From Escherichia coli (GTDB lineage: Bacteria > Pseudomonadota > Gammaproteobacteria > Enterobacterales > Enterobacteriaceae), in assembly GCF_024223415.1 (NCBI RefSeq), contig NZ_CP100500.1: a stretch of 64,000 nucleotides of DNA. One strand, written 5' to 3'. The notes beneath the pieces were generated by a model. That model was not told the DNA's origin, did not search any database, and was given only the letters and a program-made list of their open reading frames with translations. Numbering within the stretch: the first letter of the stretch is position 1; each line of letters begins with the position of its first letter. The translations under genes were made by a program, and so were the position numbers. Of this stretch, positions 1 to 64,000 are shown one piece after another.

Positions 1-1
1 T

Positions 2-619
2 GAACTCTGCGCCCGGCTGGAAAAAAAGATCGCTTCGTTGCGCGTCGGACCTGGCCTGAACCAGACGCCAGAAAACGAGATGGGGCCGCTGATCTCCGCC
101 GCACACCGCAGCAAAGTGTTGGGCTATATCGACAGTGGCGAAGCTCAGGGGGCTAACCTGCGTGTGGACGGGCGTGGCCTCAGAGTGAAAGGGCACGAGC
201 AGGGCTATTTCGTTGGGCCGACTCTGTTCGATAACGTCACCCCGGAGATGACCATCTATAAAGAAGAAATTTTCGGACCGGTGCTTTCTGTGGTGCGCGT
301 AGCAGATTACGCCAGCGCGGTGGATCTGATTAACCGACACGAATATGGTAATGGCTCGGCCATTTTCACCCGTGACGGTGGCTGCGCACGCCGCTTTTGT
401 GAAGAGGTGCAGGCGGGTATGGTGGGGGTCAACGTGCCGATCCCGGTGCCAATGGCATTCCACTGTTTCGGTGGCTGGAAACGTTCCATTTTTGGCGCGC
501 TCAATGTTCACGGGAACGATGGCGTGCGTTTCTACACCCGAATGAAAACCATCACTGCACGCTGGCCGGAAATGCAGCAGGAGACAGGTGCAGCGTTCTC
601 CATGCCGACGCTGGGCTGA
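2..619 (+). CDS. iolA: methylmalonate-semialdehyde dehydrogenase, C-terminal part (5' end lies outside the window)
   Basis: Reading frame is open from the window edge; aldehyde-dehydrogenase C-terminal sequence; directly upstream of iolD. Confidence 0.8.
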
Positions 620-630
620 CAGGGGGTTTT

Positions 631-2556
631 ATGCAAACCGAACGTATGACTATGGCCCAGGCGCTGGTCAGATTTCTTAACCAACAATATGTTAGCGTTG
701 ATGGTAAAGAAACGCCCTTTGTGGAGGGCGTGGCAACGATCTTTGGGCACGGTAACGTGCTCGGTATCGGCCAGGCGCTGGAGCAGGATCCTGGTCATCT
801 GCAGGTGATGCAAGGCTGTAACGAGCAGGGGATTGCCCATATGGCGACGGGATTCGCCAAACAGCATCGCCGTCAGCGTATTTTTGCTGTCACCTCATCC
901 GTTGGGCCTGGCGCTGCCAATATGGTGACGGCGGCAGCGACGGCCACGGCGAACCGCATTCCACTGCTGCTACTGCCAGGGGATATCTACGCCTGCCGCC
1001 AGCCTGACCCCGTGTTGCAGCAGATCGAGCAGTATCACGATCTCAGCATCAGTACCAACGATTGCTTCCGCCCGGTTTCCCGCTACTGGGACCGCATCAA
1101 CCGTCCTGAACAGCTTATGAGCGCGATGTTAAGTGCGATGCGAACGCTTACTGACCCCGCAAATACAGGAGCGGTGACCATTTGCCTACCTCAGGATGTG
1201 CAGGGGGAGGCCTGGGATTACCCCCTGAGTTTCTTTGCGCGTCGGGTGCATCATATTGAACGCCGTCCGCCTGACCCGCAGCGACTGGCGCAGGCTCATG
1301 CATTGATTTCCCGCAAGCGCCGTCCACTGGTGGTGTGCGGCGGTGGCGTGCGTTACTCCGGTGCGCATGAGGCGTTACGGGAATTTGTTGAAGTGCTGCA
1401 ATTGCCGTTTGCCGAAACCCAGGCCGGTAAGGGGGCGCTGGTAAGTGACCACCCGCTTAATCTGGGCGGGGTGGGCGTGACGGGCGGAATGGCTGCCAAC
1501 CAGCTTGCGCCGCAGGCTGACTTAGTGATTGGCATCGGCACGCGCCTGACGGATTTTACTACCGGCTCTAAGGCGCTCTTTTCTCATCCCGACGTCGAGT
1601 TCCTGCTGCTGAACGTGGCTGAGTTTGACTCCCTGAAGCTGGATGCCACCGCGCTCATTGCCGATGCCCGAACTGGTCTGACAGCGTTGACCCACGCACT
1701 GAAAGATTATCGTAGTGGCTGGGGGGAGGCGATTGCCCATGCGAAATCCGCTTGGCACGATGAATGCTGTCGACTGTGGGAACGCCAGTGGCATCCTGAC
1801 GACGTTCCCGAAGTGGCAGGGCACCTTGATGCACAGCTAATGGAATACGGTGAAACGCTCAACACACACCTGACCCAGACGCGGGTGTTGGGGCTCATTA
1901 ACCAGCATATTGAGGATAACGCCATTGTGGTGGGGGCGGCCGGATCGCTGCCAGGGGATTTGCAACGCCTCTGGCAGGTTAAAACGCCTGACAGTTACCA
2001 TCTGGAGTATGGTTACTCCTGCATGGGGTATGAGGTCGCAGCGGCTATTGGTGCGAAGCTGGCAAAACCTCAGCAGCCGGTGTATGCCATGGTAGGCGAT
2101 GGTTCGTACATGATGCTGCACTCAGAGCTGCAAACTGCCGTACAGGAGGGAATTAAGGTCACCATTCTGCTGTTTGATAACGCCAGCTTCGGCTGCATTA
2201 ATAACCTGCAGATGGGGCACGGAATGGGGAGTTTTGGCACAGAAAATCGTTACCGTAATCCGAAAACAGGTCAGCTTGACGGGCCGTTGGTGAAGGTCGA
2301 TTTTGCGCAAAACGCGGAAAGCTACGGTTGCCGCGCATGGCGGGTACATAATGAGAAAAGCCTGCTGGCGGCGCTGGAAGCCTCGCGCGCTCACCCGGGA
2401 CCGACGCTCCTCGATATCAAAGTGCTACCAAAAACCATGACCCATGATTACGCGTCATGGTGGCGAACCGGCAACGCACAGGTGGCAGAGTCGCCAGCAG
2501 TGCGCCAGGCCGCCGAGCAAACACAGGCTCAGGTGAAAAAAGCTCGTCAGTATTGA
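631..2556 (+). CDS. iolD: 3D-(3,5/4)-trihydroxycyclohexane-1,2-dione hydrolase (TPP enzyme)
   Basis: 641-aa ORF with thiamine-pyrophosphate enzyme architecture; GGGGG RBS 5 nt upstream of ATG; iol context. Confidence 0.85.
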
Positions 2557-2607
2557 GTTTTCCTGTCGTAACGAAATTTTCATTTCATTTTTCTTTTTTC
2601 CCCTCAC

Positions 2608-2638
2608 CCATCCCCTCTCCCAACGGGAGAGGGGATGG
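2608..2638 (+). terminator. GC-rich hairpin (CCATCCCCTCTCC / GGGAGAGGGGATGG) followed by T-rich tract
   Basis: Perfect 13-14 bp stem directly after the iolD stop; a second CCCTCC/GGAGGG hairpin follows at 2651-2677. Confidence 0.4.
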
Positions 2639-2840
2639 TACAGTTTTTATTCCCTCCCCCCCTTGTAATGGAGGGACATATCTTCCTCGGCGTTGTGAGA
2701 TTGATAACAAAATTTATCTAATACATCTCAAAAGTGTTAACTGGCACTCAAAATATAATTTTCACTATTTATAAAAATGAAATAAATGTTTTATTTGTAG
2801 TGTCGTTAGTTCACCGCATTCATCAACACCGGGAGCCGTT

Positions 2841-3827
2841 ATGTTTAACATTGCTTTACTGGGCGCTGGCCGAATTGGCCAGGTACATGCAGCTAACATC
2901 GCCAGCCATAGTGCGACCACGCTCTGGTCTGTGGTAGACCCGAATCAGGAGTTCGCCACGCGTCTAGCGACACAGTATCAGGCGCGCCAGCAGAGCCTGG
3001 ATGAGGCGATGACCGATCCGAACGTTCATGCCGTATTGATCGCCTCCGCGACCGACACCCACGCGGATCTGATTGAAATGGCCGCCCGTTACGGCAAAGC
3101 CATTTTCTGTGAAAAACCGGTACACCTTGATCTTGCCCGCGTACGCGACTGCCTGAAAGTGGTCAAAGAGTATGACGTACCGCTGTTTATCGGTTTTAAC
3201 CGCCGCTTTGACCCACAGTTCCGTCGCGTGAAAACCGACACTCAGGCCGGGCGTATCGGCAAACCGGAATCACTGCTGATCATCTCCCGCGATCCGTCTC
3301 CACCGCCTGCGGAGTACGTGCGTGTTTCCGGCGGCATGTTCCGTGATATGACCATCCACGACTTTGACATGGCACGCTTCATCATGGGTGAAGAGCCGGT
3401 GTCGGTGTATGCCCAGGGCAGCAATCTGGTGGATCCGGCGATTGGCGAAGCGGGAGATATCGACACCGCATTTATCGTTCTGAAATATGCCTCCGGCGCG
3501 ATGGCGACCATCGTCAACAGTCGCCGTTCTTCATACGGCTACGACCAGCGCCTGGAGCTACACGGTTCCGAAGGGCTGCTGTGCGCGGGCAATATCCTTG
3601 AAAACCAGGTGCAGCACTACGGCAAACAGGGTTGCACCAGCGCGCTGCCGGAACACTTCTTCCTGCAACGCTACAAATCCGCTTACGCAGCGGAATGGGA
3701 GCACTTTGTTGCGGTTCTGCGCGGCGAAGCGGTGCCTGATTGCAGCGGCGATGATGGTGAACGTGCGCTGTACCTCGCGGATAAAGCGCTGGAATCACTG
3801 CGTTGCCAGCGTGAGATCGTCCTCTAA
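2841..3827 (+). CDS. iolG: myo-inositol 2-dehydrogenase (Gfo/Idh/MocA family)
   Basis: N-terminal Rossmann motif LLGAGRIGQVHA; 328 aa; iol context. Confidence 0.8.
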   Translation: MFNIALLGAGRIGQVHAANIASHSATTLWSVVDPNQEFATRLATQYQARQQSLDEAMTDPNVHAVLIASATDTHADLIEMAARYGKAIFCEKPVHLDLARVRDCLKVVKEYDVPLFIGFNRRFDPQFRRVKTDTQAGRIGKPESLLIISRDPSPPPAEYVRVSGGMFRDMTIHDFDMARFIMGEEPVSVYAQGSNLVDPAIGEAGDIDTAFIVLKYASGAMATIVNSRRSSYGYDQRLELHGSEGLLCAGNILENQVQHYGKQGCTSALPEHFFLQRYKSAYAAEWEHFVAVLRGEAVPDCSGDDGERALYLADKALESLRCQREIVL

Positions 3828-3858
3828 ACACAACAACCCTACACAGAGAGACATAATA

Positions 3859-4788
3859 ATGAAAAAACTGATCTTAGCCGCCCTAATCGCCATGACATCC
3901 GGGGCCGCCATAGCCGAAAACGAGCAAATTGTTTTCAGTACGCCAAACCTGGCCATGCCGTTTGAAGTTCACATGCAGCGCACGGCGGTGAAAGCCGCAA
4001 AAGAGATGGGGGTGAAACTTCAGGTACTGGACGGTCAGGGCAGCTCACCGAAGCAGGTGGCTGACCTGGAAAACGCCATCACCCGTGGTGCGCAGGGCTT
4101 TATCGTCTCCCCGAACGATGTGAACGCGGTCTCCAGTGTGGTAGATGAAATTCAGGATACGAAGCTGCCGGTCGTTACGCTTGACCGCTCTGTCGACAGC
4201 CAGAAAAAAGTGCCGCACTTTGGTGCCAACAACTACAAGGGCGGCCAGGCGATTGGCGACTTCGTCAAAACCAAATTCCCCAACGGCGCGGAGATCATTC
4301 TGTTGACCGGTCAACCGGGTTCCTCCTCCAACATTGAACGCACCAAAGGGATCCGTGACAGCCTGAAGGCTGGCGGGGATATGTACAAGATCGTCGCCGA
4401 TCAGACCGGCAACTGGATGCGCTCGGAAGGGATGCGCATTGTCGAAAGCGTTTTGCCGTCGCTGCCAAAACGTCCTCAGGTGATCCTCTCTGCCAACGAT
4501 GATATGGCGCTGGGGGCGATTGAAGCGCTGCAGAGTCAGGGTGTGAAACCGGGTGAAATCCTGGTCACCGGTTTTGATGCGGTACCGGAAGCACTGGCCC
4601 GCGTGCGCGACGGCTGGCTGGCGGTTACGGCGGATCAGCGTCCCGGCTTTGCGGTGACCACGGCGATGAGCCAACTGGTGGCTAACGTGCGTGAGAAAAA
4701 AACTATCACCGGGGCGGACTATCCGCCGACGCTGATCACCAAAGAGAACCTGCAACAGGCTGAGCGTATTGCTGAGGCCGGTAACTGA
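3859..4788 (+). CDS. periplasmic sugar-binding protein of an ABC transporter
   Basis: Signal peptide MKKLILAALIAMTSGAAIA then periplasmic binding protein fold; start chosen at ATG 3859, not the long track ORF that overlaps iolG. Confidence 0.8.
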   Translation: MKKLILAALIAMTSGAAIAENEQIVFSTPNLAMPFEVHMQRTAVKAAKEMGVKLQVLDGQGSSPKQVADLENAITRGAQGFIVSPNDVNAVSSVVDEIQDTKLPVVTLDRSVDSQKKVPHFGANNYKGGQAIGDFVKTKFPNGAEIILLTGQPGSSSNIERTKGIRDSLKAGGDMYKIVADQTGNWMRSEGMRIVESVLPSLPKRPQVILSANDDMALGAIEALQSQGVKPGEILVTGFDAVPEALARVRDGWLAVTADQRPGFAVTTAMSQLVANVREKKTITGADYPPTLITKENLQQAERIAEAGN

Positions 4789-4839
4789 TTTGTCTGGAGC
4801 CGCCGTACGGGCGGCTCCCCATAAATAAGGAGCAGGCTG

Positions 4840-6062
4840 ATGTCGCAACCCTTACTGAAAGTAACCGACCTGGCAAAAAGCTTTTCCGGCGTATGGGCGC
4901 TGAGCAGCGCCCAGCTCACCGTCGGCACGGGTGAAATTCACGCTTTGCTGGGCGAAAACGGCGCTGGGAAATCCACGCTGTTGAAGGCACTCGCGGGCGC
5001 ACAGCCACAAACGCGCGGGGAGATCTGGTTCAATGGCGAAACGCTGCCGGTGGACGACTCCCCGGTAGAACGGCAGAACAAGGGCATTATCACCATCTAT
5101 CAGGAATTCAACCTGCTGCCCAATATGACCGTTGCGGAAAACATGTTTCTCGGACGCGAACCGCGTAAACGTAACCTGATCGTCGACGAAAAAGCGGTCA
5201 ATCAGGAAGCGCAGGTGATTCTCGATTATCTGCAGCTGAATGTCGCACCCACCACGCCAGTCGCCCGTCTGAGCGTGGCCCAGCAGCAGATGGTGGAGAT
5301 TGCCCGGGCGCTGACCCTCAATGCCAGGCTGATCATCATGGATGAACCCTCCGCCGCCCTGAGTGACAGCGAGGTGGAAAGCCTGCACCGCGTGGTGCGG
5401 GAGCTTAAAAACCGCGGCGTGAGCATTATTTACGTTACTCACCGTCTGCATGAAGTTTTCCAGCTTTGCGATCGTTTCACCGTTTTCCAGGATGGCCGTT
5501 TCACCGGCACCGGCGCAGTGACGGAGACGAACGTAGAGCAGTTGATCCGCCTGATGGTAGGGCGTGATGTGGCCTTTAACCGCCGCCCTGCCAGCGAAAC
5601 CCACCATGAAGACAAACCTGTCCGTTTGTCGGTGAAGGGGTTAAGCCGGGAAAAACCGCCGCTGGATCCACACGGCATCGCCCTGCATGACATCAGTTTT
5701 CACGTCCATGCAGGGGAAGTTCTGGGTATCGCTGGGCTGGTGGGGGCTGGTCGTACTGAGGTAGCGCGCTGCCTGTTTGGCGCCGACGCCTTTACCACCG
5801 GCAGCTTTGAGCTGGACGGCGTGCCGTACCAGCCGCGTGACCCACTTTATGCGCTGGAGCAAGGGCTGGCGCTGGTGCCGGAAGATCGCAAAAAAGAGGG
5901 GGCGGTGCTGGGTCTGTCGATTCGCGACAACCTGTCGCTCTCCTGCCTCTCCTCGCTGTTGCAGTGGCGCTGGTTTGTGAATACCCGCAAAGAGGACGAC
6001 CTGATTGAGTCCTACCGCCAGGCGCTGCAGATCAAAATGGTCAACAGCACGCAAGAGGTGCG
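4840..6062 (+). pseudogene. sugar ABC transporter ATP-binding protein, 5' part, interrupted by prophage insertion
   Basis: Walker A GENGAGKST, first signature and second Walker A present; homology stops after ...STQEVR at the prophage end; the 3' part resumes at 43682. Confidence 0.85.
6057..6062. repeat. target-site duplication, left copy (GGTGCG; exact length 5 or 6 bp)
   Basis: Both prophage junctions share the octamer AGGTGCGT; duplicated bases flank the element. Confidence 0.6.
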
Positions 6063-6140
6063 TGATGCGCCGCGCGATAAATGCGCTCTATCTTGTGCGA
6101 TAAATGACAACCAATCGGCGTTTCATTATTTGAAAAAGAA
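6063..6140. repeat. prophage end on the gin side (attR-like) with transposase-binding-type motifs
   Basis: TGATGCGCCGCGCGATAAATG...GCGATAAATG plus CGTTTCATTATTTGAAAAAG resembling the Mu end consensus; mirrored at the other end. Confidence 0.6.
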
Positions 6141-6700
6141 TTACATTTCAGGTTGCGTTATGACTGTCCCAGCGGGGTGATAGCGGTAGATCGTTGACAG
6201 TCCAATATCATAGATAATTACCAGCCGCTTTCTGTCATACCCTTTCTGGAGCAATCTTGCGATCTGCTCATGCTGCTCCTTCGTCAGTTTCGGGCGACGC
6301 CCTCCAACTCTCCCTTGTGCTCGCGCAGCAGTCAGTCCTGCCAGCGTGCGCTCAACTATCAGTTCACGTTCCATTTCTGCCAGTGCACCCATCATATGAA
6401 AAAAAGAACCTTCCCATCGGAGTGCTGGTATCGATTAAATCCGTCAGACTGCGAAAATTGACACCTTTTGCGCGTAGCTCTTCTGTGAGCGAAATGAGGT
6501 GTTTCATTCTTCTACCCAACCGTTACAGCTTCCAGACCACCAATGTATCCCCTCTTTTAAGGCACCTTAAAGCGCGTTTCAGGCCTGGTCGTTGCGACTT
6601 AGTTCCGCTCATTTGTCCTCAAAAATTTGTTCACATCCTGCGCACATTAATACATTGCGTTTTGGTCATTTGTTGACACACGTATGTAGCCAATCAGCAT
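6141..6700 (-). pseudogene. gin: Gin/Pin-family serine DNA invertase, inactivated
   Basis: Translation gives MLIGYIRVSTNDQN, CAGCEQIFEDK, RPGLKRAL..GDTLVVWKL, HLISL..GRFFF and the C-terminal HTH in different frames; in-frame TAA, a 7-A homopolymer frameshift (6399-6405) and further indels. Confidence 0.8.
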
Positions 6701-6770
6701 CAAAAACACTCCCTTTTGAGTGGTTAAAGTAGTGAGATAATGTGGGGAAGATTTGAGAGATAACCCGCCC

Positions 6771-6803
6771 CCGCAATATCGCATTTAACTATATTGTGAG
6801 GGC
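6771..6803. repeat. 33-bp inverted repeat, copy A
   Basis: CCGCAATATCGCATTTAACTATATTGTGAGGGC; 31 of 33 identical to the reverse complement of 7437-7469. Confidence 0.7.
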
Positions 6804-6815
6804 GCGTGATACCGT

Positions 6816-7430
6816 TCAGCCAGCAAGCGCCAGTGGCGCTTCCGGCCAGCTGATTTCAGGTGCCTTGCTGATATCCAGTGCGTTCAGATCGTCGATATAA
6901 TCCAGCACGGCATTCAGTTTTGCCGTTTCTTCTGGTGTCAGACTGCGACCTGCCCGCAACTTAAGGTTGATGAGGTCGATGGACTTCATCGCCTGATCCA
7001 CCCGTTCCTGGCGTTGCTGTCTGGCAACCTCCAGCTCTTCGGCTTGCTGCCGTTCTGTATCGGTTACCCACGCCTCACCGTTCCAGGTATCCCATGGTGT
7101 GGCAGGCTGTTTTGTCGTTGTCCCTTCCGGGTAGTCACCTGGTTGGGTAATCTGGACCGGATTACCGTTCTCTGTGCTGTATACCGTCTCTCCACGATGA
7201 TCGGGGACATACTCCCACCCGTCCAGCGTGGACGTCCGGCAAATCACGTAACCCGGCATTGCCTCTGGCGGGGCATCGGCGCATGAATGTGCCGGGGTAC
7301 CCACCCCCAGGGCCAGATACTCCACAGAGGATGAGGTGTATTCCCGGGTTTCCTCATCATAGTGATATACAGTGATATCGCCTGCGAAAGTGGCGATACC
7401 GTTTTCATCCAGAACTGCAGTGTTACTCAT
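6816..7430 (-). CDS. tail fibre assembly protein (Mu U-like)
   Basis: 204-aa tail fibre assembly protein sequence; start ATG overlaps the tail-fibre stop (TAATG). Confidence 0.8.
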   Translation of the reverse strand: MSNTAVLDENGIATFAGDITVYHYDEETREYTSSSVEYLALGVGTPAHSCADAPPEAMPGYVICRTSTLDGWEYVPDHRGETVYSTENGNPVQITQPGDYPEGTTTKQPATPWDTWNGEAWVTDTERQQAEELEVARQQRQERVDQAMKSIDLINLKLRAGRSLTPEETAKLNAVLDYIDDLNALDISKAPEISWPEAPLALAG

Positions 7431-9268
7431 TAAACTGCCCTCACAATATAATTAAAAGCGATATTGCGCGGTCTGATCGCTATCCATCTGTCTTTTTCAT
7501 TACTCACCAGCTTACCGGCTCTGGCTATTGCCCATCTGTCAACTGGTTTTGTGCCGTACAGGATGCCGTTACCGGTTCTGGGTTGATCAGGGGTTATGTT
7601 TATGATGTCGTTATCATGTGATGCAAATGAAATCCCTGCCTGAATATCTGCACCTCCCGCTACGCCGTGGTACGCCTGTATGGAGGTACAAATATATGTT
7701 GCTTCCTGTGTGGATAACAATAAGCGTCCCCTGTCAATCATTCGCAGGTCATCCCATCCACGAATAAATTCCCCGCGCAAATCTGGTAGCCTGAGGTCAG
7801 GGTAGGCCACCGCCAGTTTTGGGTATTTTGTACGCGTGAATGCGGCACCGTTGCACTGTAACCACCCCTCAGGTGGTCTTGACGAAGGCCACGGAACGGG
7901 TACGCCAACTGGCAGCGTCGAGCCTTCTCCTAAACCAAGGTAATCAAGAATATCTTTTATGCTTTGTTTACCCATGATGACGCGGGCAACAGACGAAAAA
8001 ACAGGGGCGTCTGTGATCTGAGCCCAGCGATGAGTGTGGGCTGCCGAGGCTTTGCTGTTGGCAAGGTCATACGCAGCTTTAACAGCTTTTGGTGTGGCCG
8101 CCAGCATTTCGGAATTGCTGTTTGTGGCGCTGCTTAGCTGTACGATGCCTTTGCGTCCGGTGGTTGCATCCTGTCCTGTATACTTGCTCGTCAGCATATC
8201 GTGTAAGGCTTTAACCGCTTTGGGGGTGGCGGCCTCAGTCTCTGACTCACTGTTTGTGGCACTGCTCAGCTGTACGGTGCCTTTTGCCGTCAGCGAGGCT
8301 GATGGCACACCTGTTATCTGATTCCACGGGTGGGTGTGGCTGGCGGGTGCTTTACCGGCTGCAAGGTCATATGCAGCCTTGACGGCTTTTGGTGTGGCCG
8401 CCAGCGTTTCGGAATTGCTGTTTGTGGCGCTGCTCAGCTGTACGATGCCTTTGCGTCCGGTGGTTGCATCCTGTCCTGTATACTTGCTCGTCACCATATC
8501 GTGTAAGGCTTTAACCGCTTTGGGGGTGGCGGCCTCAGTCTCTGACTCACTGTTTGTGGCACTGCTCAGCTGTACGGTGCCTTTTGCCGTCAGCGAGGCT
8601 GATGGCACACCTGTTATCTGATTCCACGGGTGGGTGTGGCTGGCGGGTGCTTTACCGGCTGCAAGGTCATATGCAGCCTTGACGGCTTTTGGTGTGGCCG
8701 CCAGCGTTTCGGAATTGCTGTTTGTGGCGCTGCTCAGCTGTACGATGCCTTTGCGTCCGGTGGTTGCATCCTGTCCTGTATACTTGCTCGTCACCATATC
8801 GTGTAAGGCTTTAACCGCTTTGGGGGTGGCGGCCTCAGTCTCTGACTCACTGTTTGTGGCACTGCTCAGCTGTACGGTGCCTTTTGCCGTCAGCGAGGCT
8901 GATGGCACACCTGTTATCTGATTCCACGGGTGGGTGTGGCTGGCGGGTGCTTTACCGGCTGCAAGGTCATATGCAGCCTTGACGGCCTTCGGTGTGGCGG
9001 CCAGTGTTTCAGAAGTGCTGTTTGTGGCGCTGCTCAGTTGGGTGAATCCTTTTTCTGTCAGTGTCGCGTCAGGGTGGTTACGGGAACGTGCGTGTTCAGC
9101 CAGTGACTGTGCGACTTCCTCCGTTTTCTTCTTCAGCCATTTCGTCCTGTTTGCCAGTTGCCGGGGGGCTCGATTTGATATCCCGTCTGCACCACCCAGA
9201 ACCGGATCTGATGTCTCCAGTTGATAGATATTTTCTTCCCACTTTTCTGTTTCATTCAGGTTTCCCAT
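7430..9268 (-). CDS. tail fibre protein (Mu S-like) with internal 100-aa repeats
   Basis: Repeated SSATNS..ETLAATPKAVKAAYDLA..HTHPW motifs; GGGAG RBS before ATG at 9268. Confidence 0.85.
   Translation of the reverse strand: MGNLNETEKWEENIYQLETSDPVLGGADGISNRAPRQLANRTKWLKKKTEEVAQSLAEHARSRNHPDATLTEKGFTQLSSATNSTSETLAATPKAVKAAYDLAAGKAPASHTHPWNQITGVPSASLTAKGTVQLSSATNSESETEAATPKAVKALHDMVTSKYTGQDATTGRKGIVQLSSATNSNSETLAATPKAVKAAYDLAAGKAPASHTHPWNQITGVPSASLTAKGTVQLSSATNSESETEAATPKAVKALHDMVTSKYTGQDATTGRKGIVQLSSATNSNSETLAATPKAVKAAYDLAAGKAPASHTHPWNQITGVPSASLTAKGTVQLSSATNSESETEAATPKAVKALHDMLTSKYTGQDATTGRKGIVQLSSATNSNSEMLAATPKAVKAAYDLANSKASAAHTHRWAQITDAPVFSSVARVIMGKQSIKDILDYLGLGEGSTLPVGVPVPWPSSRPPEGWLQCNGAAFTRTKYPKLAVAYPDLRLPDLRGEFIRGWDDLRMIDRGRLLLSTQEATYICTSIQAYHGVAGGADIQAGISFASHDNDIINITPDQPRTGNGILYGTKPVDRWAIARAGKLVSNEKDRWIAIRPRNIAFNYIVRAV
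7437..7469. repeat. 33-bp inverted repeat, copy B (inside the last codons of the tail-fibre gene)
   Basis: GCCCTCACAATATAATTAAAAGCGATATTGCGC; partner of 6771-6803. Confidence 0.7.
7985..9000 (-). repeat. in-frame tandem repeat, 300-bp unit, about 3.4 copies
   Basis: Near-identical 95-aa antisense ORFs at 8034, 8334, 8634 and 8934 reveal the 300-bp period; sense strand encodes repeated 100-aa units. Confidence 0.7.
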
Positions 9269-9270
9269 AA

Positions 9271-9849
9271 TCAACTTCTCCCGTGGTTATAACTGCCATC
9301 ATGGATGGCGGTATTGTTATAGCGAATGGCCACAGACTGATACTCCAGGCTGGCCAGATGGCAGCGGGCCGGTGCAAATGCAGTGAGCGTCTGACGCAGC
9401 ATCGCGGCCTGATCGTTAGTAATGGGCTGTTTCAGAATAACGCGATAAACCGCCCAGCCTGCTGTATCTCCATGAACAAACAGTCCGTTATGGCTGCGAT
9501 TGCCGTCGTAACTGAGACGACCTGTGCCTTCAATCAGATCCACTTCACCAAAGCCAAAACGGCGGATAACTTCCCGGATTGACCACGGCGTCCCTTTATA
9601 CCGGTGCAGTTCGATGGCTGCTTTTATAAGCATGCGGCGAACATCGTCCGATTCCGCCAGCTCCCAGCCATCGCCAGACAGTGAGAACTGCTCGCCCAGC
9701 CATGGCAGCGCGGAACTGTCGACGATATCGACGAGAAAGACCATCAGTACGCTCAGGTCGATGTTATCCAGCCGTCCTGCCAGTCTTCCCAGCGTCCTGA
9801 GACTGATATCACCCTCAAGCGGTGGCGGGAGTTGTAATGGCTCAGTCAT
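9271..9849 (-). CDS. baseplate/tail protein (P2 gpI-like, Mu gp48-like)
   Basis: 192 aa; position between baseplate J and tail fibre. Confidence 0.75.
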   Translation of the reverse strand: MTEPLQLPPPLEGDISLRTLGRLAGRLDNIDLSVLMVFLVDIVDSSALPWLGEQFSLSGDGWELAESDDVRRMLIKAAIELHRYKGTPWSIREVIRRFGFGEVDLIEGTGRLSYDGNRSHNGLFVHGDTAGWAVYRVILKQPITNDQAAMLRQTLTAFAPARCHLASLEYQSVAIRYNNTAIHDGSYNHGRS

Positions 9850-10945
9850 CAGACACTCCAGTCATGTTAAGTGTGATCGCCGTACAGTTTGCCCATTCGT
9901 TTTCTGCCACCACCCTCAGTGCCGGTGTCACCAGCTCAACCTGGTACACCCCGGAAACGGACAATGCACTGATAATCTGGCTGGGGACAATATCACGCCC
10001 CAGCGCGGTGGCACGTGATGCCACCCAGTTCTGTATGGCGCTGTTAGCGTTGTCCTTTACCAGCCTTGCATCCTGGTCACGATAGATCGTAATCCTGGCT
10101 TCAATGGTGTAATCCACCTTCACTGGTGTTTTAGCCCGCACGGTATCAGTGAGTGGTCTGACTTTTTCGTCCGAACAGAAACTCTCTACCAGCGTCAGAA
10201 CACCGCTGTCCGGCAGGCCGGTGCTCAGCAGCGGATAAATTTCTACTGTGCCGGGAACCGGGGAAAGTACAGCAACATCGACAATGCCGGGATGGGCCTG
10301 CATGGCATGAAAGCGGTATGCGCCACGGCTTCCGGCATTGGTGAATGACTCCGGGGCCAGCCTGATACGCTCCCGGAGCCTGTCATCGTCTTCCTGTTCT
10401 GAACCGCCGGAGCTGGCCGTCAGATTGCTCACCAGCAGGTCGACGTTATCAATCTCATCGAGTAACTGACTGACCTGCGCAGGTTGCCAGCCGTTACCAG
10501 CAGTACCGGGTTCGGTACAGGTGGCCGTGACATTGACCAGTAGCAATCCGGCCTTCAGTACCACATCTGTATCGGTGGCAAAAATAACGCTGTCGGAAGC
10601 GCTGACGCGGGTGCCTGCCGGGATCAGCACATCAATGGCCAGTGCCTCATCCACAGAGAACTGGAGCGTGGTGGTGGCAGGCTGCGCGGCAAGGCGGTAT
10701 ACACCGACCAGTTCACCGAGGTAATCAATCATCGGCTCACGGGCAAAGGCGACAAGATTCTGCTTTGCTGCCTCCTGTACCGCAACCCTGACCAGCATTT
10801 CGCGATAGGCCCACAGGTCAATCAGCAGACGTTCTGCCTGTGCCGGGTACAACGTTTTGCCGGTATCCGCTTCATATTTCGCAATTATTTCTGCCGTGAT
10901 TTTATCGGCATCGCGTTCAATAAAATCGGGTTCTGTCAGCGCCAT
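9842..10945 (-). CDS. baseplate J-like protein (Mu gp47-like)
   Basis: 367 aa; baseplate J family sequence and position. Confidence 0.85.
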   Translation of the reverse strand: MALTEPDFIERDADKITAEIIAKYEADTGKTLYPAQAERLLIDLWAYREMLVRVAVQEAAKQNLVAFAREPMIDYLGELVGVYRLAAQPATTTLQFSVDEALAIDVLIPAGTRVSASDSVIFATDTDVVLKAGLLLVNVTATCTEPGTAGNGWQPAQVSQLLDEIDNVDLLVSNLTASSGGSEQEDDDRLRERIRLAPESFTNAGSRGAYRFHAMQAHPGIVDVAVLSPVPGTVEIYPLLSTGLPDSGVLTLVESFCSDEKVRPLTDTVRAKTPVKVDYTIEARITIYRDQDARLVKDNANSAIQNWVASRATALGRDIVPSQIISALSVSGVYQVELVTPALRVVAENEWANCTAITLNMTGVSDD

Positions 10946-11283
10946 AGCAGCTCCTGAGTCCGGGTCTGTCCGTCTGAGCCTTTCCAGCTCACCCGGAGCG
11001 TAAGATGTTCGCCGTCGACGGCGGGTTTAACCGACATAAGCTGGCAGCGGGGTTCCCAGCGCCGGATGGCATCGACGGATTCGCGCACCACATGCGGAAT
11101 GGCCCGGTCTACAGGCCAGTCGATATAAAGATGCAGATTGCTGCCGAACTCCGGGCGATGCGGGTCGCTGCCGCGGGGAGTCCGCAGGATAATTTGAATC
11201 GCCTGCCGGATATCATCCAGCCCCCGGACAATTTCGCCGGGAGCCTGCAGGGCTGGTTGCCAGAATACTGAGGTGGTTTTCAT
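10936..11283 (-). CDS. baseplate protein, GPW/gp25 family (Mu gp46-like)
   Basis: 115 aa; family-typical sequence; overlaps J start. Confidence 0.8.
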   Translation of the reverse strand: MKTTSVFWQPALQAPGEIVRGLDDIRQAIQIILRTPRGSDPHRPEFGSNLHLYIDWPVDRAIPHVVRESVDAIRRWEPRCQLMSVKPAVDGEHLTLRVSWKGSDGQTRTQELLWR

Positions 11284-11339
11284 GGGGGCAGTATTGCCCC
11301 CGGGAAGTAAGCGCCGATATTAAAGGCGTTTAAGAAGGT

Positions 11340-11867
11340 TCAATGGGAATGGTGATTAGAGTTCTGACCATCAGCAAATATGTCACCCGTTGCATGGGCG
11401 CTTCCGTTGATTTCCAGATCACCATTGAGTGTCGCGTTGCCGTTGATTGTGGTAACTCCCGTGAGGTCAATGTCTTTCCCTTTGAGAGAGATATCAGCGG
11501 CAACCTCCACCACGATACGCTCAATACCTCCTCTGACCGTCAGCGTATGGGTCGCGCGGTTATAACTGAACTCCGCGCCATCAGCGTATTTCGTACCCCG
11601 GACGCTTTTATCACTGAACGGCGGTTTATCGACGTCTGAGTACACCGCGCCCAGAATAACACCGTCCTCGCCGTTGGCATCGAGCAGCACCTCAACCTGC
11701 TCCCCCACGTCAGGGAGCCAGTAATCCTTGTTATCCTGGGTATTGCGCTGCAGCACGTTAAGCCAGTTTGTGCGCAGGTTATCGCATTCAGGCAGACGAA
11801 CGCGGGCCTGAACCCTGTCGGCATCAACGGCACTGACCGTACCGACCTGACGAGTGACACCAGTCAT
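11340..11867 (-). CDS. baseplate assembly/spike protein (gpV-like, Mu gp45-like)
   Basis: 175 aa; N-terminal OB-like region then Gly/Asn-rich C-terminus. Confidence 0.75.
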   Translation of the reverse strand: MTGVTRQVGTVSAVDADRVQARVRLPECDNLRTNWLNVLQRNTQDNKDYWLPDVGEQVEVLLDANGEDGVILGAVYSDVDKPPFSDKSVRGTKYADGAEFSYNRATHTLTVRGGIERIVVEVAADISLKGKDIDLTGVTTINGNATLNGDLEINGSAHATGDIFADGQNSNHHSH

Positions 11868-13018
11868 TTTTTCTTCTCCTTAATCACCGTCGATGTACTG
11901 CCATCCGGGTGATAAACCGTGAGTTTCTGAGTTTTTTGTTTTTTCCCTCTTGTGACTGGCCCCCGTGCCACTTCCAGCTCTGTGGTGTAGCCGCTGTTAC
12001 GGTCAAACGCATGGCGGGCAGTGGTTATGAGCCATGGCCCGGATAACTGCCCAAAACCCACCAGTTCAATTTTGTTGCCTGCTGTCAGTTGAGGCGTTCC
12101 CGTCAGCGTCAGGGAGCCGTTCTGCTGGTATTCGTTATGTCTGGCCAGTGCTGAATCCGCTTTAATCCGGGCACTGTCCGGGTCGCTGACGCGGCTGTTA
12201 ACTTTAAGTGAGTCAGCGCTGGTAACCTTACCACCTTTGAGCTTTTTGTCGCTTTCACGGGTACCACCATCAGCTTCGTAGACGATCAGTTTTTTACTGC
12301 TGCTTTTCTGGTGTTTTACCTTTGCAGATTTATAGACCCGGTTGATGGTGTCACGCAGGGAAAAGCGGGCCACATCCTGCGGTTTTAACTGCCTGACCGG
12401 CTCCTGACTGCGCAGTGTGGCCAGATGAGAAAAAATCAACTGGTCACTGACCACTTTCACTGCATAACCATACTCGCTGGCCAGCCGGCGCAGAAAACCC
12501 ACGTCGGTTTCAGCATACTGGGTCACCCGGTCGATTCTGATGGACTCAATGCTGCCCACCAGTTTCAGTCGGTGCTTTCTGGCAATCCGCCCCGCAACAG
12601 CTGCCAGAGTGGTGTTCTCAAAACCACGGCTGGATTTAGTCCGCAGAGCACTGTTAACCGAGGTGGCCACCCCACGGATAGCGACAACGGACGCGGGCGA
12701 ACTCACTTCGATCTCGTCTATTGAGAATGTACCGCAGGACAGCAGTTTCTCGCCCTGATAACCCATTTTCAGCGTCAGCGTGTCACCCTTGCCCGGATAC
12801 CACTTATCCAGCCAGCGGCCATCGGTGTCGTCCAGCTCCACCTCAATGGTATCGGACTCATTTTTGATGTTATCGCTCCAGACCACACGGGTGACATAAG
12901 GCGCGATATCAGAGGTGATGTTTTTCTGCAGATACCACATAGTGAACACCGGCGTCAGCACCTCGCTGACGCCGGTTAACGCTGATGTGGCTTGCGCAGT
13001 GCTGTTTATCTCAGCCAT
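11864..13018 (-). CDS. tail/baseplate hub protein (P2 gpD-like, Mu P-like)
   Basis: 384 aa; conserved position after tail protein X. Confidence 0.75.
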   Translation of the reverse strand: MAEINSTAQATSALTGVSEVLTPVFTMWYLQKNITSDIAPYVTRVVWSDNIKNESDTIEVELDDTDGRWLDKWYPGKGDTLTLKMGYQGEKLLSCGTFSIDEIEVSSPASVVAIRGVATSVNSALRTKSSRGFENTTLAAVAGRIARKHRLKLVGSIESIRIDRVTQYAETDVGFLRRLASEYGYAVKVVSDQLIFSHLATLRSQEPVRQLKPQDVARFSLRDTINRVYKSAKVKHQKSSSKKLIVYEADGGTRESDKKLKGGKVTSADSLKVNSRVSDPDSARIKADSALARHNEYQQNGSLTLTGTPQLTAGNKIELVGFGQLSGPWLITTARHAFDRNSGYTTELEVARGPVTRGKKQKTQKLTVYHPDGSTSTVIKEKKK

Positions 13019-13221
13019 GGGGCAATATCCTCTTCTGTACGGGCATCTTCAGCCTCAATAACCGGGATCAGTAACAACAACCCGGAGGGCAGCACCGGCG
13101 TGATAGCCACGTGCGGATTGGCTGCAATAATCCGGGGATAGCCCAGCGGGTCACCGTAGTACTGCCATGCCAGCGAATCCCAGCGCTCTCCGTCACGGGT
13201 AATATGTTCAAGAAACATCAC
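13006..13221 (-). CDS. tail protein X-like
   Basis: 71 aa; small protein between gpU-like and gpD-like genes. Confidence 0.7.
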   Translation of the reverse strand: MMFLEHITRDGERWDSLAWQYYGDPLGYPRIIAANPHVAITPVLPSGLLLLIPVIEAEDARTEEDIAPWLR

Positions 13222-14102
13222 ACACTCCTCGTCAGTATTCTGGCGGCCATTGCACTTAATCGCGGAGACATGCGGTTGAATGCTGTGCCGGCGGCGTTAA
13301 GCTGCCCGGAAACGGTATCCAGAGCACCTGCAATATTTCTTTTGTCCACACCACTCAGCGCAGACTGTGCCTGCTGTATATACGTGGCTGCTTCGCTGGC
13401 TGTTCTGGCCAGACTGATGGCATCGGGCATGGATTCAGAGAGTGCATTAAATGCCGGCACACTTTTCCCCAGAGCGCCGGATATATTACCCAGTCCGCTC
13501 ATCAGTCCCGGCACACGGGTCAGCGCGACAACGGGGTTATCCTTCATTTTCTGCGCCACCCGAACGGCACTGATGGTGGTCTGGAGTACAGACTGCGCCT
13601 GTTTCGCATAGTTGACACCGTTGCGGATGAACTGTGCCCCCCCGGAAGGCGATGGAACGGCACCAGATACGGCCCCGGCACCGGGAACCTGCCTGCGTAT
13701 TGCCGGTGGTTTCAGGGGATTCTTCGGGTCACCGGTGTATTCCCGGAGAGACACGGTTGCGCTGACAGCCAGTACGTTGCCGGTACTGTCAGTCTGCTCG
13801 CTGGTTGCAGTCACATCGGTAATCACGAACCAGGCGCGATAGTCACCGTTGCCGAAGACCAGCGCCAGTGCCTGATGGGCTTTCATGGCTGCCCGAAGTC
13901 TCGCCAGCTCCACGTCGGGCACACAATAATGCTGATGGAAGACCAGACTTATCTGGATTTCGTCCAGCCTGTCGCCGACGAACTGCAGACCGGGCTTACT
14001 CCCGATGCGGGCATGCTCCGCATAATCGACGCCAGACGTGGCCTCGAAGCCGTCCCAGTAGGTAATCAGCTCAAACTCAATATCACCCAGTACGGCAAAC
14101 AT
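13218..14102 (-). CDS. tail protein (P2 gpU-like / Mu N-like)
   Basis: 294 aa; immediately downstream of the tape measure gene. Confidence 0.65.
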   Translation of the reverse strand: MFAVLGDIEFELITYWDGFEATSGVDYAEHARIGSKPGLQFVGDRLDEIQISLVFHQHYCVPDVELARLRAAMKAHQALALVFGNGDYRAWFVITDVTATSEQTDSTGNVLAVSATVSLREYTGDPKNPLKPPAIRRQVPGAGAVSGAVPSPSGGAQFIRNGVNYAKQAQSVLQTTISAVRVAQKMKDNPVVALTRVPGLMSGLGNISGALGKSVPAFNALSESMPDAISLARTASEAATYIQQAQSALSGVDKRNIAGALDTVSGQLNAAGTAFNRMSPRLSAMAARILTRSV

Positions 14103-17100
14103 CAGCGGTACTCCTTACGTTGTTTCTGAGCCAGCAGACGCTCCAGCATTTTTTCCAGCTCATGCAGACTCATATTCAGGGCACCAGTCAGTCCTGCAGG
14201 CGCTGTGGTTTCCCTGCCATTGAGGAAAAACTGAGGATTAAAGCTGACCTGGATACCACCAGACGTTCCACCGCCGGTTGCAGCTGCACCACGGCCTGAA
14301 TATCCGGCAGCCAGGATTTCAGGCGAGGGGATACGGGGAATATCCGGTGCCATCTCATTTGCCAGACGTTGCCCTGGTAAAATCGATGCCCGGGTGGAGA
14401 GCGGAATAGCGGGCATGGAAGACAAACTATTGATTACGGCTCCGATCGCATTTTTAGCAGACGACATAAACCCATTGATATCGGGCAACGGCATACTGAA
14501 GCGAACACCTGAAGTGTTATCCCGTATTTCTGGCCCCTGAATGCTCACGGGCATTTTGGGGAGCAGTTCACTGGCCATTCGCTGCCCGGCCAGAGCTGCA
14601 AGCGGAGTAGTCCGCTGCAGGCCAATGGCGGCCCCCTGCGCGATATTGTCGCCAAAGACCATAAACACGCGGCTCGGCGAATGAATGCCCAGCTTTTCGC
14701 TGAACCAGCCACTGATGCTGTCACCCATTCCGGTTACACTGGATTTGAGCGACTCCCATTTGTTTTTGATACCGTTAATCAGACCATCGACAAGATGGCC
14801 ACCGAAGTCGGTAAACTTTGCCGGCAGATCAACACCAAGATATTTCATCGCAGCTGCAAAGGCTTTATAGAGCAGACCTGCCGGCGACCAGTTAATCAGC
14901 AACTTACCAGTTCCCACAATGCCGCCGTTAAAGGCTTCCTGAATGTCAGCCCAGCACTGTTTAAACCAGCTACTGATGCTGTCACCCATTCCGGTTACAC
15001 TGGATTTGAGCGACCCCCATTTGTTTTTGATACCGTTAATCAGACCGTCGACAAGATGGCCACCGAAGTCGGTGAACTTTGCCGGCAGAGCAACGCCGAA
15101 ATATTTCAGCGCAGCTGCAAAGGCTTTATAGAGCAGGCCTGCCGGCGACCAGTTAATCAGCAACTTACCAGTTCCCACAATGCCGCCGTTAAAGGCTTCC
15201 TGAATGTCAGCCCAGCACTGTTTAAACCAGCTACTGATGCTGTCACCCATTCCGGTTACACTGGATTTGAGCGACCCCCATTTGTTTTTGATACCGTTAA
15301 TCAGACCGTCGACAAGATGGCCACCGAAGTCGGTGAACTTTGCCGGCAGAGCAACGCCGAAATATTTCAGCGCAGCTGCAAAGGCTTTATAGAGCAGGCC
15401 TGCCGGCGACCAGTTAATCAGCAACTTACCAGTTCCCACAATGCCGCCGTTAAAGGCTTCCTGAATGTCAGCCCAGCACTGTTTAAACCAGCTACTGATG
15501 CTGTCACCCATTCCGGTTACACTGGATTTGAGCGACCCCCATTTGTTTTTGATACCGTTAATCAGACCGTCGATAAGATGGCCACCGAAGTCGGTGAACT
15601 TTGCCGGCAGAGCAACGCCGAAATATTTCAGCGCAGCTGCAAAGGCTTTATAGAGCAGACCTGCCGGCGACCAGTTAATCAGCAGCTTACCAGTTCCCGC
15701 GATACCGCCGTTAAAGGCTTCCTGAATGTCAGCCCAGCGCTGTTTAAACCAGCCACTGACTGCCCCCCAGTTGCGGTAGATAAGGTAAGCTGCTGCCGCG
15801 ACAGCGGTGATAACGAGACCGATGGGATTCATCATCAGCGCCCGGCCAATCCAGAGAACGGCACGCCCGGCGATCATAATGCCGCGAACCAGTCCCCCGG
15901 AGAGCACACCACCCAGTGTTCTGACTCCTCTGGCGACGGCACCAAAGCCGGTCACCAACCAGCGAAGCTTACCGCCTTCCCCCAGTGCAAGCGTCAGACG
16001 AAGCCAGTTGGTCCGGAGTAAAACAGCAGTTTTCCAGACGTTCACAAAGGGGGAAATAAGGAGATTCAGCCCCAGTTTGAGACCAATAGTCGCTATCTTA
16101 ATCGCAAGGAGCGCACTGATGAGCTTAAAAGCCCCACTGACAAATTGCGGGTGAGTCGCCACCCAGTGTTTTGCCCCCTGAATGACTGGGATCAGCTCCT
16201 GAGTCAGAGAAATAAAAGAAGGGGCGAGCTGATCGCCCAGCGTAATAGCCAGATCGCGACTGCTGACCATAAGCGCTTTAGTGGCTTCAAGGGGAGATTT
16301 CAGCCGCTGATCGTAAGCACTGGCAAGCAAATCGTTATCCGCAGCCCTGAGAGCACCGGCACGGATCTCGCGATATCTGTCCATGTTGGCCAGCATCGGG
16401 CGGATAAATGCCATGACCTGCATATCCGCGAACATATCGCCCAGACCAAAGTTTTTCGCCAGAGCCTGAAGTGCCTCATCTCTTGCCGTATCATTCTTTA
16501 TTTTCATGGCGGATTTGAAGCCGGCCAGCGCTTCGGGGCTTTTGGCATTGAGGTAACGTTCTATAACACTCAACATCCCTTCAATCGGAGAGATCCCCGC
16601 AGCCTTATAACTCGCAACAGAACCCTGCAAATCAATACCCAGATCAGCAAACTGTTTCTGAGTATCGCGGGCAAAAATTTTGGTAAGAAAGTTTTTAAAA
16701 TTATTGGCTGCTTCGTCGGTGGAGCCCGCACCGATTTTTGCTACCTGGAGACTGGCCCCGATTTCAGCAACAGCCTCTTTTCCACTGGCAATACCCGCCA
16801 TCATTGGGGCCAGGGACTGCATCCACTTGACCTGATCCGGGATTTCAAATGACCCCTGGTCACCGGCATAAGCCATAATATTCTGGACGGCACTAAAATC
16901 TCTGGCGGCACCTTTCAGGGAGTTTTGCCAGACTGCGGCCACTTTTGCCCAGTCCTGAGATGACGTGCGTGTTGCCGTTGCCGCGCGGGCAATATCCGGC
17001 ATCAGAAAACCGATATCTGACAAGTTATCAATATTGTCGCTGATGAGCGAACCCACCGCCTCCTGCAGTTCATCCTGATACTGATTGTATTTTAGCGCCC

Positions 17101-17575
17101 AGCCTTTTATCTGTCCGGCAAGTGCATCCCGCGTTTTATTGTCATATTTTGCGGTGATCGACATATCAATCATTTTGTCCTGAAAAGACATGGACTGCTG
17201 AACGGCAGGGGAAACCGTATGATAAACAGTCTGTGCCATGCCATACGCTTCAATCCCCTGACCATACAGCGCCATGCGGTTAGCTTTCAGCGCATCACTG
17301 GTGGCTGATGCCGCTGACAGACGGCGCTGCTGGCGCTCAATTTGCTCCATGGTGCGGCTTACCCGCAGCAGCTCGCTGTTGAGATGCTGCATCCGGGAAG
17401 AGCCCAGTTGACCATAACGTTCTGTTGCACGGGTTAAAGCGTTCTGACGTTCCTGCAGGCGGCGTGAGGTATCGCTCAGGGAATCAAGCGCACGGCGGGT
17501 ACCGCTCATTGCAGAACGGAATGTGCTGCCAATCATCCCGCCGATAACAACGCCGACTGAAAACTGTCCCGACAT
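14102..17575 (-). CDS. tail tape measure protein with five tandem 87-aa repeats
   Basis: About 1157 aa; coiled-coil N-terminus, hydrophobic core, repeated WFKQCWADIQEAFNGG... unit; start taken at ATG 17575 with GGAGG RBS (track ORF extends to 17635). Confidence 0.85.
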   Translation of the reverse strand: MSGQFSVGVVIGGMIGSTFRSAMSGTRRALDSLSDTSRRLQERQNALTRATERYGQLGSSRMQHLNSELLRVSRTMEQIERQQRRLSAASATSDALKANRMALYGQGIEAYGMAQTVYHTVSPAVQQSMSFQDKMIDMSITAKYDNKTRDALAGQIKGWALKYNQYQDELQEAVGSLISDNIDNLSDIGFLMPDIARAATATRTSSQDWAKVAAVWQNSLKGAARDFSAVQNIMAYAGDQGSFEIPDQVKWMQSLAPMMAGIASGKEAVAEIGASLQVAKIGAGSTDEAANNFKNFLTKIFARDTQKQFADLGIDLQGSVASYKAAGISPIEGMLSVIERYLNAKSPEALAGFKSAMKIKNDTARDEALQALAKNFGLGDMFADMQVMAFIRPMLANMDRYREIRAGALRAADNDLLASAYDQRLKSPLEATKALMVSSRDLAITLGDQLAPSFISLTQELIPVIQGAKHWVATHPQFVSGAFKLISALLAIKIATIGLKLGLNLLISPFVNVWKTAVLLRTNWLRLTLALGEGGKLRWLVTGFGAVARGVRTLGGVLSGGLVRGIMIAGRAVLWIGRALMMNPIGLVITAVAAAAYLIYRNWGAVSGWFKQRWADIQEAFNGGIAGTGKLLINWSPAGLLYKAFAAALKYFGVALPAKFTDFGGHLIDGLINGIKNKWGSLKSSVTGMGDSISSWFKQCWADIQEAFNGGIVGTGKLLINWSPAGLLYKAFAAALKYFGVALPAKFTDFGGHLVDGLINGIKNKWGSLKSSVTGMGDSISSWFKQCWADIQEAFNGGIVGTGKLLINWSPAGLLYKAFAAALKYFGVALPAKFTDFGGHLVDGLINGIKNKWGSLKSSVTGMGDSISSWFKQCWADIQEAFNGGIVGTGKLLINWSPAGLLYKAFAAAMKYLGVDLPAKFTDFGGHLVDGLINGIKNKWESLKSSVTGMGDSISGWFSEKLGIHSPSRVFMVFGDNIAQGAAIGLQRTTPLAALAGQRMASELLPKMPVSIQGPEIRDNTSGVRFSMPLPDINGFMSSAKNAIGAVINSLSSMPAIPLSTRASILPGQRLANEMAPDIPRIPSPEILAAGYSGRGAAATGGGTSGGIQVSFNPQFFLNGRETTAPAGLTGALNMSLHELEKMLERLLAQKQRKEYR
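14640..15750 (-). repeat. in-frame tandem repeat, 261-bp unit, about 4.5 copies
   Basis: Antisense ORFs at 14685, 14943, 15204 and 15465 are near-identical; sense strand repeats an 87-aa unit. Confidence 0.7.
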
Positions 17576-17650
17576 AGTGGTTAACCTCCGGGGAAGGTGA
17601 AAAGACGTGAGGGGATAACGCAGAACAGCCGCCACTGGCGGCTGTCTGTA

Positions 17651-17735
17651 CTACGATTTGTCGCCGTACTCGCTTTTGATTTGCTCTTCAGCCTGCTCCA
17701 GCCACATCTCCAGATCGTCAGTATCGAGGGCATCA
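17651..17735 (-). other. frameshift extension of the tail assembly chaperone (+1, equivalent to -2, frame)
   Basis: Overlapping ORF 17651-17908 is offset by +1 from the chaperone frame; a GGGGG run lies just before the chaperone stop. Confidence 0.5.
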
Positions 17736-18068
17736 ATCTCCCCCGGCTGAAACCGGAACCATCTCGCCAGCAGCCCCTGCGCCTGCGTCAGCGCCCTGGT
17801 TGCTCTCACCCATCCCCGTGATGAGCTGAAATCGTTTCTGTAACTGCAGGTAATCAGCCAGATCCATATTGTCGAGATCTTCCGGGAGAAGACCAGTACT
17901 GCGGGCAATCAGCGGTTCGTCCCAGTCTGCCGGGTTTTTGCTGATTTTGCGCACCTGCTTCAGGTCTTTTACCGTCAGGCGTTTCAGTTCAACCTGCTCA
18001 ATTCTGGTGCCTGCAGCAGTGGTGAAGGGATAAGACAATTTAAAAGTATCGGATGGGGTCTGTGACAT
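17733..18068 (-). CDS. tail assembly chaperone (P2 gpE-like)
   Basis: 111 aa; sits between tube and tape measure genes as in P2/Mu tails. Confidence 0.7.
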   Translation of the reverse strand: MSQTPSDTFKLSYPFTTAAGTRIEQVELKRLTVKDLKQVRKISKNPADWDEPLIARSTGLLPEDLDNMDLADYLQLQKRFQLITGMGESNQGADAGAGAAGEMVPVSAGGD

Positions 18069-18165
18069 GATTGTGCTCCTGTGTAAGTTCAGGGCAGTAT
18101 GTCGGGAGAAGCGCGTGACGGATATTAAAGGAGATTAAGAAGAAGGGGCCGGAGCCCCTGTGATG

Positions 18166-18447
18166 TCAGCAAGTGCGAAAACCCTTGCAGTTACGCAGGA
18201 AAGCGATGAGAAGCGTCTTTCCCTCAGATTTGCCGGTGCCGGAGAACCAGTGGTCAGGCGGCTCCCATGCTTCAATCAAATCGGCCAGTTTGCGGGCCTT
18301 TGAACGTGTGCAGTCAATCGGGTCATTCGTTTTCTGTGTATTAAACAGCGTTTCAACCCCGGGAATATCCAGGATTGCAAACCACGTACCGTTTGACATG
18401 CCCAGTGACGCACAGCGCCCCCCTTTGTCAGTCAGTTCAACGCTCAC
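18166..18447 (-). CDS. hypothetical protein
   Basis: 93-aa ORF with GTG start and GGAGG RBS 6 nt upstream, between tube and chaperone genes. Confidence 0.5.
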   Translation of the reverse strand: MSVELTDKGGRCASLGMSNGTWFAILDIPGVETLFNTQKTNDPIDCTRSKARKLADLIEAWEPPDHWFSGTGKSEGKTLLIAFLRNCKGFRTC

Positions 18448-18449
18448 CG

Positions 18450-18971
18450 TCAGCCTCCGATATTGATACGGTAGTCAGTCAGTTGATCAACGCCACCGAC
18501 GCGGAAGATGTTAGCCAGGTAGTCCAGTTGCAGCAGCTCTTCACCATCCAGTACCTGTCTGATATACGTGCAGGTGAAGCTACTGGAGAACTCGGCGTTC
18601 TCGTGCTGTTTGAACGTCCCCAGCGGGTTCTTCTTGAACATAATCGTCAGGAAGGTGACCAGCGGGATTTCGTCAATCAGCCCCTGCGAGCTGTAGCGCT
18701 GGACGCTGGAGCGACACTGCAGTGCCAGAGACCTGTACGGGTTCGCGACAGACAGCATCGCATCGCGGTAAAAGCTGTTCCATTTGATTTCGCCTTCCAG
18801 TTTGTCAAAACCAGCCGGGAGTTCCACCTTACCCACCATCCCCAGCGCCTTGTGTTCCTGCATAATCATGGAGACATCGGGGAGTTTAACTTCCTCAGCC
18901 CGTCCCAGCAGGTTAGTACCATCCAGATAGATGTTGGCATTCGTGATGCGGTTTATCTCAATCTTTGACAT
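18450..18971 (-). CDS. major tail tube protein (Mu M-like)
   Basis: 173 aa; start overlaps sheath stop (ATGA). Confidence 0.8.
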   Translation of the reverse strand: MSKIEINRITNANIYLDGTNLLGRAEEVKLPDVSMIMQEHKALGMVGKVELPAGFDKLEGEIKWNSFYRDAMLSVANPYRSLALQCRSSVQRYSSQGLIDEIPLVTFLTIMFKKNPLGTFKQHENAEFSSSFTCTYIRQVLDGEELLQLDYLANIFRVGGVDQLTDYRINIGG

Positions 18972-20398
18972 CAGTTGCCCCCTTTCAGGGTTAACAGGTA
19001 TTCCGAGGTGATCTCAGTCTCATACGTCAGTCGCTCCAGCGGTGGCGGCGGCGTGTATTTGTAGCTCAGCAACAGGTGACCGGCTGCCAGTTCCGTCTCC
19101 GGATTACGGGCCGGATCAAACCAGCAGTTGAAACCCAGCAGCGCACCATCACTAATCATCTTTCGACCGTAGGCGTTGACCGACTCCGTCAGTGCATCAA
19201 TCAGCGCCTGAGTAATCGGCATGTCGATGTACTGCTGACTGAAGTAACGAATGGACTCGTTGATCACATCACCGGTGCGGCGAACGTTCTCAAAGTTACG
19301 CATATGGGTGACCGTTGGCCATGCTGCCGTCCGGTTACCCCACAGACGAAGGCCGCTGCCATAACTGCTGAATACCGTGGTGATCCCCTGTTCGTTAAGC
19401 AGGTTCACCTCACTCTGCGGGTCATCAATCATCGCGGACAGCTGGCGCTCCACACCGGTGATCCCCAGAATCTCCTGATTGGAGGACGACCACCAGTAGC
19501 CCTTGTCCAGATCGACTCTGGCACGCAGACCTGCTGCACGCTGGCTGAGCGGCTCCAGACGCTCCGTGTTTGTCACCGGGTCATATACCTTCACATGCGG
19601 ATAGCACAGACGGACGCGGTCGGAGCTGGTATTGAAGTTAATGGTGCCTTCCGGGCCACGACCTGCCAGAGCCTGTGCAAAGGTGGTACCGACAGGCGCA
19701 TCAATGTAGGTTACCGCGCCCAGCTTCTCTGTCATGGCGATAAGCTCAACTGCGACACTCTTCTGGGTGCAGAACACCGGCGCAATCAGAATTTTGGCAA
19801 AATAGCCGTACAGGTTGAAGCTGTCGTTAAGCAGCTTCATGCCGGTTCGGTTTCCGGCGCTGTTCACCCCGCCGATGATGTCCGCCGCAGTCACCTTCGA
19901 CGGGTCCGCGTACTCATAGCTCACCTTCACGCTGCCACTGGCCTCAATAGCCTTGCCCAGGTTCGTGAGCACACCCGTCTGCGCATCAACACGGTAGTCC
20001 GTGTTCGCCGTGTGGGTGGTGCTGCCTTCACTGTTTTTCACCACCACATTAGCGACAACCGGATGCGCCAGTCTGGCCTGCCCTGTCGATTTGTCAAAGG
20101 TAACCACTTCACCCTGGATCGCCGTTTTATGTTTCGCCGGGTCGAGGACGTTAATGACCAGAACGGTGCCTGCACCATGGTCATAAATCGCATCCAGCGC
20201 CTGCGGAATGGTAAAGCCGGTGAACTGGCTGCCAAATGCCGCTGCGTCTTTCTCAGACAGGCACTGTACCAGCGTATTGACGTCCCCCATCGGGGCGGTA
20301 CCAATCAGGCCAATAACGGCAGATTTCACCGTTTTAACCGGGCGGGCTCCGTTTTCCACCTCAATGGTTTCGACGCCATGCAGATAGTTAGCTGCCAT
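18971..20398 (-). CDS. tail sheath protein (Mu L-like)
   Basis: 475 aa contractile sheath family. Confidence 0.85.
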   Translation of the reverse strand: MAANYLHGVETIEVENGARPVKTVKSAVIGLIGTAPMGDVNTLVQCLSEKDAAAFGSQFTGFTIPQALDAIYDHGAGTVLVINVLDPAKHKTAIQGEVVTFDKSTGQARLAHPVVANVVVKNSEGSTTHTANTDYRVDAQTGVLTNLGKAIEASGSVKVSYEYADPSKVTAADIIGGVNSAGNRTGMKLLNDSFNLYGYFAKILIAPVFCTQKSVAVELIAMTEKLGAVTYIDAPVGTTFAQALAGRGPEGTINFNTSSDRVRLCYPHVKVYDPVTNTERLEPLSQRAAGLRARVDLDKGYWWSSSNQEILGITGVERQLSAMIDDPQSEVNLLNEQGITTVFSSYGSGLRLWGNRTAAWPTVTHMRNFENVRRTGDVINESIRYFSQQYIDMPITQALIDALTESVNAYGRKMISDGALLGFNCWFDPARNPETELAAGHLLLSYKYTPPPPLERLTYETEITSEYLLTLKGGN

Positions 20399-20642
20399 GG
20401 GAGTCCTCCGTTTTCACTTCGCTGTCACTGCTGCTTCTGCGCTTTGGTGACTGCACAGCCGGTGCGCCGGCGGGTTTAGTCTCTTCTGGTACCGGCGTCA
20501 GGTGCTTCAGTGCCACCAGTACCTTCACATAGTCATGCTCCTCCGGCAGGGAAACAGTCTTCCCCGGCCAGAGCAGGATTTCGGTTCCGTCCGACAGCGT
20601 GACGCCGCTGGCCGGGCCGGAATAGCGGTATGCTTTCATCAC
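20388..20642 (-). CDS. small Mu-like virion protein
   Basis: 84-aa ORF directly upstream of the sheath gene. Confidence 0.55.
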   Translation of the reverse strand: MMKAYRYSGPASGVTLSDGTEILLWPGKTVSLPEEHDYVKVLVALKHLTPVPEETKPAGAPAVQSPKRRSSSDSEVKTEDSHGS

Positions 20643-21103
20643 TCGCTTTCCTCATAGTTCACTTCGGTTAACAGCGGGCCGGACGGTAAATCGCTGTCTT
20701 CGATAAAGACGCTTTCAGTCGCGAAGTCGAGGGCGTATTGCCACAGCCCCCTGACTTCACCGATAAACACCTCGCGGGTCAGCCAGATACGACGGCGGCA
20801 GCCGGGCGGGGTGTAGCCACCGAGAATGCGGCGGACAGCATCCAGGACATTAATCGCCCCTTTTTTACCGTTGAGCTGGCGGAAGACCACCGTGACGCAG
20901 AGCTGGATAGTCTGAGGCTGGATCACCGCACCGGTATCATCCGGCCTGTCAAAGCGCGAACCGGCATAGCTCAGCAGCAACGCGCCAACCGGATGGTTCA
21001 GGCGATATTCAGCCGGTTTCTCCGGGAAGTACTCCACCTGCAGTTGCGGCAGCTTCTCGCGTAACCGGGCCAGTACCGCATCAAGGACGGGCAGAACGTT
21101 CAT
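20639..21103 (-). CDS. Mu gp37-like head-tail joining protein
   Basis: 154 aa; conserved position. Confidence 0.6.
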   Translation of the reverse strand: MNVLPVLDAVLARLREKLPQLQVEYFPEKPAEYRLNHPVGALLLSYAGSRFDRPDDTGAVIQPQTIQLCVTVVFRQLNGKKGAINVLDAVRRILGGYTPPGCRRRIWLTREVFIGEVRGLWQYALDFATESVFIEDSDLPSGPLLTEVNYEESE

Positions 21104-21549
21104 CAGTATTTCTCCAGTAAACCGTCACGACCGCCGAAAGTGGCCGGGCGACTGCGTACACGAAACTCTCCTGGCTCAGGCACATCTTTCTGAGTGGACG
21201 GCAGCCCCAGCGTGAGCCTGTTATCACGTAACTCCCTGAGTTGCCGCAGCGCTTCTTTGTGGTCATCCTTCACCGTATCCGGGAGGTCACCTTCCGGGCG
21301 GCGGGCGTAGAGCCGGTAACGGACCAGCGTGATGGCAATGTCCCGCAGAACGGTCGGTATCTCCGCCAGCGGCAGGATATAGCGTCCGCGCAGATGGGCA
21401 TCAATCAGCTCGTCGGCATAGCGGATACAGCTGTCCACCACACGGGTATTCACTGTTGCAGGCGAGTCGAAGTCCATATCTTCACTGGTGAGCTCGATCA
21501 GCGTTCGTTCCGGCACCTGCGCAAGCAAATCCTCCAGGGTGCAGTACAT
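21103..21549 (-). CDS. Mu gp36-like protein
   Basis: Start set at ATG 21549 (MYCTLEDLL...), immediately after the stop of the upstream gene. Confidence 0.6.
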   Translation of the reverse strand: MYCTLEDLLAQVPERTLIELTSEDMDFDSPATVNTRVVDSCIRYADELIDAHLRGRYILPLAEIPTVLRDIAITLVRYRLYARRPEGDLPDTVKDDHKEALRQLRELRDNRLTLGLPSTQKDVPEPGEFRVRSRPATFGGRDGLLEKY

Positions 21550-21550
21550 C

Positions 21551-21886
21551 TCACACCCCGCGCAGGATACGGATGATGTCGCCTTCGGCCTTTGCCTCAT
21601 CCAGTGCAATGCCACAGGATTTACCACTGTCAGCCTGAGGAACAGCCCTTGATTTGGCATCAGACTGTACCAGTGCCCCTCTGGAAACTGCCGCTCCCGT
21701 TTCAACTGCAAGGATCCCAGTCACACTCACCGGGGTCAGATCACCTGCACGGGCATCCACCTGGGCGACACCGACGGCAACGGCACCCTGCTTACATGCG
21801 CCGTTATCTGCTCCCACAAACCTCTGCTGAGTAAGTGCAGTACTGGCTGTGACTGTCATGGTCAGAGTGACCTGCTGTGTAGTCAT
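21551..21886 (-). CDS. small Ala/Val-rich head-associated protein
   Basis: 111-aa ORF between major head and gp36-like genes. Confidence 0.5.
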   Translation of the reverse strand: MTTQQVTLTMTVTASTALTQQRFVGADNGACKQGAVAVGVAQVDARAGDLTPVSVTGILAVETGAAVSRGALVQSDAKSRAVPQADSGKSCGIALDEAKAEGDIIRILRGV

Positions 21887-21896
21887 AGACTTCTCC

Positions 21897-22850
21897 TTAC
21901 TTCACTATATTTGTAACGAGATAACCGGCATCCCCGCCCACGACCGCCACCTTATAGATGTCGGTATAACGGCAGTACTTCACCTTTCCGCCCACTCCAT
22001 CGTATTTATCTGCCACCGGCATCCCCTTACGTCGCAGGGTATACCCGAACGATGGTTCATTTTCGTCGGCACTTTCGGCACCTTCTCGCGGTGGAGTGAC
22101 ATAGAAGAGCATGAGATTATCTCCCCAGATGTCCACCGGATATTTGTTCCGGTTGCCTGCATCAGTCATGGATGCCATGGAAACAGGCTCACCCACAATG
22201 ACCTTGTCCAGACCAAAAAGCTCCCTGAGGATTTGCGGGGTGATCCGTTTTCTCTCATTAAGTCCCAGAGCAGTGGTGATGGCTGGATGATATCTCAGCA
22301 GGGGCATCACACTGGCTCCCATGACCATCAGATTGGGTCTGACCCCGATCTTACTTCGCACAGCTTCAATGCCTCCCTCAATGACCTCAACAGGATCACC
22401 ATGGCCTCCTTCCCAGCGTTCAACAGACGTCATCGTCTTTACCGAAGATGCCGGGTACACTTTTTTGTCCTGCGCAAGACGGGCAGCAATAAGCTCACGG
22501 CGAAGATGAATGCCATTTGTCACCCGCCGGATTGCCTTGGCCTCTTCGTTGAACATTGACTCCGTCTGTTCACGGTAGTCCACAGGTGCAGCAAGATCGT
22601 GCTCATGCAACACCAGATCCAGCGTACTGCTCTTTTCCCTGATCAGAACATTACTGTCTGCCCCCACAGCACGGACGGTATCAACTTCCACAAACGCTGA
22701 TCTCCCGAAAACGGGGACCGTTACCGCTTCTTTGTCCGTATACACAACCGGAAATATATGTTCTCCGATGAAGGCTGCATTCCTGTAGCCACGCGCGATG
22801 CTGGTCATAACAGGATCAACAACGCGTTTACTTTTTAAGTAATCAGACAT
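21897..22850 (-). CDS. major head subunit (Mu T-like)
   Basis: 317 aa; Mu-type major capsid protein sequence. Confidence 0.85.
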   Translation of the reverse strand: MSDYLKSKRVVDPVMTSIARGYRNAAFIGEHIFPVVYTDKEAVTVPVFGRSAFVEVDTVRAVGADSNVLIREKSSTLDLVLHEHDLAAPVDYREQTESMFNEEAKAIRRVTNGIHLRRELIAARLAQDKKVYPASSVKTMTSVERWEGGHGDPVEVIEGGIEAVRSKIGVRPNLMVMGASVMPLLRYHPAITTALGLNERKRITPQILRELFGLDKVIVGEPVSMASMTDAGNRNKYPVDIWGDNLMLFYVTPPREGAESADENEPSFGYTLRRKGMPVADKYDGVGGKVKYCRYTDIYKVAVVGGDAGYLVTNIVK

Positions 22851-22859
22851 GCTTTCTCC

Positions 22860-23975
22860 TTACAGGCAGCGTGTGACAGCAGCCTCATAGCTGATGCCTT
22901 CTTTTTTCGACAGTTCCACAGCCTTCTGGTGCAGTGCCAGACGGTCAGGGTCGGCTTCTGCAAACTCCGTCACATCCACTTTCACCGTGTCGCCGACACG
23001 CTCCTTCGTGGCCTGTTCGGCGAAGTTCATCACCGGCTCCCCGTCGGAGAGCAGCGAACGGAAGGCGGTGGCCAGCGGTGTGCGGCTTTCCCCCTCAGCA
23101 AACTCCACCGGCTTGTCGCCACCGGCGACGGCATCCAGCAGGGCAACCACCACGGAGGAGGCGCGGGGAGCCAGACGGCCCTCTGCGACCAGTTTTTCTG
23201 CAAAGGCCACATTGTCCTTATGCAGTTGCTCCTGTCTGACCTGTGCATCACGCGCATCGCGATCAGCAGCCTGCTGCTTCAGGCGGCGGTTCTCCGCCTG
23301 AAGGGCTTCAATCTCTTCTTTTGTCATCGATGATTCCTCGTTACTTGCGGAAGACGGCACCTGGCCTGTCTCACTGAATTGCGCACCTGCTGCATCCTGC
23401 GACGGTGTGTCGCGGTACGCCTCTTCGCGCAGACTGTTGAGCTGCCATTCCGGCAGAACTTTTTCTGCTTCGTCCAGACTGAAGCGGGCGATCAGAAAAT
23501 CGCGCAGCTTTCCCCACAGTGAGGCATTCGTGATGGCCTGCCAGTCGGCGAACTCCACCACACCTTCTTCCTGCTCACTGAAGGAGACCTGTTTCAGCCC
23601 CTTGACGGAAGGTGGCTGTGCCCCGAGAAAGCCCACATGGCGCAGGTAGAGCACGCCGGGCTTCGGATTGGACGGTGAATCCGGGAGGTAGAAAGAGGCA
23701 GACACTTTTTTGAATCGTCCGTCGGTGACCATCTCAGCAAACTGCGGGTCCAGCTGGGCAGGCTCTGCCATCAGATCGACGCCGCTGAGCGACAGGGCTT
23801 TCACCCAGCCCCACGCCGGGTCTTCCGTTCTGGGATGACCAATCACGAGTGGTGCTTCATGGACGGACGGGTCATAGGCTTTCACGCAGGCGGCAAGATC
23901 GTCTGGCGTGAACGGCAGTTTTTTGCCGTGCATATCGGTATGAGTACCGGCTTTAAAAATGTGAATGGCTGACAT
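22860..23975 (-). CDS. head maturation protease / scaffold (Mu I-like)
   Basis: 371 aa; protease N-domain plus coiled-coil, acidic C-terminal scaffold region. Confidence 0.8.
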   Translation of the reverse strand: MSAIHIFKAGTHTDMHGKKLPFTPDDLAACVKAYDPSVHEAPLVIGHPRTEDPAWGWVKALSLSGVDLMAEPAQLDPQFAEMVTDGRFKKVSASFYLPDSPSNPKPGVLYLRHVGFLGAQPPSVKGLKQVSFSEQEEGVVEFADWQAITNASLWGKLRDFLIARFSLDEAEKVLPEWQLNSLREEAYRDTPSQDAAGAQFSETGQVPSSASNEESSMTKEEIEALQAENRRLKQQAADRDARDAQVRQEQLHKDNVAFAEKLVAEGRLAPRASSVVVALLDAVAGGDKPVEFAEGESRTPLATAFRSLLSDGEPVMNFAEQATKERVGDTVKVDVTEFAEADPDRLALHQKAVELSKKEGISYEAAVTRCL

Positions 23976-24189
23976 TTTGCTGTCCCGCGTTATGTTGTCG
24001 GAGACAGTTTGTGAGAAATGCGGGCCCGGCGATTTTAATCTGCTTTAGAAAACATCAGGGGAGAAGGACAGGGAAAGCAATGTGGTGAACCGGAGGCAGT
24101 TATAAAACAGAGGCTGTAAAGCCTTTATAAAGGTAATACAGCCCCTCATTCGCTGGCAATGATAAATCACCCGCCTGAAGAGAGAAAAC

Positions 24190-24648
24190 TCAGCGACGGG
24201 CCGCTGATTCAAGATGGCGGACAATGGTATCGAGGATGGGGATTACCACTTCAGGCTGTAGTTCTCCATCCCCCGTCACCGGCAGGAACGGGCGGGCCGG
24301 AAGTTCAACAGACTCATTACGCCCCGTTTTACCCCCGAACTGGTGAATGGCACCGTAAACAACGTTGGTCCCCACAACCGCCTGCCGGTCGTCATGGTCG
24401 GTTGATACTGACCCCATCAGACGCCCGGTATCCTGCAGTGTCTGTCCGTCACGTTCTTCCGCTGCCAGCGAGGGCATCCACCCCGGACGCCCCTCATCAA
24501 GAAAGTTAAACTGTGTTTCCGCCAGCAGGGTTCCGGCGATTTTGCGCATCGCGGGCTCCATGTCTGTGGCAGCCAGATCCAGCGCACGGAGGCTCCGGCG
24601 CAGGGATTTATCATTAATGGTGATACTGACCAGGTTATCGGAAGCCAT
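24190..24648 (-). CDS. virion morphogenesis protein (Mu G-like)
   Basis: 152 aa; position between F and I. Confidence 0.7.
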   Translation of the reverse strand: MASDNLVSITINDKSLRRSLRALDLAATDMEPAMRKIAGTLLAETQFNFLDEGRPGWMPSLAAEERDGQTLQDTGRLMGSVSTDHDDRQAVVGTNVVYGAIHQFGGKTGRNESVELPARPFLPVTGDGELQPEVVIPILDTIVRHLESAARR

Positions 24649-24650
24649 TG

Positions 24651-25472
24651 TTATCCTCTCAGTTCCTGTTGTGCCAGTGTCTGAAGCGTACCCTGATAGC
24701 GGGCCAGGTCGGGACGGTATGCTGCCCCCGGTGCATAAGACCAGCCGACGTCGGTGGTCACCTTCGTGGTGCCGGTATTAAAGGTGGCCACGTTCCGCAT
24801 TTCGCCGGTTTTCTCTGAGACCAGTTTCAGTTCCTGGCCCATGGCAGAGCCGGAGCTGATAACCTTCAGGCCACGGGCACGTACATCCGCCGCACTCAGG
24901 GCAATTACACTACAGCGGCAGCGCCAGCCGTTCGGCGGGTAAAATGCCTGCCAGAACGGGTCATCCCAGCGCAGCACCAGACCATGCAGCGCCAGATGGC
25001 TCCTGCGGGTATGGCTGTCGTTGATGCCGGTATACATCCAGTACGGCCTGTCGTCGACGTTTTCCATCTGCTCCGCCCAACGACCGGCGCTGTAGAGTAC
25101 GGACATATTGGTGCGAAAGATGGTATCGAGCCGCCACGGACTGCCCTGCTGAATGGTGACCGGCTCACCCGTTACCGGGTCAGTCGTGTCACGCGGTCCC
25201 CACCATCCCCTGCGCTTCAGCGCCGGCTCCAGCTCCTGCCGGAACCAGCGATCGGTTTTTCCTTCATCAACAGCCTGCTGCAGTGTCCCGCGAATATCTT
25301 CCAGAATATCCAGGCGGGTCACTTTAGCGACGGTAAAGGCGCGGGCATGGGCTTCCTGCCACATTTCTTCCTGGTCCCAGGTAATCTGATACCCTTTGGA
25401 CTTCAGGTAGCTGACTGCCCGCTTCGGGGGAAGCGTCATGCAGTACGCCAGTTCAGCCGTTGTCACGCTCAT
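24651..25472 (-). CDS. minor head morphogenesis protein (Mu F-like)
   Basis: About 273 aa; start at ATG 25472 overlapping the portal gene end. Confidence 0.75.
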   Translation of the reverse strand: MSVTTAELAYCMTLPPKRAVSYLKSKGYQITWDQEEMWQEAHARAFTVAKVTRLDILEDIRGTLQQAVDEGKTDRWFRQELEPALKRRGWWGPRDTTDPVTGEPVTIQQGSPWRLDTIFRTNMSVLYSAGRWAEQMENVDDRPYWMYTGINDSHTRRSHLALHGLVLRWDDPFWQAFYPPNGWRCRCSVIALSAADVRARGLKVISSGSAMGQELKLVSEKTGEMRNVATFNTGTTKVTTDVGWSYAPGAAYRPDLARYQGTLQTLAQQELRG

Positions 25473-26949
25473 GCAGATGCCCCCAGATATTTGCCACAAA
25501 GAGAATGCGGGCCAGCCGCTCCTGCAGATCGTCCGTGTTCATCTGAGGGTAGAGCTCCGCCAGTTCGCCCAGCAGCTCAGACGGGTTAACCCCGTTTTCG
25601 ACCCGTCTGAACAGAGGTGCCAGGACGGGTTCCAGCGTGCCATTTAACACACCTCCGTTCATCAGAATGTCCAGCGCGTCGTCAAGCTGCTGCTGAGCCT
25701 GAATATCGGCATCAATCGCCTCGGCAAATGACAGCGGCAGCATGTTCTTCTCGCATTCTGACGGTGGTGTCTCGTCAATATCGCCGTCCTGCAGCTGGTA
25801 CTCACGCTTGAAGTATTGCGGGGTCAGACGCAGACCCGCCCGGGTGAGTTTTTCATCGCGGGTGGCACGGGTGTCATCAATGGCCTCCTGTTCCCACATG
25901 GCCCAGACCGGACACGGCACATCGCCGAAGTTCAGGGTGACCACCGTTCTTATGACCTGATTCACTGCCGCCTGAATGATGTCCGCATCCGCATCGCGGA
26001 TATCAGCCGTCACCTCCAGCCCGGCCTGTGCAGAGGCCTTGTTACTGTTCGCTTCCGTGGTCTGATTCTGACCGAGTAATGCAATGGAGATCTCACTGCG
26101 TGACAGTGTGATCAGCTCGCGGAATACCTCGCTGCTGTCCGCCTTGCCATCCGCTGCTTTGAGTTCGATGCTGCTGTCATCAGGGATGGCGGCCACCGCG
26201 TCCTCCACCATCTGCTCCATGGAGTCCAGCAGTTTTTCAATCTCTGCATCATTTGCACCCCTCGGGTGCTTACCGATGACCCAGGGGGAGCCAAACTTTT
26301 CGGCAAAGCGGAGCCAGAATTTCATCCCGCCTTTCTTGAAGGCGACCGGCCAGAAGCACATGGACAGGTCCGGGAAACCGTAAGGATTGTCATACGAGGC
26401 ATCCTGTGCCGGCACCACGAATTTTGACGGTGACAGCAGCTCACCCTCCACACCCGCATCACGAGCCCGGAAGCGCAGGCAGTTGTCCGTATCAAACTGA
26501 AACCACTCAGGCGGTTTGCCGACAATATCCGTCACCGTCCACGCCCTGACCGAACGGCCCCACATGATTTCACAGGGCTGATACCCGTAGAGCACGGCAT
26601 CGCTCATCTCACCGATGATGCGGGACAGATCCAGATCGTCGAGCATGTCGCGGATGAAACGGAAGACCCGGGCAGAAGCGTGACCGCGCTCCAGTCCACG
26701 CTCCAGTGATTTGAGCGCTGCTTTACGTCTGCGGATACAGCCCCCGACCAGCGGGTCGGTGCGCAGTTCGCGGTAGATACGGATATCCCGTCCCTGAGCC
26801 TTGAGAATGGGATCAGGATTGGGCAGATACATGCCCAGAGCGTAAAAATCAATGGCTCGACTGCGGGAGGCAATCTGCGCGGTCAGTGATTTTTTGGGTT
26901 CGGCGAACGCCACGAACTCATCGGGTGAAACCCAGATGCCTTTTGCCAT
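25453..26949 (-). CDS. portal protein (Mu H-like)
   Basis: 498 aa; follows the large terminase gene. Confidence 0.85.
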   Translation of the reverse strand: MAKGIWVSPDEFVAFAEPKKSLTAQIASRSRAIDFYALGMYLPNPDPILKAQGRDIRIYRELRTDPLVGGCIRRRKAALKSLERGLERGHASARVFRFIRDMLDDLDLSRIIGEMSDAVLYGYQPCEIMWGRSVRAWTVTDIVGKPPEWFQFDTDNCLRFRARDAGVEGELLSPSKFVVPAQDASYDNPYGFPDLSMCFWPVAFKKGGMKFWLRFAEKFGSPWVIGKHPRGANDAEIEKLLDSMEQMVEDAVAAIPDDSSIELKAADGKADSSEVFRELITLSRSEISIALLGQNQTTEANSNKASAQAGLEVTADIRDADADIIQAAVNQVIRTVVTLNFGDVPCPVWAMWEQEAIDDTRATRDEKLTRAGLRLTPQYFKREYQLQDGDIDETPPSECEKNMLPLSFAEAIDADIQAQQQLDDALDILMNGGVLNGTLEPVLAPLFRRVENGVNPSELLGELAELYPQMNTDDLQERLARILFVANIWGHLHERDNG

Positions 26950-28265
26950 CAGAATCCCTCCAGCATGCGGGCGGCTTCACGGCGGCGGCGCGAACGCGCC
27001 ACTACCGGCCCTGACGGTCCGTCAGTGGCGTTAATAGCCAGAAAACAGGCCCATGTACGGTCGGCGTGACCTGCTGCATCACTTTCCGCCACAAAGCGAG
27101 GCGCTCCGGTAGGTCCGGTGATCTTACGGAGCTTATGCAGATCACTGCGCAGTACCACATCTCCCGCGGGAATACGCAGGCGGCGGTCCTCAAACATCTC
27201 CCTGCCACGGGTCGCGAGGGTGAGCTTGTTCGGGCTGTTAAATATCACCCCCTCCACACGACTCCTGCCGTGGCGCTCCTGAGCATCTTCCACAGGCTTT
27301 TCCCCCATTCCTGTCTGATCCATACAGCAGCGCAGCACGCGATAACGGAAAAATACGTCATCCAGCAAAGCATCCTGCTCAGCAAAGGTGGCCCGTTTAC
27401 GGGTGATGATTTCCCGGGTCCAGTAGACATCCCCCACCTGTTCAAGCACCCAGATGACAAACAGGTCATTACGAACAGCAATATCCACCCCCACAAAGCA
27501 GGGGCCACCCGTATAGTGCACCGGCAGCCCGGCAGCATCGTGCTCCACGCCGTCAATCAGTTCAAACGTCAGCCAGGCCGATGCCTCATCCAGCCACTTC
27601 AGTTCAAACTCCTGTGCCCAGGCGTCATCATCGTTGAGCGCCTGTCGCATCTGTGCAATATCACGCGGAAGGCCGTCGCGCACGGCACGGTAAATATCCA
27701 CGATGTGACGTGACCAGACATTTTCAAGGGCGTTGCTGGTCATCAGTTCATAAAACTTGTTTCCCTTGCCGTTCGGCGTCGATGTCACACGCAGTCTGTA
27801 GCCGTTGGAAATGACCGGAAACAGAGCGGTCCAGATTTTGCGACTGTCGGCATGGAAGGCGAACTCATCCAGAAAGACGTTAGCCGCAAACCCACGGGCC
27901 GTGTCGGCATTGGCCGGCAGGGCCGTGATACGGGAGCCACCGGGTAACTCCACCTCAAGCATGGTATAGCGTTCGCCACTTTCGGCCCTGTAATAACTCT
28001 CCATTTCACGGGCTGCCATCCGGTAGGCGCTGCAGTGTTTTTTCACCCCCTCCACCATGGCTTCTTTTGCCTGGCGCTCCCCGCGCGAGAGGATCACCCA
28101 GCGTGTACGTCCCCCTGAGGCCTCCGTTTCAAAACAGTCATCAACCAGCTCCAGCGTGGTGGTGAACGTCTTGCCCGTCTGACGGGCAAACATACCAATC
28201 TTGAAACGGGCACGATCCAGAAACCACGACTGCTGATAGGGATACAGCTGAATGGCCGCTGTCAT
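26949..28265 (-). CDS. terminase large subunit
   Basis: 438 aa; Walker A-like ARQTGKT near the N-terminus, nuclease-like C-terminus. Confidence 0.8.
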   Translation of the reverse strand: MTAAIQLYPYQQSWFLDRARFKIGMFARQTGKTFTTTLELVDDCFETEASGGRTRWVILSRGERQAKEAMVEGVKKHCSAYRMAAREMESYYRAESGERYTMLEVELPGGSRITALPANADTARGFAANVFLDEFAFHADSRKIWTALFPVISNGYRLRVTSTPNGKGNKFYELMTSNALENVWSRHIVDIYRAVRDGLPRDIAQMRQALNDDDAWAQEFELKWLDEASAWLTFELIDGVEHDAAGLPVHYTGGPCFVGVDIAVRNDLFVIWVLEQVGDVYWTREIITRKRATFAEQDALLDDVFFRYRVLRCCMDQTGMGEKPVEDAQERHGRSRVEGVIFNSPNKLTLATRGREMFEDRRLRIPAGDVVLRSDLHKLRKITGPTGAPRFVAESDAAGHADRTWACFLAINATDGPSGPVVARSRRRREAARMLEGF

Positions 28266-28816
28266 GAGATCACCCCGTAAATCTGTTCCCGCACCATCTT
28301 CAGGGTTTCCAGACTCAGGCGGGTGTCGCCGGACTTCGCCTGTTTTTCCAGAGCATTCATCCGTGCCTCAATTTTTGCCAGCACCTCGGCCCGGAATCGC
28401 TTGTGGGTCACCGAAGCACGGACAAGAGTGGCTATGCTTTCCGAAGCAGTGGCCAGCAGTTTTGCGCGTTTTGCAGGATCATCACTTTCTCCGATTTCCT
28501 GCAGACGCATCAGAACATCCAGCATCTCGGTCTGAATCAATGCCATCATCCCGGCAGAACGATCGTCCGCCTCGTCACCGGCTTCCTGCGCCATCAGACG
28601 CGCGGCCTCGGTGGCGGCGCGGATGCGGGCCAGTTGTCGCTCCATTTTGTACCCGAACCGCTGCAGGGAGGAACGGGTGATGACGTATCCCTTCTCCTTC
28701 AGCAGGGCTTCCAGCCGGGCGTAGCCGCTGAAGTTATTCTCCGTCAGGGCTCGCTCCAGCCAGCGGCTCACCTCTGTCGGGAGGGTATCAATGCTGCTGC
28801 GACGTCCCATAATCAC
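28262..28816 (-). CDS. Mu gp27-like protein (terminase small subunit candidate)
   Basis: 184 aa; overlaps the large terminase start. Confidence 0.65.
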   Translation of the reverse strand: MIMGRRSSIDTLPTEVSRWLERALTENNFSGYARLEALLKEKGYVITRSSLQRFGYKMERQLARIRAATEAARLMAQEAGDEADDRSAGMMALIQTEMLDVLMRLQEIGESDDPAKRAKLLATASESIATLVRASVTHKRFRAEVLAKIEARMNALEKQAKSGDTRLSLETLKMVREQIYGVIS

Positions 28817-29124
28817 TCACTCCAGTACTTTTCCGGGCGGGCAATACCCGGGCCGCATTCCACGGTGTATTCCACAATATCCACACCAAGGCGACTCAGA
28901 TCGGCAAACCAGTCACCGGAAGGTCTCTTCTCCAGCTCCACCATTTTGCGATCTGCCAGATAATCAAGCTCCCGGCGCAGCTCCAGTTGCGTGGTGTCCG
29001 GGTAGATGGCGCGGGACACTTCCAGCAGCAACGTCTCGCTGGCGGTGTAAGGGCGGGTTTTGTTAAGGGCAACCAGCAGACTCCAGCGCAGGGATTCACG
29101 GCGTACCCGGGTAATATCGACCAT
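28813..29124 (-). CDS. hypothetical phage protein
   Basis: 103-aa ORF in the operon, overlapping stop/start codons. Confidence 0.5.
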   Translation of the reverse strand: MVDITRVRRESLRWSLLVALNKTRPYTASETLLLEVSRAIYPDTTQLELRRELDYLADRKMVELEKRPSGDWFADLSRLGVDIVEYTVECGPGIARPEKYWSE

Positions 29125-29450
29125 TATTGACCTCCGGTATTGCGGTACTGCTGTACCACTTCCAGTTTGTTGTAAAGCGCGTCCAGTTTGGCCTCGATGA
29201 CTGTCTGGCCACGGATATAATCCTCGCGACGGACATAATTCAGCGGTAAATCCGCTTTAAATCGCATCAATTCTTTTTCCAGCTCGCCCCAACTGGAGGC
29301 GGACTGCTGCAGTGACTGCTCAAGAGAGGCAAAACGTGCAGCCTGACGTTCCTCCGCTTTACTGAACAGCCATTTGGCCATACCGCCAACAAAGCTCATG
29401 AAGGTGATGAGAAAGCCCACCACCGTCCAGAATTCAACCTGCAGTGTCAT
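29124..29450 (-). CDS. membrane protein with N-terminal TM helix (Mu gp25-like)
   Basis: 108 aa; hydrophobic N-terminus then charged coiled-coil. Confidence 0.55.
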   Translation of the reverse strand: MTLQVEFWTVVGFLITFMSFVGGMAKWLFSKAEERQAARFASLEQSLQQSASSWGELEKELMRFKADLPLNYVRREDYIRGQTVIEAKLDALYNKLEVVQQYRNTGGQ

Positions 29451-30100
29451 TTATGTAATCCTTCCCGTTCATCCAGCAACGCGTTTATCTGGTTCCGCCA
29501 GCGACGACATTGTCCTGCGTTGTCGATGATGTTGGCGAGAACGTCACGCTGGGAGACACCCGAATCGCGTAACCGGGTATCAGCGGTTTCAGGTTGCCCG
29601 GTCGCTGCGCCAGTGCCGGTGCCAGCGGTGGCAGTTGCGTCTGAATGACCGGTGTCGACGGATGCGTTGTCATATCCGAGTGCGGCGTTGTACTGGCGCA
29701 CGAAACCGCGAGTAAACACGCACTCAATGGGATGGCTCTTACCTTTTTCATCAATCCAGCGCTGTGTGACATCGTTAATTTGCCCCTGTAGTTGTTTGTT
29801 CCGGCTCTCCAGTTGAGCAATCTGCTCAAGGTAACTGGCTTCAGCCCGTTGCCCGGCGGCTACCTGCTCCTGATACCGTTTTGCCCATGCTCGCAATGCA
29901 GCGTTCTCAAGCATTGCCTGCTCCGTTTTGTATGTGTCGAATGCTGACTGCAACTCACTGATCGCCTTATCGCCGTTGCGCGTGGCGTTTTCATGCCCGC
30001 TTTTGTAGCCCAGGTAATAAAGTCCAATCAGAAAAGCATTTATGAGCACTGCCAGCAGCAGACTGCGCCACGGCAGATTTTTTAGCAGGTTAGTCCACAC
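29447..30100 (-). CDS. inner-membrane spanin candidate (Rz-like)
   Basis: N-terminal TM helix, long coiled-coil, sits after the endolysin; contains an embedded lipoprotein ORF. Confidence 0.6.
   Translation of the reverse strand: MWTNLLKNLPWRSLLLAVLINAFLIGLYYLGYKSGHENATRNGDKAISELQSAFDTYKTEQAMLENAALRAWAKRYQEQVAAGQRAEASYLEQIAQLESRNKQLQGQINDVTQRWIDEKGKSHPIECVFTRGFVRQYNAALGYDNASVDTGHSDATATAGTGTGAATGQPETADTRLRDSGVSQRDVLANIIDNAGQCRRWRNQINALLDEREGLHK
29485..29751 (-). CDS. outer-membrane spanin candidate (Rz1-like lipoprotein), embedded in the Rz-like gene
   Basis: MKKVRAIPLSACLLAVSC lipobox-type signal then proline-rich sequence, in the +1 frame inside 29447-30100. Confidence 0.5.
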   Translation of the reverse strand: MKKVRAIPLSACLLAVSCASTTPHSDMTTHPSTPVIQTQLPPLAPALAQRPGNLKPLIPGYAIRVSPSVTFSPTSSTTQDNVVAGGTR

Positions 30101-30824
30101 AGCTGCCGCCCCCCCATGTCAGATAACGGGGGGCCAGTTCGTGCAGGATGCGCTGCGGATAATGACGGTTCTCCCGCCAGCTGGCAGCATTGCGTCCGGC
30201 ATTCACCGTGGCGACATGTCCGAACCAGCGCTGACTGTCCAGCCCCAGATTTGCGGCGAGCCGCTGGTCACGACGCACCCAGCCCGGGCCACCGTTATAG
30301 CCCGACAGTGTCATGGCCATACGCTCGCAGTCACTGGCGGCGCTGATGCGCTGCCACAGCCAGCGGTCATAGCTGACCAGCGCCCGGATGGCCCATGCCG
30401 GATTAAACGGCTCACGACTGCTCAGCGCCGGCATCAACTGGCTTATCCAGTCAGCGGTGGCGGGCATAAACTGCGCCAGCCCCTGAGCGCCCACCGGCGA
30501 GACCGCATCAGGCCGCCAGCCGCTTTCCTGATGCAGTTGCGCGGCGAAATCGGCCACCGGCGCAGACAGCCCCCATTCAAGCCGGGCATTACGGATCACA
30601 TCATCGCGATACTGCAGCGCAGCCTGCGGAGGCTGCGCTGCGCGGGCCTGACTGAAGAAGCCGCCACACCAGAGCAACATTGCGACAAAGAATACCCATG
30701 CCATATGAACCAGAAAGGTCCCGACACGGACTGACAGGCGTTCGGTTCTGATGAAGACCAGAAAGGCTTCGAAAGCCAGTTTCAGGGACATGCATACAAT
30801 CCAGGTGCTCTGTGGCCAGTTCAT
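30090..30824 (-). CDS. endolysin, lytic transglycosylase type, with N-terminal membrane anchor/SAR-like segment
   Basis: SLT-like catalytic region (..EWGLSA..QLHQESGW..); hydrophobic N-terminus; true start may be ATG 30704. Confidence 0.75.
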   Translation of the reverse strand: MNWPQSTWIVCMSLKLAFEAFLVFIRTERLSVRVGTFLVHMAWVFFVAMLLWCGGFFSQARAAQPPQAALQYRDDVIRNARLEWGLSAPVADFAAQLHQESGWRPDAVSPVGAQGLAQFMPATADWISQLMPALSSREPFNPAWAIRALVSYDRWLWQRISAASDCERMAMTLSGYNGGPGWVRRDQRLAANLGLDSQRWFGHVATVNAGRNAASWRENRHYPQRILHELAPRYLTWGGGSCVD

Positions 30825-30826
30825 GA

Positions 30827-31177
30827 TTAAAGCCCCATCGCAACAGCCAGACAGACAGCTGCAACAATCAGTGCACGGCGGATTAACGCAGCAGAAAAAA
30901 CCAGGTGAAGGCCGGTCTGTACGGGCCAGCGCCCCTCAGCCATGAGGCGCTCGTCATGCTTCAGGTACTGCCCCGGACGGGCCTTCGGGAAGAGTGAGCG
31001 GTCCAGCCAGTAGCCGAGCACGGCGGCGAGGGAGATGAGAGAGAGCTTGTACACCACCACCGGCAACTGCTGGGGCGAGACCAGCGCGATGATGAGGAGT
31101 AGCAGCACGGCCGCAACAAGCCATCCACGCAGGCGGGTTTTTTGTACGTCAGCGATAAGGGAAGTGAATGGTTTCAT
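30827..31177 (-). CDS. holin-like membrane protein, first gene of the leftward late operon
   Basis: 116 aa with 2-3 predicted TM helices directly upstream of the endolysin. Confidence 0.55.
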   Translation of the reverse strand: MKPFTSLIADVQKTRLRGWLVAAVLLLLIIALVSPQQLPVVVYKLSLISLAAVLGYWLDRSLFPKARPGQYLKHDERLMAEGRWPVQTGLHLVFSAALIRRALIVAAVCLAVAMGL

Positions 31178-31308
31178 GAAAATGTCTCCTTGTTGTGTGG
31201 AGACAGCATGGCAAAAGCGTGGCGCGGAGGATTTTAAAGCGCGTTAAGAGAGAGGCGTGTTCGGGGTATGCAGAATACACGCTGGATCACTCACAAAGGA
31301 GATACAGA

Positions 31309-31857
31309 ATGACAGTCACACCGAAGCCGACCATCACCGTCAGAGTGTCCGGGCCTGTGGGCAGCGGTAAAAGTTACGTTCTGACGCGTATAAAAGAGAT
31401 GGTGAAAAAGGAATTTGGAAAAAGCGTCATTGTCGATGCCGCAGTTGTGGACGACGAGCGTATCTGTCGGACGAATGAGCTGCTTCAGGAGCAACTCATG
31501 AAGGTGTTACGCAAACTCACCGGTCAGACAACAAAATGTTTTTCAGCCCCGGAGTACGGGATACAGGAACACATCCCGGTGAACATGCCCCCCGTTAACC
31601 AGCCTCCCCGGTTCTTCGACGAATACATTCTGACACCGGAAAATAAAGCTGAGCATGAAGAGATCAAAGCGGCGTTGTTCCGGGAAATCAGGAAGATTGC
31701 TGAAATGCAGCTGGAGGGCGGGCTGGACAGAGTGATGGCGAGAGGAGAATGGGAATCGCTGTTTGAAAGAGTTTCCCCGGAATTGCTTCCCCTCGCACTG
31801 GCTATCGGGATTATGCAGACAGCGGATAAACCTCACTTACGTTCATTAAACACGTAA
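31309..31857 (+). CDS. small P-loop NTPase/kinase-like protein, unknown function
   Basis: Walker A GPVGSGKS at residues 14-21, hhhhDD-type VIVDAAVVDDE; AAGGAG RBS 7 nt before ATG; opposite strand to the flanking late genes. Confidence 0.6.
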   Translation: MTVTPKPTITVRVSGPVGSGKSYVLTRIKEMVKKEFGKSVIVDAAVVDDERICRTNELLQEQLMKVLRKLTGQTTKCFSAPEYGIQEHIPVNMPPVNQPPRFFDEYILTPENKAEHEEIKAALFREIRKIAEMQLEGGLDRVMARGEWESLFERVSPELLPLALAIGIMQTADKPHLRSLNT

Positions 31858-32237
31858 CGCATAATCCGGGATACGCATTCAGCGATGACTGCATTTTCAC
31901 CGGTTTTTACTGCATCCAGAAGTGACTCTTTAAATGGTACGGGCCGGGGCTGCAGAAAGGTCGGCATGGCATTGAGCAGACAGAGCGTTTTTTCCGTGAG
32001 GACGACATCAGCCGCTCCCACAGCCAGCAACTGAGAGTAACGAATATAGCTGTTATCCCGAAGCCATATCAGCGTATCAATAAAATACCGGCACTTTTTC
32101 TGATCGTGATCAACCTGGTCCGGGATATCGAAAAAACCAGAATAAATCAAAACCTGAGGAGCCGGATGCGTGTTCAGTAATCGGCAGAATATTTTGCCGG
32201 TGAGTACATAAAAATCATCATTTAAGGAGTGCATCAT
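31833..32237 (-). CDS. hypothetical protein (134 aa)
   Basis: ORF convergent with the P-loop gene (25-nt 3' overlap) and divergent from the next gene; weak RBS; coding status uncertain. Confidence 0.4.
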   Translation of the reverse strand: MMHSLNDDFYVLTGKIFCRLLNTHPAPQVLIYSGFFDIPDQVDHDQKKCRYFIDTLIWLRDNSYIRYSQLLAVGAADVVLTEKTLCLLNAMPTFLQPRPVPFKESLLDAVKTGENAVIAECVSRIMRYVFNERK

Positions 32238-32451
32238 GAATCCCCGATTAACGTTAACAGAACATCAGCGCCGTGCCGAAGCAGTGAACAATGTTCTGGA
32301 AGATATTATCCGGTTACATCGCGGAGAACTGAGTGTCTGTCGTGCCACTGTTCATTTTCAGGAAATACAAAAGCAGTTTGATACTTCTGTTTTTGCAGAA
32401 GGGATCACTTATGCCCTGGACCAGATAAGGTCAGAAAATCGCCCCGGATAA
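32236..32451 (+). CDS. small hypothetical protein (71 aa)
   Basis: AAGGAG RBS 6 nt upstream of ATG; start overlaps the start of the divergent ORF by 2 nt. Confidence 0.5.
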   Translation: MNPRLTLTEHQRRAEAVNNVLEDIIRLHRGELSVCRATVHFQEIQKQFDTSVFAEGITYALDQIRSENRPG

Positions 32452-32643
32452 TCCCTAAACCACATTAACAGAAATCACTTCATCCCTGCCGCATCATGAA
32501 AGAACGACCAGCCCGGTGCTTCGGACCCACCAGGCTGGCCATCGTCCCACAGGAATGCGCTGTGAGCCGACCGGGGTTCAGTCAGTCTCGCGAGACCAGA
32601 CTAGCCTGCCATATTTTTAATAATTGTAAAAGGCTTACAGATT

Positions 32644-33408
32644 ATGAAAATGCAGACATTACCCATCGTTCCATGGATTGGTGGCAAACGTCGCCTGGCA
32701 AAACACATCCTGCCGCTGTTTCCGGCGCATGAATGTTACGTGGAGCCGTTCTGCGGCGCAGCAGCGCTCTATTTTCTTAAGACACCTGGTAAGCTCGAAG
32801 TCATTAACGATATCAATGGTGAACTGGTAAATCTGTATCGGGTGGTAAAACATCATCTGGAAGAATTTGTCCGCCAGTTCAAATGGGCGCTGGTCAGCCG
32901 GCAGATCTACAAATGGCTGCAGATCACCCCGACAGAAACACTGACGGATATCCAGCGTGCAGCACGGTTCTACTACCTCCAGAAGCAGGCGTTTGGCGGC
33001 AAGGTGGCAGAGCACAGCTTCGGCACCTCCACCACATCCCCGCCACGCTTCAACCTGCTGCGTATCGAGGAAGAACTGTCAGCGGCACACCTGCGGCTTT
33101 CCAGAACGGTGATAGAACACATGGACTGGCAACAGTGCATTGAGCGCTATGACCGTCCGCACACGCTGTTCTACTGTGACCCGCCGTATCTGGGTACAGA
33201 AGGCTATGGTGTGGATTTTCCTGAAGGGAACTACTCGCGGCTGGCAGAGCTGGCCCGGTGCATCAGAGGAAAGATGATAATTTCGGTGAACGACATCCCG
33301 CAGATGCGCGAGGTGTTCACTGGACTGAACATACAGACAGTGAACATCAACTACAGTCTGGCAGGCAAATCAACTCCACGCCGTGAGCTGGTGATCTGCA
33401 ATTTCTAA
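32644..33408 (+). CDS. DNA N6-adenine methyltransferase (Dam-like)
   Basis: Motifs FCGAAALYF and DPPY; 254 aa; no partner nuclease gene adjacent. Confidence 0.85.
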   Translation: MKMQTLPIVPWIGGKRRLAKHILPLFPAHECYVEPFCGAAALYFLKTPGKLEVINDINGELVNLYRVVKHHLEEFVRQFKWALVSRQIYKWLQITPTETLTDIQRAARFYYLQKQAFGGKVAEHSFGTSTTSPPRFNLLRIEEELSAAHLRLSRTVIEHMDWQQCIERYDRPHTLFYCDPPYLGTEGYGVDFPEGNYSRLAELARCIRGKMIISVNDIPQMREVFTGLNIQTVNINYSLAGKSTPRRELVICNF

Positions 33409-33526
33409 AAGCCATAACCGGAAAGTACAGTGCTTTCCGGTAAGCCCGCCGATTTCTGCCATGCTACTGACGGCGTTTTCTGAAAGCATCCAGATCAACC
33501 ACCTGTCCTTTCTGTCCAGGTCAGAA

Positions 33527-33865
33527 TCAGCCTGCGAGTTTGCCTGGTTTGGGTTGAATGAAGACTTTGCCGACCTCAAGAATTGCCCTCCGTTGTTCGG
33601 GGCTCATCTCGTCGAATGCATCCATTAACTCTTTCTTTTCTTGTGACATATAAGGTGCAACAACAGGCTGACTCCGCACCCCAGTAACTACATACAAAAC
33701 ATCTACACCGATTTCTGATAGTGCAGATAACTGCACTGCAGTAGGAGAAGTGCGATCTTTTTCCCAATCAATAAAAGTTCTCTTTGCCACACCGATAGCA
33801 TCAGCCAACCCTTGCTGTGTAAGAGATAGACGCTCTCTTTCTTCTTTAATACGTAACCCGATCAT
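33527..33865 (-). CDS. XRE-family HTH regulator, prophage repressor candidate (c-like)
   Basis: Cro/CI-type HTH (LTQQGLADAIGVAKRTFIDWEKDR); divergent from the early operon; start set at ATG 33865 so it does not overlap the Ner-like gene. Confidence 0.65.
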   Translation of the reverse strand: MIGLRIKEERERLSLTQQGLADAIGVAKRTFIDWEKDRTSPTAVQLSALSEIGVDVLYVVTGVRSQPVVAPYMSQEKKELMDAFDEMSPEQRRAILEVGKVFIQPKPGKLAG

Positions 33866-33965
33866 GTGAGTTTTTCTGCACTCTTTAAGTTGACTGGTGA
33901 GATAATCTGCACCATAATCTATCACACATAAGGCAAACATCATTGCATCAACAAAGGAGACAACG
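33866..33965. promoter_or_regulatory. divergent early control region between repressor and Ner-like gene
   Basis: 100-bp AT-rich spacer with repeated CTGCAC motifs; geometry matches the Mu c/ner switch. Confidence 0.4.
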
Positions 33966-34154
33966 ATGACTGCAGAACAAGTCAAAGCTCTCTTCCGCCA
34001 GCGCGGGATCACTTTCACCCGCTGGGCAGAAGAAAACGGCTACAACCGCAATGAGGTATACCGCGTTCTCAATGGGCAGAGCAAAGCACGTTACGGTAAA
34101 TCCCATGAAATCGCCGTGAAACTGGGGCTGAAATCAACAGCTCAGGCAGCCTGA
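33966..34154 (+). CDS. Ner-like small DNA-binding protein
   Basis: 62 aa; residue pattern parallels Mu Ner; AAAGGAG RBS. Confidence 0.55.
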   Translation: MTAEQVKALFRQRGITFTRWAEENGYNRNEVYRVLNGQSKARYGKSHEIAVKLGLKSTAQAA

Positions 34155-34206
34155 ATATTTTGATTCTTTGTAAAAGGTTATCACATATCGCAAAAGAGGT
34201 ATGCAG

Positions 34207-34515
34207 ATGAGTAAGACGAATGTTTCAAGCTCCGGCAGTCGCATCCTCCGGGTACTCAAAGCGCTGCGCGGTCATGCCCTGAACGGTATTTCCAATGGTG
34301 AACTGGCGGCAGCACTGCACGAGTCACCGGCAAACATCAACCGGGCACTCAACACCCTCATTGAAGAAGGACTGGCCCTGAAACTGGAAAACGGGCGTTT
34401 CGCACCGGGCATCCAGTTGCTGCAGATCGCCATGGCCCACAGTAACGAGATGGCACGTGCACAGGATCGCATTAACGAAATCAACCAACGTGTCATTTCA
34501 GGTAGTCGTTTGTAA
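34207..34515 (+). CDS. winged-helix DNA-binding protein, hypothetical
   Basis: About 102 aa; HTH-like ISNGELAAALHESPANINRALNTL. Confidence 0.5.
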   Translation: MSKTNVSSSGSRILRVLKALRGHALNGISNGELAAALHESPANINRALNTLIEEGLALKLENGRFAPGIQLLQIAMAHSNEMARAQDRINEINQRVISGSRL

Positions 34516-34525
34516 GGAGTAATCA

Positions 34526-35443
34526 ATGGGACGCACCAAATCACCGGTTAACACTGAACTGAACGCCGAGGTACCGCTGTCGGATGATCTCAACGTCAGC
34601 CTGAATGCCATGACACAGCATCGCATGGAGATCATGCAGCAGTTTGGTGATGGACTGCCTTATGAACGTGATCGCATCGTTCACGAAGCACGTTTTTATA
34701 TGGCGCAGAGTGCTGAATCTATGCTGGAAGCGGGTAAACGGCTGATCATCTTAAAAGAAAATGAGCCACACGGGGACTTTGTTGGAATTGTAGAAGAACA
34801 ACTTGGTTTGCACGTGCGCGCAGCACAACGAATGATGAAAGCATCTTTGAAATACCTTTCACCAAAACTAGAGCCAAAAGCGACAACGTTGTCGCTTTTG
34901 GGTAAGGCAAAATTATTTGAACTTGTTGCTGAAGACGATGAAGACCTTGCCGAACTGGCCGACGGCGGCACAGTTGCCGGCCTGACGCTTGATGATGTTG
35001 ATCGCATGTCAGTACGTGAACTTCGCCAGGCCCTGCGTGAAGCGCGCGAAACTAACGCAGCTCAGCAACAGGTGCTTGCCGGAAAGGACGAAAAAATCAA
35101 CGAACTGGCCACAAAACTGGAGAAGAAATCCCGTATTCAACCGCCTGAGCCTGATGAAGAGGTGAAGAAGCTGCGGGCGGAAGTGACCGCATTAGCGGTT
35201 GAGGCGGAATCTGCCATCGCCGTCCGGCTCTCCGGTGCCTTTGAAACCCTGTGTGAATACTGCAGTAAAAACATGATTGATACCCCCAGAGATTTCATGG
35301 CCGGTCTGGTCTGCCAGATTGAACGCAGTGTTCATGCATTGCGTGAGACGTTCGACCTTGATGCCGCACCATCGGGTAACGATGCCCCCGCCTGGCTGAC
35401 CGAACCGGAGCCTGAAATCAACCGACCGGAGGGCATGCAGTAA
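34526..35443 (+). CDS. hypothetical early protein (305 aa)
   Basis: ORF in the early operon; acidic coiled-coil regions. Confidence 0.55.
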   Translation: MGRTKSPVNTELNAEVPLSDDLNVSLNAMTQHRMEIMQQFGDGLPYERDRIVHEARFYMAQSAESMLEAGKRLIILKENEPHGDFVGIVEEQLGLHVRAAQRMMKASLKYLSPKLEPKATTLSLLGKAKLFELVAEDDEDLAELADGGTVAGLTLDDVDRMSVRELRQALREARETNAAQQQVLAGKDEKINELATKLEKKSRIQPPEPDEEVKKLRAEVTALAVEAESAIAVRLSGAFETLCEYCSKNMIDTPRDFMAGLVCQIERSVHALRETFDLDAAPSGNDAPAWLTEPEPEINRPEGMQ

Positions 35444-35760
35444 TGAACACGGATAACACACAAAATATCCTGATGGACAGCCCGGAAGCACTGGGGCACG
35501 CACTGTGTAATCTGCTGCCGGAGATGGTGCAGGGTTTCCGCGTGGTGACACCTTCCGGTGAAATCTGCGTACCCGCACAGGAGGCGCATCCGTTTGTACT
35601 GACGATGGAAGTGATGCTGATGCAGCAGATAAGACGTCTGCAGCATCAGTCAGCATTGCGCCCGGCAGTTGCGCCGCAACCGGTAAATAACGTGGTGAAA
35701 ACCTGCGATGGCGAAACACTGTACGACCTCGCCAGAAAAATTGCCGCCAGAATCGGATAA
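35443..35760 (+). CDS. hypothetical early protein (105 aa)
   Basis: ATGA stop-start overlap with the upstream gene. Confidence 0.5.
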   Translation: MNTDNTQNILMDSPEALGHALCNLLPEMVQGFRVVTPSGEICVPAQEAHPFVLTMEVMLMQQIRRLQHQSALRPAVAPQPVNNVVKTCDGETLYDLARKIAARIG

Positions 35761-35775
35761 CAGGGAAGACAAGCT

Positions 35776-37545
35776 ATGACCCCGGCACTGACTGAAAAAC
35801 TTGTTGAAACAGCCCGCGCGGCACGTAATGCAGGGCATGGTAAACGCGGTGCAATATACGACGCTGCCTGTGCTGAACTTGGCATGTCCCGCGCCACTCT
35901 GCTGCGCAGGCTGAAGGAGGTCTCTGTGACTGATAAACGCAAAAAACGCGCCGATGCCGGACGCAGCACCCTGACCCGCGACGAAGCCGCGCTGATATCT
36001 GCCACACTACGTGAGGCCACCCGCAAGAACGGTAAGCGTCTCTATTCCATCGCGGATGCAGTGGAAACCCTGCGGGCTAACGGCTTTATCTCCGCAGGCA
36101 GAACAGATGAAACCACCGGTGAGTTTTTCCCGTTGTCCGAAGATGCCATCAGTCGTGCCCTGCGTAACTATGGCCTGCACCCGGAACAACTGGATGCCCC
36201 TGCACCGCATACCGAAGTGGCCAGTCTGCACCCCAATCATGTCTGGCAGATTGACGCCTCACTCTGCACGCTTTACTACCTGAGCAATGGACATAAAGGG
36301 CTGCAGGTGATGGACAGCGCGAAATTCTACAAGAACAAGCCCGCTAACCTTGCCCGTATCGCCAGTGACCGCGTGTGGAGTTACGAGATTACCGACCATG
36401 CCAGCGGCTGGATTTACGTTGAGTATGTGACGGGTGCGGAATCCGGTGAGAACCTGTGTTCTGTGCTTATCAACGCCATGCAGGAGCGTGGCGGCGCAGA
36501 CGTGCTGCACGGCGTGCCAAAAATACTCTATCTCGACCCCGGCTCGGCAAACACCGCGGGTATGACGAAAAACATGTGCCGCTCACTGGGCATCGACCTG
36601 ATAGCGCACAAGCCGCATAACGCCCGCGCCACCGGACAGGTGGAAAAGGCGCGTGACATTATCGAACGCAAGCTGGAGCCGGGTCTGAAGTTCCGGCCGG
36701 TTCACAGTCTGGAAGAACTCAACGCGCTGGCCGCGAAATGGCGCAGCCACTTTAACGCCACGGCTGTTCACAGCCGCCACGGTAAAACCCGCACGGATAT
36801 CTGGCTGAAGATTACTGCTGAGCAGCTGAAAAAAGCGCCTTCCGTTGAGGTATGTCGTGAACTGGCTGTGGCGGCACCAGAACTCCGCAAAGTCACGCCA
36901 AAACTTCGTGTCTCGTTCCGGGGCACTGAATTTGACGTATCAACGGTACCGGGCGTACTGGTCGGTGAAAAACTGATGATTACCCGTAACCCGTGGCGCA
37001 GCGATGTGGCACAGGTGGTTCTGACCGGTGAGGACGGCCACGAGACGTTCTTCCTGGTCGAAGAGGTCAGAAAGAACGAGTTTGGCTTTGCTGAAGGCGC
37101 GGCGGTATTTGGCGAAAGTTACAAAGCCCTGCCGGAAACCCCGGCGCAGATGGCGGCAAAAGAAACCGAAGCGCTGGTCACCGGTACAGACAACGCCGCA
37201 GATGCAGCTGCCGCACGCAAGGCGAAGGCGCTGCCGTTCGGCGGGCGGCTTGACCCGTATAAACATATTGATGACGCCACACTTCCGGCCTGTATACCGA
37301 AGCGTGGTCAGGCCTCTGACGTACGCGGACCGCGCACTGAACAGCGTCCCATGACTCATGTGGAGGCCGCGAAAGCCCTGCGCGGGAAGTTTAGCGCAAA
37401 CGGCCTGACCTGGACGCCGGAACATTACCGCCAGTTAACGGCACAGTACCCGGACGGCGTACCGGAAGCCGCACTGGATGAAGTCATGGCCACGCTGACC
37501 ACGCCGGCCCGCAGCAGCGTTATCAGCATTGTTAACGGCAACTGA
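35776..37545 (+). CDS. DDE transposase (Mu A-like)
   Basis: 589 aa; N-terminal HTH, integrase-core-like region (HVWQIDASL...), followed by the B-like ATPase. Confidence 0.85.
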   Translation: MTPALTEKLVETARAARNAGHGKRGAIYDAACAELGMSRATLLRRLKEVSVTDKRKKRADAGRSTLTRDEAALISATLREATRKNGKRLYSIADAVETLRANGFISAGRTDETTGEFFPLSEDAISRALRNYGLHPEQLDAPAPHTEVASLHPNHVWQIDASLCTLYYLSNGHKGLQVMDSAKFYKNKPANLARIASDRVWSYEITDHASGWIYVEYVTGAESGENLCSVLINAMQERGGADVLHGVPKILYLDPGSANTAGMTKNMCRSLGIDLIAHKPHNARATGQVEKARDIIERKLEPGLKFRPVHSLEELNALAAKWRSHFNATAVHSRHGKTRTDIWLKITAEQLKKAPSVEVCRELAVAAPELRKVTPKLRVSFRGTEFDVSTVPGVLVGEKLMITRNPWRSDVAQVVLTGEDGHETFFLVEEVRKNEFGFAEGAAVFGESYKALPETPAQMAAKETEALVTGTDNAADAAAARKAKALPFGGRLDPYKHIDDATLPACIPKRGQASDVRGPRTEQRPMTHVEAAKALRGKFSANGLTWTPEHYRQLTAQYPDGVPEAALDEVMATLTTPARSSVISIVNGN

Positions 37546-37555
37546 GGAGGGAAAC

Positions 37556-38722
37556 ATGCTGGTACTGAAGCAGCAACTGAAAGAGGCCCGTATTCCACAG
37601 GCGGTGGCGGCGAGAGCTGTCGATGTTTCTGAGGCCACGCTGGCCCAGATTGTGAATCATAACGCGTGGCCCCGCACCAGCCCCGGAGAAGTGCGCCGGC
37701 GTCTTGCGTCCTGGCTGGAAAGTCAGGGGATTGATACAACGAAGAGTTTTGATGCTGTACAGGGCGCGGCCACGCCCCGTACAGCGAGTACCACAGATAA
37801 AACGAGCCTCAGTGAGGAAGAGAATATGTTACTCAAAAAACAGGTGTTATTTCCAGCAACCAAAAAAGCGTTTGGTCTTTTCCGTGACCCGTTCGCCGAC
37901 GAAGCCATGCAGGGTTCTGATGATGTGTTCACCACCCCGGACATTCGCTACGTGCGTGAGGCGCTGTACCAGACAGCCCGTCATGGTGGGTTTATGGCCG
38001 TCATCGGTGAGTCCGGTGCGGGTAAATCCACGCTGCGCCGCGACCTGACTGAACGTATTAACCGCGAGAATGCGCCGGTAATTGTTATCGAGCCATACAT
38101 CATTGCCATGGAAGACAACGATGTGAAAGGGAAAACCCTGAAGGCTGCAGCGATTGCCGAAGCCATTATCAGTACCATCGCACCACTGGAAAGCATCAGA
38201 CGCAGTCAGGACGCCCGCTTTCGCCAGTTGCATCGCGTCCTGAAAGGCAGCAGCCAGGCGGGGTTCAGCCACGTTCTGGTGATTGAGGAGGCCCACAGTC
38301 TGCCCATTCCGACACTGAAACACCTCAAACGCTTTTTTGAGCTGGAGTCCGGTTTCAAAAAACTGCTGTCCATCGTGCTGATTGGCCAGCCGGAACTGGC
38401 GACAAAACTGTCTGAACGCAATATGGAAGTCCGTGAAGTCGTTCAGCGCTGTGAGGTGGTCGAACTTCTGCCTCTGGACAATAACCTTGAAGAATTTCTG
38501 ACGTTCAAACTGCAACGGGCCGGTAAACAACTGACGGACATTATGGACGCCAGCGCAGTGGATGCCATACGTGCCCGCCTGAGCAATCCGGGAAGTCATC
38601 GTAAAAATATGGTCAGCCTGCTGTATCCGCTGGCCGTCAGTAACCTGGTAATAGCCGCCATGAATCTGGCCGCTGAAATCGGGGTTCCACAGGTCAACGC
38701 TGACGTTGTCAAAGGAGTTTAA
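37556..38722 (+). CDS. transposition ATPase (Mu B-like, AAA+)
   Basis: Walker A GESGAGKST, Walker B HVLVIEEAH; GAGGAGG RBS before ATG 37556. Confidence 0.85.
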   Translation: MLVLKQQLKEARIPQAVAARAVDVSEATLAQIVNHNAWPRTSPGEVRRRLASWLESQGIDTTKSFDAVQGAATPRTASTTDKTSLSEEENMLLKKQVLFPATKKAFGLFRDPFADEAMQGSDDVFTTPDIRYVREALYQTARHGGFMAVIGESGAGKSTLRRDLTERINRENAPVIVIEPYIIAMEDNDVKGKTLKAAAIAEAIISTIAPLESIRRSQDARFRQLHRVLKGSSQAGFSHVLVIEEAHSLPIPTLKHLKRFFELESGFKKLLSIVLIGQPELATKLSERNMEVREVVQRCEVVELLPLDNNLEEFLTFKLQRAGKQLTDIMDASAVDAIRARLSNPGSHRKNMVSLLYPLAVSNLVIAAMNLAAEIGVPQVNADVVKGV

Positions 38723-38724
38723 TA

Positions 38725-38994
38725 ATGAAATCCACCACAGGTATCAACCAGCAAATCAGCAAAGTGCAGTCAGCCATTATGGCGCTTAAGGCGACGAACA
38801 CGGATGTACAAAGCATCACCATCAGGGGTAACAAACCTGTCATCCGCGTTTCCCGGAGTGCGCATTGCATGCGCATGCTTGAGCAGGGAAAGGCCTGTTA
38901 TCTGTATACCGGACATGACCACAGGGGATATTTCCGTCAGGGCGTTTTCGAACTGCACGGCTGTCGCGTCGTGTGGCCGGAATCTTTGTGGTAA
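38725..38994 (+). CDS. hypothetical early protein (kil-position)
   Basis: 89-aa ORF between B and gam. Confidence 0.5.
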   Translation: MKSTTGINQQISKVQSAIMALKATNTDVQSITIRGNKPVIRVSRSAHCMRMLEQGKACYLYTGHDHRGYFRQGVFELHGCRVVWPESLW

Positions 38995-39021
38995 TCAGCA
39001 CAACCGGAGAAATCATAAAAT

Positions 39022-39552
39022 ATGGCAAAAAGTACAAAAGGGGCAAAACGTATCAAGGCCGCAGCGGCACTCTGGGTACCAGGGACACGCGAAGAGGTCA
39101 TTGAGGGAATCAGACTACTCGGTGACGCACAACGTGAACTGGTCAGGGCTGAAACAGAAATGAATGACGCCATTGGCGATATCACCGCACGTTATGCCCC
39201 GCTCACCGAGAGCCTGAAAAAACGCATGGCCGAACTGCAGTCCGGTATTCAGACATGGTGTGAGGCACACCGTGATGAACTGACCGGCAACGGGAAGGTG
39301 AAGTTCGCTAACCTCACCACCGGCGAGGTGCAGTGGCGAAACCGTCCGCCATCAGTCAGTATCCGTGGGGCGGATAATGTTATTGAATTACTGAGACGTC
39401 TGGGGCTTGAGCGCTTTATTCGTGTAAAAGAGGAAATAAATAAAGACGCTATCCTGAATGAAAAAGAGGCCGTGAAAAATATTCCCGGTATTTCCATTAA
39501 AAGCGACATTGAGGATTTTTCAATAATTCCTTTTGAGCAGGATGTGCAGTAA
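39022..39552 (+). CDS. gam: host-nuclease inhibitor Gam
   Basis: Closely parallels Mu Gam along its length (..SIRG.D.V.E.L.RLGL.RFIR.K.EINK.AIL.. and C-terminal IEDFSIIPFEQ). Confidence 0.85.
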   Translation: MAKSTKGAKRIKAAAALWVPGTREEVIEGIRLLGDAQRELVRAETEMNDAIGDITARYAPLTESLKKRMAELQSGIQTWCEAHRDELTGNGKVKFANLTTGEVQWRNRPPSVSIRGADNVIELLRRLGLERFIRVKEEINKDAILNEKEAVKNIPGISIKSDIEDFSIIPFEQDVQ

Positions 39553-39649
39553 ACACACCACGTTAATTATTTAATAAAAACATTTTCTTTTTTATTCCGG
39601 CGTCAGCGCCGCGGGCTTCTGCACGCCGGAAACAGAGGAGAATTAAATC

Positions 39650-39844
39650 ATGATATTTAAATGTATTCAGTGCGAGAGGGATATAACAGCCCTGCGTTTT
39701 CACAGCGCCATCGCCGTGATGTCCGGTAAATACCACATCCCTGCGGTACGCGTCACCCTGGTCTGTCCGTACTGCAGCCAGCATTTTTCGGCAGACGTGC
39801 CCGTCATGGAATTCTCCCGCCCTGACAGGGAGGACGCGCAATGA
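39650..39844 (+). CDS. Com-like zinc-finger protein candidate
   Basis: CxxC...CxxC (CIQC..CPYC) in 64 aa; stop overlaps the start of the next ORF (ATGA). Confidence 0.5.
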   Translation: MIFKCIQCERDITALRFHSAIAVMSGKYHIPAVRVTLVCPYCSQHFSADVPVMEFSRPDREDAQ

Positions 39845-40113
39845 TTACCCCACAGGAAGCACGACAGCGCACCCGAACCCTTGTTGAACACTATGTCAAC
39901 GAGTGTGAATGTCGCGACCTCACCGATGTGAAGCACGTCCTGACGGCGCTAATCAGCATGGCCACACAGGCCATTGTGGCAACCAACGGAAAGGCGGCTG
40001 CCCTGCAGGTACTGATGAACACACTCACCCACACGGCAGAGCATGAGGTGCCGTACCGGATGGAAACCACTGCAGAAGGCGGCCTGCACATCACCGTCAG
40101 CCGGAAGCACTGA
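39841..40113 (+). CDS. hypothetical protein (90 aa)
   Basis: Translationally coupled to the Com-like ORF. Confidence 0.5.
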   Translation: MITPQEARQRTRTLVEHYVNECECRDLTDVKHVLTALISMATQAIVATNGKAAALQVLMNTLTHTAEHEVPYRMETTAEGGLHITVSRKH

Positions 40114-40122
40114 GGGTGCGGC

Positions 40123-40419
40123 ATGACACGAAACACCGAACTCACCCGCACCGCCCTCTACCGTCTGGCCCTGCAGCGTTTCGGGCCGGATGCACAGGCC
40201 CTGAAACTGACAGAAGAGGCCGCTGAACTGGCGGCCAGTGCTGCCCGCAACCTGAACGGACAGGGCAGCGAAAGTGACCTCGCGGCAGAGCTGGCAGACG
40301 TGGAAATCATGACAGAGCAACTGCGCCTTCAGGGGATGGACCGGCTGATTGACTTCCACAAACAGAAAAAACTGGAACGTCTGGCTGCACGACTGGGCGT
40401 GATTTACACGAACGAGTAA
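40123..40419 (+). CDS. MazG-like nucleotide pyrophosphohydrolase candidate
   Basis: EExxE ... ExxD acidic motif pattern (EEAAELAAS ... AAELADVE) in a 98-aa all-alpha protein. Confidence 0.5.
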   Translation: MTRNTELTRTALYRLALQRFGPDAQALKLTEEAAELAASAARNLNGQGSESDLAAELADVEIMTEQLRLQGMDRLIDFHKQKKLERLAARLGVIYTNE

Positions 40420-40645
40420 CCGGGAGGCATTCAATGGCTGACATACTCAGGGAAATCACCGCATGGACACTGATTCTTACTGGTCTGGCGACATGCCTCA
40501 GTGCGGGAGCAGCCCTGGCTGCCCTGCTGATGCACATAACAACACAGTGGTTATGAGAAAAGCTTAAAGCAGCATACAGCCTGAAAGAGCTGTCCGACGC
40601 TGTCCGGGCATGGAAACGGCAGAAAAATACCGGAGATACAGAACA

Positions 40646-41329
40646 ATGACAGACCAGAATAAACACATTGAGAAACTGAAAAAGTTGCTGGCGCTGGCCG
40701 CATCCGGCAACCCGCATGAGGCTGCTCTGGCACTGCGCCGCGCCCGTAAACTGATGGATGTTCACGGCATCACACATTCCGACATCGCCATGAGTGATAT
40801 TGATGAAACCATCAGTCACTACTGGCCGACAGGCAGCCTCCGTCCGCCGCGCTACATGCCAGGGCTGATGAACATCATCCGCGAGGCATTTGGTGTTAAC
40901 TCCATCATTCACCCCGGCACATATCCGGGTGTGGGGTTCTACGGCAAACGGGAACGGGCCGCACTGGCCGCGTACACCTGGGAAGTGCTGGCCCGTCAGC
41001 TGAAAAAGGCGCGTCAGCAGTATATCAGTGCACAGAACAAAAGAATAAAAACCGCCACCCGCACCAGCCGTGGAGACCAGTTTGCTGAAGGCTGGGTGCT
41101 GGCCGTTATCAGTGAAATACAGTCCTTCGCCCTGACCAATGACGAACGTGAACTGATGCAGCAGTGGCTGGAACATAAATACCCGCAGACGCAAACCACC
41201 AGGGCGCGTAAACCGGGAAGAAGTCGCAATGGCGACGCCTCGCGCTATGCGGGGTTTCGAGAAGGGCAGAACGTCAGACTGCACCGACCGGTCAGTGGGC
41301 GGGAACAGCAGAAACTGGAGGCCAGATGA
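40646..41329 (+). CDS. hypothetical early protein with conserved N-terminal helical domain
   Basis: Start at ATG 40646; N-terminal IEKLKKLLALAASGNPHEAALALRRARKLM. Confidence 0.55.
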   Translation: MTDQNKHIEKLKKLLALAASGNPHEAALALRRARKLMDVHGITHSDIAMSDIDETISHYWPTGSLRPPRYMPGLMNIIREAFGVNSIIHPGTYPGVGFYGKRERAALAAYTWEVLARQLKKARQQYISAQNKRIKTATRTSRGDQFAEGWVLAVISEIQSFALTNDERELMQQWLEHKYPQTQTTRARKPGRSRNGDASRYAGFREGQNVRLHRPVSGREQQKLEAR

Positions 41330-41556
41330 TGACGTTATCAGGTAACAGCCGGAAATTAAAAGCCTGCCGAATATCTGCCAGATACCTTTTTGCCCGCGCC
41401 TTTTTTAAGAACGTCAGGCCGGGGATCACAATTGGTGTTATTGCCGGACGCGAACAGGTTGAAAAATACATGTCAGGTGCATGGTGGAATAAAGACCCTG
41501 TCATTGCTGCCCGTAATATTCATATCAGTTGGGGAGATATTCAGAATGACTGCTGA
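41326..41556 (+). CDS. hypothetical small protein
   Basis: 76-aa ORF; weak support. Confidence 0.35.
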   Translation: MMTLSGNSRKLKACRISARYLFARAFFKNVRPGITIGVIAGREQVEKYMSGAWWNKDPVIAARNIHISWGDIQNDC

Positions 41557-41761
41557 ATCTGTTGTATGTGCCCTGTTCTGGTATTGTTTTGTCGGTTGGT
41601 GTACTGCTGAACTGCACCGCCGTTCAGGGTTTTATTCACGTTACAGTGGTGCCGGTTACTGGATTAGCTGGTCGGTGATGTTCCTGTGCTGGCCTGTGGC
41701 ATTTCCTTTATATGTCGATTATATCGGTGATGCAGGCAGAAGGAGCAACGATGATGACTAA
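41546..41761 (+). CDS. small membrane protein
   Basis: GGGGAG RBS; two hydrophobic helices in 71 aa. Confidence 0.45.
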   Translation: MTAESVVCALFWYCFVGWCTAELHRRSGFYSRYSGAGYWISWSVMFLCWPVAFPLYVDYIGDAGRRSNDDD

Positions 41762-42203
41762 ACAACGTCTTATCCAGCTTATCCATATTGCCCGTAATGA
41801 ACTGGGTATGGATGAAGACACCTACCGCCAGATGTTACAGGGGCTGACCGGTAAAGCCTCAACCAAAGGAATGGATACCACACAACTAAACTGCGTGCTG
41901 GAATCCATGAAAAGGAAAGGCTTTCGCGTTAAGCCTGCCGGAAAAGCCAGCTCCGGTTTACCGCTGGATAACCATCCGCAGTCCAGGAAAATCCGTGCGC
42001 TATGGCTTGAAATGGCTGCTGCCGGCATTGTTCGTGACCGTTCAGAAAATGCATTAGCGCGGTGGATCAAGCGGGAAACGGGCATCAGCGCCCTGCGCTG
42101 GCTCAATACTGAACAGGCAAGCAGTGTTATTGAGAAACTGAAGAAGTGGCAGCACAGAGCTGCGGGAGTAAAACATGAGCGACCTGAATCAGTTTCGAAG
42201 TAA
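41751..42203 (+). CDS. gemA: GemA-like regulatory protein (Mu gp16 family)
   Basis: AGGAG RBS before ATG 41751; GemA-family N-terminal sequence; directly upstream of mor. Confidence 0.7.
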   Translation: MMTKQRLIQLIHIARNELGMDEDTYRQMLQGLTGKASTKGMDTTQLNCVLESMKRKGFRVKPAGKASSGLPLDNHPQSRKIRALWLEMAAAGIVRDRSENALARWIKRETGISALRWLNTEQASSVIEKLKKWQHRAAGVKHERPESVSK

Positions 42204-42573
42204 AGGGCCGGAACTCCTGGTGGAGCTGGCACAGCATACCTCTGAGACCGTTCGCGAGATTATTGATATTGAGCCCGCAATTGCCGACCAGATTGGTCAG
42301 GCCGTCGCGAACCGAATGATGCAGGTCTGGGGCGGGCAAAACGTTTATTTCCCGATGGGCATGGTATGGAAGGTCAGTCAGCGCGACCGGGAAATCTTCA
42401 GGGAGTTTAACGGACGCAACCACCACGAACTGGCCCGCAAGTTTGGTGTTTCGCTTCAGTGGGTCTACAGCGTGGTTAAGCGGGTCAGAAAAGAAGAACT
42501 GGATCGGATGCAGGGCAGGTTGTTTGATGAAGATCTGCCAGAGGAGACGAAAGACGTTAACAAATCCAGATAA
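42175..42573 (+). CDS. mor: Mor-family transcriptional activator
   Basis: 132 aa; C-terminal ..FNGRNHHELARKFGVSLQWVYSVVKR.. parallels Mu Mor (..FNGRNVSELTTRYGVTFNTVYKAIRR..). Confidence 0.75.
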   Translation: MSDLNQFRSKGPELLVELAQHTSETVREIIDIEPAIADQIGQAVANRMMQVWGGQNVYFPMGMVWKVSQRDREIFREFNGRNHHELARKFGVSLQWVYSVVKRVRKEELDRMQGRLFDEDLPEETKDVNKSR

Positions 42574-42618
42574 TTCCTGCTTGTTAAAGTCCTTTCAAAA
42601 ATCTCCTTATTGTATAAA

Positions 42619-42650
42619 AGCACGGTAGACCCCGTACCGTGCTTTTTTTA
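42619..42650 (+). terminator. rho-independent terminator
   Basis: AGCACGGTA-loop-TACCGTGCT stem followed by 7 T. Confidence 0.6.
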
Positions 42651-42687
42651 TGCTCTCTCTTTAGTATTCAGGATGCAGGGAGAAAAT

Positions 42688-43320
42688 ATGTTTGACGTTT
42701 CGTTGTTAAATCTGCCATGGGCAACACTGGTGACCCTGACCAGTGGCTATATTGGGTATTTTATTGCGAATGTGGGACTGAAGGATCACCACAAGCCCAT
42801 TGAGGTGACTTTTTCTTCGCTGATTTTTGGCCTGACAGCAATGATGGCTTACCAGGCTGTTATGTGGGCAGGTCTGAATGCCTGGCTGGCAACACCACCA
42901 GCACTTCTGTGTGCCGTTACATGCGGTGCGTGGTGGCGCAGGTACGGTCGCAAATGGATGTACAGATTACTGTGGAATAATGATATTTCATGGTCTGACG
43001 ATACCAGCTCAGCATGGCAGGCAATGTTTGATCAAACAGGCTTCAGCGTTACCGAGGTCAGAGTGATTCTTCGCGATGGTTCCGGTATGATGTCACGGCT
43101 GCCAGGGAACTTTGAACAGTGGCCTAACGGTCCGTTTACCCTGGGGAATAAAGGCGATATGGTTCTTTACGTCACGCACAGCAGCCCTTCAGGCAGTAAC
43201 GAATGGGAAGAGTATAAAGGCGTGGTTGATAAGTACTGGGGAGCTCTGGCAACCTATATTCCAGCAGATCAGATTGCCAGAGTGGAGATCAGGCGCGTTC
43301 GTGCAACGAACGATGAATGA
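42688..43320 (+). CDS. membrane protein of unknown function (moron candidate)
   Basis: 210 aa; 2-3 N-terminal TM helices plus soluble C-terminal domain; downstream of the mor terminator, about 360 bp from the prophage end. Confidence 0.6.
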   Translation: MFDVSLLNLPWATLVTLTSGYIGYFIANVGLKDHHKPIEVTFSSLIFGLTAMMAYQAVMWAGLNAWLATPPALLCAVTCGAWWRRYGRKWMYRLLWNNDISWSDDTSSAWQAMFDQTGFSVTEVRVILRDGSGMMSRLPGNFEQWPNGPFTLGNKGDMVLYVTHSSPSGSNEWEEYKGVVDKYWGALATYIPADQIARVEIRRVRATNDE

Positions 43321-43599
43321 TGTTTATTTTTTCCCTGGGGCAGGGGCTGCCGGCATAGTGGTTTTATTGGCAGAGGAAGACGATTCTCCTTTTCTACCGG
43401 AATCGCGCTCGAACGTCACGATGTGCTTGCTTTTGGGATTTTCTGAGTAATCCAGGCTATCATGCTTATTGTTTTGAGTAGTCATTGGAATCATCCTTTT
43501 TGTTGCGGGTCATGTTTCAGCAAACTCGATTCTAAGTTGCCAGGAAGGATGATTTCAATGCCCGACTTATCTATCGTATAGCGGAAAAGAATTTCAGTT

Positions 43600-43681
43600 C
43601 TGTTCACCAGAACCCATGTTAACCCACTCCAATTCGTTATTTATCTCACGGATCCCCCTTCATTTATCTCATGTCTGATCA
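43600..43681. repeat. prophage end distal to gin, with transposase-binding-type motifs
   Basis: Reverse complement reads TGATCAGACATGAGATAAATG...GTGAGATAAATA, mirroring the other end (TGAT, 9 nt, GATAAATG, 15 nt, GATAAAT). Confidence 0.55.
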
Positions 43682-43687
43682 GGTGCG
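43682..43687. repeat. target-site duplication, right copy (GGTGCG)
   Basis: Matches 6057-6062. Confidence 0.6.
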
Positions 43688-44012
43688 TAAGCTCTCTGGC
43701 GGCAACCAGCAGAAAGTTATCCTCGCGCGCTGCATGGCGCTCAATCCACGGGTGTTGATTGTCGATGAGCCGACGCGTGGCATCGACGTTGGAACCAAAT
43801 CGGAAGTGCACCAGGTGTTGTTTGATATGGCGAAAAAGGGCGTGGCGGTGATCGTGATCTCCTCCGATCTGCTTGAAGTGATGGCGGTGTCTGACCGGAT
43901 CATCACCCTTAGTGAAGGCCGGTTAACTGGCGAGATCCACGGTGACGACGCTAACGAAGAACGGCTGATGACGATGATGGCTATCAACCACAACGCCCTG
44001 AACGCGGCATAA
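43682..44012 (+). pseudogene. sugar ABC transporter ATP-binding protein, 3' part
   Basis: Begins in frame with the second ABC signature (LSGGNQQKV) and Walker B (LIVDEPT); continues the ORF broken at 6062. Confidence 0.85.
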
Positions 44013-44023
44013 CGGAGTTTCTC

Positions 44024-45052
44024 ATGACGCAGATGATTCCTAAAACGCAGGTCCCGGTAAAACGCGTCGGACGCATCGATCCCATTGCCTTCTTCGAGCG
44101 CTTCGGGGTACTGATTTTCATGATCCTGCTGCTGATCTTCTTTCAGTCGCAGAACAGTAATTTTTTCTCTGAACGCAATATTTTCAACATCCTGACCGAA
44201 GTCTCCATCTACGGGATCATGGCCGTGGGGATGACCTTCGTCATTCTGACCGCTGGGATCGACCTCTCCGTGGGCTCTATTCTGGCAGTGTGCGCCATGA
44301 CAGCGGCGTACGTGATCAAAGGCGACAATTTCACCACAGTCGATCCGAACGCTTGGGGCGGTATGAGCTGGCTGATTGGGCTGGGGATTTGTCTGACCAT
44401 GGGTACAGCGATTGGCTTCCTGCACGGTCTGGGCGTCACTCGCCTGCGCCTACCACCGTTCATCGTCACCCTTGGCGGGATGACCATCTGGCGTGGTCTG
44501 ACGCTCGTGATTAACGACGGTGCGCCGATTGCCGGCTTCGATCAGGGTTATCGCTGGTGGGGACGAGGGGAATTGCTCGGCATCTCCATTCCGATCTGGA
44601 TCTTCGCCATCGTTGCCATTGGTGGTTATCTGGCACTGCATAAAACCCGTTGGGGGCGCTTCGTCTATGCCATCGGTGGCAACCCGGAGGCGGCACGTCT
44701 GGCTGGGGTAAACGTGAAGCGTGTGCTGGTTAGCGTCTATGTGCTGATTGGCTGTCTGGCGGGGCTGGCGGGCTTCATCCTGAGCGCTCGTCTGGGGAGC
44801 GCTGAGGCGGTTGCCGGGATCTCCTTTGAGCTGCGTGTTATTGCCTCGGTGGTTATTGGCGGCACGTCGTTGATGGGGGGATATGGGCGCATCGGCGGCA
44901 CTATCATCGGCTCCATCATCATGGGCATTCTGATTAATGGCCTGGTACTGATGAACGTCTCGGCCTACTACCAGCAAATTATCACCGGATTAATTATCGT
45001 TCTGGCGGTGGCATTCGACACCTATGCCAAGAGCCGTCGCGGCGCACTGTGA
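44024..45052 (+). CDS. sugar ABC transporter permease
   Basis: 342 aa; multiple TM helices; RbsC-type permease sequence. Confidence 0.85.
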   Translation: MTQMIPKTQVPVKRVGRIDPIAFFERFGVLIFMILLLIFFQSQNSNFFSERNIFNILTEVSIYGIMAVGMTFVILTAGIDLSVGSILAVCAMTAAYVIKGDNFTTVDPNAWGGMSWLIGLGICLTMGTAIGFLHGLGVTRLRLPPFIVTLGGMTIWRGLTLVINDGAPIAGFDQGYRWWGRGELLGISIPIWIFAIVAIGGYLALHKTRWGRFVYAIGGNPEAARLAGVNVKRVLVSVYVLIGCLAGLAGFILSARLGSAEAVAGISFELRVIASVVIGGTSLMGGYGRIGGTIIGSIIMGILINGLVLMNVSAYYQQIITGLIIVLAVAFDTYAKSRRGAL

Positions 45053-45060
45053 GGATCACG

Positions 45061-46194
45061 ATGAAAGAGGTTCGTATTGGATTGATTGGCACCGGGTATA
45101 TTGGCAAGGCGCATGCCATTGCCTATGCCCAGGCACCGACGGTGTTCAATCTGCGCGGCAAACTGGTGCGCGAGATGGTGGCTGAGGTGAACCCGGCGCT
45201 GGCGGCAGAACGCGCGCAGGCGTTTGGCTTCAATCGCTCAACCGGAGACTGGCGGGTGCTCGTGGCCGACCCGGCCATTGATGTGGTGGATATTTGCTCC
45301 CCTAACCATCTTCACAAAGAGATGGCGCTGGAGGCGATCCGCCACGGCAAGCACGTCTATTCGGAAAAGCCGCTGGCACTGAATGCCCACGACGCGCGTG
45401 AGATGGTCGACGCTGCGAAGCGGGCAGGGGTGAAAACGCTGGTGGGTTTCAATTACATGAAAAACCCGACGGCACAGTTGGCGAAAGAGATTATTGCGCG
45501 CGGCGAAATTGGTGAGGTGATCCACTTCTACGGAACCCACAACGAAGACTATATGGCCGACCCGCTTTCCCCTATTCACTGGCACTGTTTTAAAGAGACC
45601 GCCGGACTGGGGGCTCTGGGTGACTTGGCGGCACATATCGTCAATATGGCCCAGTATCTGGTGGGAGAGATTGAGCAGGTCTGTGGCGATCTGAAAATTG
45701 TGGTGCCGGCACGTCCGGCAAAGGCCGGATCGTCGGAAATGGTCACCGTGGAAAATGAAGATCAGGCCCACGCGATGGTGCGCTTTGCGGGCGGGGCGCA
45801 GGGCGTCATTGAAACTTCCCGCGTCGCCTGCGGCCGCAAGATGGGGCTGTCATATGTCATTACTGGTACCAAAGGAGCGATCAGTTTTACCCAAGAGCGG
45901 ATGGCAGAGATAAAGCTCTATCTACATGATGATCCGGTGAACCGTCAGGGGTTCCGGACACTGTTGGTCGGTCCGGCACACCCGGATTACGGCGCGTTTT
46001 GCATGGGCGCAGGTCATGGTATCGGCTTTAACGATCAAAAAACGGTGGAAGTGCGTGATCTGGTAGACGGCATTGCCACCGACGCACCGATGTGGCCGGA
46101 CTTCGAAGAGGGCTGGAAGGTCTCGCGCGTGCTGGATGCCATCGCACTCTCACACCAGCAGGGCCTCTGGCTGAACGTGAATGACATTGTCTGA
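45061..46194 (+). CDS. Gfo/Idh/MocA-family oxidoreductase (inositol dehydrogenase-like)
   Basis: Rossmann motif GLIGTGYIGKAH; GAGGA RBS before ATG 45061. Confidence 0.8.
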   Translation: MKEVRIGLIGTGYIGKAHAIAYAQAPTVFNLRGKLVREMVAEVNPALAAERAQAFGFNRSTGDWRVLVADPAIDVVDICSPNHLHKEMALEAIRHGKHVYSEKPLALNAHDAREMVDAAKRAGVKTLVGFNYMKNPTAQLAKEIIARGEIGEVIHFYGTHNEDYMADPLSPIHWHCFKETAGLGALGDLAAHIVNMAQYLVGEIEQVCGDLKIVVPARPAKAGSSEMVTVENEDQAHAMVRFAGGAQGVIETSRVACGRKMGLSYVITGTKGAISFTQERMAEIKLYLHDDPVNRQGFRTLLVGPAHPDYGAFCMGAGHGIGFNDQKTVEVRDLVDGIATDAPMWPDFEEGWKVSRVLDAIALSHQQGLWLNVNDIV

Positions 46195-46206
46195 AGAGGG
46201 TTCAAC

Positions 46207-48111
46207 GTGGAAAAGCAGTTTGATGTGATATGCATGGGCCGCGTGGCGGTAGACCTCTACAGCCAGCAAATTGGTGCCCGCCTGGAGGATGTGTCGAGCT
46301 TCGCCAAATATCTCGGCGGCTCGTCCGGCAACGTGGCGTACGGTACCGCGCGTCAGGGCTTACGCTCGTCAATGCTGGCGCGCGTTGGCGATGAACATAT
46401 GGGGCGCTTCCTGCGGGAAGAGTTAAACCAGGTGGGCTGCGATACCAGCCATCTGATCACCGATAAAGAACGCCTTACGGCGCTGGTGCTACTCGGCATT
46501 AAAGACCGGGACACCTTTCCTCTGATTTTTTATCGCGATAACTGCGCGGATATGGCGATTACTGCCAGCGATGTGGACGAAAGCTACATTGCCTCCGCAC
46601 GGTGTATTGCCATCACCGGGACTCACCTTTCTCACCCGCAGACCCGCGAGGCGGTGCTGACGGCGCTGAATTACGCCCGCCGTCACGGCGTGCGCACGGT
46701 GCTGGACATCGACTACCGTCCGGTGCTGTGGGGACTAACCTCTCTAGGAGACGGCGAAACGCGTTTTATCGTTGCCGAACAGGTTACCCGTGAACTTCAG
46801 GAGGTGCTACACCTTTTCGACGTCGTTGTCGGCACCGAAGAGGAGTTTCACATTGCGGGGGGCAGCACCGATACGTTGCAGGCGCTGGCGCAGGTGCGCC
46901 ACGTCAGCAAGGCGACACTGGTTTGCAAGCGCGGCGCGCTGGGCTGTTCGGTGTATACCGATGCCATTCCACCTCGGCTGGATGACGGTCTGACGGTGAC
47001 CGGCGTGCGTGTGGAGGTGCTTAACGTCCTTGGCGCGGGAGATGCGTTTATGTCTGGCCTGCTGCGCGGTTACCTGAACGACGAGGGCTGGGAGCAGGCG
47101 TGCCGCTACGCCAACGCCTGTGGGGCGCTGGTGGTCTCGCGCCACGGCTGTGCACCGGCGATGCCGAGCAAAATTGAGCTGGATGATTACCTCTCCCGCG
47201 CCGCGCTCGTTCCGCGCCCGGACATTGACCCGCGTCTTAACCATCTGCACCGGGTGACCACCCGCCGCCGCGAATGGCCGGAGCTGTGCGTGATGGCGTT
47301 CGATCACCGCAGTCAACTGGAAGATATGGCGCTGCAGTGCGGCGCGTCGCTTAAGCGTATTCCGGCGCTGAAACAGCTGATCCTGCAGGCCAGCCGAGAG
47401 GCGGCAAGCTCTGCCGGGCTGGAGGGGAAAGCCGGCCTGCTGTGCGATGGCACCTTTGGTCAGGATGCGCTGAACGCCATTACCGGCGAAGGGTGGTGGA
47501 TTGGTCGTCCCATTGAACTGCCAGGCTCGCGTCCGCTGGAGATGGAGCACGGTAACATTGGTACCCAGCTTATCAGTTGGCCGCAGGAGCATGTGGTGAA
47601 GTGCCTGGTCTTTTTCCATCCGGAAGATGCCCACGGCTTGCGTCTGGAGCAGGAGCAGAAAATCGCCGAGGTGTACCACGCCTGCTGTCAGTCCGGACAT
47701 GAACTGCTGCTGGAGGTGATATTACCCGCCACTATGCCGCGCAGTGACGAACTTTATCTGCGTGCCATTTCCCGCTTCTACAACCTTGGCATTTACCCCG
47801 ACTGGTGGAAACTGCCGCCGCTCTCCGCCGAAGGCTGGACGGCACTGAGCGAGATTATCGCGCGCCGGGACCCGCACTGCCGCGGCGTGGTGATCCTCGG
47901 TCTGGATGCTCCGGCGGAACAGCTGCGTGCCGACTTCAAAGCTGCCGCGGGGCAGGCGCTGGTGAAAGGCTTCGCCGTGGGGCGCACGCTGTTTGGCGAT
48001 GCCTCCCGCGCATGGCTGAAACACGATATTGACGATGCGCAGCTGGTGGCGCGCATCCGGGACAACTACCTGCAGCTTATCGCCTGGTGGCGCGAGCGCG
48101 GACACGCATAA
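46207..48111 (+). CDS. iolC: 5-dehydro-2-deoxygluconokinase (PfkB kinase with C-terminal extension)
   Basis: 634 aa; PfkB motifs (GGxxxN, VLGAGDAF); GTG start with AGAGGG RBS. Confidence 0.8.
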   Translation: MEKQFDVICMGRVAVDLYSQQIGARLEDVSSFAKYLGGSSGNVAYGTARQGLRSSMLARVGDEHMGRFLREELNQVGCDTSHLITDKERLTALVLLGIKDRDTFPLIFYRDNCADMAITASDVDESYIASARCIAITGTHLSHPQTREAVLTALNYARRHGVRTVLDIDYRPVLWGLTSLGDGETRFIVAEQVTRELQEVLHLFDVVVGTEEEFHIAGGSTDTLQALAQVRHVSKATLVCKRGALGCSVYTDAIPPRLDDGLTVTGVRVEVLNVLGAGDAFMSGLLRGYLNDEGWEQACRYANACGALVVSRHGCAPAMPSKIELDDYLSRAALVPRPDIDPRLNHLHRVTTRRREWPELCVMAFDHRSQLEDMALQCGASLKRIPALKQLILQASREAASSAGLEGKAGLLCDGTFGQDALNAITGEGWWIGRPIELPGSRPLEMEHGNIGTQLISWPQEHVVKCLVFFHPEDAHGLRLEQEQKIAEVYHACCQSGHELLLEVILPATMPRSDELYLRAISRFYNLGIYPDWWKLPPLSAEGWTALSEIIARRDPHCRGVVILGLDAPAEQLRADFKAAAGQALVKGFAVGRTLFGDASRAWLKHDIDDAQLVARIRDNYLQLIAWWRERGHA

Positions 48112-48122
48112 TGGAGACGACA

Positions 48123-49013
48123 ATGAGTGTACAACTGGGCATCAACCCGCTGACGTGGACGAACGATGATCTGCCTTCACTGGGCGCGGAGACATCTCTG
48201 GAGACCTGCCTGAGTGAAGGGAAAGAGGCCGGTTTTGCCGGCTTCGAACTGGGCAATAAATTCCCGAGAGAAGCGCGCCTGCTCGGCCCCATTTTGCAGC
48301 GCCACGACCTGCAGTTGGTCTCCGGCTGGTATTCCGGCCGCCTGTTGGAACGCAGTGTAGAGGACGAGATTGCTGCTGTGCAGTCGCATCTGACGCTGCT
48401 GCGAGAGCTGGGTGCAAAAGTACTGGTTTTTGCGGAAGTGAGTGGCTGCATTCACGGTGAGCAGCAGACGCCGGTTCACCTGCGCCCACGTTTCCCGCAG
48501 GAATGCTGGAAAGAGTATGGTGAGAAACTCACCGTGTTCGCCCGCTATACGCAGCAACAGGGGGTACAGATTGCTTACCACCATCATATGGGCACGGTGA
48601 TTGAGTCCGCTCAAGACGTGGACAACCTGATGCTCCACACGGGTGAGGAGGTTGGTTTACTGCTGGATACTGGCCACCTGACCTTTGCCGGGGCCGATCC
48701 GCTGGCGGTGGCACAGCGATGGGCATCGCGCATCAATCATGTTCACTGCAAAGATGTGCGCGCCGACGTGCTGGCGGACGTCAAAAACCGTAAAACCAGC
48801 TTCCTCGACGCGGTGCTGAGCGGCGTGTTTACCGTGCCGGGTGACGGCTGCGTGGATTATCCGCCGATTATGCAACTGCTGAAAACGCAGGATTATCACG
48901 GTTGGCTGGTGGTGGAGGCTGAACAGGACCCGGCGATCGCCCATCCGCTGACCTACGCCCGTCTGGGATATAACAATCTGAGCCGCCTGGCGCGCGACGC
49001 CGGGCTTATCTGA
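48123..49013 (+). CDS. iolE: inosose dehydratase (xylose-isomerase-like TIM barrel)
   Basis: About 296 aa; start at ATG 48123 just after the iolC stop. Confidence 0.8.
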   Translation: MSVQLGINPLTWTNDDLPSLGAETSLETCLSEGKEAGFAGFELGNKFPREARLLGPILQRHDLQLVSGWYSGRLLERSVEDEIAAVQSHLTLLRELGAKVLVFAEVSGCIHGEQQTPVHLRPRFPQECWKEYGEKLTVFARYTQQQGVQIAYHHHMGTVIESAQDVDNLMLHTGEEVGLLLDTGHLTFAGADPLAVAQRWASRINHVHCKDVRADVLADVKNRKTSFLDAVLSGVFTVPGDGCVDYPPIMQLLKTQDYHGWLVVEAEQDPAIAHPLTYARLGYNNLSRLARDAGLI

Positions 49014-49022
49014 GGAGGTGAC

Positions 49023-49844
49023 ATGTCACGTCTGTTATCACGCTGGCAACAGCCGAACGCTGAGGGGCGGACTCAGTCTGTCACGCCGGAAAGCGCCGGA
49101 TGGGGATATGTTGGCTTTGAGGCCTATGAACTTGAGGAAGGGCAGCAACTGACGCTGCCCGCTGTCAGTGAAGAGCGCTGTCTGGTGCTGGTGGCCGGGC
49201 GCGCTTTCATCAGCACTCCTTCTGCACAGTTTATTGATATCGGGGAGCGGATGAGCCCGTTCGAGCGCATCAAACCTTGGGCGGTTTACGTCACCCCGCA
49301 GGAGGCAGTGCAGGTGAAGGCGCTGACGAAACTGGAGCTGGCAGTCTGTACCGCTCCGGGAAAAGGGACATACCCGACGCGGTTGATTGCACCTCAGGAT
49401 ATCGATGGCGAAGCGCGCGGTAACGGCCACAACCAGCGTTATGTGCATAATATTTTGCCGGAAGACAAGCCCGCTGACAGCCTGCTGGTCGTCGAGGTCT
49501 GGACCAACGAAGGCTGTACCAGTTCGTACCCGAGCCATAAACACGATACGAATAACCCGCCTCAGGAGAGCTATCTGGAGGAGACCTATTACCATCGCCT
49601 CAACCCGGAACAGGGGTTCTGCATGCAGCGGGTGTATACCGATGACCGCACACTTGATGAATGTATGGCGGTCTATAACCGTGACGTGGTCATGGTGCCG
49701 AAAGGGTACCACCCGGTGGCGACGATGGCCGGGTATGACAGTTATTACCTTAACGTGATGGCCGGACCAGTACGTAAATGGATATTCACCTGGGAAAAGG
49801 AACACTCATGGATAAACACAGAGTATTCTGCCATTTCTTTATAA
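49023..49844 (+). CDS. iolB: 5-deoxy-glucuronate isomerase
   Basis: 273 aa; IolB-type sequence; last gene of the cluster. Confidence 0.8.
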   Translation: MSRLLSRWQQPNAEGRTQSVTPESAGWGYVGFEAYELEEGQQLTLPAVSEERCLVLVAGRAFISTPSAQFIDIGERMSPFERIKPWAVYVTPQEAVQVKALTKLELAVCTAPGKGTYPTRLIAPQDIDGEARGNGHNQRYVHNILPEDKPADSLLVVEVWTNEGCTSSYPSHKHDTNNPPQESYLEETYYHRLNPEQGFCMQRVYTDDRTLDECMAVYNRDVVMVPKGYHPVATMAGYDSYYLNVMAGPVRKWIFTWEKEHSWINTEYSAISL

Positions 49845-49859
49845 ACTGAGTACCTAAGC

Positions 49860-49886
49860 TAAAAAAGGGGAATGACTCCCCTTTTG
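49860..49886 (+). terminator. rho-independent terminator after iolB
   Basis: AAAAGGGGA-loop-TCCCCTTTT hairpin. Confidence 0.55.
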
Positions 49887-50588
49887 TATAATATGACTCG
49901 ACAATGTTATTTCAAAGTCTGAGTGATGATTTTTCTCTCAGGCAGTATGTTCCTCAATAAGGATGAGAATGTATTCTGTTCATTGGCATATGCATTTATA
50001 TTCTAATGAGCTGAATTTTATAAAGGTTGTGGCTATTCTGGAGTATAAATATTTTTTTTCATTAGACATGAAAGTCTATATGATGGTGTATTAATATTTT
50101 TAGCAATTATGAACGGTTTGTCATGAACCAGTGACCAATTCGTTATGGTGGTGTGCGGTTATATGGTACCTGCTTATGGTGTTATGTTTTTGTCACGTTT
50201 TTGCTGGGGGGTAACATATGTATTGTTTATTTTATATGGTTTATTAAAAAGCTATGAACTCTTTTCAGAGTAATCTCTCACAGTTTTTTTTAATGTTTTA
50301 AAGTTGGTAGTGGTTTGTTATTTTATTTAACTATGTGTTCTTGAAAAAGAACAATGTTTTAAGTGTTGGTTTTTTATCCTTATGATTTTTTAAATGAACT
50401 ATTCAACAATTTACGCTGTGCTGTCCTACAGTTAAAGAGCGTTAATGTAATATCAAATGTAATTATTACGGACAGGCTGAAATCTGGTTGTGTACATCAG
50501 TTGGTGCAAAAAGGCTTATCAAAGTACTGAAATAATAGTAAGTACAATAATAATGATGAATATTGCTACATGGAGATTGGATTTGCCC

Positions 50589-51494
50589 CTATATTTCCAG
50601 ACACCTGTTATCACTTAACCCATTACTGGCTTGCTGCCGTAGATATTCCCGTGGCGAGCGATAACCCAGTGCACTATGCGGATGCCATTCGTTATAATGC
50701 TCGAACGCCTCTGCAAGGTTCTTTGCTGCCGTTAACCCGTCTGGTTTGGGCATGACACTGATGTAGTCACGCTTTATCGTTTTCACGAAGCTCTCTGCTA
50801 TGCCGTTACTCTCCGGACTCCGCACCGCCGTGCTCTTCGGTTCAAGCCCCAACATCCGGGCAAACTGCCGTGTTTCATTAGCCCGGTAGCATGAACCATT
50901 ATCCGTCAGCCACTCTACTGGAGACGCCGGAAGCTCGTTGCCGAAGCGGCGTTCCACCGCTCCTGGCATGACGTCCTGTACTGTTTCACTGTTGAAGCCG
51001 CCCGTAGTGACCGCCCAGTGCAGTGCCTCACGGTCACAGCAGTCCAGCGCGAACGTGACTCGCAGTTTTTCTCCGTTATCACAGCGGAACTCGAACCCGT
51101 CAGAGCACCATCGCTGATTACTTTCTTTCACAGCCACTCTGCCTGTATGTGCCCGTTTCGATGGCGGTACAGCAGGTTTTCGCTCAAGCAACAGCGCATT
51201 CTGGCGCATGATCCGGTAAACACGTTTGGCATTGATCGCAGGCATACCATCAAGTTCGGCCTGTCTGCGAAGCAGCGCCCATACCCGACGATAACCATAC
51301 GTGGGCAGCTCTCCGATAACATGGTGTATACGGAGAAGCACATCCGTATCATCAGTGTGACGACTGCGGCGGCCATCCATCCAGTCATCGGTTCGTCTGA
51401 GAATGACGTGCAACTGCGCACGCGACACCCGGAGACAACGGCTGACTAAGCTTACTCCCCATCCCCGGGCAATAAGGGCGCGTGCGCTATCCAC
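50589..51494 (-). CDS. insD: IS2 transposase OrfB (DDE domain)
   Basis: 301-aa IS3-family integrase-core sequence. Confidence 0.85.
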
Positions 51495-51817
51495 TTTTTT
51501 GCCCGTCCATATTCAACGGCTTCTTTGAGGAGTTCATTTTCCATCGTTTTCTTGCCGAGCAGGCGCTGGAGTTCTTTAATCTGCTTCATGGCGGCAGCAA
51601 GTTCAGAGGCAGGAACAACCTGTTCTCCGGCGGCGACAGCAGTAAGACTTCCTTCCTGGTATTGCTTACGCCAGAGAAATAACTGGCTGGCTGCTACACC
51701 ATGTTGCCGGGCAACGAGGGAGACCGTCATCCCCGGTTCAAAGCTCTGCTGAACAATTGCGATCTTTTCCTGTGTGGTAAGCCGTCTGCGTTTCTCCGGT
51801 CCTAAGACATCAATCAT
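51452..51817 (-). CDS. insC: IS2 OrfA (HTH protein)
   Basis: [12 protein letters not shown]... HTH/leucine-zipper protein overlapping OrfB. Confidence 0.85.
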
Positions 51818-52030
51818 CTGCTCTCCAATGACTAGTCTAAAAACTAGTATTAAGACTATCACTTAAATAAGTGATACTGGTTGTCTGGAGATTCAGGGGG
51901 CCAGTCTAGAGATATAAAGAGCGTCTAGCTCCGGATATATCTTTGACACTACGACAGTACTTGCAAAACGGGGTTGGTAATGCTGCCAACTTACTGATTT
52001 AGTGTATGATGGTGATTTTAAGGTGCTTGC

Positions 52031-52306
52031 GTGGCTTCCATTTCCATCAGATGTCCTTCCTGCTCCGCTACTGAAGGCGTGGTGCGTAACGGCAAAAGCA
52101 CTGCCGGACATCAGCGCTATCTCTGCTCTCATTGCCGTAAAACATGGCAACTACAGTTCACTTACACCGCCTCTCAGCCCGGTACGCACCAGAAAATCAT
52201 TGATATGGCCATGAATGGCGTCGGATGTCGCGCCAGTGCACGCATTATGGGCGTTGGCCTCAACACGGTTTTACGTCACTTAAAAAACTCAGGCCGCAGT
52301 CGGTAA
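52031..52306 (+). CDS. insA: IS1 InsA
   Basis: 91-aa zinc-finger protein typical of IS1. Confidence 0.85.
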
Positions 52307-52728
52307 CCTCGCGCATACAACCGGGCAGTGATGTGATTGTCTGCGCTGAAATGGACGAACAGTGGGGCTACGTCGGTGCTAAATCACGTCAGCGCTGGCT
52401 GTTTTACGCGTATGACAGGATACGGAGGACGGTTATGGCGCACGTATTCGGTGAACGCACTCTGGCCACACTGGAGCGTCTTCTGAGCCTGCTGTCGGCC
52501 TTTGACGTGGTGATATGGATGACGGATGGCTGGCCACTGTATGAATCCCGCCTGAAGGGAAAGCTGCACGTAATCAGCAAGCGATATACGCAGCGAATTG
52601 AGCGGCATAACCTGAATCTGAGGCAGCACCTGGCACGGCTGGGACGGAAGTCGCTGTCGTTCTCAAAATCGGTGGAGCTGCATGACAAAGTCATCGGGCA
52701 TTATCTGAACATAAAACACTATCAATAA
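52225..52728 (+). CDS. insB: IS1 InsB (expressed as an InsAB' frameshift fusion)
   Basis: Overlapping -1 frame ORF with IS1 transposase sequence. Confidence 0.8.
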
Positions 52729-52743
52729 GTTGGAGTCATTACC

Positions 52744-53432
52744 AGGAACGAGTACAGGAAAAATTCAGTTCTTTTTTAATTGCCTTTAAAGATGGTGTCA
52801 TCGGAGGGATACTGTCAGGTATTACCACAACGCTGTTAAATATATTCCTGACGACGGAAAGAATGATTGTCCGGCTTATCAGGGAAATGTGGAACAACCT
52901 CGTTCAGGCCTTTAAAGTCCTGGTATTTAACCCGGAGGGATTATCGCCGGGGCAGTTAGCCAAAGCGGTCACTAAACTGATAGCAGCAGGTGTGGCTGTT
53001 GCCGGTGGGGTGATGATAAATGAGGCGATGGCGCAGATCCTTATTTTTCCATTTGGTTCAGAGCTTGCTGCCTTTTGTGGTGCGCTGACGACAGGTATTC
53101 TCGGGCTGGTGATGAATTATTATCTCGAATATAGCGAGGTTATGCAGCGGGTATGGGCATTTCTGGACAAATTTAAGGACAAATTCCAGCGGTCACTGGA
53201 ATACTTTCAGGCAGTCAATGCTGAACTTGATCGCTATCTTGTGGAACTTACTGCACTGGAATTTTCTGTTGATGCTGCCGCGTTAAATCATTTTTCACTT
53301 CATCTGGATAGCGTAAACAGTGAGATAGAGCGCGGACTTCTGCTGAGAGAAGAAGTCAGCCGACGAGGGATTGCGTTGCCGTTTGAGTCAGGAAATGTGG
53401 CTTCTGTTCGTGACTGGTTAAATAAGCGATGA
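52744..53432 (+). pseudogene. 3' fragment of a gene truncated by IS1
   Basis: Reading frame is open from the IS1 boundary; no start codon or RBS until internal ATG 52863. Confidence 0.5.
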
Positions 53433-53695
53433 AATTACACCCTCCATTTCCCTGTAACCAGTGTGGGGCCTGTTGTCGTCATGTCAACAGGGCGGGTGAA
53501 ACGCAATGTCTGGATCGTGGTGACGGTATTTGCCGTCACTATCAGACTGATTCTCATTTGTGTGCAATTTATGATAAACGCCCACAGATTTGCCGGGTTG
53601 AAGACCAGTATTTACTGAATTATCAGTCTCAGTACAGCTGGCAGGAGTTTATTGCATTAAACCAGGCCGCCTGCCTTATTCTGAATAAACTGTAA
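53429..53695 (+). CDS. small Cys-rich protein (CxxCxxCC motif)
   Basis: 88 aa; CNQCGACC ... CAIY pattern typical of small metal-binding proteins. Confidence 0.5.
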   Translation: MKLHPPFPCNQCGACCRHVNRAGETQCLDRGDGICRHYQTDSHLCAIYDKRPQICRVEDQYLLNYQSQYSWQEFIALNQAACLILNKL

Positions 53696-53834
53696 TGCCA
53701 TTAATGGCGGCGTCAGGACAGAAACTGAGAGAACATAAAACAGTAAAATGTCATTCCGTTCAGCAGCCAGCGTTGCTTTCTCCGGCTGCTGTTATTGTAA
53801 GGCATTTTCGTTAAGAACGCAGAAGGAGAGGATC

Positions 53835-54032
53835 GTGAGATTGCTGTTAAAAGGGCTCGTCGGAATGGCGCTGGTCTGGCTTGTTATTGGTTTCGGGATG
53901 GAGTTATTTTTTCTCGCCGATCGGGTTCATCCGGCATTAAGAGTAATCGTTGGCCTGGGGATGTTATTCCTGATGATAATGATTGCGGGTGGTATGTGCG
54001 GTTCTCTTCTGTCACGAAAGAAAACATCATGA
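53835..54032 (+). CDS. small membrane protein
   Basis: GTG start with GGAGAGG RBS; two hydrophobic helices. Confidence 0.35.
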   Translation: MRLLLKGLVGMALVWLVIGFGMELFFLADRVHPALRVIVGLGMLFLMIMIAGGMCGSLLSRKKTS

Positions 54033-54166
54033 CGTTCCTGTTTACGCCGTTACATTTGTGGCGGCGGATGATACCTGTTTTATGATTATTCAGAAAAATG
54101 TATTTACCTGTCACGGCATGTTCAGCGAGCGGCGCCGGACAGAAATATCGCTTTTACTCAATTATT

Positions 54167-55771
54167 ATGAAAATTAATCTTCCATTCATACACTGGCCAC
54201 GGATTAGCAATGATAAGCGCCTCGTGTTATCAGTGGTTGTCTTTATCCTTTTTAATCTCCTTGTATCCTCAGGAGCGCATCTGATTTACCGGATATTATT
54301 CTTTATCCTGGCGCTTCTTATTATTAAGGCAATGAAATCGCTTACGTTGCGTTTGATTCTTGCCTTCCCGTTCACATTACTGACTGCTGCAGATATCAGT
54401 ATCAGCCTGTATTCATGGTGTACATTTGGCACAACATTTAATGATGGTTTTGCAATCAGTATCCTTCAGACAGATCCTGATGAAGTAATAAGAATGTTCA
54501 GGATGTATGTTGTTTATGTTATCGCATTTATTATCCTCTTTTTATTGTTCTTCTGTTCAGCAATAAATAAAACGTCCTCATTGCCATCGGAAAAGGTCAC
54601 GGTAATTACATTTTTATTGTTAATTACAGTAACGTTATATTCTTCCTTCCAGTTTGCGTTGAAGAAACAGTATCAAATAAATGAAGTTGATCCTTACATA
54701 GTCGCTTCCCGGTTTGCCACATATACCTCTTTCTTTAATCTGAACTATTTTGCACTGGCCGCAAAGGAGCATCAGAGATTAATGACGATTGCTGATACCA
54801 TACCTCACTACGATCTGGTGATTACGGATAACAACACTGACGTATTTGTTCTGGTGATTGGTGAATCTGCAAGGACTGATAACATGTCCATTTACGGGTA
54901 TTCGCGCCCTACCACACCAGAGCTTCAGAAACAGAAATCACGACTGAAACTGTTCACTCAGGCAATCAGCGGGGCACCTTATACCGCTCTTGCGGTACCG
55001 CTGGCATTATCTGCTGATACCGTGCTGCATCATGATGTTCGCCGTTACCCCGATAATATTATCAACATGGCGAATCAGGCGGGGTTCGATACCTGGTGGC
55101 TCAGTGCGCAGTCCGCTTTCCGACAGAACGGAACGGCTGTGGCCAGTATCGCCATGCGGGCCAGAAACAGAATTTATGTCAGAGGCTATGATGAATTACT
55201 GCTCCCACACCTGGCTGAAGCACTGAACAGTAATCCGGGGAGCAGGAAACTGATTGTTCTGCATCTGACGGGCAGCCATGAGCCAGTCTGCAGTAACTGG
55301 CCCAGAGATAAAGCCGTGTTTAAACCGCTGGATACAGAAGAAGTCTGCTACGATAATTCCATTCATTATACCGACAGTTTGTTGGGACAGGTTTTCACCA
55401 TGCTGGAAACGCGTCAGGCATCCGTCATGTATTTTTCAGATCATGGCCTGGAGTATGACCCGACAAAAGAGCATGCCTATTTTCATGGCGGAATAAAACC
55501 CAGCCAGCAGGCTTATCATGTTCCGATGTTTATCTGGTACAGCCCGGCACTGGGAGAGCATGTCGATCGCCAGACGGTGAACAGCGTTTTTTCCACTGCG
55601 TATAATGATTATCTGATTAATGCATGGATGGGCGTAACCAGACCGGCTCAACCGAAAACGCCGGAGGAGGTGATTACCCGCTGGCAGGGGAAATCCGTGG
55701 TTTTTGATGCCAGTCATAACGTGTTTGATTACAAAGTATTACGAAAGAACTTTAATGAACTCCAGGAATAA
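54167..55771 (+). CDS. phosphoethanolamine transferase family protein (sulfatase-like)
   Basis: N-terminal multi-TM region then sulfatase-type domain (VIGESARTD ... LHLTGSHEP ... SDHG); start at ATG 54167 is approximate. Confidence 0.7.
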   Translation: MKINLPFIHWPRISNDKRLVLSVVVFILFNLLVSSGAHLIYRILFFILALLIIKAMKSLTLRLILAFPFTLLTAADISISLYSWCTFGTTFNDGFAISILQTDPDEVIRMFRMYVVYVIAFIILFLLFFCSAINKTSSLPSEKVTVITFLLLITVTLYSSFQFALKKQYQINEVDPYIVASRFATYTSFFNLNYFALAAKEHQRLMTIADTIPHYDLVITDNNTDVFVLVIGESARTDNMSIYGYSRPTTPELQKQKSRLKLFTQAISGAPYTALAVPLALSADTVLHHDVRRYPDNIINMANQAGFDTWWLSAQSAFRQNGTAVASIAMRARNRIYVRGYDELLLPHLAEALNSNPGSRKLIVLHLTGSHEPVCSNWPRDKAVFKPLDTEEVCYDNSIHYTDSLLGQVFTMLETRQASVMYFSDHGLEYDPTKEHAYFHGGIKPSQQAYHVPMFIWYSPALGEHVDRQTVNSVFSTAYNDYLINAWMGVTRPAQPKTPEEVITRWQGKSVVFDASHNVFDYKVLRKNFNELQE

Positions 55772-55867
55772 TTCATTAAAGTAATTTACTTCGCTATCCT
55801 TTTTCCAGTTACTCACAAAGAAAAATATTCAGAAAATAATTCCCGGGTTGGCAGCCCGGGATGATTA

Positions 55868-56143
55868 CTATTTTAATGGATTGTTAATCTTTGCATATTC
55901 AAACGGGCTGATACATTGTTCTCTGTTCGCATCCAGAAAATCTGCCCACCACTGTAGCATCAGTCGACGTTCTTCCAGATGTTCTGCTTTATGGATATAC
56001 GCAGCACGTACACCATTACGCTCCTGATGACTCATCTGACGTTCCACTGCATCGCGGGACCACAAACCTGATTTAATCAATGCACTGCACGCCATCGCCC
56101 GGAATCCATGGCCACAGACCTCTTCCTGCGTATTGTATCTCAT
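55868..56143 (-). pseudogene. C-terminal remnant of a tyrosine integrase
   Basis: ..GHGFRAMA..RQMSH..R..YIH..LQWWADFLD.. parallels the C-terminus of the intact integrase at 59068-60252; no N-terminal domain. Confidence 0.6.
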
Positions 56144-56451
56144 CAGTCTCAGTGCGTTATTGACCGTATTTTAACTAACGAGCTTGTGCCTGATTACCAA
56201 TAATTATCAGTTCATATTTTATGCAGACTTGTGCCAATCACTTGTTTTGAAAGAGGTTCTAAGATTCGTTGCATGCATTCTTGACCCTCAATGGTAATGT
56301 CTCGTTAAATATGATAGATATTAGCCGTAATTTTATTTTAGCGGGGTCGGTAAATTGGGGTGGAATTAGTCGATAAAAATATTAGAATACACTATTTTGC
56401 AGGCAAAATAGTGATATGATACATTTTTGTGTAAATTTATAAGGAGATAAG

Positions 56452-57375
56452 ATGGATAAGTTAAGGGCGCTAATTAGCCGAGCATCTAAGCTTTATAACA
56501 GGAATATAGATCATCTTCCAATAACTTTAGAACTAATCGAGTATTCAATGGGGCTTTTGGATAAGAAAGCAAGTTACGGTTATTTTGGTTCATTTGAAGG
56601 GAAAAAAGAAATAGACTACTATGCATTCTTTAGTAATAACGAGATCTCAAGACCTATTAGAGATGATTTATATATCAGAGATGTAAGTATCTATAAGAAA
56701 TTAAGTGACAACTTGTTTGTCGATTTAAAACAGTTCCGTTCTGTCTGGAGTTCAGATAAATCAATAGTAGCAAATAAAATTATATATACATCAGTTATGT
56801 CAGTTGCCTGCGCTTTTGATTTGTGGAAGAAAGGTAGTAGAAAAACACCTGGTACATTTTTTGAGATTTATATTGCTGCTCTATTGAAAGTAATGCTTCC
56901 GAATGAAGTTTTTTCAAAGCATATCCCATTGATTGATTCGATGAAAAATGATGAGGGGCTTAGAGATTCGGCGAATATTTCTACTGATCTGGTAATAAAA
57001 AGCCGCGCAAATGTTAATCGCGGAGTAGTTATCCCATTAAAAATAACAACAAGAGAGCGTATTGTTCAGCCATTTGCTCATCAACGAATTCTGGATTCAT
57101 ATTTTGGGAATGGTTTTTTTCATTCTTTCTTGGCATGCATTAGTGAAACTCAACAAGATAAGTTTAATCGAGAAGTAAACCATATATGTGTTCCTGGAAC
57201 AATACGATTGTATCAGAAATATTTATCAAGTATTGCGGGAATATATTATTGTGATATTCCAGAGAGATATTTACAAGCTGATTTGACCAGTATAATACCG
57301 GTCAAATCAATGGGGGAGTTTTTGTCAGATATAAATGATTTTTTTATGGAAATAGCTGAATCTGATCCTCATTAG
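56452..57375 (+). CDS. hypothetical protein, candidate restriction endonuclease
   Basis: 307-aa ORF in AT-rich DNA, convergent with and overlapping the cytosine-5 methyltransferase gene by 32 bp; no recognisable family by eye. Confidence 0.6.
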   Translation: MDKLRALISRASKLYNRNIDHLPITLELIEYSMGLLDKKASYGYFGSFEGKKEIDYYAFFSNNEISRPIRDDLYIRDVSIYKKLSDNLFVDLKQFRSVWSSDKSIVANKIIYTSVMSVACAFDLWKKGSRKTPGTFFEIYIAALLKVMLPNEVFSKHIPLIDSMKNDEGLRDSANISTDLVIKSRANVNRGVVIPLKITTRERIVQPFAHQRILDSYFGNGFFHSFLACISETQQDKFNREVNHICVPGTIRLYQKYLSSIAGIYYCDIPERYLQADLTSIIPVKSMGEFLSDINDFFMEIAESDPH

Positions 57376-58468
57376 TCTTCTCAACAGGGTTTTGATAGTT
57401 GCTTTTTTCATAATTTTGTTTATTAAGACATTTAATAATTGCTGTTCCTGCCGCTTTAGCTACTGGCGGCGGAACAGCATTCCCAATTTGTAATCTTATG
57501 GCATCTCTTTTACCATAAAACCGATAGTCAACAGGGAATCCTTGTAACATTGCACCCTCTCTAAGAGTTATAGCTCTGTTCTGAGAAGGATGTCCATATC
57601 TGCCTCTGGTGAAGCTATCAAATCCCGCAGTAATTGTTGGACATTGTTTATCCCATTCAAGCCTCCCGTACACGTCAGGCCATCCGCCGGAGTTAGTATC
57701 AACATTTTGATGGCATTTTAGTCTCAAATCATGCGGAATATCCTTCCACCCCCCTCCGGGGGGAACATAAGAGAACCTTTCTTCATTAAGTTTAGTTATT
57801 TTACACTTAATATGATTAGGTATCTCGCAATGTTCACTATAATCGTCAGGAGGGGGAGGAAGATTACCAATAACATCTTTGATAGTAAGTTCGTTATCAA
57901 CTTTCTCCAGTTTAGGATAATCGCAGTTCTCAGATTTATCTATTCCGATCATAATAAAGCGCCCTCTCTTCTGGGCAACGCCAAAATCTGAAGAGCAAAT
58001 GAAAAAAGTGAATATGTTATATTTAAATAATTTCTCTTTTACTTCTCTTATTAAATCCTGTCCTCTCTTTTGTCCAAAAATTTCGACATTTTCAAACAGA
58101 AAAGCCCGGGGGTTTAGCTCATTTACCAGTCTGGAATATTCCAGTACTAACTTATTTCTTTCATCATTTAACAGATGAGCTCCTTTTCTTTGTTTGGAAA
58201 AGCCCTGACATGGCGGCCCGCCGCTAAAAAGATCCAGTCGGGAGTTTATTCCCGCTTTGTCTAAAAGAAACTTACCGCTAATAACCGAAGCATCTAATTG
58301 AAGACAATGCCCTCCAAGATTATTATTATATGTTTTCACGGCATCCTCATTGATATCAAATGCTAATTTGATATCGAACCCCGCTTGCTTAAGCCCAAGG
58401 GACATTCCTCCAGCACCACAGAAGCCTTCAATGCATGTAAGTTTTTGAACAGTATCAGCTTTACTCAT
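57344..58468 (-). CDS. DNA cytosine-5 methyltransferase
   Basis: Motif I FCGAGG, motif IV PPCQGFS, motif VI ENV, motif VIII QKRGR, motif X GNAV. Confidence 0.85.
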   Translation of the reverse strand: MSKADTVQKLTCIEGFCGAGGMSLGLKQAGFDIKLAFDINEDAVKTYNNNLGGHCLQLDASVISGKFLLDKAGINSRLDLFSGGPPCQGFSKQRKGAHLLNDERNKLVLEYSRLVNELNPRAFLFENVEIFGQKRGQDLIREVKEKLFKYNIFTFFICSSDFGVAQKRGRFIMIGIDKSENCDYPKLEKVDNELTIKDVIGNLPPPPDDYSEHCEIPNHIKCKITKLNEERFSYVPPGGGWKDIPHDLRLKCHQNVDTNSGGWPDVYGRLEWDKQCPTITAGFDSFTRGRYGHPSQNRAITLREGAMLQGFPVDYRFYGKRDAIRLQIGNAVPPPVAKAAGTAIIKCLNKQNYEKSNYQNPVEKTNEDQIQLFP

Positions 58469-59067
58469 GTTAACTCACTTAATGCTCATTAATCTTCCTA
58501 GTATAACGATATTTATCAAACAAAACCATAGCTACATTTTAAACTAAAAGTAGCTAATAAGAACGATTGAATGACTTAATTTATATAAATAAGATATCCA
58601 GTATTGATACATCATGTGTTCAGCATGATGTATGTGCAACTGAAGCATCATTCGAAGTTTTCCTCAATATTCATATTCTGCATATATGCTATTCCAGATA
58701 ACTGGCCTGCCATTCGATATTATGACGAAGCCTGATTATGCTAATGCATCATACGCTATAACCCGGTATTTATGGCCACAGATATTTTGGATTGTGTCAT
58801 CTCCTGTAACCTTAAGGGGGGGATTGACGGTGTTTTATCTGCTTGCCCTGTGAGTACATGCATTTCCATAACATTCAGGCTATTTTCACCTACCGGAATC
58901 TGAAGTTCAGTCAGTATGCCTGCAACCTGTTTATGGTGTTGAACAGGGTTCAATAGCAGAATTTGGGCTTCTGGAGTGAGTTCAGAATGTGTTGGTAAAT
59001 CAAGCCACAATAAAACCGTTCAGTGGTCTGACTGGATGGCTCGTTATTATATCCACAGAGCTCTCAT

Positions 59068-60252
59068 TTATAGTGCGCACCTGGAGAGCGAATCAATGTA
59101 ATCTGCGTACCATTGCATCATTTCACGACGACCATCCAGGTACTGCGCATGGTTATAGGTACCCCTGATGGAATTTTTATCCACATGAGCTAACTGCATT
59201 TCAATCCAGGCAGAATTAAAGCCCTGTTCGTGCAGAATGGTACTCATGGTGTGACGAAAACCATGACCGGTTGCCCTGCCATCGTAACCGATACGTTTGA
59301 GCACCATATTGATGCTGGCTTCGCTCATTGGCTTGTTGATATCACAACGTCCCGGAAAAACCAGCCGGTATTGCCCGGAGAAAGTTTTGAGCTGCAGCAG
59401 AATGTCAGTGGCCTGTCGTGACAGTGGTACGACATGTTTACGTCGCATTTTCATGCGGCTTTCAGGGATTGTCCACAGGGCATTATCAAAATCAATTTCT
59501 GACCATTCAGCGAACCGTAGCTCAATGGTTCTGAGACCTGTCAGAAGCAGAAGATTTGTCGCCATGCGGGTAACAGGACTGCCATGATATTCAGCGAGCT
59601 TCCGGATAAAAGCTGGGAGCTCATCTGCTCTCAGGTGAGGGAAATGCGCCGCTTTTGGTGCCGCCAGTGTACTGGTCAGTTCAGATGCCGGATTGACAGT
59701 GGCTCGTCCGGTGGCGATGGCATAACGAAAAATCTGATTACAGTATTGGCGTACCTTACGAAGTTTCTCCAGCGAGCCACGTTTTTCTATGCGGCGCAGA
59801 ATTTCCAGCATTTCCAGCGGGAGGATATCAGTAACGCTTCGTTTGCCCAGATACGGAAAAATATCTTTATCCAGAGCCTCCAGTACGCTTCTGGCGTAAC
59901 TTTCAGACCATGACAAAGATTTATGCTGGTGCCATTCCGTAGCGAGGGCATGGAACGTATTGGTGGCAGAGATTTTCTGAGTGAGTTTTTCCTTTCGCTT
60001 CTTTTCGCCCGGGTCACCACCTTCGGAGATGATTTTTCGGGCATCGTCGCGTTTGATTCTGGCCTCAGCAAGGGAGACGTCGGGATAGACGCCGAGGGCC
60101 AGTTTTTTCTCTTTTCCTGCTATCCGGTATTTAAGCCGCCAGTAGCGGGCTCCCGTGGTTTTTACCAGCAGATATAAACCACGTTCGTCAGAGAGTTTAT
60201 AGTCTTTTTCTTTAGGTCTGGCTGTTTCGACCTGTCTGGCTGTAAGTGCCAT
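59068..60252 (-). CDS. P4-type tyrosine integrase
   Basis: MALTARQVETARPKEKDYKLSDERGLYL... N-terminus and HxxR...Y catalytic region; AGGAG RBS; adjacent to the tRNA-Phe 3' end. Confidence 0.85.
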   Translation of the reverse strand: MALTARQVETARPKEKDYKLSDERGLYLLVKTTGARYWRLKYRIAGKEKKLALGVYPDVSLAEARIKRDDARKIISEGGDPGEKKRKEKLTQKISATNTFHALATEWHQHKSLSWSESYARSVLEALDKDIFPYLGKRSVTDILPLEMLEILRRIEKRGSLEKLRKVRQYCNQIFRYAIATGRATVNPASELTSTLAAPKAAHFPHLRADELPAFIRKLAEYHGSPVTRMATNLLLLTGLRTIELRFAEWSEIDFDNALWTIPESRMKMRRKHVVPLSRQATDILLQLKTFSGQYRLVFPGRCDINKPMSEASINMVLKRIGYDGRATGHGFRHTMSTILHEQGFNSAWIEMQLAHVDKNSIRGTYNHAQYLDGRREMMQWYADYIDSLSRCAL

Positions 60253-60320
60253 ATGGGGGCTCCTGAAACTGACTGAACACAATGAGCCCCCACCGGTGCC
60301 CCCAATGAACGCTTGATTGA

Positions 60321-60410
60321 GAGAGAGTTCAGTAGAGTTCGGTGGAGTTCAGGATGTTCAGATTGCTTGTAACGATGTGATTATACTTGAGTTTCGTGGA
60401 GTTCGGGAGA
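60321..60410. repeat. phased GAGTTC-type direct repeats (candidate integrase arm-type sites)
   Basis: GAGTTC at 60325, 60335 and 60345 with 10-bp spacing, further GTTC variants to 60407, between int and tRNA. Confidence 0.4.
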
Positions 60411-60428
60411 TGAATCTGGAAGTGAAAG

Positions 60429-60504
60429 TGGTGCCCGGACTCGGAATCGAACCAAGGACACGGGGATTTTCAATCCCCTGCTCTACCGACTGAGCTATCC
60501 GGGC
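60429..60504 (-). tRNA. pheV: tRNA-Phe (anticodon GAA)
   Basis: 76-nt sequence identical to E. coli tRNA-Phe with CCA end; named pheV from yqgA/speC synteny. Confidence 0.95.
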
Positions 60505-60609
60505 AACGGGGCGAATTAAACCTGATTCGCCTCGTCTCGTCAATCAAATTTCTTCAATTTACTGCAGACTGCACAATCTATCATCACTTTGCCGCTATTG
60601 CACGCATTG

Positions 60610-61317
60610 TCAGGCAAACCAGGCGGTCCAGGCGGCGGAAAGCGGCATTGCCAGAAGGAGTGCTGGAAGCATGTTGACCACCGGGAACATTTTAATGCCA
60701 CAGATGCGTAATCCGGTTGCCAGCAGCAATAAACCGCCTACGGCGCTGAAGTCTGCCATCATCGACGGTGTGGTCAGCGGTAATATCAGCGCGGCAGCCC
60801 ACGCCAGCGTTAACTGGATGATCAGTAATGGGATACTAATCACCGATACCGCAATACCCAGCGAGCAGGCGAAGATCATCGCCGTAAAGAAATCAAGAAA
60901 TGACTTGGCGATTAAAATACTCGGATCGCCGGTCATCCCTTCGTTCATCGCCCCGAAGATCCCGGTGCCGCTGGCGCAAAACAGGACAATAATCGCGACA
61001 TAATTCTGAATAAAAGATTCATGCGCTGGCTTCTTACGTGAGTGACGAAACAGATTTTGTGCTTTGGCGACCGCTGTATTGACGCCTTTCTCCAGCAGAC
61101 AAATTTCGCCGATTAATGCTCCGAGTAAGGTTGCTAAAACCATCGCTGGAAGGTTGGCGCATTTCACCACCAGTAAAATACCAATCCCCAGCGATGCCAG
61201 ACCAAAAATTGATGTCATGGAGACGCGGATACGTTCCGGTAAGCGTTGGCTAAGCAGTGCACCGAGCATGCCACCCAGTAATATTGCACTTGCGTTGATA
61301 AAAGGGCCGATGACCAC
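60610..61317 (-). CDS. yqgA: inner membrane protein YqgA-like
   Basis: 235 aa; multi-TM; conserved position between speC and pheV. Confidence 0.8.
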   Translation of the reverse strand: MVIGPFINASAILLGGMLGALLSQRLPERIRVSMTSIFGLASLGIGILLVVKCANLPAMVLATLLGALIGEICLLEKGVNTAVAKAQNLFRHSRKKPAHESFIQNYVAIIVLFCASGTGIFGAMNEGMTGDPSILIAKSFLDFFTAMIFACSLGIAVSVISIPLLIIQLTLAWAAALILPLTTPSMMADFSAVGGLLLLATGLRICGIKMFPVVNMLPALLLAMPLSAAWTAWFA

Positions 61318-61715
61318 AAGAGTTCCTGTTAACTGTATTGTTTGATTTTCTTATTATGAACTTTTTGCCTTGTTGATGGCTTGTCTGGTCGCAAAGTCCT
61401 GGCTTGCACGTCTTAGCGAAAGGTGCCATGATTGCGCGAATTTTCTCCTCTCTGTACGGAGTTTGCCCGATGCACGCCATCTCCTTACATTCTCTCGCTT
61501 ATCGCCGTTTCGCGCGAAACCCTTCTCTTTTTATGCTACTGCTCATGCGGTGAAGTTAACGCACGTTCACTGCAGGACAACAGTAAAATCAGAGCGTTTC
61601 TGCTTTTACTGATGTCTGGCGGTCGGAGCTGGTGACCAGTTTGACCCATATCTCATGGGGCAGGGTTTTACACCTTGTCCGGTATTCTTACTTCCCCGAA
61701 ACGGGTTTTGCGCTT

Positions 61716-63851
61716 ATGAAATCAATGAATATTGCCGCCAGTAGTGAACTGGTATCCCGACTTTCTACTCATCGCCGCGTGGTGGCGTTGGGAGATACTG
61801 ATTTTACGGACGTCGCGGCAGTCGTCATTACCGCTGCGGATAGTCGCAGTGGCATTCTTACGTTGCTTAAGCGCACCGGTTTTCATCTACCGGTGTTTTT
61901 GTATTCCGAACATGCTGTTGAATTACCTGCGGGCGTTACGGCGGTAATCAACGGCAACGAGCAGCATTGGCTGGAGCTGGAATCCGCAGCCTGTCAGTAT
62001 GAAGAGAATTTGCTGCCACCGTTTTATGACACGCTGACGCAGTACGTTGAGATGGGCAACAGCACCTTTGCTTGCCCTGGGCATCAACATGGTGCGTTTT
62101 TTAAAAAGCATCCTGCCGGACGCCATTTTTACGATTTCTTTGGTGAGAACGTCTTTCGCGCCGATATGTGTAACGCTGACGTAAAATTGGGCGATCTGCT
62201 TATTCATGAAGGATCGGCGAAAGATGCGCAGAAATTCGCAGCCAAAGTCTTTCATGCCGATAAAACCTATTTTGTACTGAACGGCACATCGGCAGCGAAT
62301 AAAGTGGTGACGAATGCGCTGTTAACGCGTGGCGATCTGGTGCTCTTCGACCGTAACAACCATAAGTCGAATCATCACGGCGCGCTGATTCAGGCGGGGG
62401 CGACGCCGGTCTATCTGGAAGCTTCACGCAACCCGTTTGGTTTCATTGGCGGTATTGATGCGCACTGTTTTAATGAAGAGTATCTGCGCCAGCAAATTCG
62501 CGACGTTGCGCCAGAAAAAGCCGACCTGCCGCGCCCGTTTCGCCTGGCGATTATTCAGCTGGGAACCTATGACGGCACTGTCTATAACGCCCGTCAGGTG
62601 ATCGATACCATTGGGCACCTGTGTGATTACATTCTGTTTGATTCCGCGTGGGTCGGTTACGAACAGTTTATCCCGATGATGGCGGATAGCTCGCCGCTGC
62701 TGTTAGAACTTAACGAAAACGATCCAGGGATCTTTGTGACTCAGTCGGTGCACAAACAGCAGGCGGGATTCTCACAGACGTCGCAGATCCATAAAAAAGA
62801 TAACCATATCCGCGGACAGGCGCGTTTTTGCCCGCATAAGCGATTGAATAACGCCTTTATGTTCCATGCTTCTACCAGCCCTTTCTATCCGCTGTTTGCT
62901 GCACTGGATGTTAACGCCAAAATTCATGAAGGGGAGAGTGGGCGTCGGCTGTGGGCTGAGTGCGTTGAGTTGGGTATTGAGTCGCGCAAGGCTATTCTTG
63001 CGCGCTGTAAGCTGTTCCGCCCGTTTATCCCGCCCGTTGTTGATGGCAAATTGTGGCAGGATTATCCGACATCAGTGTTAGCCAGCGACCGCCGTTTTTT
63101 CAGTTTTGAGCCGGGGGCGAAGTGGCACGGCTTTGAAGGATATGCCGCGGATCAGTATTTTGTTGATCCGTGCAAGCTGTTACTCACTACACCAGGTATC
63201 GATGCCGAAACCGGCGAATATAGCGACTTTGGCGTTCCGGCGACGATTCTGGCGCACTATCTGCGTGAGAACGGCATTGTGCCGGAGAAGTGCGATCTCA
63301 ACTCCATTCTGTTCTTATTAACTCCGGCGGAAAGCCACGAGAAGCTGGCACAACTGGTGGCGATGCTGGCGCAATTTGAACAGCATATTGAGGATGACTC
63401 GCCGCTGGCTGAGGTGTTGCCGAGCGTTTATAACAAATATCCGGTGCGCTATCGCGACTACACCCTGCGCCAGTTGTGTCAGGAGATGCACGATCTGTAT
63501 GTCAGTTTCGACGTCAAAGACCTACAAAAAGCGATGTTCCGCCAGCAGAGTTTCCCGTCAGTGGTGATGAACCCCCAGGATGCGCATAGCGCTTATATTC
63601 GCGGTGACGTGGAGTTGGTGCGGATTCGTGATGCCGAAGGGCGAATTGCGGCAGAAGGGGCGTTGCCTTATCCACCTGGCGTGCTTTGCGTGGTACCCGG
63701 GGAAGTCTGGGGTGGGGCGGTTCAACGTTATTTCCTTGCACTGGAAGAAGGGGTGAATTTGTTGCCGGGATTTTCGCCGGAGCTGCAAGGTGTTTATAGC
63801 GAAACCGATGCGGATGGCATGAAACGGTTGTACGGTTATGTGTTGAAGTAA
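61716..63851 (+). CDS. speC: ornithine decarboxylase, constitutive
   Basis: 711-aa protein starting MKSMNIAASSELVSRL..., near-identical to E. coli SpeC. Confidence 0.9.
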   Translation: MKSMNIAASSELVSRLSTHRRVVALGDTDFTDVAAVVITAADSRSGILTLLKRTGFHLPVFLYSEHAVELPAGVTAVINGNEQHWLELESAACQYEENLLPPFYDTLTQYVEMGNSTFACPGHQHGAFFKKHPAGRHFYDFFGENVFRADMCNADVKLGDLLIHEGSAKDAQKFAAKVFHADKTYFVLNGTSAANKVVTNALLTRGDLVLFDRNNHKSNHHGALIQAGATPVYLEASRNPFGFIGGIDAHCFNEEYLRQQIRDVAPEKADLPRPFRLAIIQLGTYDGTVYNARQVIDTIGHLCDYILFDSAWVGYEQFIPMMADSSPLLLELNENDPGIFVTQSVHKQQAGFSQTSQIHKKDNHIRGQARFCPHKRLNNAFMFHASTSPFYPLFAALDVNAKIHEGESGRRLWAECVELGIESRKAILARCKLFRPFIPPVVDGKLWQDYPTSVLASDRRFFSFEPGAKWHGFEGYAADQYFVDPCKLLLTTPGIDAETGEYSDFGVPATILAHYLRENGIVPEKCDLNSILFLLTPAESHEKLAQLVAMLAQFEQHIEDDSPLAEVLPSVYNKYPVRYRDYTLRQLCQEMHDLYVSFDVKDLQKAMFRQQSFPSVVMNPQDAHSAYIRGDVELVRIRDAEGRIAAEGALPYPPGVLCVVPGEVWGGAVQRYFLALEEGVNLLPGFSPELQGVYSETDADGMKRLYGYVLK

Positions 63852-63857
63852 GAATAA

Positions 63858-63895
63858 AAAAAACGGGTCGCCTTCTGGCGACCCGTTTTTCTTTG
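63858..63895. terminator. bidirectional rho-independent terminator
   Basis: AAAACGGGTCGCC-loop-GGCGACCCGTTTT with A-run before and T-run after; between convergent speC and the next gene. Confidence 0.6.
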
Positions 63896-63902
63896 CGTAA
63901 TT

Positions 63903-64000
63903 AGTGGCTAACCGTCTGTGTACCTGTCGGGACACGAACGTGTTTATATTTGAACATCGCCATGAACGCGAAGGCCAGAACCACGGAGTAACCAGCGAAA
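63903..64000 (-). CDS. nupG: 3' end of a membrane transporter gene, likely nucleoside permease (5' part outside the window)
   Basis: Hydrophobic C-terminal peptide ...FAGYSVVLAFAFMAMFKYKHVRVPTGTQTVSH; classical nupG-speC linkage; symbol is tentative. Confidence 0.5.

Follow-up and report, generated by a model that had tools for sequence, protein, structure and literature searches.

A prophage of the BcepMu-like transposable type (Bcepmuvirus), and not of the integrase type, interrupts a myo-inositol (iol) locus in the 64,000-nucleotide stretch of an Escherichia coli chromosome analysed here (the window; contig NZ_CP100500.1), where it splits the ATPase gene of an ABC importer. The iol locus lies within the pheV tRNA island, adjoining yqgA-speC, and is best explained, with high confidence, as a complete, horizontally acquired myo-inositol catabolic locus. 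The overall account that we strongly favour is that insertion of the transposable phage leaves the importer dead, is polar on the distal iol genes and would not be reversed by excision, so that most of the pathway is very probably switched off.

Gene identities were called with NCBIfam equivalog models, scores being compared with the curated cut-offs. The locus comprises iolA (cut by the window edge), iolD, iolG, an importer of the IbpA/IatA/IatP type, a second Gfo/Idh/MocA dehydrogenase, an iolC/iolJ fusion, iolE and iolB, and all seven catabolic steps are represented by genes (iolG, iolE, iolD, iolB, iolC, iolJ and iolA). Outside the importer, the genes are placed as follows.

2..619, + strand, iolA, CoA-acylating methylmalonate-semialdehyde dehydrogenase, C-terminal 205 codons (TIGR01722, E = 8.6e-73)
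631..2556, + strand, iolD (TIGR04377, 934 bits, cut-off 715)
2841..3827, + strand, iolG, inositol 2-dehydrogenase (TIGR04380, 443 bits, cut-off 355)
45061..46194, + strand, putative second Gfo/Idh/MocA dehydrogenase (below all equivalog cut-offs)
46207..48111, + strand, iolC/iolJ fusion, 5-dehydro-2-deoxygluconokinase / aldolase (NF047869, 942 bits, cut-off 600)
48123..49013, + strand, iolE (TIGR04379, 429 bits, cut-off 290)
49023..49844, + strand, iolB (TIGR04378, 320 bits, cut-off 205)

The iolA match covers the C-terminal 184 positions of TIGR01722 (294-477 of 477). The 5' end of the gene falls outside the window, the full-length gene measuring 1,506 nt in the uninterrupted locus. For the second dehydrogenase the top model was levoglucosan dehydrogenase, which scored 366 bits where its cut-off is 650. 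In strain CE0026f, which has the locus uninterrupted, iolR, encoding an RpiR/MurR-type repressor, is found upstream of iolA, a position that falls to the left of the window here. In an Rfam scan of the whole window the tRNA was the only match, and the iol region yielded neither a riboswitch nor a known small RNA. Because some related islands have an MFS transporter annotated, a second inositol transporter was sought in the window at 49845-60400, and none was found.

The importer genes lie between iolG and the second dehydrogenase, and the ATPase gene is present in two parts.

3859..4788, + strand, periplasmic binding protein, IbpA-like (PDB 4rxm, E = 5e-135; 4irx, E = 1.1e-69)
4840..6062, + strand, 5' part of the ABC ATPase gene, IatA-like, 407 native codons (junction and reconstruction)
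43688..44012, + strand, 3' part of the ABC ATPase gene, 107 codons and stop (junction and reconstruction)
44024..45052, + strand, ABC permease, IatP-like (profile match and uninterrupted-locus annotation)

The binding protein is homologous to 4rxm and to the Caulobacter protein 4irx across the full length of both matches, structures that we take to be complexes with myo-inositol. The 5' frame of the ATPase gene continues for 39 codons into the phage, up to 6180, and the 3' part starts just ahead of the LSGGNQQK signature of the second nucleotide-binding domain; the permease gene begins 11 nt after the ATPase gene. When reconstructed, the ATPase (515 aa) matches AraG/XylG/RbsA-type models from end to end and carries two nucleotide-binding domains. 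The layout is that of a binding protein, a fused two-domain ATPase and one permease in contiguous genes, apart from the physical split reported here, and homology and gene neighbourhood indicate that the substrate is very probably inositol.

The insert is flanked by a perfect 6-bp direct repeat.

6057..6062, unstranded, target-site duplication, left copy, GGTGCG (junction sequence)
43682..43687, unstranded, target-site duplication, right copy, GGTGCG (junction sequence)

Removal of the prophage and one GGTGCG copy (6062 joined to 43688) yields the in-frame 515-aa ATPase and places the insertion point at codon 407/408; in uninterrupted loci the GGTGCG target is single-copy, and the ATPase gene is annotated there at 1,548 nt. 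Among 5,426 complete E. coli genomes, 51 carry a full-length (100%) match to a 1,400-nt reconstruction of the junction, 44 of these at ≥99% identity, and the reconstruction was 99.9% identical to the uninterrupted locus, while the whole rebuilt locus (12,260 nt) is collinear with that of strain CE0026f at 99.8% identity, with 0-3 residue differences per protein. The same insertion was sought in the 5,426 genomes and found in none, all junction matches being uninterrupted and none spanning a phage/host junction. A misassembly that placed in the iol locus a prophage really lying elsewhere in the genome has nothing specific in its favour beyond this rarity, and is contradicted by exact phage termini bordered by a perfect 6-bp duplication of a target that is single-copy in uninterrupted loci, and by the same signature at four independent insertions elsewhere; we consider such an error so improbable as to be negligible. 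The insertion is real, and is neither a chance resemblance nor an assembly artefact. Since the repeat is perfect and all other iol genes are intact, the event is in all likelihood recent, or has been neutral so far. The first-pass annotation had described a full catabolic set with a single transporter, the ATPase gene of which is split by a prophage. This description is borne out: the completeness of the set by the equivalog scores, the identity of the split gene as the ATPase of the sole transporter in the cluster by profile matches and the annotation of the uninterrupted locus, and the split itself by the junctions, the GGTGCG repeat and the in-frame reconstruction.

The assignment of the prophage to the BcepMu-like phages is based on its ends, gene order and closest relatives, and the elements that bear on it are listed below.

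6063..43681, unstranded, BcepMu-like (Bcepmuvirus) transposable prophage, 37,619 bp (ends TGATGCG...CTGATCA)
6141..6700 (end at 6700 approximate), - strand, Gin-like serine invertase pseudogene (two frameshifts and a 13-bp deletion, by alignment with the copy in strain Ec1117)
33527..34018, - strand, HTH_3 protein where the two gene clusters diverge (Pfam HTH_3)
35776..37545, + strand, phage DDE transposase (rve core; Mu-transposase domain not found)
37529..38722, + strand, AAA-type ATPase adjoining the transposase (AAA_22, E = 5e-20)

BcepMu-like viruses have their genes in two divergent clusters, carry a tail module of the P2 type and multiply by replicative transposition, without excision (Summer et al. 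2004, as summarised in PMC2771037). The open reading frame map of the prophage, together with the annotation of its relatives, gives the same arrangement, with early genes, including the transposase, on the + strand (34201-43320) facing one end and late genes for lysis, head and P2-like tail on the - strand (6816-31177). Further features shared with this group are a Tn552/IS1604-type rve transposase in place of MuA (rve being the sole Pfam match of the 589-aa protein, E = 1e-8), TG...CA termini and many insertion sites. The adjoining AAA ATPase, annotated in relatives as ExeA family (1,167 nt), may fill a MuB-like role, the HTH_3 protein is a candidate phage repressor, and homologues of Gam, GemA and Mor are also encoded. 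Over 84% of its 12.5 kb, the early region is 95.6% identical to Escherichia phage PhiKM (PQ738613), the taxonomy line of which reads Bcepmuvirus. No integrase was detected within 6063-43681, at either end or elsewhere, among the open reading frames and Pfam matches; none is annotated in three related copies, and insertion sites vary between genomes. The sole site-specific recombinase is the small Gin-type invertase, here a pseudogene in which the Pfam matches are limited to HTH_7 and the final 29 positions of the Resolvase domain. The E. coli relatives differ from BcepMu in having this type of invertase and an invertible tail-fibre segment, a module that has decayed in the present copy, where a 423-bp deletion to the right of the invertase, up to ~6790, takes out the alternative tail-fibre segment relative to the Ec1117 copy. 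The large terminase, at 438 aa, is shorter than its 507-aa counterpart in strain Ec1117; a deletion was considered as the cause and rejected, as the alignment is that of a divergent allele with both terminase domains intact in Pfam.

A 6-bp duplication accompanies each of five insertions of this phage type, all at separate loci (GGTGCG in iol, and GCTAGT, GAAAGC, GCGCGA and AATAGG). The right end of the prophage was matched in ~290 of the 5,426 complete genomes (155 records at ≥95% identity), and the best 25 right-end matches adjoin at least 10 different host genes. These properties recall phage Mu insertional mutagenesis of E. coli operons: in both, transposition into a gene is near-random and the target duplication is short, and the present case, as far as can be judged here, also shares the strong polarity on the distal genes and the lack of excision upon induction. 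It differs from Mu in the length of the duplication (6 bp, not 5 bp), an unrelated transposase and an early region in inverted arrangement. A 5-bp duplication as in Mu, with a phage end reading ...ATCAG, was rejected because the LR-31 site has A after ATCA, and this A is duplicated at the left flank. In a separate observation, the base joined to the right end (...ATCA) was G in 24 of the best 25 right-end matches, with no matching C at the left end; the single non-G site shows this base to be part of the target, not of the phage. An unusual, one-sided target preference may exist in the E. coli BcepMu-like phages, an idea that we offer only tentatively; if true, the two ends of a Tn552-type phage transpososome would read the target differently, a behaviour of which no description was found in the literature searched.

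The organisation of the locus around the insertion bears directly on its consequences, and two further elements are relevant.

2608..2638, + strand, terminator-like hairpin after iolD, 14 pairs (10 G-C) followed by a T run (predicted)
2775..2803, + strand, 29-nt A/T-rich motif ending TGTAGT upstream of iolG (candidate promoter or IolR operator)

The hairpin apparently marks the end of an iolA-iolD unit. The A/T-rich motif occurs once in the window and twice in the uninterrupted locus, upstream of iolA and upstream of iolG, with no copy downstream. Intergenic gaps downstream of the insertion are 8-12 nt, and simple consensus scans found neither a + strand sigma-70-like site in 43682-49844 nor a + strand promoter-like site in 43000-49844. 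Judged on spacing and such scans, which leave room for promoters inside coding sequence, the genes for iolG, the binding protein, the ATPase, the permease, the second dehydrogenase, iolC/J, iolE and iolB appear to form one eight-gene transcription unit, of which the ATPase gene would be the third.

The phage is proposed to have transposed into the iatA-like ATPase gene, duplicating 6 bp of its target. In the truncated product, the first nucleotide-binding domain would be retained, as would Walker A of the second, but the signature motif, Walker B and switch regions of that second domain would be missing; because each ATP site draws on elements of both domains, the importer should be dead. In Caulobacter, in-frame deletion of iatA alone abolishes growth on inositol (PMC2597717). 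As the importer genes are embedded in what appears to be the catabolic operon, the insertion should also be polar on catabolism, the 37.6-kb insert, with its first 25 kb transcribed in the opposite direction, being expected to uncouple five distal genes (iatP, the second dehydrogenase, iolC/J, iolE and iolB) from the iolG promoter. With the catabolic genes iolC/J, iolE and iolB among these, a substitute transporter would not rescue growth, and we infer a strain unable to grow on myo-inositol whichever other transporters the cell has. Reversion through phage excision is not expected, since this phage type replicates by transposition, without integrase or excisionase.

Two milder outcomes were weighed against this account. 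The first-pass annotation had predicted that uptake alone would be lost or reduced, with working catabolic genes, possible substitution by another transporter and restoration of the ATPase gene, save for the duplicated bases, upon excision. In line with this, every catabolic gene is an intact open reading frame, and removal of the phage alone would leave the 6-bp duplication as two in-frame codons (Val-Arg) just before the signature motif. The damage to the transporter ATPase stands, but the predicted effect reaches catabolism, as the five distal genes are cut off from the only recognisable iol promoter region and have no recognisable promoter of their own. Recovery by excision is not supported: there is no integrase, the only site-specific recombinase is the Gin-type pseudogene, and the phage belongs to a group that replicates by transposition without excising (PMC2771037). 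A loss confined to uptake is accordingly improbable. Continued expression of the distal iol genes, driven by an internal promoter or by transcription entering from a phage gene active in the lysogen, is also rather unlikely; it would give a transport-negative and catabolically competent strain. The + strand early genes of the phage, among them the one at 42610-43320, are oriented towards the distal iol genes, with no + strand terminator predicted in 43320-43681, so some read-through into these genes is possible; the distal genes also show no decay. The early operons of Mu-type transposable phages are, however, repressed in lysogens, the scans give no promoter-like site of the kind required, and a recent insertion explains the absence of decay equally well. 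The combination of a dead importer with polarity on the distal genes therefore remains the preferred reading.

The uninterrupted form of this exact locus is present in the 51 complete E. coli genomes matched above, many of them from cattle, and iolABCDEG-iatA has been reported in calf E. coli (PMC10604827). Clusters of this kind in Enterobacterales, including a minority of E. coli, were described by Weber & Fuchs 2022 (PMC9430895), who found iol in <2% of 20,632 genomes. The cluster had been taken at first as accessory and absent from common laboratory E. coli; its accessory status agrees with both counts, but it is present in the widely used strain ATCC 8739. The present locus shares with the Enterobacterales clusters the enzyme set (iolG, E, D, B, C/J and A) and the accessory, island-borne status, and differs in being interrupted by a prophage. 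It also differs from the Salmonella/E. coli ED1a-type island in having an ABC importer, where that island reportedly uses IolT major-facilitator transporters. E. coli ED1a has a Salmonella-like iol cluster (PMC9430895). The importer itself resembles IbpA-IatA-IatP of Caulobacter crescentus (Boutte et al. 2008, PMC2597717; PDB 4irx) in its three contiguous genes, fused two-domain ATPase, single permease and binding proteins homologous over their full length (E = 1e-69). The Caulobacter transporter forms a separate operon away from the catabolic genes, in contrast to the arrangement here, and the E. coli system is a predicted inositol importer.

Earlier work has already described both mutagenesis by Mu-like phages and the iol cluster carried by a minority of E. 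coli, and the iol insertion itself, an ordinary gene disruption by a mutator phage, involves no novel biology and leaves current understanding unchanged. Its relevance lies mainly in annotation and phenotype prediction: a gene-content survey would score the strain as inositol-positive, all iol families being present, whereas the structure of the locus predicts a negative phenotype and no reversion through prophage loss. More broadly, the case shows accessory metabolic operons of natural E. coli being mutated by BcepMu-like transposable prophages.

The catabolic genes of the inositol cluster were identified with NCBIfam models (equivalog scores above the curated cut-offs, except for the partial iolA), and genes of the window cover seven of the seven catabolic steps of the iol pathway, in agreement with the complete set proposed by the first-pass annotation. 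Transporter genes lie between iolG and a second dehydrogenase gene; they encode a binding protein, an ABC ATPase with two domains and a single permease.

Features of the inositol cluster and of the right end of the window
First 619 bases, +, iolA, C-terminal part (profile match)
631-2556, +, iolD (equivalog above cut-off)
2608-2638, +, strong terminator-like hairpin 3' of iolD (14 pairs, then a T run)
2775-2803, +, 29-nt A/T-rich motif upstream of iolG, ending in -10-like TGTAGT
2841-3827, +, iolG (equivalog above cut-off)
3859-4788, +, periplasmic binding protein (matches PDB 4rxm, 4irx)
44024-45052, +, ABC permease, single gene
45061-46194, +, second dehydrogenase, Gfo/Idh/MocA protein (reaches no equivalog cut-off)
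46207-48111, +, iolC/iolJ fusion, kinase-aldolase (equivalog above cut-off)
48123-49013, +, iolE (equivalog above cut-off)
49023-49844, +, iolB (equivalog above cut-off)
56452-57375, +, 307-aa protein, no Pfam match, partner of the following gene
57344-58468, -, C-5 cytosine DNA methyltransferase, converging on and overlapping the preceding gene
59068-60282, -, P4-type tyrosine integrase, adjoining tRNA-Phe
60429-60504, -, tRNA-Phe (Rfam scan), adjoining yqgA/speC
60610-61317, -, yqgA, E. coli core gene
61632-63851, speC, E. coli core gene

The accessory status claimed for the cluster is borne out by its distribution. Among 5,426 complete E. coli genomes, 51 match a 1,400-nt reconstruction of the uninterrupted ATPase junction along its full length (≥99% identity in 44 of them), including many cattle isolates and ATCC 8739, and presence in a small minority (<2% of 20,632 genomes) is documented (PMC9430895). 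An iolABCDEG-iatA set is reported to be enriched in multidrug-resistant E. coli of dairy calves (PMC10604827). Since the order integrase, tRNA-Phe, yqgA, speC is identical in strains having this region in common, we assign all DNA left of the tRNA to a pheV-associated island of the E. coli chromosome; G+C content is 54–61% in the iol genes vs ~50% in the right-end core genes.

Remodelling of the island is evident 3' of iolB, where other strains have a hypothetical gene followed by one of MarR type. Here two insertion sequences come directly after iolB (50589-51862 and 52031-52728), one an IS2-like element of the IS3 family with orfA/orfB, and the other an IS1-like InsA/InsB pair. The island also encodes a phosphoethanolamine transferase homologue (54098-55771; Sulfatase domain, so annotated in related genomes), of a family with relatives able to modify lipid A. 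A 91-aa open frame (55868-56143, -) resembles the C terminus of a P4-type integrase and was probably left behind by an older island insertion, and the low-G+C (~37%) methyltransferase/307-aa gene pair (56452-58468) may constitute a type II restriction-modification system.

The split of the transporter gene by the prophage, as annotated earlier, is evident at both junctions: native ATPase sequence stops after 6062 and restarts at 43688, and GGTGCG flanks the insert on both sides (6057-6062 and 43682-43687). Deleting 6063-43687 restores an in-frame ATPase of 515 aa, whose junction joins STQEVR to KLSGGNQQK, where the second nucleotide-binding domain has its signature motif; the uninterrupted gene is annotated at 1,548 nt (515 codons). 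Over all 12,260 nt the reconstructed locus runs collinear with that of strain CE0026f at 99.8% identity; the proteins differ at 0–3 positions each, and none contains an internal stop. The same insertion was found in none of the 5,426 complete genomes; the event is specific to the strain or lineage and probably recent, because secondary decay is absent. Seven E. coli plasmid records hold a variant of the ATPase/permease segment at 80–90% identity, a plasmid-borne second transporter variant, and the whole iol cluster may be plasmid-borne there too.

The insert is a BcepMu-like transposable phage. Over 84% of 12.5 kb, the early region shares 95.6% identity with Escherichia phage PhiKM, recorded as a Bcepmuvirus, and it lies on the + strand, directed towards the right end; a 589-aa protein with an rve integrase core as sole Pfam match is followed by an AAA ATPase, and profile matches identify Mu Gam, GemA and Mor homologues. 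Holin, transglycosylase, terminase, portal, head and P2-like contractile tail genes occupy the - strand. This layout is that of BcepMu-like viruses, which replicate by transposition and have CA termini and a Tn552/IS1604-type transposase (PMC2771037). The prophage ends read TGATGCG... and ...CTGATCA, and near each tip a G(C/A)GATAAAT(G/A) repeat occurs twice.

All structural and early genes are open frames with lengths the same as or similar to those of relatives, except for the Gin-type invertase next to the left end (6141-6800, -), a pseudogene. Relative to the related prophage of E. coli strain Ec1117, it carries a 13-bp deletion and two frameshifts, +1 within an A run and -1 within a T run; the alternative, invertible tail-fibre segment lacks 423 bp. 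The two homopolymer changes could be sequencing errors, but the two deletions cannot, and tail-fibre switching has probably been lost. The large terminase (26949-28265, -) is far more divergent from the Ec1117 copy than are the flanking genes, which suggests mosaic replacement; both its domains are intact.

The first-pass annotation further proposed that excision would restore the gene. Both junctions were read for four related prophages in other E. coli genomes, which lie in a LysR-type pseudogene, the kbl/tdh junction, a fimbrial usher gene and yejF, each with its own 6-bp duplication (GCTAGT, GAAAGC, GCGCGA and AATAGG, one each), and the best 25 right-end matches adjoin at least 10 different host genes. 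Neither the window prophage nor its annotated relatives encode an integrase. This absence and the varied insertion sites speak for transposition and against site-specific integration, so the proposal does not fit the biology of the phage; BcepMu-like transposable phages do not excise upon induction. Only rarely, by accident, would the phage be lost precisely, and loss of the phage alone would leave six extra in-frame bases, adding Val-Arg just before the signature motif. A 6-bp target duplication is present at five of five E. coli BcepMu-like sites (the window and loci L003, L004, L005 and L007/L009 of other genomes). The first duplicated base, beside ...ATCA, is G in 24 of the best 25 right-end matches, and the single exception (LR-31, AATAGG) assigns this base to the target; the last, beside TGATG..., has no corresponding bias (G, T, C, A, G).

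The truncated ATPase comprises 407 native and 39 phage-encoded residues and retains domain 1 and Walker A of domain 2, without the signature, Walker B and switch regions of the latter. In ABC ATPases each ATP site pairs the Walker motifs of one domain with the signature of its partner, so both sites are left incomplete. At the right phage end an in-frame ATG (cATGtctgatcaGGTGCG...) opens a 113-codon frame for the C-terminal fragment (43671-44012), whose expression is unlikely, as its upstream sequence has no evident ribosome-binding site. Over its full length the binding protein matches PDB 4rxm (E = 5e-135) and 4irx of Caulobacter (E = 1.1e-69), both complexes with myo-inositol. The system is homologous to Caulobacter ibpA-iatA-iatP, the sole inositol importer there, where removing iatA alone by in-frame deletion prevents growth on inositol (PMC2597717). 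No other transporter genes lie between iolR and iolB in the uninterrupted E. coli locus, and no second transporter was found in the rest of the island inside the window.

The location of the insertion within the operon carries more weight, and the effect would probably not be restricted to uptake, as first annotated. We infer that iolG to iolB form one transcription unit, based on the hairpin after iolD, the placement of the 29-nt motif, gaps of 8–12 nt from the ATPase stop through iolB and the absence of promoter-like sites in a + strand scan of 43682-49844. A similar motif lies 5' of iolA in the uninterrupted locus, with no other copy within three mismatches; as the pattern was built from these two sites, only the missing third copy is informative. 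The insertion would place 37.6 kb, the first 25 kb of it transcribed opposite to the iol genes, between the promoter and iatP, the dehydrogenase, iolC/J, iolE and iolB. Because no + strand terminator is predicted in 43320-43681, phage genes that face the distal iol genes may read through into them. Separation from the promoter predicts loss of catabolism as well as uptake, in which case a substitute transporter would not help.

The earlier observation is therefore confirmed and its interpretation partly supported: it correctly described the iol cluster as accessory and the transporter gene as split, and the excision idea and an uptake-only effect are not supported. For Mu, operon mutagenesis by a transposable phage is textbook material. 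BcepMu-like phages and their insertion mode are likewise documented (PMC2771037), and the finding is an ordinary one, its novelty limited to one particular insertion event.

Follow-up and report, generated by a model that had tools for sequence, protein, structure and literature searches.

An apparently complete BcepMu-type transposable prophage within the iol-linked sugar transporter ATPase gene of Escherichia coli

Phage Mu duplicates 5 bp of target DNA on insertion, and its invertase is dispensable. Tn552 produces duplications of 6-7 bp, and its transposase is paired with an ATP-binding protein. Membership of the genus Bcepmuvirus is set at a threshold of at least 70% nucleotide similarity. 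Burkholderia phage BcepMu (NC_005882) was described by Summer et al. (2004), cited by both PMC2628397 and PMC2920897. In BcepMu-type elements the rve transposase is Tn552-like, the termini are TG...CA with terminal repeats of 23 bp, and flanking host DNA is packaged with the genome (PMC2628397, PMC2920897, PMC2771037); the closest relative of their transposases is Tn552 (PMC2628397; also the BcepMu gp9 annotation). Mu has 6 binding sites in total (PMC2628397). The element analyzed here lies in a 64,000-nucleotide stretch of an Escherichia coli genome (NZ_CP100500.1), hereafter the window. Judged from its sequence, it is very probably a temperate myovirus of the BcepMu lineage, transposable and essentially complete, that inserted at a non-specific target in the iol ATPase gene.

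The gene for a sugar ABC transporter ATPase in the E. coli iol cluster is interrupted at 6062/43688. As the first-pass annotation had described, the ORF that begins at 4840 reads ...NSTQEVR through 6062 and then runs into unrelated sequence. When 6063-43687 was excised, joining 4840-6062 to 43688-44012, a 1548-nt ORF of 515 amino acids was restored, which differs at 1 nt in 1548 from the gene for the intact protein WP_000082086.1 of E. coli CE0026f. Alignment of the flanks to an uninterrupted homologue, the check proposed earlier, thus finds the two parts contiguous and defines both the empty site and the duplication length. The reading frame with Walker B does resume beyond the insert (43683-44012), but what had been called the missing half amounts to the final 108 codons out of 515, roughly a fifth. 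The octamer reported for both junctions, AGGTGCGT, is present at each (6056-6063 and 43681-43688), and the direct repeat GGTGCG, earlier put at 5-6 bp, is a target duplication of exactly 6 bp. The 5' part of the ATPase gene terminates with the left copy of this duplication. The empty site, CAAGA-GGTGCG-TAAGC with a single copy of the hexamer, occurs in 3 E. coli genomes, and the interrupted junction was found in 0 of 5,426 complete E. coli genomes.

The insert is 37,619 bp long, with the form 5'-TG...CA-3'; it starts TGATGCGCCGCGCGATAAATG and ends CATTTATCTCATGTCTGATCA, in agreement with the size of 37.6 kb and the end sequences first read. The motif GMGATAAATR occurs four times in the 64 kb of the window against an expectation of 0.51, a count reached in 0 of 100 shuffles. 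Each end of the insert holds two of the four sites, spaced by 23 bp, and the two pairs are inverted relative to each other; they are putative transposase-binding sites by analogy with Mu and BcepMu. Imperfect terminal inverted repeats that carry a motif twice at the same spacing had been proposed and are present, although the inner copy at the right end is GATAAATA, not GATAAATG. The tail-proximal terminus is kept in 8 other insertions, with 1 SNP in 3 of them. A Mu att-like motif, CGTTTCATTATTTGAAAAAG, is indeed found at 6117-6136, but it has no counterpart at the other end, and its proposal as a functional site is unsupported.

Features of the interrupted gene and of the prophage are collected in Table 1. 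The transposase is 68% identical to BcepMu gp9 over residues 1-577 of 589, and alignment to retroviral integrases suggests D160, D254 and E290 as its catalytic residues (DD(35)E). The MuB-like ATPase is 59% identical to BcepMu gp8 over 388 of 388 residues. Tail and baseplate genes share 29-76% amino-acid identity with BcepMu gp39-51, and tblastn of these genes against Mu returned nothing except a weak, partial match to baseplate J (28% over residues 18-151, E 9e-4). The segment between the 35-nt inverted repeats occurs in both orientations among relatives. Names in the lysis cassette come from comparison with a relative and BcepMu, together with RefSeq names in relatives.

Table 1. Coordinates of the split ATPase gene and of prophage features (positions counted from the first nucleotide of the window)
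Feature	Position	Strand	Description
ATPase gene, 5' part	4840-6062	+	codons 1-407 and two bases of codon 408; identical to intact E. coli gene as far as the junction
Target duplication, left copy	6057-6062	.	GGTGCG; once in empty site of 3 E. coli genomes
Tail-proximal terminus	6063-6110	+	5'-TG, then putative transposase-binding repeats GCGATAAATG at 6074-6083 and 6097-6106, 23 bp apart
Gin-like serine invertase pseudogene	6141-6713	-	+1 insertion in A run, 1-bp deletion, 13-bp deletion, stops
Segment between 35-nt inverted repeats	6769-7471	.	repeats 6769-6803 and 7437-7471
Tail-fibre assembly gene	6816-7430	-	inside the inverted-repeat segment
Tail fibre gene	7430-9274	-	internal tandem repeat, 3.3 copies of 300 bp
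P2-type contractile tail/baseplate	9271-20398	-	I, J, W, V, D, X, U-like, tape measure, chaperone, tube, sheath
Tape measure	14102-17575	-	within P2-type tail module
Head and packaging module	20388-28810	-	connectors and the seven genes below
Major capsid	21897-22850	-	head module
Protease/scaffold	22860-23975	-	head module
Mu G-like	24190-24648	-	head module
Mu F-like	24651-25472	-	head module
DUF935 portal	25453-26949	-	head module
Large terminase	26949-28265	-	head module
Small terminase	28262-28810	-	head module
Lysis cassette	28813-31177	-	holin, SLT transglycosylase, Rz-like, two small membrane proteins
Rz-like protein	29447-30100	-	lysis cassette
SLT transglycosylase	30090-30824	-	lysis cassette
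Holin	30827-31177	-	lysis cassette
Accessory region between arms	31309-33408	.	three function-unknown proteins and Dam-family methyltransferase
Orphan Dam-family adenine methyltransferase	32644-33408	+	accessory region
HTH repressor (cI-like)	33527-33865	-	divergent from early operon; 37% identical to BcepMu gp17
Early operon start	33966-35760	+	two small HTH regulators, DUF3102, 105-aa protein
Small HTH regulators	33966-34154, 34207-34515	+	early operon
DUF3102 protein	34526-35443	+	early operon
DDE (rve) transposase, 589 aa	35776-37545	+	phrog_310, E 8e-147; Pfam rve
MuB-like AAA+ transposition ATPase	37556-38722	+	phrog_296, E 7e-93; Pfam AAA_22; RefSeq name ExeA family
Rest of early/middle operon	38725-42573	+	Gam, small ORFs, DUF2786, GemA/gp16, Mor
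Gam	39022-39552	+	early/middle operon
Small ORF, 71 aa	40434-40646	+	early/middle operon; nonsense codon
DUF2786	40646-41329	+	early/middle operon
GemA/gp16	41754-42203	+	early/middle operon
Mor	42175-42573	+	early/middle operon
End-proximal genes	42688-43485	.	210 aa (+) and 53 aa (-); match only function-unknown PHROG families
Early-proximal terminus	43634-43681	-	repeats GAGATAAATA at 43638-43647 and GAGATAAATG at 43661-43670 (minus strand); ...CA-3' end
Target duplication, right copy	43682-43687	.	GGTGCG; direct comparison with left copy and empty site
ATPase gene, 3' part	43688-44012	+	LSGGNQQKV signature, Walker B, remainder of second nucleotide-binding domain

Against a relative that is 98% identical, 51 of 55 genes are full-length and stop-free here, at no less than 92% amino-acid identity. 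The four exceptions are the invertase, one ORF with a nonsense codon, baseplate V, which has diverged (70%), and an alternative fibre fragment absent from the window. Aligned to an intact homologue of 190 amino acids in a relative (L007), the invertase shows 6 stops. Some decay has therefore begun, in the form of the invertase pseudogene and one small early ORF with a nonsense codon. The first-pass annotation's complete Mu-like gene set holds in that nearly all genes are intact; the set is BcepMu-like rather than that of Mu proper, however, and its invertase is dead. The allele of the large terminase is divergent, with 25% identity to the TerL of most relatives. This minority allele, together with its TerS C-terminus, is found in the same prophage context in 19 other genomes, and the combination suggests a working mosaic.

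Junctions were read for 8 E. coli relatives, and with the window they give nine insertions, all at different loci, with near-identical TG...CA termini. Each is flanked by its own exact 6-bp duplication (9/9): GGTGCG in the window, and ATTTGT (rstB), ATTATT, ACCGGC, GGATAT, ACAGGA (kefF), GCTAGT, ACTTTC and GAAATG. No tyrosine or large serine integrase was found among the insert ORFs compared with the relative and BcepMu. The gene set is that of a transposable phage, in which a DDE (rve) transposase is accompanied by an AAA+ target-capture ATPase and an integrase is lacking; unrelated host sites, a fixed short duplication and TG...CA ends with inverted repeated sites are likewise those of a transposable phage or 'saltovirus'. 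Because of the empty site, the nine loci with their own duplications, the lack of an integrase and a gene complement that includes transposase, B, Gam, GemA and Mor, the sequence indicates that the prophage arrived in the iol-linked ATPase gene by transposition, not by site-specific integration, as the first reading had concluded. The insertion looks recent, since the duplication is perfect and the rejoined gene halves are 1 nt in 1548 from intact alleles.

The serine recombinase gene at one insert end (6141-6713) might suggest a conventional prophage that a site-specific recombinase had integrated at an att site inside the ATPase gene. That recombinase gene, however, is a small Gin-type invertase, 190 amino acids in relatives and a pseudogene here; the insert holds no tyrosine or large serine integrase, none of the 5,426 complete E. 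coli genomes carries the element at the iol site, and nine loci with nine different 6-bp duplications refute the idea by site multiplicity, which leaves it almost no credibility. Equally far-fetched is an assembly artefact in which unrelated contigs were joined. Both junctions fall exactly at conserved phage termini and both carry a hexamer that is single-copy in the empty site, an exact signature of transposition, which misassembly would not reproduce. Assignment to Muvirus proper draws on more likenesses, among them the transposable lifestyle, a Gam 62% identical to that of Mu, an F-like protein at 47%, GemA and Mor at 31-36%, a tail-proximal terminus that matches Mu attR at 18 of its first 23 nt, a Gin-like invertase adjoining the tail-fibre genes, and the placement of MuA and MuB in the same PHROG families. 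It nevertheless seems very improbable. Neither Mu A nor Mu B gave a tblastn match to the prophage at E<1e-3, and Mu matches were confined to the tail fibre, baseplate J, G, F, portal, TerL, Gam, GemA and Mor. At 6 bp rather than 5 bp, the target duplication also departs from that of Mu. The early operon runs opposite to the late genes, the BcepMu arrangement, the tail is of P2 type, and com/mom would not fit because the invertase pseudogene stops 78 bp from the terminus. BcepMu genes 1-17 and 21-52 are matched gene by gene in both arms at 23-76% amino-acid identity. At the nucleotide level 25% of the genome aligns to BcepMu at ~68%, which gives ~17% overall, compared with ~2% for Mu; ~17% falls well short of the 70% similarity to BcepMu by which Bcepmuvirus is strictly defined. 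Gene order, divergent early and late arms, transposase and end architecture all argue that the prophage is 'Mu-type' by lifestyle only; its sequence, gene order and tail module place it in the BcepMu lineage.

It is also unlikely, though less so, that the element transposed in and is now a defective (cryptic) prophage without infectious or transposing progeny. Such a loss could be read from the invertase, with at least 3 frameshifting indels and several stops, the nonsense codon in the 71-aa ORF, the missing alternative tail-fibre C-terminal fragment of relatives and the exchange of TerL for a 25%-identical allele. The invertase is probably dispensable, by analogy with Mu, however, and the small ORF is not known to be essential. 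Both termini are intact, as are the transposase, B, repressor and Mor genes and every gene for head, tail and lysis; these genes are 92-100% identical to those of relatives except for baseplate V (70%). The same TerL/TerS-C-terminus module occurs in the 19 other genomes, and the perfect duplication and near-identical host flanks point to a recent insertion. We therefore favour an essentially complete phage.

Such a phage would have entered by strand transfer, catalyzed by its DDE transposase, into a non-specific target in the ATPase gene. By analogy with Mu and BcepMu, the cI-like repressor would silence the rightward early operon in the lysogen. On induction the transposase would bind the four terminal repeats, pair the ends and nick at the 3' CA; the B ATPase would capture target DNA, to which the ends would be joined with a 6-bp stagger, and the genome would replicate via repeated transposition. 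Mor would switch on the leftward late arm (lysis, head and P2-type tail), and headful packaging would follow, with host DNA attached. The roles given here to the terminal repeats, repressor and Mor are inferred by analogy. For the host, the disrupted ATPase is predicted to lack, in its second nucleotide-binding domain, the region of the signature, Walker B and H-loop, and the 37.6-kb block lies between iolG/binding protein and the permease/iolC/J-E-B genes, so inositol uptake via this transporter would be abolished. The downstream catabolic iol genes are probably affected by polarity, to judge from gene order.

A broader reading, which we put forward only tentatively, is that E. coli BcepMu-type prophages are an abundant, active lineage, experimentally near-untouched and mechanistically unlike Mu in their transposition. 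The differences may lie in the Tn552-like transposase, the two sites per end and the 6-bp stagger. If so, the iol insertion would be a very recent transposition within the population that knocked out inositol utilisation. The palindromic element TTTATAAAGGCTTTAC, in the central G/I intergenic gap and common to Burkholderia BcepMu, might then serve as a Mu-like central strong gyrase site or as a Mor-dependent late promoter.

Prophages of this family are widespread among complete E. coli genomes, and the window holds an ordinary example. BcepMu-like prophages of other strains, such as ABU 83972 (in rstB), PK8275 (in deoB) and MS1494 (in kefF), share its termini and gene order, as does phage PhiKM. 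Nucleotide identity to the E. coli relatives, including PhiKM, is 94-98% over most of the length; Escherichia phage PhiKM (PQ738613.1), at 94%, is filed under Bcepmuvirus by GenBank. The window copy differs from these relatives in its insertion site, in its dead invertase, in lacking the alternative fibre fragment and having another tail-fibre tip, in a tape measure with 261-bp repeats, two more than in the relatives, and in its minority TerL/TerS-C-terminus allele. With Mu (NC_000929) the prophage shares the life of a temperate transposable myovirus that inserts at random with a short duplication, TG...CA ends with multiple binding sites, A and B proteins of the same families (phrog_310 and phrog_296), Gam, GemA, Mor, the F, G and portal head genes and an invertase adjoining the tail fibres. 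Mu differs in its 5-bp duplication, in A and B proteins without pairwise similarity, in having three binding sites per end where two are detectable here, in collinear rightward early-middle-late transcription in place of divergent arms, and in its own tail type, c/ner-type regulators and com/mom at the right end. Rve transposons of the Tn552/IS1604 type with an AAA+ partner are small transposons, whereas this is a complete phage, and the likeness to Tn552 is one of description. BcepMu itself differs in host and at the level of the genus (~17% nucleotide similarity): the Mu-type Gam, Dam methylase and Gin-type invertase remnant belong to the E. coli phage, which lacks the BcepMu acyltransferase and several of its early genes, and the BcepMu prophage of B. 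cenocepacia NCTC13227 has no flanking duplication, unlike the E. coli element. Both phages have a Mor-to-transposase arm divergent from a lysis-head-tail arm with the repressor between them, a Tn552-like rve transposase, an ExeA-like B protein, a P2-type tail and an SLT endolysin, and they share TG...CA ends with ~23-bp imperfect terminal repeats, two repeats 23 bp apart, and a conserved 16-nt element in the central G/I intergenic gap.

The open reading frame of a two-domain sugar ABC transporter ATPase begins at 4840 and is recognisable until ...NSTQEVR at 6062, beyond which the sequence is unrelated; the reading frame resumes at 43683 and ends with a stop codon at 44012. The octamer AGGTGCGT, reported by the first-pass annotation at both junctions, is indeed found at 6056-6063 and at 43681-43688. 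Joining 4840-6062 to 43688-44012 gives an ORF of 1548 nt (515 codons). The left flank is E. coli DNA by megablast, and the iol cluster is present in 51 of 5,426 complete E. coli genomes, 44 of them with at least 99% identity. In strains CE0026f, 33F4 and strain 11 the ATPase gene is unbroken, is also 1548 nt long, and contains the empty site CAAGA-GGTGCG-TAAGC with the hexamer in single copy. Compared with CE0026f, there is 1 nt of difference in the reconstructed gene and 16 nt over the 7.5 kb of joined flanking sequence. An exact-sequence look-up of the reconstructed 515-aa protein returned no record, because the window allele carries one residue-changing nucleotide relative to the common allele; the intact gene was found instead by DNA search. 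The first-pass annotation had proposed that the insert breaks this gene, and had named non-contiguous halves in an intact homologue as the observation that would count against it. The halves are contiguous in all three strains, and the proposal therefore stands.

Because 8 bp are common to both junctions, the boundaries of the element cannot be fixed from the window insertion alone. The 400 bp at the left, tail-proximal end match 596 of the 5,426 genomes (about 600), which is an upper estimate because this query is mostly invertase gene, also found in P2-like phages such as P88. The 400 bp at the right, early-proximal end have a match in 253 genomes, covering at least 80% of the query in 117 of them, and these matches adjoin many different host genes. 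Both junctions were read in eight relatives: ABU 83972, AR_0085, 2014EL-1343-2, PK8275, MS1494, Ec1117, PKF11 and FORC_031. All eight elements start with TGATGCGCCGCGCGATAAATG and end with CATGTCTGATCA, and on either side of each lies a 6-bp direct repeat that is exact and differs from one insertion to the next (ATTTGT, ATTATT, ACCGGC, GGATAT, ACAGGA, GCTAGT, ACTTTC and GAAATG, respectively). Since the bases beside the repeat differ in several relatives, the element is 5'-TG...CA-3' and the duplication 6 bp; in the window, therefore, the element occupies 6063-43681 (37,619 bp) and GGTGCG is duplicated. The GGTGCG repeat had been given as 5-6 bp; the repeat itself is real, and the relatives settle its length at exactly 6 bp, not 5.

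Different loci, each with its own exact 6-bp repeat, demonstrate that insertion occurs by non-specific transposition and not by site-specific integration, as had been proposed from the window alone. Genes seen interrupted by this family include rstB, kefF, deoB, ssuB, paaJ and ascB, among others, and in the other strains the broken genes carry split-pseudogene annotations, examples being rstB (ABU 83972), phosphopentomutase (PK8275) and kefF (MS1494). The iol junction was found in none of the 5,426 complete genomes. Read from the tail-proximal end, the first base of the duplication is a purine in 9 of 9 insertions, with otherwise no obvious consensus; nine insertions are too few to call this a target preference.

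The two ends also carry the signatures of a transposable phage. Compared with the reverse complement of the right end, the left end shares TGAT, GATAAATG at positions 14-21 and GATAAAT(G/A) at positions 37-44, and 15 of the first 23 nt are identical. Four GMGATAAATR motifs are present in the 64-kb window, all of them at the element ends and in inverted orientation, against a chance expectation of 0.51; four copies were reached in 0 of 100 shuffles. The imperfect terminal inverted repeats with a doubled motif at equal spacing were thus correctly recognised at the outset, with two copies per end, 23 bp apart. The same annotation also singled out a Mu att-like motif, CGTTTCATTATTTGAAAAAG, which lies at 6117-6136, in the stretch that separates the inner repeat from the stop codon of the invertase. 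No counterpart was found at the other element end, and, when compared by eye with the Mu att consensus, only its first 9 nt fit. With no partner at the other end, and with a transposase that lacks pairwise similarity to MuA, we rejected CGTTTCATTATTTGAAAAAG as a binding site.

The features of the element and of the adjoining DNA are collected in the table below.

Features of the prophage and of the region downstream of the iol cluster
Feature	Position	Strand	Remarks
Gin-like serine invertase pseudogene	6141-6713	minus	+1 insertion in A7 run, 1-bp deletion, 13-bp deletion, several stops
Late genes: tail fibre, P2-type baseplate/tail, head, terminase, lysis	6816-31177	minus	
Large terminase (most) and C-terminal quarter of small terminase	27012-28398		mosaic swap, allele 25% identical in protein
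Early operon	33966-42573	plus	repressor and accessory region between the two arms
71-codon early ORF	40434-40646		one nonsense codon in window; kept in relatives
Transposase			phrog_310, E 8e-147; Pfam rve
B protein			phrog_296, E 7e-93; Pfam AAA_22
Gam, Mor, GemA/gp16, HTH repressor, two small HTH regulators, small terminase, Dam methylase			PHROG/Pfam/NCBIfam
IS2 and IS1 transposase genes	50589-52728		
Phosphoethanolamine-transferase-like protein	54098-55771		well under all MCR cut-offs
Dcm-family cytosine methyltransferase	57344-58468		
P4-type tyrosine integrase	59068-60282		directly downstream of tRNA-Phe
tRNA-Phe	60429-60504	minus	
Constitutive-type ornithine decarboxylase gene	61632-63851		far side of tRNA-Phe

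Gene content was compared with that of PK8275, a 98%-identical relative. Of 55 genes, 51 are full-length, have no stop codons and show at least 92% amino-acid identity, so the prophage described earlier as a complete Mu-like gene set is nearly, not wholly, intact, the exceptions being the invertase pseudogene, the ORF with a nonsense codon, baseplate V, a missing fibre fragment and the swapped terminase. The invertase is intact (190 aa) in all eight relatives, and a fragment of about 0.45 kb encoding an alternative fibre C-terminus, adjacent to it in relatives, is absent from the window. Baseplate V is just 70% identical to its PK8275 counterpart. The replacing terminase allele is itself a genuine TerL (phrog_5909, E 1e-65), and 19 of the 5,426 E. 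coli genomes carry it in the same prophage setting. Inverted repeats of 35 nt, 91% complementary (6769-6803 and 7437-7471), enclose the tail-fibre assembly gene only, and this segment of about 0.7 kb lies in opposite orientations in AR_0085 (locus L005, 1440-2151) and in PK8275 (locus L007, 2200-1489) and MS1494. The tail fibre gene contains 3.3 in-frame tandem copies of 300 bp (8061-9037) and the tape measure gene four of 261 bp (14703-15759). With two more repeat units than in PK8275 and AR_0085 (983 aa), the tape measure in the window reaches 1157 aa, which might change tail length. Scans with PADLOC and NCBIfam identified an orphan Dam methylase and a weak P-loop match among the accessory genes, and no defence system.

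Searching the PDB by sequence with the transposase matched retroviral integrase cores weakly and MuA not at all; alignment to such cores predicts a catalytic triad of D160, D254 and E290 with the canonical 35-residue spacing. A staggered 6-bp footprint, TG/CA ends with paired repeats, a transposase with an AAA+ partner, many target sites and the lack of an integrase among the element's genes are all shown by the sequence comparisons. If the element behaves like Mu and BcepMu, its repressor (33527-33865) would silence the early operon; upon induction, transposase would assemble on the four end sites, nick at the terminal CA, and join the ends to target DNA that the B ATPase brings in. Gam would shield the element ends, Mor would turn on the leftward late arm, and headful packaging would carry host DNA along (PMC2771037; PMC2920897).

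Because the insertion falls immediately ahead of the signature motif in the second nucleotide-binding domain, the ATPase is cut short at residue 408 of 515. Tightly spaced on the plus strand are iolG, the binding protein, the ATPase, the permease, a Gfo/Idh/MocA dehydrogenase, an iolC/J fusion, iolE and iolB, and the downstream iol ORFs are all intact. From the truncation and this gene order we infer loss of the ATPase-dependent uptake system and probable polarity on the downstream iol catabolic genes; myo-inositol uptake and catabolism are probably impaired in this strain. The phage right end provides an ATG (ATGTCTGATCA directly followed by GGTGCG...) that shares its frame with the separated 3' portion of the ATPase gene (43671-44012), forming a 113-codon ORF from which the orphan C-terminal fragment could in principle be expressed. 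In another strain lineage, that of 33F4 (locus L002, NZ_CM147849.1, 3278-4825), the same gene has been inactivated independently by a C-to-T change at nt 622, and RefSeq, noting an internal stop, lists it as a pseudogene, which points to the transporter being dispensable in some E. coli. The iol cluster looks to be on a tRNA-Phe-associated genomic island (49850-64000 region), and the arrangement downstream of iolB differs in CE0026f.

For annotation, the iol ABC transporter ATPase should be treated as one prophage-disrupted pseudogene, not as two genes, and the prophage labelled BcepMu-like, not Mu. To a phage specialist the element holds nothing surprising; it is an ordinary example of a family common in E. 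coli. That lineage is widespread and inserts at many sites, with the duplication strictly 6 bp, which makes it a frequent natural source of insertion mutations in E. coli genes.

The affiliation of the element was examined by tblastn of 53 window proteins against BcepMu and against Mu. BcepMu matched the transposase (68% identity), B (59%), portal (58%), sheath (76%) and tube (67%), as well as DUF3102, the regulators, holin, SLT, TerS, F, G, protease, capsid and all P2-type baseplate proteins. The sole matches to Mu were Gam (62%), F (47%), G, portal, TerL, GemA and Mor, plus short or weak ones to tail fibre and baseplate J. The window transposase and B had no tblastn match to Mu A and B; at the profile level they share their PHROG families with MuA and MuB, so the two transposition machineries are remotely homologous. 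At the nucleotide level the genome is about 17% similar to BcepMu and about 2% similar to Mu. Among deposited phages the nearest is Escherichia phage PhiKM, a partial genome from a uropathogenic isolate that is 94% identical over 84% of the query and is placed by GenBank in Bcepmuvirus; Klebsiella phage KP12 comes next. Literature searches on PhiKM and on E. coli BcepMu-like prophages returned nothing specific.

A 214-bp gap (23976-24189) separates the Mu G-like and protease/scaffold genes near the prophage centre (fraction 0.48), where Mu has its strong gyrase site and the late promoter of its I gene. Its 16-nt element TTTATAAAGGCTTTAC (24116-24131, part of a palindrome) and TAAAGC-GATTAAAA are shared with the equivalent gap of Burkholderia BcepMu, and are kept although the two genomes have so little overall similarity.

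The literature found by searching does not state a duplication length for BcepMu-type phages. Among genome contigs scanned for BcepMu-type ends, the BcepMu prophage of B. cenocepacia NCTC13227 (loci L014, 89-110, and L015, 10893-10914) has TG...CA ends and is flanked by agcatg on one side and aattgg on the other, with no target duplication. Rearrangement between two copies after replicative transposition could account for this; the 6-bp length given above covers the nine E. coli insertions. Tn552 makes duplications of 6-7 bp, with which the 6 bp seen here agrees.

The first-pass finding is thus real and its interpretation essentially correct: the element is a transposable phage, as "Mu-type" implied, but by map, transposase and ends it is of the BcepMu lineage and not Mu proper. 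Judged by sequence, it belongs to the known BcepMu-type transposable phages, which carry Tn552-like transposases (PMC2628397). Such phages have 23-bp imperfect terminal repeats and TG...CA termini (PMC2920897; PMC2628397), which the ends of the element and those of BcepMu match. The BcepMu ends have the same design as the element's (TGAAG, GMGATATTT, then GCGATAWWT 23 bp on), and Mu attR has 18 of the first 23 nt in common with the tail-proximal end. The Mu map is collinear, whereas the arms here diverge; in BcepMu, genes 1-16 (Mor to the regulators) run leftward and genes 17-52 rightward, and the prophage map is its mirror image.

Follow-up and report, generated by a model that had tools for sequence, protein, structure and literature searches.

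A BcepMu family of prophages in gamma-proteobacteria was reportedly described by Summer et al. in 2004. The annotation of Burkholderia phage BcepMu places genes 1-16 on one strand and genes 17-52 on the opposite one, and Mor lies at the very left end. Pseudomonas phage B3 (genus Beetrevirus) has the same divergent layout, in which Mor is located at the extreme left and the repressor and late genes lie opposite the early operon. In a passage that cites Summer et al., inversion of the early block is described as a trait of the BcepMu group (PMC3091646), and a second paper presents the inverted early block as a group trait, for the B3 type (PMC5977238). Moreover, 5'-TG...CA-3' termini are stated for BcepMu relatives, and the BcepMu-type transposase is a Tn552-related, rve-core enzyme (PMC2628397).

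We analyzed a 64,000-nucleotide stretch of an Escherichia coli genome (contig NZ_CP100500.1), hereafter called the window. Our analysis makes it very likely that positions 6063-43681 are a complete E. coli transposable prophage of the BcepMu type (genus Bcepmuvirus), 37,619 bp in length and with the normal layout of its lineage (Table 1). The closest phage record is Escherichia phage PhiKM, a member of Bcepmuvirus, with ~95% nucleotide identity to the prophage.

As is characteristic of Bcepmuvirus, the prophage has TG...CA termini and is flanked by a target duplication. It lies in the myo-inositol island of E. coli, within the gene for a sugar ABC-transporter ATPase, and an empty-site comparison with E. 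coli FDAARGOS_1058, in which the host gene is uninterrupted, revealed one GGTGCG at the insertion point. The prophage entered the ABC-transporter ATPase gene by transposition, and this gene is split in the strain. A relative in E. coli M45 represents a separate insertion, located between aroA and ycaL with an unambiguous 6-bp duplication (GAAGAA), and exemplifies the differing chromosomal sites at which the prophage is found across genomes. A duplication of 7 bp (AGGTGCG) was also considered for the window prophage and was dropped in view of the unambiguous 6 bp in M45. The target duplication is 6 bp in both of these independent insertions, whereas that of Mu is 5 bp.

The two termini of the prophage are inverted-repeat partners. 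Two GATAAAT-containing repeats in the right terminus (6076-6082 and 6099-6105) are putative transposase-binding sites, and GATAAAT sites are present at the same offsets in both termini. The similarity to phage ends is end specific, as the gin-side terminus matches the right ends of BcepMu and B3, and the mor-side terminus matches the left ends of BcepMu and B3 but not the left end of Mu. When the first 50 nucleotides of the gin side were compared with the right ends of BcepMu, B3, and Mu, none of 500 shuffles reached the alignment score in each case, and the resemblance to the Mu right end that had been noted earlier is thus found at the level of sequence.

Table 1 Features of the prophage and its insertion site, in window coordinates
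Feature	Position	Strand	Remarks
Target-site duplication GGTGCG, left copy	6057-6062		Within host ABC-ATPase gene
Late-side (right) terminus	6063-6112	+	Begins TGATG; resembles right ends of BcepMu, B3, and Mu
Gin-family DNA invertase pseudogene	6141-6700	-	560 bp, four lesions
Remnant invertible segment	6769-7471		Inverted repeats enclose fiber-assembly gene only
Tail fiber assembly protein	6816-7430	-	phrog_105, 2e-88
Tail fiber protein	7430-9274	-	Internal 300-bp x3.3 tandem array, 8061-9037
Baseplate/tail genes, P2 I-, J-, W-, V-, D-, and X-like	9271-13221	-	40-62% identity to BcepMu gp47-51
Individual P2-like genes	9271-9849, 9842-10945, 10936-11283, 11340-11867, 11864-13018, 13006-13221	-	
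P2 U-like tail protein	13218-14102	-	
Tape measure protein	14102-17635	-	261-bp x4 tandem array, 14703-15759
Tail assembly chaperone, small ORF, tail tube, tail sheath	17733-20398	-	
Tail tube	18450-18971	-	67% identity to BcepMu
Tail sheath	18971-20398	-	76% identity to BcepMu
Head-tail connector genes, DUF2190-like gene, major head protein, protease/scaffold	20388-23975	-	
Major head protein	21897-22850	-	
Protease/scaffold	22860-23975	-	
Intergenic region ahead of protease/scaffold gene	23976-24189	-	Position of Mu P_I
Mu G-like and F-like morphogenesis genes, portal, terminase, small conserved ORF	24190-29124	-	
Portal	25453-26949	-	
Terminase large subunit	26949-28265	-	
Terminase small subunit	28262-28816	-	
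Lysis cassette (includes a membrane protein)	29124-31177	-	Start of late strand
Rz-like spanin	29447-30100	-	Lysis cassette
SLT-type endolysin	30090-30824	-	Lysis cassette
Holin	30827-31177	-	Lysis cassette
Divergent intergenic region ahead of holin gene	31178-31308	-	Position of Mu P_lys
P-loop protein	31309-31857	+	Accessory cluster
phrog_2266 protein	31833-32237	-	Accessory cluster
phrog_4490 ORF	32236-32451	+	Accessory cluster
Dam-type DNA adenine methylase	32644-33408	+	Accessory cluster
cI/XRE-type HTH repressor	33527-33865	-	Homologue of BcepMu gp17 and B3 ORF18
Divergent switch region	33866-33965		Between repressor and small HTH gene
Small HTH protein, BcepMu gp16 family	33966-34154	+	62 amino acids; first early-operon gene
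Transcriptional regulator	34201-34515	+	
DUF3102 protein	34526-35443	+	
Small ORF	35443-35760	+	
DDE (rve) transposase	35776-37545	+	Functional analogue of Mu A
ExeA-like AAA+ transposition ATPase	37529-38722	+	Functional analogue of Mu B
Semi-essential early genes	38725-41556	+	Include Gam, NTP pyrophosphohydrolase-like, and DUF2786 genes
Gam	39022-39552	+	
NTP pyrophosphohydrolase-like gene	40123-40419	+	
DUF2786 gene	40610-41329	+	
GemA homologue	41712-42203	+	
Mor/C-family late transcription activator	42175-42573	+	Sole Mor/C homologue in window
Strong intrinsic-terminator-like hairpin	42616-42646	+	12-bp stem and T-run; closes early operon after mor
End-proximal accessory gene, phrog_12870	42688-43320	+	3' of terminator; missing in M45 relative
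Early-side (left) terminus	43632-43681	-	Finishes TGATCA; repeats ATTTATC at 43662-43668 and 43639-43645
Target-site duplication GGTGCG, right copy	43682-43687		Flanks early-side end

Of 48 ORFs compared with BcepMu, 34 match, fully collinearly and on the same relative strands. As in Bcepmuvirus, the early block is on the strand opposite the repressor and the late genes, and all of the lysis, terminase, portal, head, tail, baseplate, fiber, and fiber-assembly genes are on the minus strand, between 31177 and 6816. The rve transposase, the ExeA-like ATPase, an HTH protein of the gp16 family, a cI-type repressor, GemA, and Mor are common to BcepMu and the window, as is a holin/SLT endolysin/spanin cassette. 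Similarly, the Mu-like head module and the P2-like contractile tail module are collinear with those of BcepMu. The transposase shows the Bcepmuvirus trait of homology to BcepMu gp09 (68% identity over 581 amino acids; Pfam rve, 3e-8) and not to MuA, and the transposition ATPase is 59% identical to BcepMu gp08 (AAA_22, 1e-19). However, unlike BcepMu, the window carries a Mu-type Gam, for which BcepMu has no match, a Dam methylase, a decayed Gin, a remnant invertible fiber segment, and other accessory genes on either side of the switch. The tape measure protein is longer than that of BcepMu and contains four 87-amino acid repeats, the large terminase shares only 23% identity, and the BcepMu gp53 acyltransferase is missing from the window.

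Likewise, 20 ORFs of the window match B3 collinearly; these are early, lysis, and head genes, and the repressors of the two are homologous as well. Identities to B3 are 56% for the transposase (B3 ORF12), 55% for the ATPase, 53% for the DUF3102 protein, 56% for the regulator, and 63% for the Dam methylase, although the B3 Dam gene is located among the tail genes, unlike that of the window. An inverted early operon with B3-type transposition proteins is therefore present in the window (cf. PMC5977238). However, the tail of B3 is noncontractile, and none of the window tail genes matches B3; the window has genes for a sheath and a tube in place of a B3-type long noncontractile tail module.

The window prophage and Mu are both transposable phages with random insertion, target duplication, and TG...CA ends. 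They share homologues of Gam (62% identical), GemA, Mor/C, F-like, portal, and terminase proteins, and Gin, as well as a similar right-end sequence and late-promoter-like elements at the positions of P_lys and P_I. However, matches to Mu are limited to Gam, GemA, Mor, some head genes, and the Gin remnant. The tail genes of the window are P2-like, not Mu-like, mom is missing, and one Mor/C-family gene is present where Mu has two. While the Mu early operon is codirectional with the late genes and c sits at the far left, the early operon of the window runs outward, and the window does not have the Muvirus arrangement of all genes except c in one direction.

The sequence-only reading had proposed an inversion of the early module with respect to the late module when compared with Mu, and the gene-by-gene match to Mu bears this out. 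The late genes match the window strand reversed, and gam, gemA, and mor match it direct, so the relative inversion is real. The strands given in that reading are correct (minus for the late genes and the repressor; plus for the small HTH gene, transposase, ATPase, gam, gemA, and mor), and its distances agree with ours, with the switch ~9.8 kb inside the element from the nearest end, at 43681, and mor ~11 kb from the start of the late operon. In contrast, the Mu identities that it gave to c, ner, A, and B did not hold, as these proteins are functional analogues and not homologues. The best BLASTP E-values for MuA and MuB homologues in the window were 0.2 and 2.5, and BLASTP found no similarity to Mu c or Ner, for which no homologues are present at the extreme left end.

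The synteny comparison with Mu, BcepMu, and B3 showed that the window is collinear with BcepMu and B3 in the same relative orientations. The choice between a known lineage architecture and a rearrangement, left undecided by the sequence-only reading, is settled in favor of the lineage architecture, and the orientation was already known as the published normal layout of the BcepMu group and of B3. The inversion relative to Mu is an old difference between lineages whose repressor and transposition proteins are also unrelated. For annotation, the region should be described as BcepMu-like and not Mu-like, and the Mu names "A," "B," "c," and "ner" should be avoided.

It is also conceivable, albeit unlikely, that this prophage of normal BcepMu layout is a decaying, noninducible copy, a view that is compatible with our main explanation. 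The ORF at 6141-6395, read earlier as gin, does belong to the Gin family and lies on the minus strand, but it covers no more than the C-terminal part of a 560-bp pseudogene. Relative to an intact homologue, this pseudogene carries four inactivating lesions: two deletions, of 13 bp and 1 bp, a GAT->TAA stop, and an insertion of 1 bp. In addition, the invertible segment has shrunk to the fiber-assembly gene, which is all that is enclosed by the 35-nucleotide inverted repeats at 6769-6803 and 7437-7471 (91% complementary); an intact relative in M45 has an additional fiber cassette. The Muvirus trait of a functional Gin with an invertible G segment carrying alternative fiber genes is thus absent from the window, and large tandem arrays are present in the tape-measure and fiber genes. 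However, gin is dispensable in the BcepMu lineage, as BcepMu itself has no invertible G region (PMC2628397), and the repeat number of the tape measure differs among relatives with the reading frame kept. The other recognized genes are all open and full length relative to BcepMu, and both ends and the duplication are intact.

A recent inversion of the early block in an otherwise Mu-arranged prophage, limited to this genome or to a small clade, is highly improbable. The Mu-like Gam, GemA, Mor, and gin-side end could, taken alone, suggest a rearranged relative of Mu, but 495 of 5,426 complete E. coli genomes have a contiguous late/early junction (28800-36800), and this junction also occurs in BcepMu and B3, whose genomes derive from virions. 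Moreover, each terminus is homologous to the corresponding end of BcepMu and B3, the target duplication is preserved, and the equivalents of the repressor, Ner, A, and B are not Mu homologues. Least credible of all, with a nearly negligible probability, is that the region consists of two unrelated adjoining partial elements (a tail/head remnant and a transposon-like early module) or is an assembly artifact: the GC skew flips sign near 31 kb and the accessory cluster at the junction has mixed orientation, but the skew change is expected from divergent transcription, a single 6-bp duplication brackets all 37.6 kb, the termini pair as inverted repeats with identical GATAAAT offsets, and the whole unit recurs elsewhere in chromosomes, for example between aroA and ycaL in M45, and matches packaged phage genomes end to end. 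The early module is present in 807 of the same 5,426 genomes, and the region represents an ordinary, very common type of E. coli prophage with little general importance.

In the complete BcepMu-type prophage, the start of the late operon is separated from the repressor by three to four accessory genes (31309-33408), which do not all read in the same direction. Searches of the accessory genes at 31309-32451 and 42688-43320 with PADLOC and NCBIfam assigned no function. The repressor gene is followed by a terminator-like hairpin (33441-33417), and a plus-strand sigma-70-like promoter, TTGACT-17-CATAAT, is located at 33890-33918, ahead of the small HTH gene. The product of the latter is 46% identical to BcepMu gp16 and scores 98 bits against TIGR04111 (cutoff of 34), and its position makes it most likely the Ner/Cro analogue. 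The ORF at 34201-34515, which was called ner-like in the sequence-only reading, has no similarity to Mu Ner and fits this position less well.

The promoters, the terminators, and the dependence on Mor are predictions based on the sequence and on the established behavior of Mor/C of Mu. The repressor would shut the early promoter at 33890-33918. Upon induction, an early transcript of ~8.7 kb would extend to the terminator just past mor, and the transposase and ATPase would mediate replicative transposition via the TG...CA ends. The single Mor/C-family protein would diffuse and activate the late promoters on the opposite strand, which lack a -35 element and precede the holin and protease/scaffold genes. 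As such an activator works in trans, the distance of mor from the late operon and its strand would be irrelevant, and the BcepMu-type layout may have two tiers in place of the three of Mu. We tentatively suggest, as a possibility that is less than probable, that this two-tier cascade, from one Mor/C protein to late promoters with the motif TAAAGCNGATTAAAA, is joined to an outward layout that shields the prophage from host transcription. The two gene blocks point away from the central switch, so host transcription entering either flank would be antisense to the phage genes. If true, such antisense transcription could guard a randomly inserted prophage against accidental induction.

On the late strand, the frequency of full sigma-70 consensus sites does not exceed that expected by chance. 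A search for an upstream activator-binding dyad common to the two late-promoter-like regions and the corresponding regions of BcepMu found none; only the -10-proximal motif is common to them, and a GTAT-N5-ATAC dyad upstream of the holin promoter was dropped because it is not conserved. A second common leader motif, CTGTCTCCNACAACA, did not recur outside the two late-promoter-like regions. Opposite-strand near-matches to the late-promoter-like motif in tail-gene gaps (18126-18140 and 11321-11335) overlap a terminator tail or a ribosome-binding region and are uninformative. The motif is absent from B3, but it occurs at the same two positions in BcepMu and the window, and TAAAGCNGATTAAAA precedes the holin and protease genes in the window, BcepMu, and KP12. 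The region ahead of the protease/scaffold gene contains a terminator-like hairpin (24124-24111) and the late-promoter-like motif TAAAGCAGATTAAAA at 24047-24033, which is found exactly in BcepMu before gp32 and in KP12. The region ahead of the holin gene contains the late-promoter-like element TAACGCGCTTTAAAAT (31246-31231), with no -35 match; its equivalent is an exact match ahead of the BcepMu holin gene and is present in KP12, and the holin-proximal copy of the motif carries three mismatches.

The strand map of the prophage (see table) was checked by PHROG, Pfam, and NCBIfam searches and by tblastn, which upheld the strand assignments of the sequence-only reading, with the late genes and repressor on the minus strand and the early genes on the plus strand. 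Only 10 ORFs of the window match Mu. The head genes and gin remnant align to Mu on the reversed window, but Gam (62%), GemA (36%), and Mor (31%) on the window as given. Because the late-side and early-side matches run in opposite directions, the proposed inversion of the early module relative to Mu is real. The names c, ner, A, and B used in that proposal are functional analogies only; BLASTP of the repressor, small HTH protein, regulator, transposase, and ATPase encoded in the window against Mu c, Ner, A, and B gave no match.

Features of the prophage, with window coordinates and strands
Feature	Position	Strand	Remark
Fibre assembly	6816-7430	minus	
Fibre	7430-9274	minus	
P2 U/X/D/V/W/J/I-like genes		minus	
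Sheath, tube, chaperone, tape measure		minus	
Protease/scaffold, major head protein, connectors		minus	
Small and large terminase, portal, Mu F- and G-like genes		minus	
SLT endolysin, spanin		minus	
Holin	30827-31177	minus	
P-loop protein (phrog_3787), phrog_2266 protein, 71-aa phrog_4490 ORF	31309-32451		between late promoter region and Dam gene; phrog_2266 on other strand
HTH repressor	33527-33865	minus	
62-aa HTH gene	33966-34154	plus	
Regulator, then DUF3102 gene		plus	
rve transposase	35776-37545	plus	
AAA+ ATPase	37529-38722	plus	
Gam	39022-39552	plus	further small genes follow, also plus
GemA	41712-42203	plus	
Mor/C-family gene	42175-42573	plus	

The proposed synteny comparison showed that the window is collinear with BcepMu and B3 and inverted relative to Mu. 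In the BcepMu record, genes 1-16 (Mor, GemA through the ATPase gp08 and transposase gp09 to the HTH protein gp16) lie on one strand and genes 17-52 (repressor, lysis, head, and tail) on the other; 34 of the 48 window ORFs match BcepMu in unbroken order and with identical relative strands. Likewise, Pseudomonas phage B3 has an identical layout and matches 20 window ORFs collinearly, namely the early, lysis, and head genes and Dam, whereas the tail genes have no match. The small HTH ORF scores above the cutoff of a curated NCBIfam model, "BcepMu gp16 family," and the closest phage record, Escherichia phage PhiKM (~95% identity), is classified as Bcepmuvirus. The inverted early block is described as a group trait in a passage of Belda et al. 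2010 citing Summer et al. (PMC3091646), and the inverted layout is also described by Vergnaud et al. (PMC5977238). The choice between lineage architecture and rearrangement, which had been left undecided, is thus settled: the layout is the already known BcepMu/B3-type architecture.

A rearrangement private to this strain is rejected by this published trait and by the contiguity of the junction in other genomes. A query spanning the lysis genes, switch, and transposase start (28800-36800), counted when it matched one colinear place with coverage of at least 80%, was found in 495 of 5,426 complete E. coli genomes, among them strain EC958 (ST131). The early module was present in 807 genomes, where matches stop at the prophage terminus with different host DNA beyond. 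This prophage type is very common in E. coli.

The ends were compared by aligning 50 nt of each to phage ends and scoring against 500 shuffles. The mor-side end aligns with the left ends of BcepMu (0/500 shuffles) and B3 (4/500) and showed no alignment with the Mu left end, whereas the gin-side end aligns with the BcepMu, B3, and Mu right ends (each 0/500). GATAAAT repeats occur at offsets 14 and 37 in both ends. The gin-side terminus (6063-6112) clearly resembles the Mu right end, not only at the very terminus but also in a second CGATAAATG site whose offset is almost equal in the two, in contrast to a transposase without BLASTP similarity to MuA.

The boundaries of the 37,619-bp prophage, the one transposable prophage in the window, proved exact as first read, with TGATGCGCC starting at 6063 and GTCTGATCA ending at 43681. 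GGTGCG flanks both sides (6057-6062 and 43682-43687), while the empty site of E. coli FDAARGOS_1058 has one copy in an uninterrupted host gene; a related prophage in E. coli M45, between aroA and ycaL, has an unambiguous 6-bp flanking repeat, GAAGAA. The prophage in the window, which has TG...CA ends and a 6-bp target duplication, therefore arrived by transposition. According to the KS10 paper, BcepMu relatives have TG...CA termini and a Tn552-related rve transposase (PMC2628397). The insertion splits a sugar ABC-transporter ATPase gene just upstream of its LSGGNQQK signature: the 5' portion (4840-6062, ORF from 4840) is in the left flank, and the signature and 3' portion (43682-44012) are in the right. 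Both flanks match E. coli chromosomes at 99.8-99.9% identity; in these chromosomes the gene sits between iolG and an ABC permease. It belongs to a myo-inositol (iolD/iolG) island of 57-61% GC, present in only 51 of 5,426 complete E. coli genomes.

The repressor and small HTH gene are separated by a 100-bp divergent region (33866-33965) containing a sigma-70-like promoter (10/12 match) that faces the early genes, and a terminator with a 12-bp stem (42616-42646) lies directly 3' of mor. Only one Mor/C-family gene is present in the window, and its product resembles Mu Mor and Mu C to about the same degree. A single activator of this kind would suggest a two-step cascade in place of Mu's three steps. 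Full sigma-70 consensus sites occur on the late strand no more often than expected by chance. The two intergenic regions that precede the holin gene and the protease/scaffold gene have a -10-containing element in common. BcepMu has the exact element (TAAAGCCGATTAAAA) at the same two positions, it is also present in KP12 and PhiKM, and in Mu these positions are occupied by P_lys and P_I. The repressor would keep the early promoter off; upon induction, a single long early transcript would end with mor, whose product may switch on the late promoters in trans. Since such activation would act in trans, the 11 kb distance and opposite strand of mor would be without consequence.

The second element is preceded by a terminator-like hairpin (24111-24140), probably a terminator; Mu has its strong gyrase site at this position. 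The hairpin contains TTTATAAAGGCTTTAC and is kept in BcepMu (L002, ~18735-18765) in the gap between the G-like and protease genes, with a stem that varies from GGCTGTA/TACAGCC in the window to CCCGTAAAG/CTTTACGGG in BcepMu.

A Gin-family invertase gene is present as first reported, but only as a 560-bp pseudogene (6141-6700) with four lesions when compared with the M45 prophage, whose recombinase is intact. Only the fibre-assembly gene lies between the 35-nt inverted repeats (6769-6803 and 7437-7471), and the invertible segment is therefore vestigial; the M45 relative has an extra fibre cassette in the opposite orientation. BcepMu is described as lacking an invertible G region (PMC2628397). 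Within the fibre shaft, the tail-fibre gene carries a 300-bp (100-aa) unit repeated 3.3 times (8061-9037, 98% identity), which gives rise to four spurious ORFs of 95 aa on the other strand. Similarly, the tape-measure gene (14102-17635, minus) carries a 261-bp (87-aa) unit repeated 4.0 times (14703-15759, 97% identity). Its span in related E. coli prophages is ~3534, 3270, or 3012 bp, equal to 4, 3, or 2 copies, suggesting tail-length polymorphism by in-frame gain or loss of repeats.

The stretch from the start of the late operon to the repressor is occupied by accessory genes in both orientations, one of them for a Dam-type methylase. The P-loop ORF truly begins at an ATG near 31309, behind an AAGGAG site, leaving a divergent intergenic region of 131 bp; the three accessory ORFs at 31309-32451 gave no assignable function and no defence-system match. 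A 210-aa phrog_12870 gene (42688-43320) follows the early-operon terminator and adjoins the prophage end; the M45 relative lacks it, which suggests an end-proximal moron.

Outside the prophage, the low-GC (37-49%) region at 50000-60500 resembles a tRNA-Phe-associated island, with a 404-aa ORF (59068-60282, minus) adjoining tRNA-Phe (60429-60504, minus). Two public records seem anomalous. PhiKM (L001, PQ738613) is a "partial genome"; it joins the fibre end straight to the mor end, and a gap breaks its tape-measure gene. The KP12 clone KP12_2 contig (L007, OM835952) is filed as Vequintavirinae, yet its genome is BcepMu-like, with 85% identity to the window, and it is thus probably a co-purified induced prophage.

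Follow-up and report, generated by a model that had tools for sequence, protein, structure and literature searches.

The region studied here very probably lies at the right end of a transposable, Mu-like prophage and has decayed, with a broken Gin-type tail-fibre switch and a fibre tip that is locked. It lies in the window, by which we mean the whole 64,000-nucleotide stretch of E. coli DNA that was analysed. The locus is a decayed member of a known system and is ordinary, since the gene for the flipping enzyme is broken, the spare tips have been deleted, and the inverted repeats that draw attention to it are merely the shared last codons of two tips. Its importance is mostly one of correct annotation, and we suggest that annotators treat it as a Gin switch that has been pseudogenised and has an orphan gix site left, rather than as a minimal inversion unit of a new kind.

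The prophage and its insertion site

The prophage is of the BcepMu/phiE255 type and occupies 37.6 kb at 6063-43681 on the minus strand, with ends TGATGCG...CTGATCA and the switch region at its right end. Its late genes are read from the minus strand, its transposase genes from the plus strand. Both of the proteins expected of a Mu-like phage, a DDE transposase and a MuB-like transposition ATPase, are present, the transposase being encoded at 35776-37545 (phrog_310, E=7.7e-147) and the MuB-like DNA transposition protein at 37529-38722 (phrog_296, E=5e-93). Other PHROG matches in the prophage are to tape measure, sheath, major head, portal and terminase.

The prophage splits a host ABC-transporter ATPase gene at 6062/6063, and the gene resumes at 43682. 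The rebuilt empty site aligns unbroken to uninterrupted orthologues of the ABC gene. The target-site duplication, read from the sequence as (G)GTGCG, has its left copy at 6057-6062 and its right copy at 43682-43687; its length is ambiguous, at 5 or 6 bp, and a rebuilt site with both copies has 4 extra bases relative to the orthologues. With regard to transposition, the element thus has TG...CA ends, a short target duplication and many unrelated sites, as the relatives and the allele with the dead gin gene each adjoin many different genes. The nearest species representatives that have the ABC gene uninterrupted are from Enterobacter and Lelliottia, at ~90%. The Enterobacter-like host that this suggests was rejected, as the exact host proteins are recorded under E. 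coli. The ABC gene adjoins inositol-catabolism genes, and nothing close to these was found in complete E. coli genomes.

The gin pseudogene

The pseudogene of the Gin-family serine invertase lies at 6141-6700 on the minus strand, as shown by alignment to the intact 190-aa genes of E. coli relatives, to which it is ~96% identical in nucleotide sequence. The product of an intact gene matches the Mu Gin structures 4m6f and 3uj3 (E=2e-93), and shares 138 of its 190 residues with Mu Gin. The sequence-only reading had noted four breaks in the reading frame, and all were found in the alignment. First, 13 bp have been deleted at 6661/6662 (reference codons 14-18, following VSTNDQ); second, an A-run at 6614/6615 has lost one base (codon 34, following EDK); third, GAT has become the stop codon TAA at 6523-6525 (Asp64 of KLDRLGR); and fourth, there is one additional homopolymer base at 6399-6405, where there are 7 A on the plus strand and 6 in the relatives. 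The intact small serine recombinase of an inversion switch, with a catalytic domain and C-terminal HTH, is absent from the window.

As two of the four lesions are in homopolymer runs, it might be argued that the frame breaks are errors of sequencing or assembly, homopolymer miscalls especially, and that the invertase is intact and the switch active. We regard this as extremely unlikely. The 13-bp deletion and the two-base change to TAA are not homopolymer errors, and all four lesions, including the homopolymer length for which a check had been advised, recur identically in at least 15 independent assemblies from different samples and insertion sites, which rules out sequencing error. Furthermore even an intact Gin would have no substrate, since the partner gix and spare tips are absent.

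Within the remnant an 84-codon ORF (6141-6395) still encodes the E-helix and the helix-turn-helix domain, and its product has a precomputed Pfam match to HTH_7 and a weak match to Resolvase. These matches, and the listing of the exact 84-aa product by 370 blocks of a public collection, could be taken to mean that the remnant has been retained as a small protein that binds DNA, with the orphan gix as one conceivable target. This seems to us very improbable, because the copies of the dead allele are near-identical over the whole region, non-coding parts included, so that conservation of the 84 residues comes from recent common descent and not from selection; in addition no promoter-like site was found for the 84-codon ORF.

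The tail-fibre gene and tfa

The tail-fibre gene is intact in the ORF listing (7430-9274, minus strand). Its constant shaft contains tandem repeats of 300 nt at 8011-9052, and the part downstream of the gix site (7433-7937) encodes a tip of ~165 aa. The near-identical fibre product in L006 has Pfam matches to Phage_fiber_2 and Collar. The tfa gene for tail-fibre assembly (a chaperone) is also listed as an intact ORF (6816-7430, minus strand), and is directly downstream of the fibre gene, its ATG overlapping the fibre stop codon. An identical 204-aa product has precomputed matches to Caudo_TAP_N and Caudo_TAP (PF28596 and PF02413), and we thus have a Caudo_TAP domain protein encoded directly after the fibre gene, as for the chaperones of the P2 gpG or Mu U type. 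An NCBIfam search gave no useful name for either tfa or the fibre. A sigma-70-like promoter that could express tfa or a cassette from the gin side was looked for, and none was found. A 161-aa match that might have been the window tip as a silent cassette elsewhere was rejected, because it proved to be a fibre gene, in P2-like prophages, that is truncated where the contig stops.

Intact relatives

The intact E. coli relatives have a Gin orthologue and, between gin and tfa, 1-3 silent tip cassettes of 400-500 nt. Sites of 26 bp and of gix type head every cassette and also sit in the fibre gene, at the edges of 229-nt inverted repeats. There are 2-4 tips in total and a single tfa tied to one of them. 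The module is present in 613 of the 5,426 complete E. coli genomes, with gin and tfa on the same strand in 304 genomes, tfa flipped relative to the baseplate genes in 221, and tfa antisense to the expressed fibre in ~40% of those with scorable orientation; in all of these counts the genomes are phylogenetically non-independent.

In ST131 strains both orientations are found at one insertion site (serC-aroA). A preprint (10.1101/2022.05.07.487787) describes tail-fibre rearrangements in the invertase-carrying prophages of ST131 isolates, confirmed by PCR for two isolates, and labels the ST131 relative both Burkho_phiE255 and Bcepmuvirus. Both orientations are thus seen for the intact relatives and not for the window lineage, in which all 16 of the 16 loci read share one orientation. 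This agrees with the earlier suggestion that the locus is frozen in one orientation, and the suggestion that it is a relic of a G-segment-type host-range switch is well supported by the relatives, with their Gin orthologue, gix sites, spare tips and two orientations.

The orphan gix site and the lost cassettes

A gix-type site, TTCTTGATTACC TT GGTTTAGGAGAA, lies at 7925-7950 on the minus strand, at the junction of shaft and tip inside the fibre gene. Its position matches that of the fibre-gene site of the relatives, which marks the outer edge of the 229-nt inverted repeats there. Of its 26 positions 17, with ACC-NN-GGTTTA among them, agree with Mu gix (TTATCCAAAACC TC GGTTTACAGGAA, taken from NC_000929). 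No second copy was found in the window with 3 mismatches allowed, so that in place of two inverted 26-bp crossover sites there is one site and an outer half-site at 6752-6763. Comparison with the relatives identifies the sequence at 6745-6763 on the plus strand (..TTGAGAGATAA) as the left half of the gin-proximal gix. In the relatives this gix is GAGAGATAAACG TT GGTTTGGGGGAA, whereas in the window we find GAGAGATAA joined directly to CCCGCCCCC.

The deletion junction, mapped against three intact relatives, is thus at 6763/6764, and the silent cassette or cassettes and the partner gix are gone. There is ATAA microhomology at the junction with the L005-type cassette end. An exact search for the junction in one-genome-per-species contigs and IMG/VR viral contigs gave no match. 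On the other side, next to tfa, is a stub comprising the last ~40 nt of a silent fibre-tip cassette (6764-6812, plus strand), which includes the left arm of the inverted repeat (6769-6803) and has codons for RPRNIAFNYIVRA at 6766-6804. Over 39 nt the stub matches the end of the L003 cassette (5565-5603) without a difference, and a 1-nt deletion has taken away the stop codon of the stub. This ~40-nt stub is all that the window has of alternative, oppositely oriented 3' cassettes.

The inverted repeat around tfa

A repeat search gave arms of 35 nt at 6769-6803 and 7437-7471, complementary at 32 of 35 positions, which form the longest inverted repeat in 44 kb. The motif occurs at only two places in the window, as against 0.00 expected in shuffles. 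A 33-bp repeat at 6771-6803 and 7437-7469 had been described before, and it is indeed present, with 30 of 33 positions identical and not the 31 that were claimed. The right arm (minus strand) is made of the closing codons (PRNIAFNYIVRA) of the expressed fibre gene and falls within its final 14 codons, and the left arm ends 12 nt beyond the tfa stop codon. The remark that the repeats have no gix core stands, as on comparison with Mu gix they lack ACC-NN-GGT.

On the evidence of sequence comparison the repeat arises where two fibre-tip coding sequences converge, each arm being the final 13 codons (RPRNIAFNYIVRA) of one of them, and it is not a pair of recombination sites. Among 22 copies there are 7 distinct DNA versions and 2 peptides, and 11 of the 14 variable columns are third codon positions; with variation so nearly all synonymous it is the peptide that is conserved and not a DNA site. 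We suggest that the inverted repeat is a by-product of the 13 terminal residues common to every tip, since stub and expressed tip converge on tfa. The proposal that the repeats are the edges of a "minimal" invertible unit around tfa finds no support, as the crossover sites of the relatives are gix-type 26-mers elsewhere, at the heads of the fibre tips and ~0.5 kb upstream of each repeat. Inverted-repeat finders should not score the 35-nt repeats as recombination sites.

A switch that flips tfa only, with the 33-35-nt repeats as its crossover sites and an invertase in trans or homologous recombination to drive it, would account for repeats that closely bracket tfa and are 91% identical, and in principle such a flip could restore co-orientation of tfa after the large inversion seen in the relatives. 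However the reading is close to refuted and we give it very little weight. Apart from the missing core and the almost wholly synonymous variation among copies, junction queries against the 5,426 E. coli genomes led us to reject flipping of tfa alone between the 35-nt repeats: the junction of tip A and tfa is unbroken in 597 of 619 E. coli genomes, 221 of them with the large inversion, and it is the whole tip-tfa-tip block that inverts. The single orientation at 16 of 16 loci in the window lineage also argues against it.

Proposed history and spread of the dead allele

For the decayed Gin switch that we prefer, we propose an ancestor with the arrangement seen in the relatives, in which a Gin-type invertase recombined the gix at the shaft/tip junction with the inverted gix sites heading 1-3 promoterless cassettes, located between gin and tfa. 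Each event would have inverted the block of tip A, tfa, tip B and any further tips, and so changed the tip fused to the shaft. An illegitimate deletion, using the ATAA microhomology, would have removed the silent cassette or cassettes together with the gin-proximal gix, leaving the last ~40 nt of the tfa-side cassette. Once the orphan gix was alone and the spare tips were gone, gin would have been without a target, and may then have gathered the 13-bp deletion, two 1-bp frameshifts and finally the stop codon. This order, with deletion of cassettes first and neutral decay of gin after, is the one that we infer. The outcome would be a locked switch with tip A and tfa co-transcribed, in a phage that spreads with one fixed tip.

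The dead allele was located through exact-protein look-ups, and the identical allele lies beside at least 12 different flanks. The presence of the same multi-lesion allele at at least 12 insertion sites indicates that the phage kept spreading with a fixed tip. One sister locus has a flank that is 100% E. coli; in a search of complete E. coli genomes the allele was absent. The phage with the dead switch is probably still active, to judge from a prophage that looks complete and an allele that is at many insertion sites. A phage lineage without a host-range switch that is nonetheless at many insertion sites offers a natural fixed-tip control for the worth of the switch.

One could go further and combine these observations in a reading in which the family differs from Mu in one respect, having 2-4 tips with a common 13-residue end and a single tfa that inverts along with tip A only, and the window lineage is a selected "locked" variant that is still spreading. 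We think this possible and rather unlikely. Under this reading it may be that Tfa is not needed for folding of the other tips, or that expression of tfa does not depend on its orientation, and the window lineage may have been fixed in the only state that co-transcribes fibre and chaperone, which goes beyond mere decay. The intact relatives are common and are a multi-tip, single-tfa system, and could be used to test the need of collar-domain tips for Tfa.

Comparison with known systems

With regard to the G segment of Mu, the invertase of the relatives is a Gin orthologue, as seen in the match to PDB 4m6f, and the crossover site is at the junction of constant and variable parts of the fibre, with the ACC-NN-GGTTTA core common with Mu gix. 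As in Mu, gin lies a short way in from the right end of a transposable phage and tfa follows the fibre gene. In contrast to Mu, gin is a pseudogene in the window, with a single gix and no alternative tip, and the intact relatives have 2-4 tips and one tfa where Mu has two complete S/U pairs. The prophage backbone also differs, being BcepMu-like, with transposase genes on the opposite strand to the late genes.

The resemblance to BcepMu and phiE255 (Bcepmuvirus) extends to the DDE transposase and MuB-like protein, the TG...CA ends and short target duplication, seemingly near-random insertion sites, and tail and baseplate genes that are P2-like. The Gin-type fibre switch at the end of the element is noted here for the enterobacterial branch, and the statement covers that branch.

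The defective E. coli prophages e14 (pin), Rac (pinR) and Qin (pinQ) have relic invertase and stf/tfa loci. They are similar in that a Gin-family invertase gene adjoins tail-fibre and tfa genes in a prophage, with a switch that is perhaps non-functional; the difference is that the window prophage looks complete and its dead allele is at many insertion sites. To our knowledge pin of e14 is not broken, unlike the window invertase.

In the case of the C segment of P1, with Cin, and of Min in p15B, serine invertases work on fibre-tip cassettes. The relatives are like these in having several cassettes, and the crossover site at the head of every cassette forms the outer edge of a longer inverted repeat (229 nt), whereas the window copy has lost all of this structure. 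The module, its invertase and tfa proteins identical, is also present in E. coli plasmids of ~93 kb that are P1-like. There it ends exactly at the Mu-type terminal sequence and adjoins a truncated resident invertase gene, and this arrangement suggests that the plasmid module was imported from a transposable phage and is not due to common descent.

The locus as a decayed switch

The locus is best classed as a decayed example of a known switch. It once functioned as the Mu G segment does with Gin, and its multi-cassette relatives also resemble P1 Cin and p15B Min. The tail-fibre gene (7430-9274, minus strand) is followed on the same strand by the tail-fibre assembly gene tfa (6816-7430), whose ATG overlaps the fibre stop codon, and by a broken invertase (gin) frame (6141-6700). 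In three E. coli loci with an intact switch (L003-L005) the 190-aa recombinase hits crystal structures 4m6f and 3uj3 of Mu Gin at E=2e-93 and shares 138 identical positions with Mu Gin. Aligned to these three genes, gin has all four lesions proposed in the sequence-only reading: a 13-bp deletion at 6661/6662, a 1-bp deletion at 6614/6615, GAT changed to TAA at 6523-6525, and one base added to the run at 6399-6405.

The fibre shaft, the constant part of the gene, has 3.5 tandem copies of a 300-nt unit (8011-9052, 75-92% identical, Phage_fiber_2 repeats); copy number differs between relatives, and fibre lengths range from 314 to 643 aa.

Crossover sites and cassette deletion

Between gin and tfa, relatives of the L003-L005 type have, on the opposite strand, one to three promoterless cassettes for the fibre tip, the variable 3' part of the gene. 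Each opens with ..TAAACG TT GGTTTGGGGGAA. This opening lies outermost in a 229-nt inverted repeat of the fibre gene, which at the matching place reads ..ATTACC TT GGTTTAGGAGAA. The Mu gix sites read TTATCCAAAACC TC GGTTTACAGGAA in NC_000929, and on this comparison the crossover sites are gix-type. The window retains the fibre-gene site (7925-7950, minus strand, TTCTTGATTACC TT GGTTTAGGAGAA); a second gix-type site was looked for in the window and not found. Aligned to the relatives, the window reads GAGAGATAA/CCCGCCCCCGCAAT at the junction of a deletion that starts within the outer half of the gin-proximal gix and stops 13 codons short of the cassette end, with ATAA microhomology provided that the ancestor resembled L005.

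The inverted repeat around tfa

The repeats said to bracket tfa do form an inverted repeat (6769-6803 and 7437-7471; 35 nt, 32/35 complementary). None longer is present in the 7-kb neighbourhood or in 44 kb, and the motif is confined to these two arms in the 64-kb window, where shuffles expect 0.00 matches. Within the 33-nt limits first proposed the identity is 30/33 on recount, not 31/33. However, the arms are not crossover sites but the shared coding ends of tips, and the gix-type sites are at the shaft/tip junction about 0.5 kb upstream. All tips, expressed and silent, end in RPR(N/S)IA(F/L)NYIVRA, and the 22 copies of these terminal codons in 9 loci comprise 7 DNA versions encoding only 2 peptides, with 11 of the 14 variable columns at third codon positions. 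The window arms differ at three positions, each synonymous. The left arm is the final ~40 nt of a silent cassette that is always tail to tail with tfa, and the repeats bracket tfa only because it sits between two convergent tips with shared last codons.

Inversion in relatives

A query with flipped tfa joined to the baseplate genes was covered in full by 221 E. coli genomes; 304 cover the reference arrangement, in which gin and tfa share a strand. Flipped examples have the order gin(-), tip A(+), tfa(+), tip B(-), shaft(-), tip A being the tip joined to tfa, and this is the exact product of a single inversion between gix sites. In 597 of 619 genomes tip A and tfa are joined without a break. 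Flipping of tfa alone between the repeats was considered and rejected, as the junction counts in E. coli show the whole block inverting. Both orientation states are present for the serC-aroA insertion in ST131 strains. Tail-fibre gene rearrangements have been described in invertase-carrying prophages of ST131 isolates, with PCR confirmation for two (preprint 10.1101/2022.05.07.487787), and programmed inversions in prophage fibre genes have been catalogued systematically (PMC9881135).

In intact relatives on E. coli chromosomes (L022, L023, L024) there are two to four tips, only one of them linked to tfa. Where tfa is flipped, in the 221 genomes, it runs antisense to the expressed fibre; a promoter-like site reading in from the gin side was looked for and not found.

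The suggestion of a relic of a G-segment-type switch is borne out. The homology to Gin, the site positions and the natural inversion in relatives are established, as is the loss from the window of gin, the partner site and the spare tips; among the defining features of a functional switch, the locus lacks an unbroken invertase, a pair of sites, cassettes to choose between and a second orientation seen in nature. The cassette deletion would have come first, followed by neutral decay of gin, and the locked state would express tip A together with Tfa.

Distribution and history of the dead allele

By exact-protein look-up the window tfa and 84-aa gin remnant are on many contigs. This dead allele was absent from the 5,426 complete E. 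coli genomes searched. All 15 contigs that were aligned share the cassette deletion, the 13-bp deletion and the two 1-bp frameshifts in identical form. Past the phage end every one of them has a different sequence, so that no fewer than 12 separate insertion sites are represented; one of the flanks matches E. coli mutT-yacG-zapD at 100%. The lesions are therefore real, and the homopolymer and other frame breaks are not sequencing artefacts. From the different insertion sites we infer that the phage went on infecting new strains after the switch was lost, and it would appear to be still viable. Codon 64 is GAA, not TAA, in two contigs (L030 and L032, with start codon ATT), and thus the stop codon is the latest lesion (GAT to GAA to TAA). 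These draft contigs, of P1-like context, carry a dead-allele sub-lineage beside a second, diverged Mu-type end (TGATGTGCCGCGCGATAAATG..) that precedes holin, LydB and DarA genes.

The module in other elements

The same module of invertase, cassette and tfa is carried by P1-like plasmids of ~93 kb (E. coli plasmid pKY1497_2, L036 3468-4151; H136-H143), the invertase and Tfa being identical at the protein level. The homology stops only with the final base of the Mu-type right end, where the start of another invertase gene (its first ~11 codons, ..LIGYIRISTND/TGATGCG) adjoins it, next to a holin gene. Such an arrangement looks like a fibre module imported by transposition, with recombination following. 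P2-like prophages on E. coli draft contigs (L037-L039) encode a fibre tip with 98% aa identity to that of the window, together with a 203-aa tfa, directly beside a gpU gene and without an invertase. The tip-tfa pair is therefore in circulation in at least three types of phage. Neither these occurrences nor the single tfa of multi-tip relatives changes our verdict on the locus.

The prophage and its surroundings

A sugar ABC-transporter ATPase ORF starting at 4840 loses frame at 6062/6063, and its missing C-terminus (..LSGGNQQKV..) picks up again at 43682. The 37.6-kb insert between the halves starts with TGATGCG, ends with CTGATCA and has (G)GTGCG flanking both sides; the two flanks when joined align end to end with uninterrupted orthologues. 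The insert's plus-strand genes include those for a Mu-type transposase and a MuB-like protein, and its minus-strand genes those for tape measure, sheath, head, portal and terminase; it is therefore a transposable prophage of BcepMu/phiE255 layout. Close relatives (92-94% nt identity) are in ~613 of 5,426 complete E. coli genomes and adjoin many different truncated host genes, as transposition predicts.

The host here is an Escherichia, and its transporter has presumably been inactivated by the prophage. The split gene (4840-6062 and 43682-44012) adjoins inositol-catabolism genes, with an IolD-like gene at 631-2556 and inositol 2-dehydrogenase at 2841-3827. This flank has no near match among complete E. 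coli genomes although exact matches of the host proteins beside the prophage carry the name E. coli, and it is thus probably an accessory island.

Within the tape-measure gene (14102-17635) a 28-nt partly palindromic motif (AGCAACGCCGAAATATTTCAGCGCAGCT) has three copies at 261-nt spacing (15089-15638), probably reflecting an 87-codon tandem repeat. Near the prophage left end two minus-strand ORFs of 161 and 325 aa (39949-41284) interrupt an otherwise plus-strand early region and may be accessory cargo; the 325-aa ORF had no match in PHROG. Only about half the length of 54000-60500 is matched in E. coli genomes, at 97.6% identity, and the matched tRNA-Phe, tyrosine integrase and phosphoethanolamine transferase suggest a tRNA-Phe-associated island junction.
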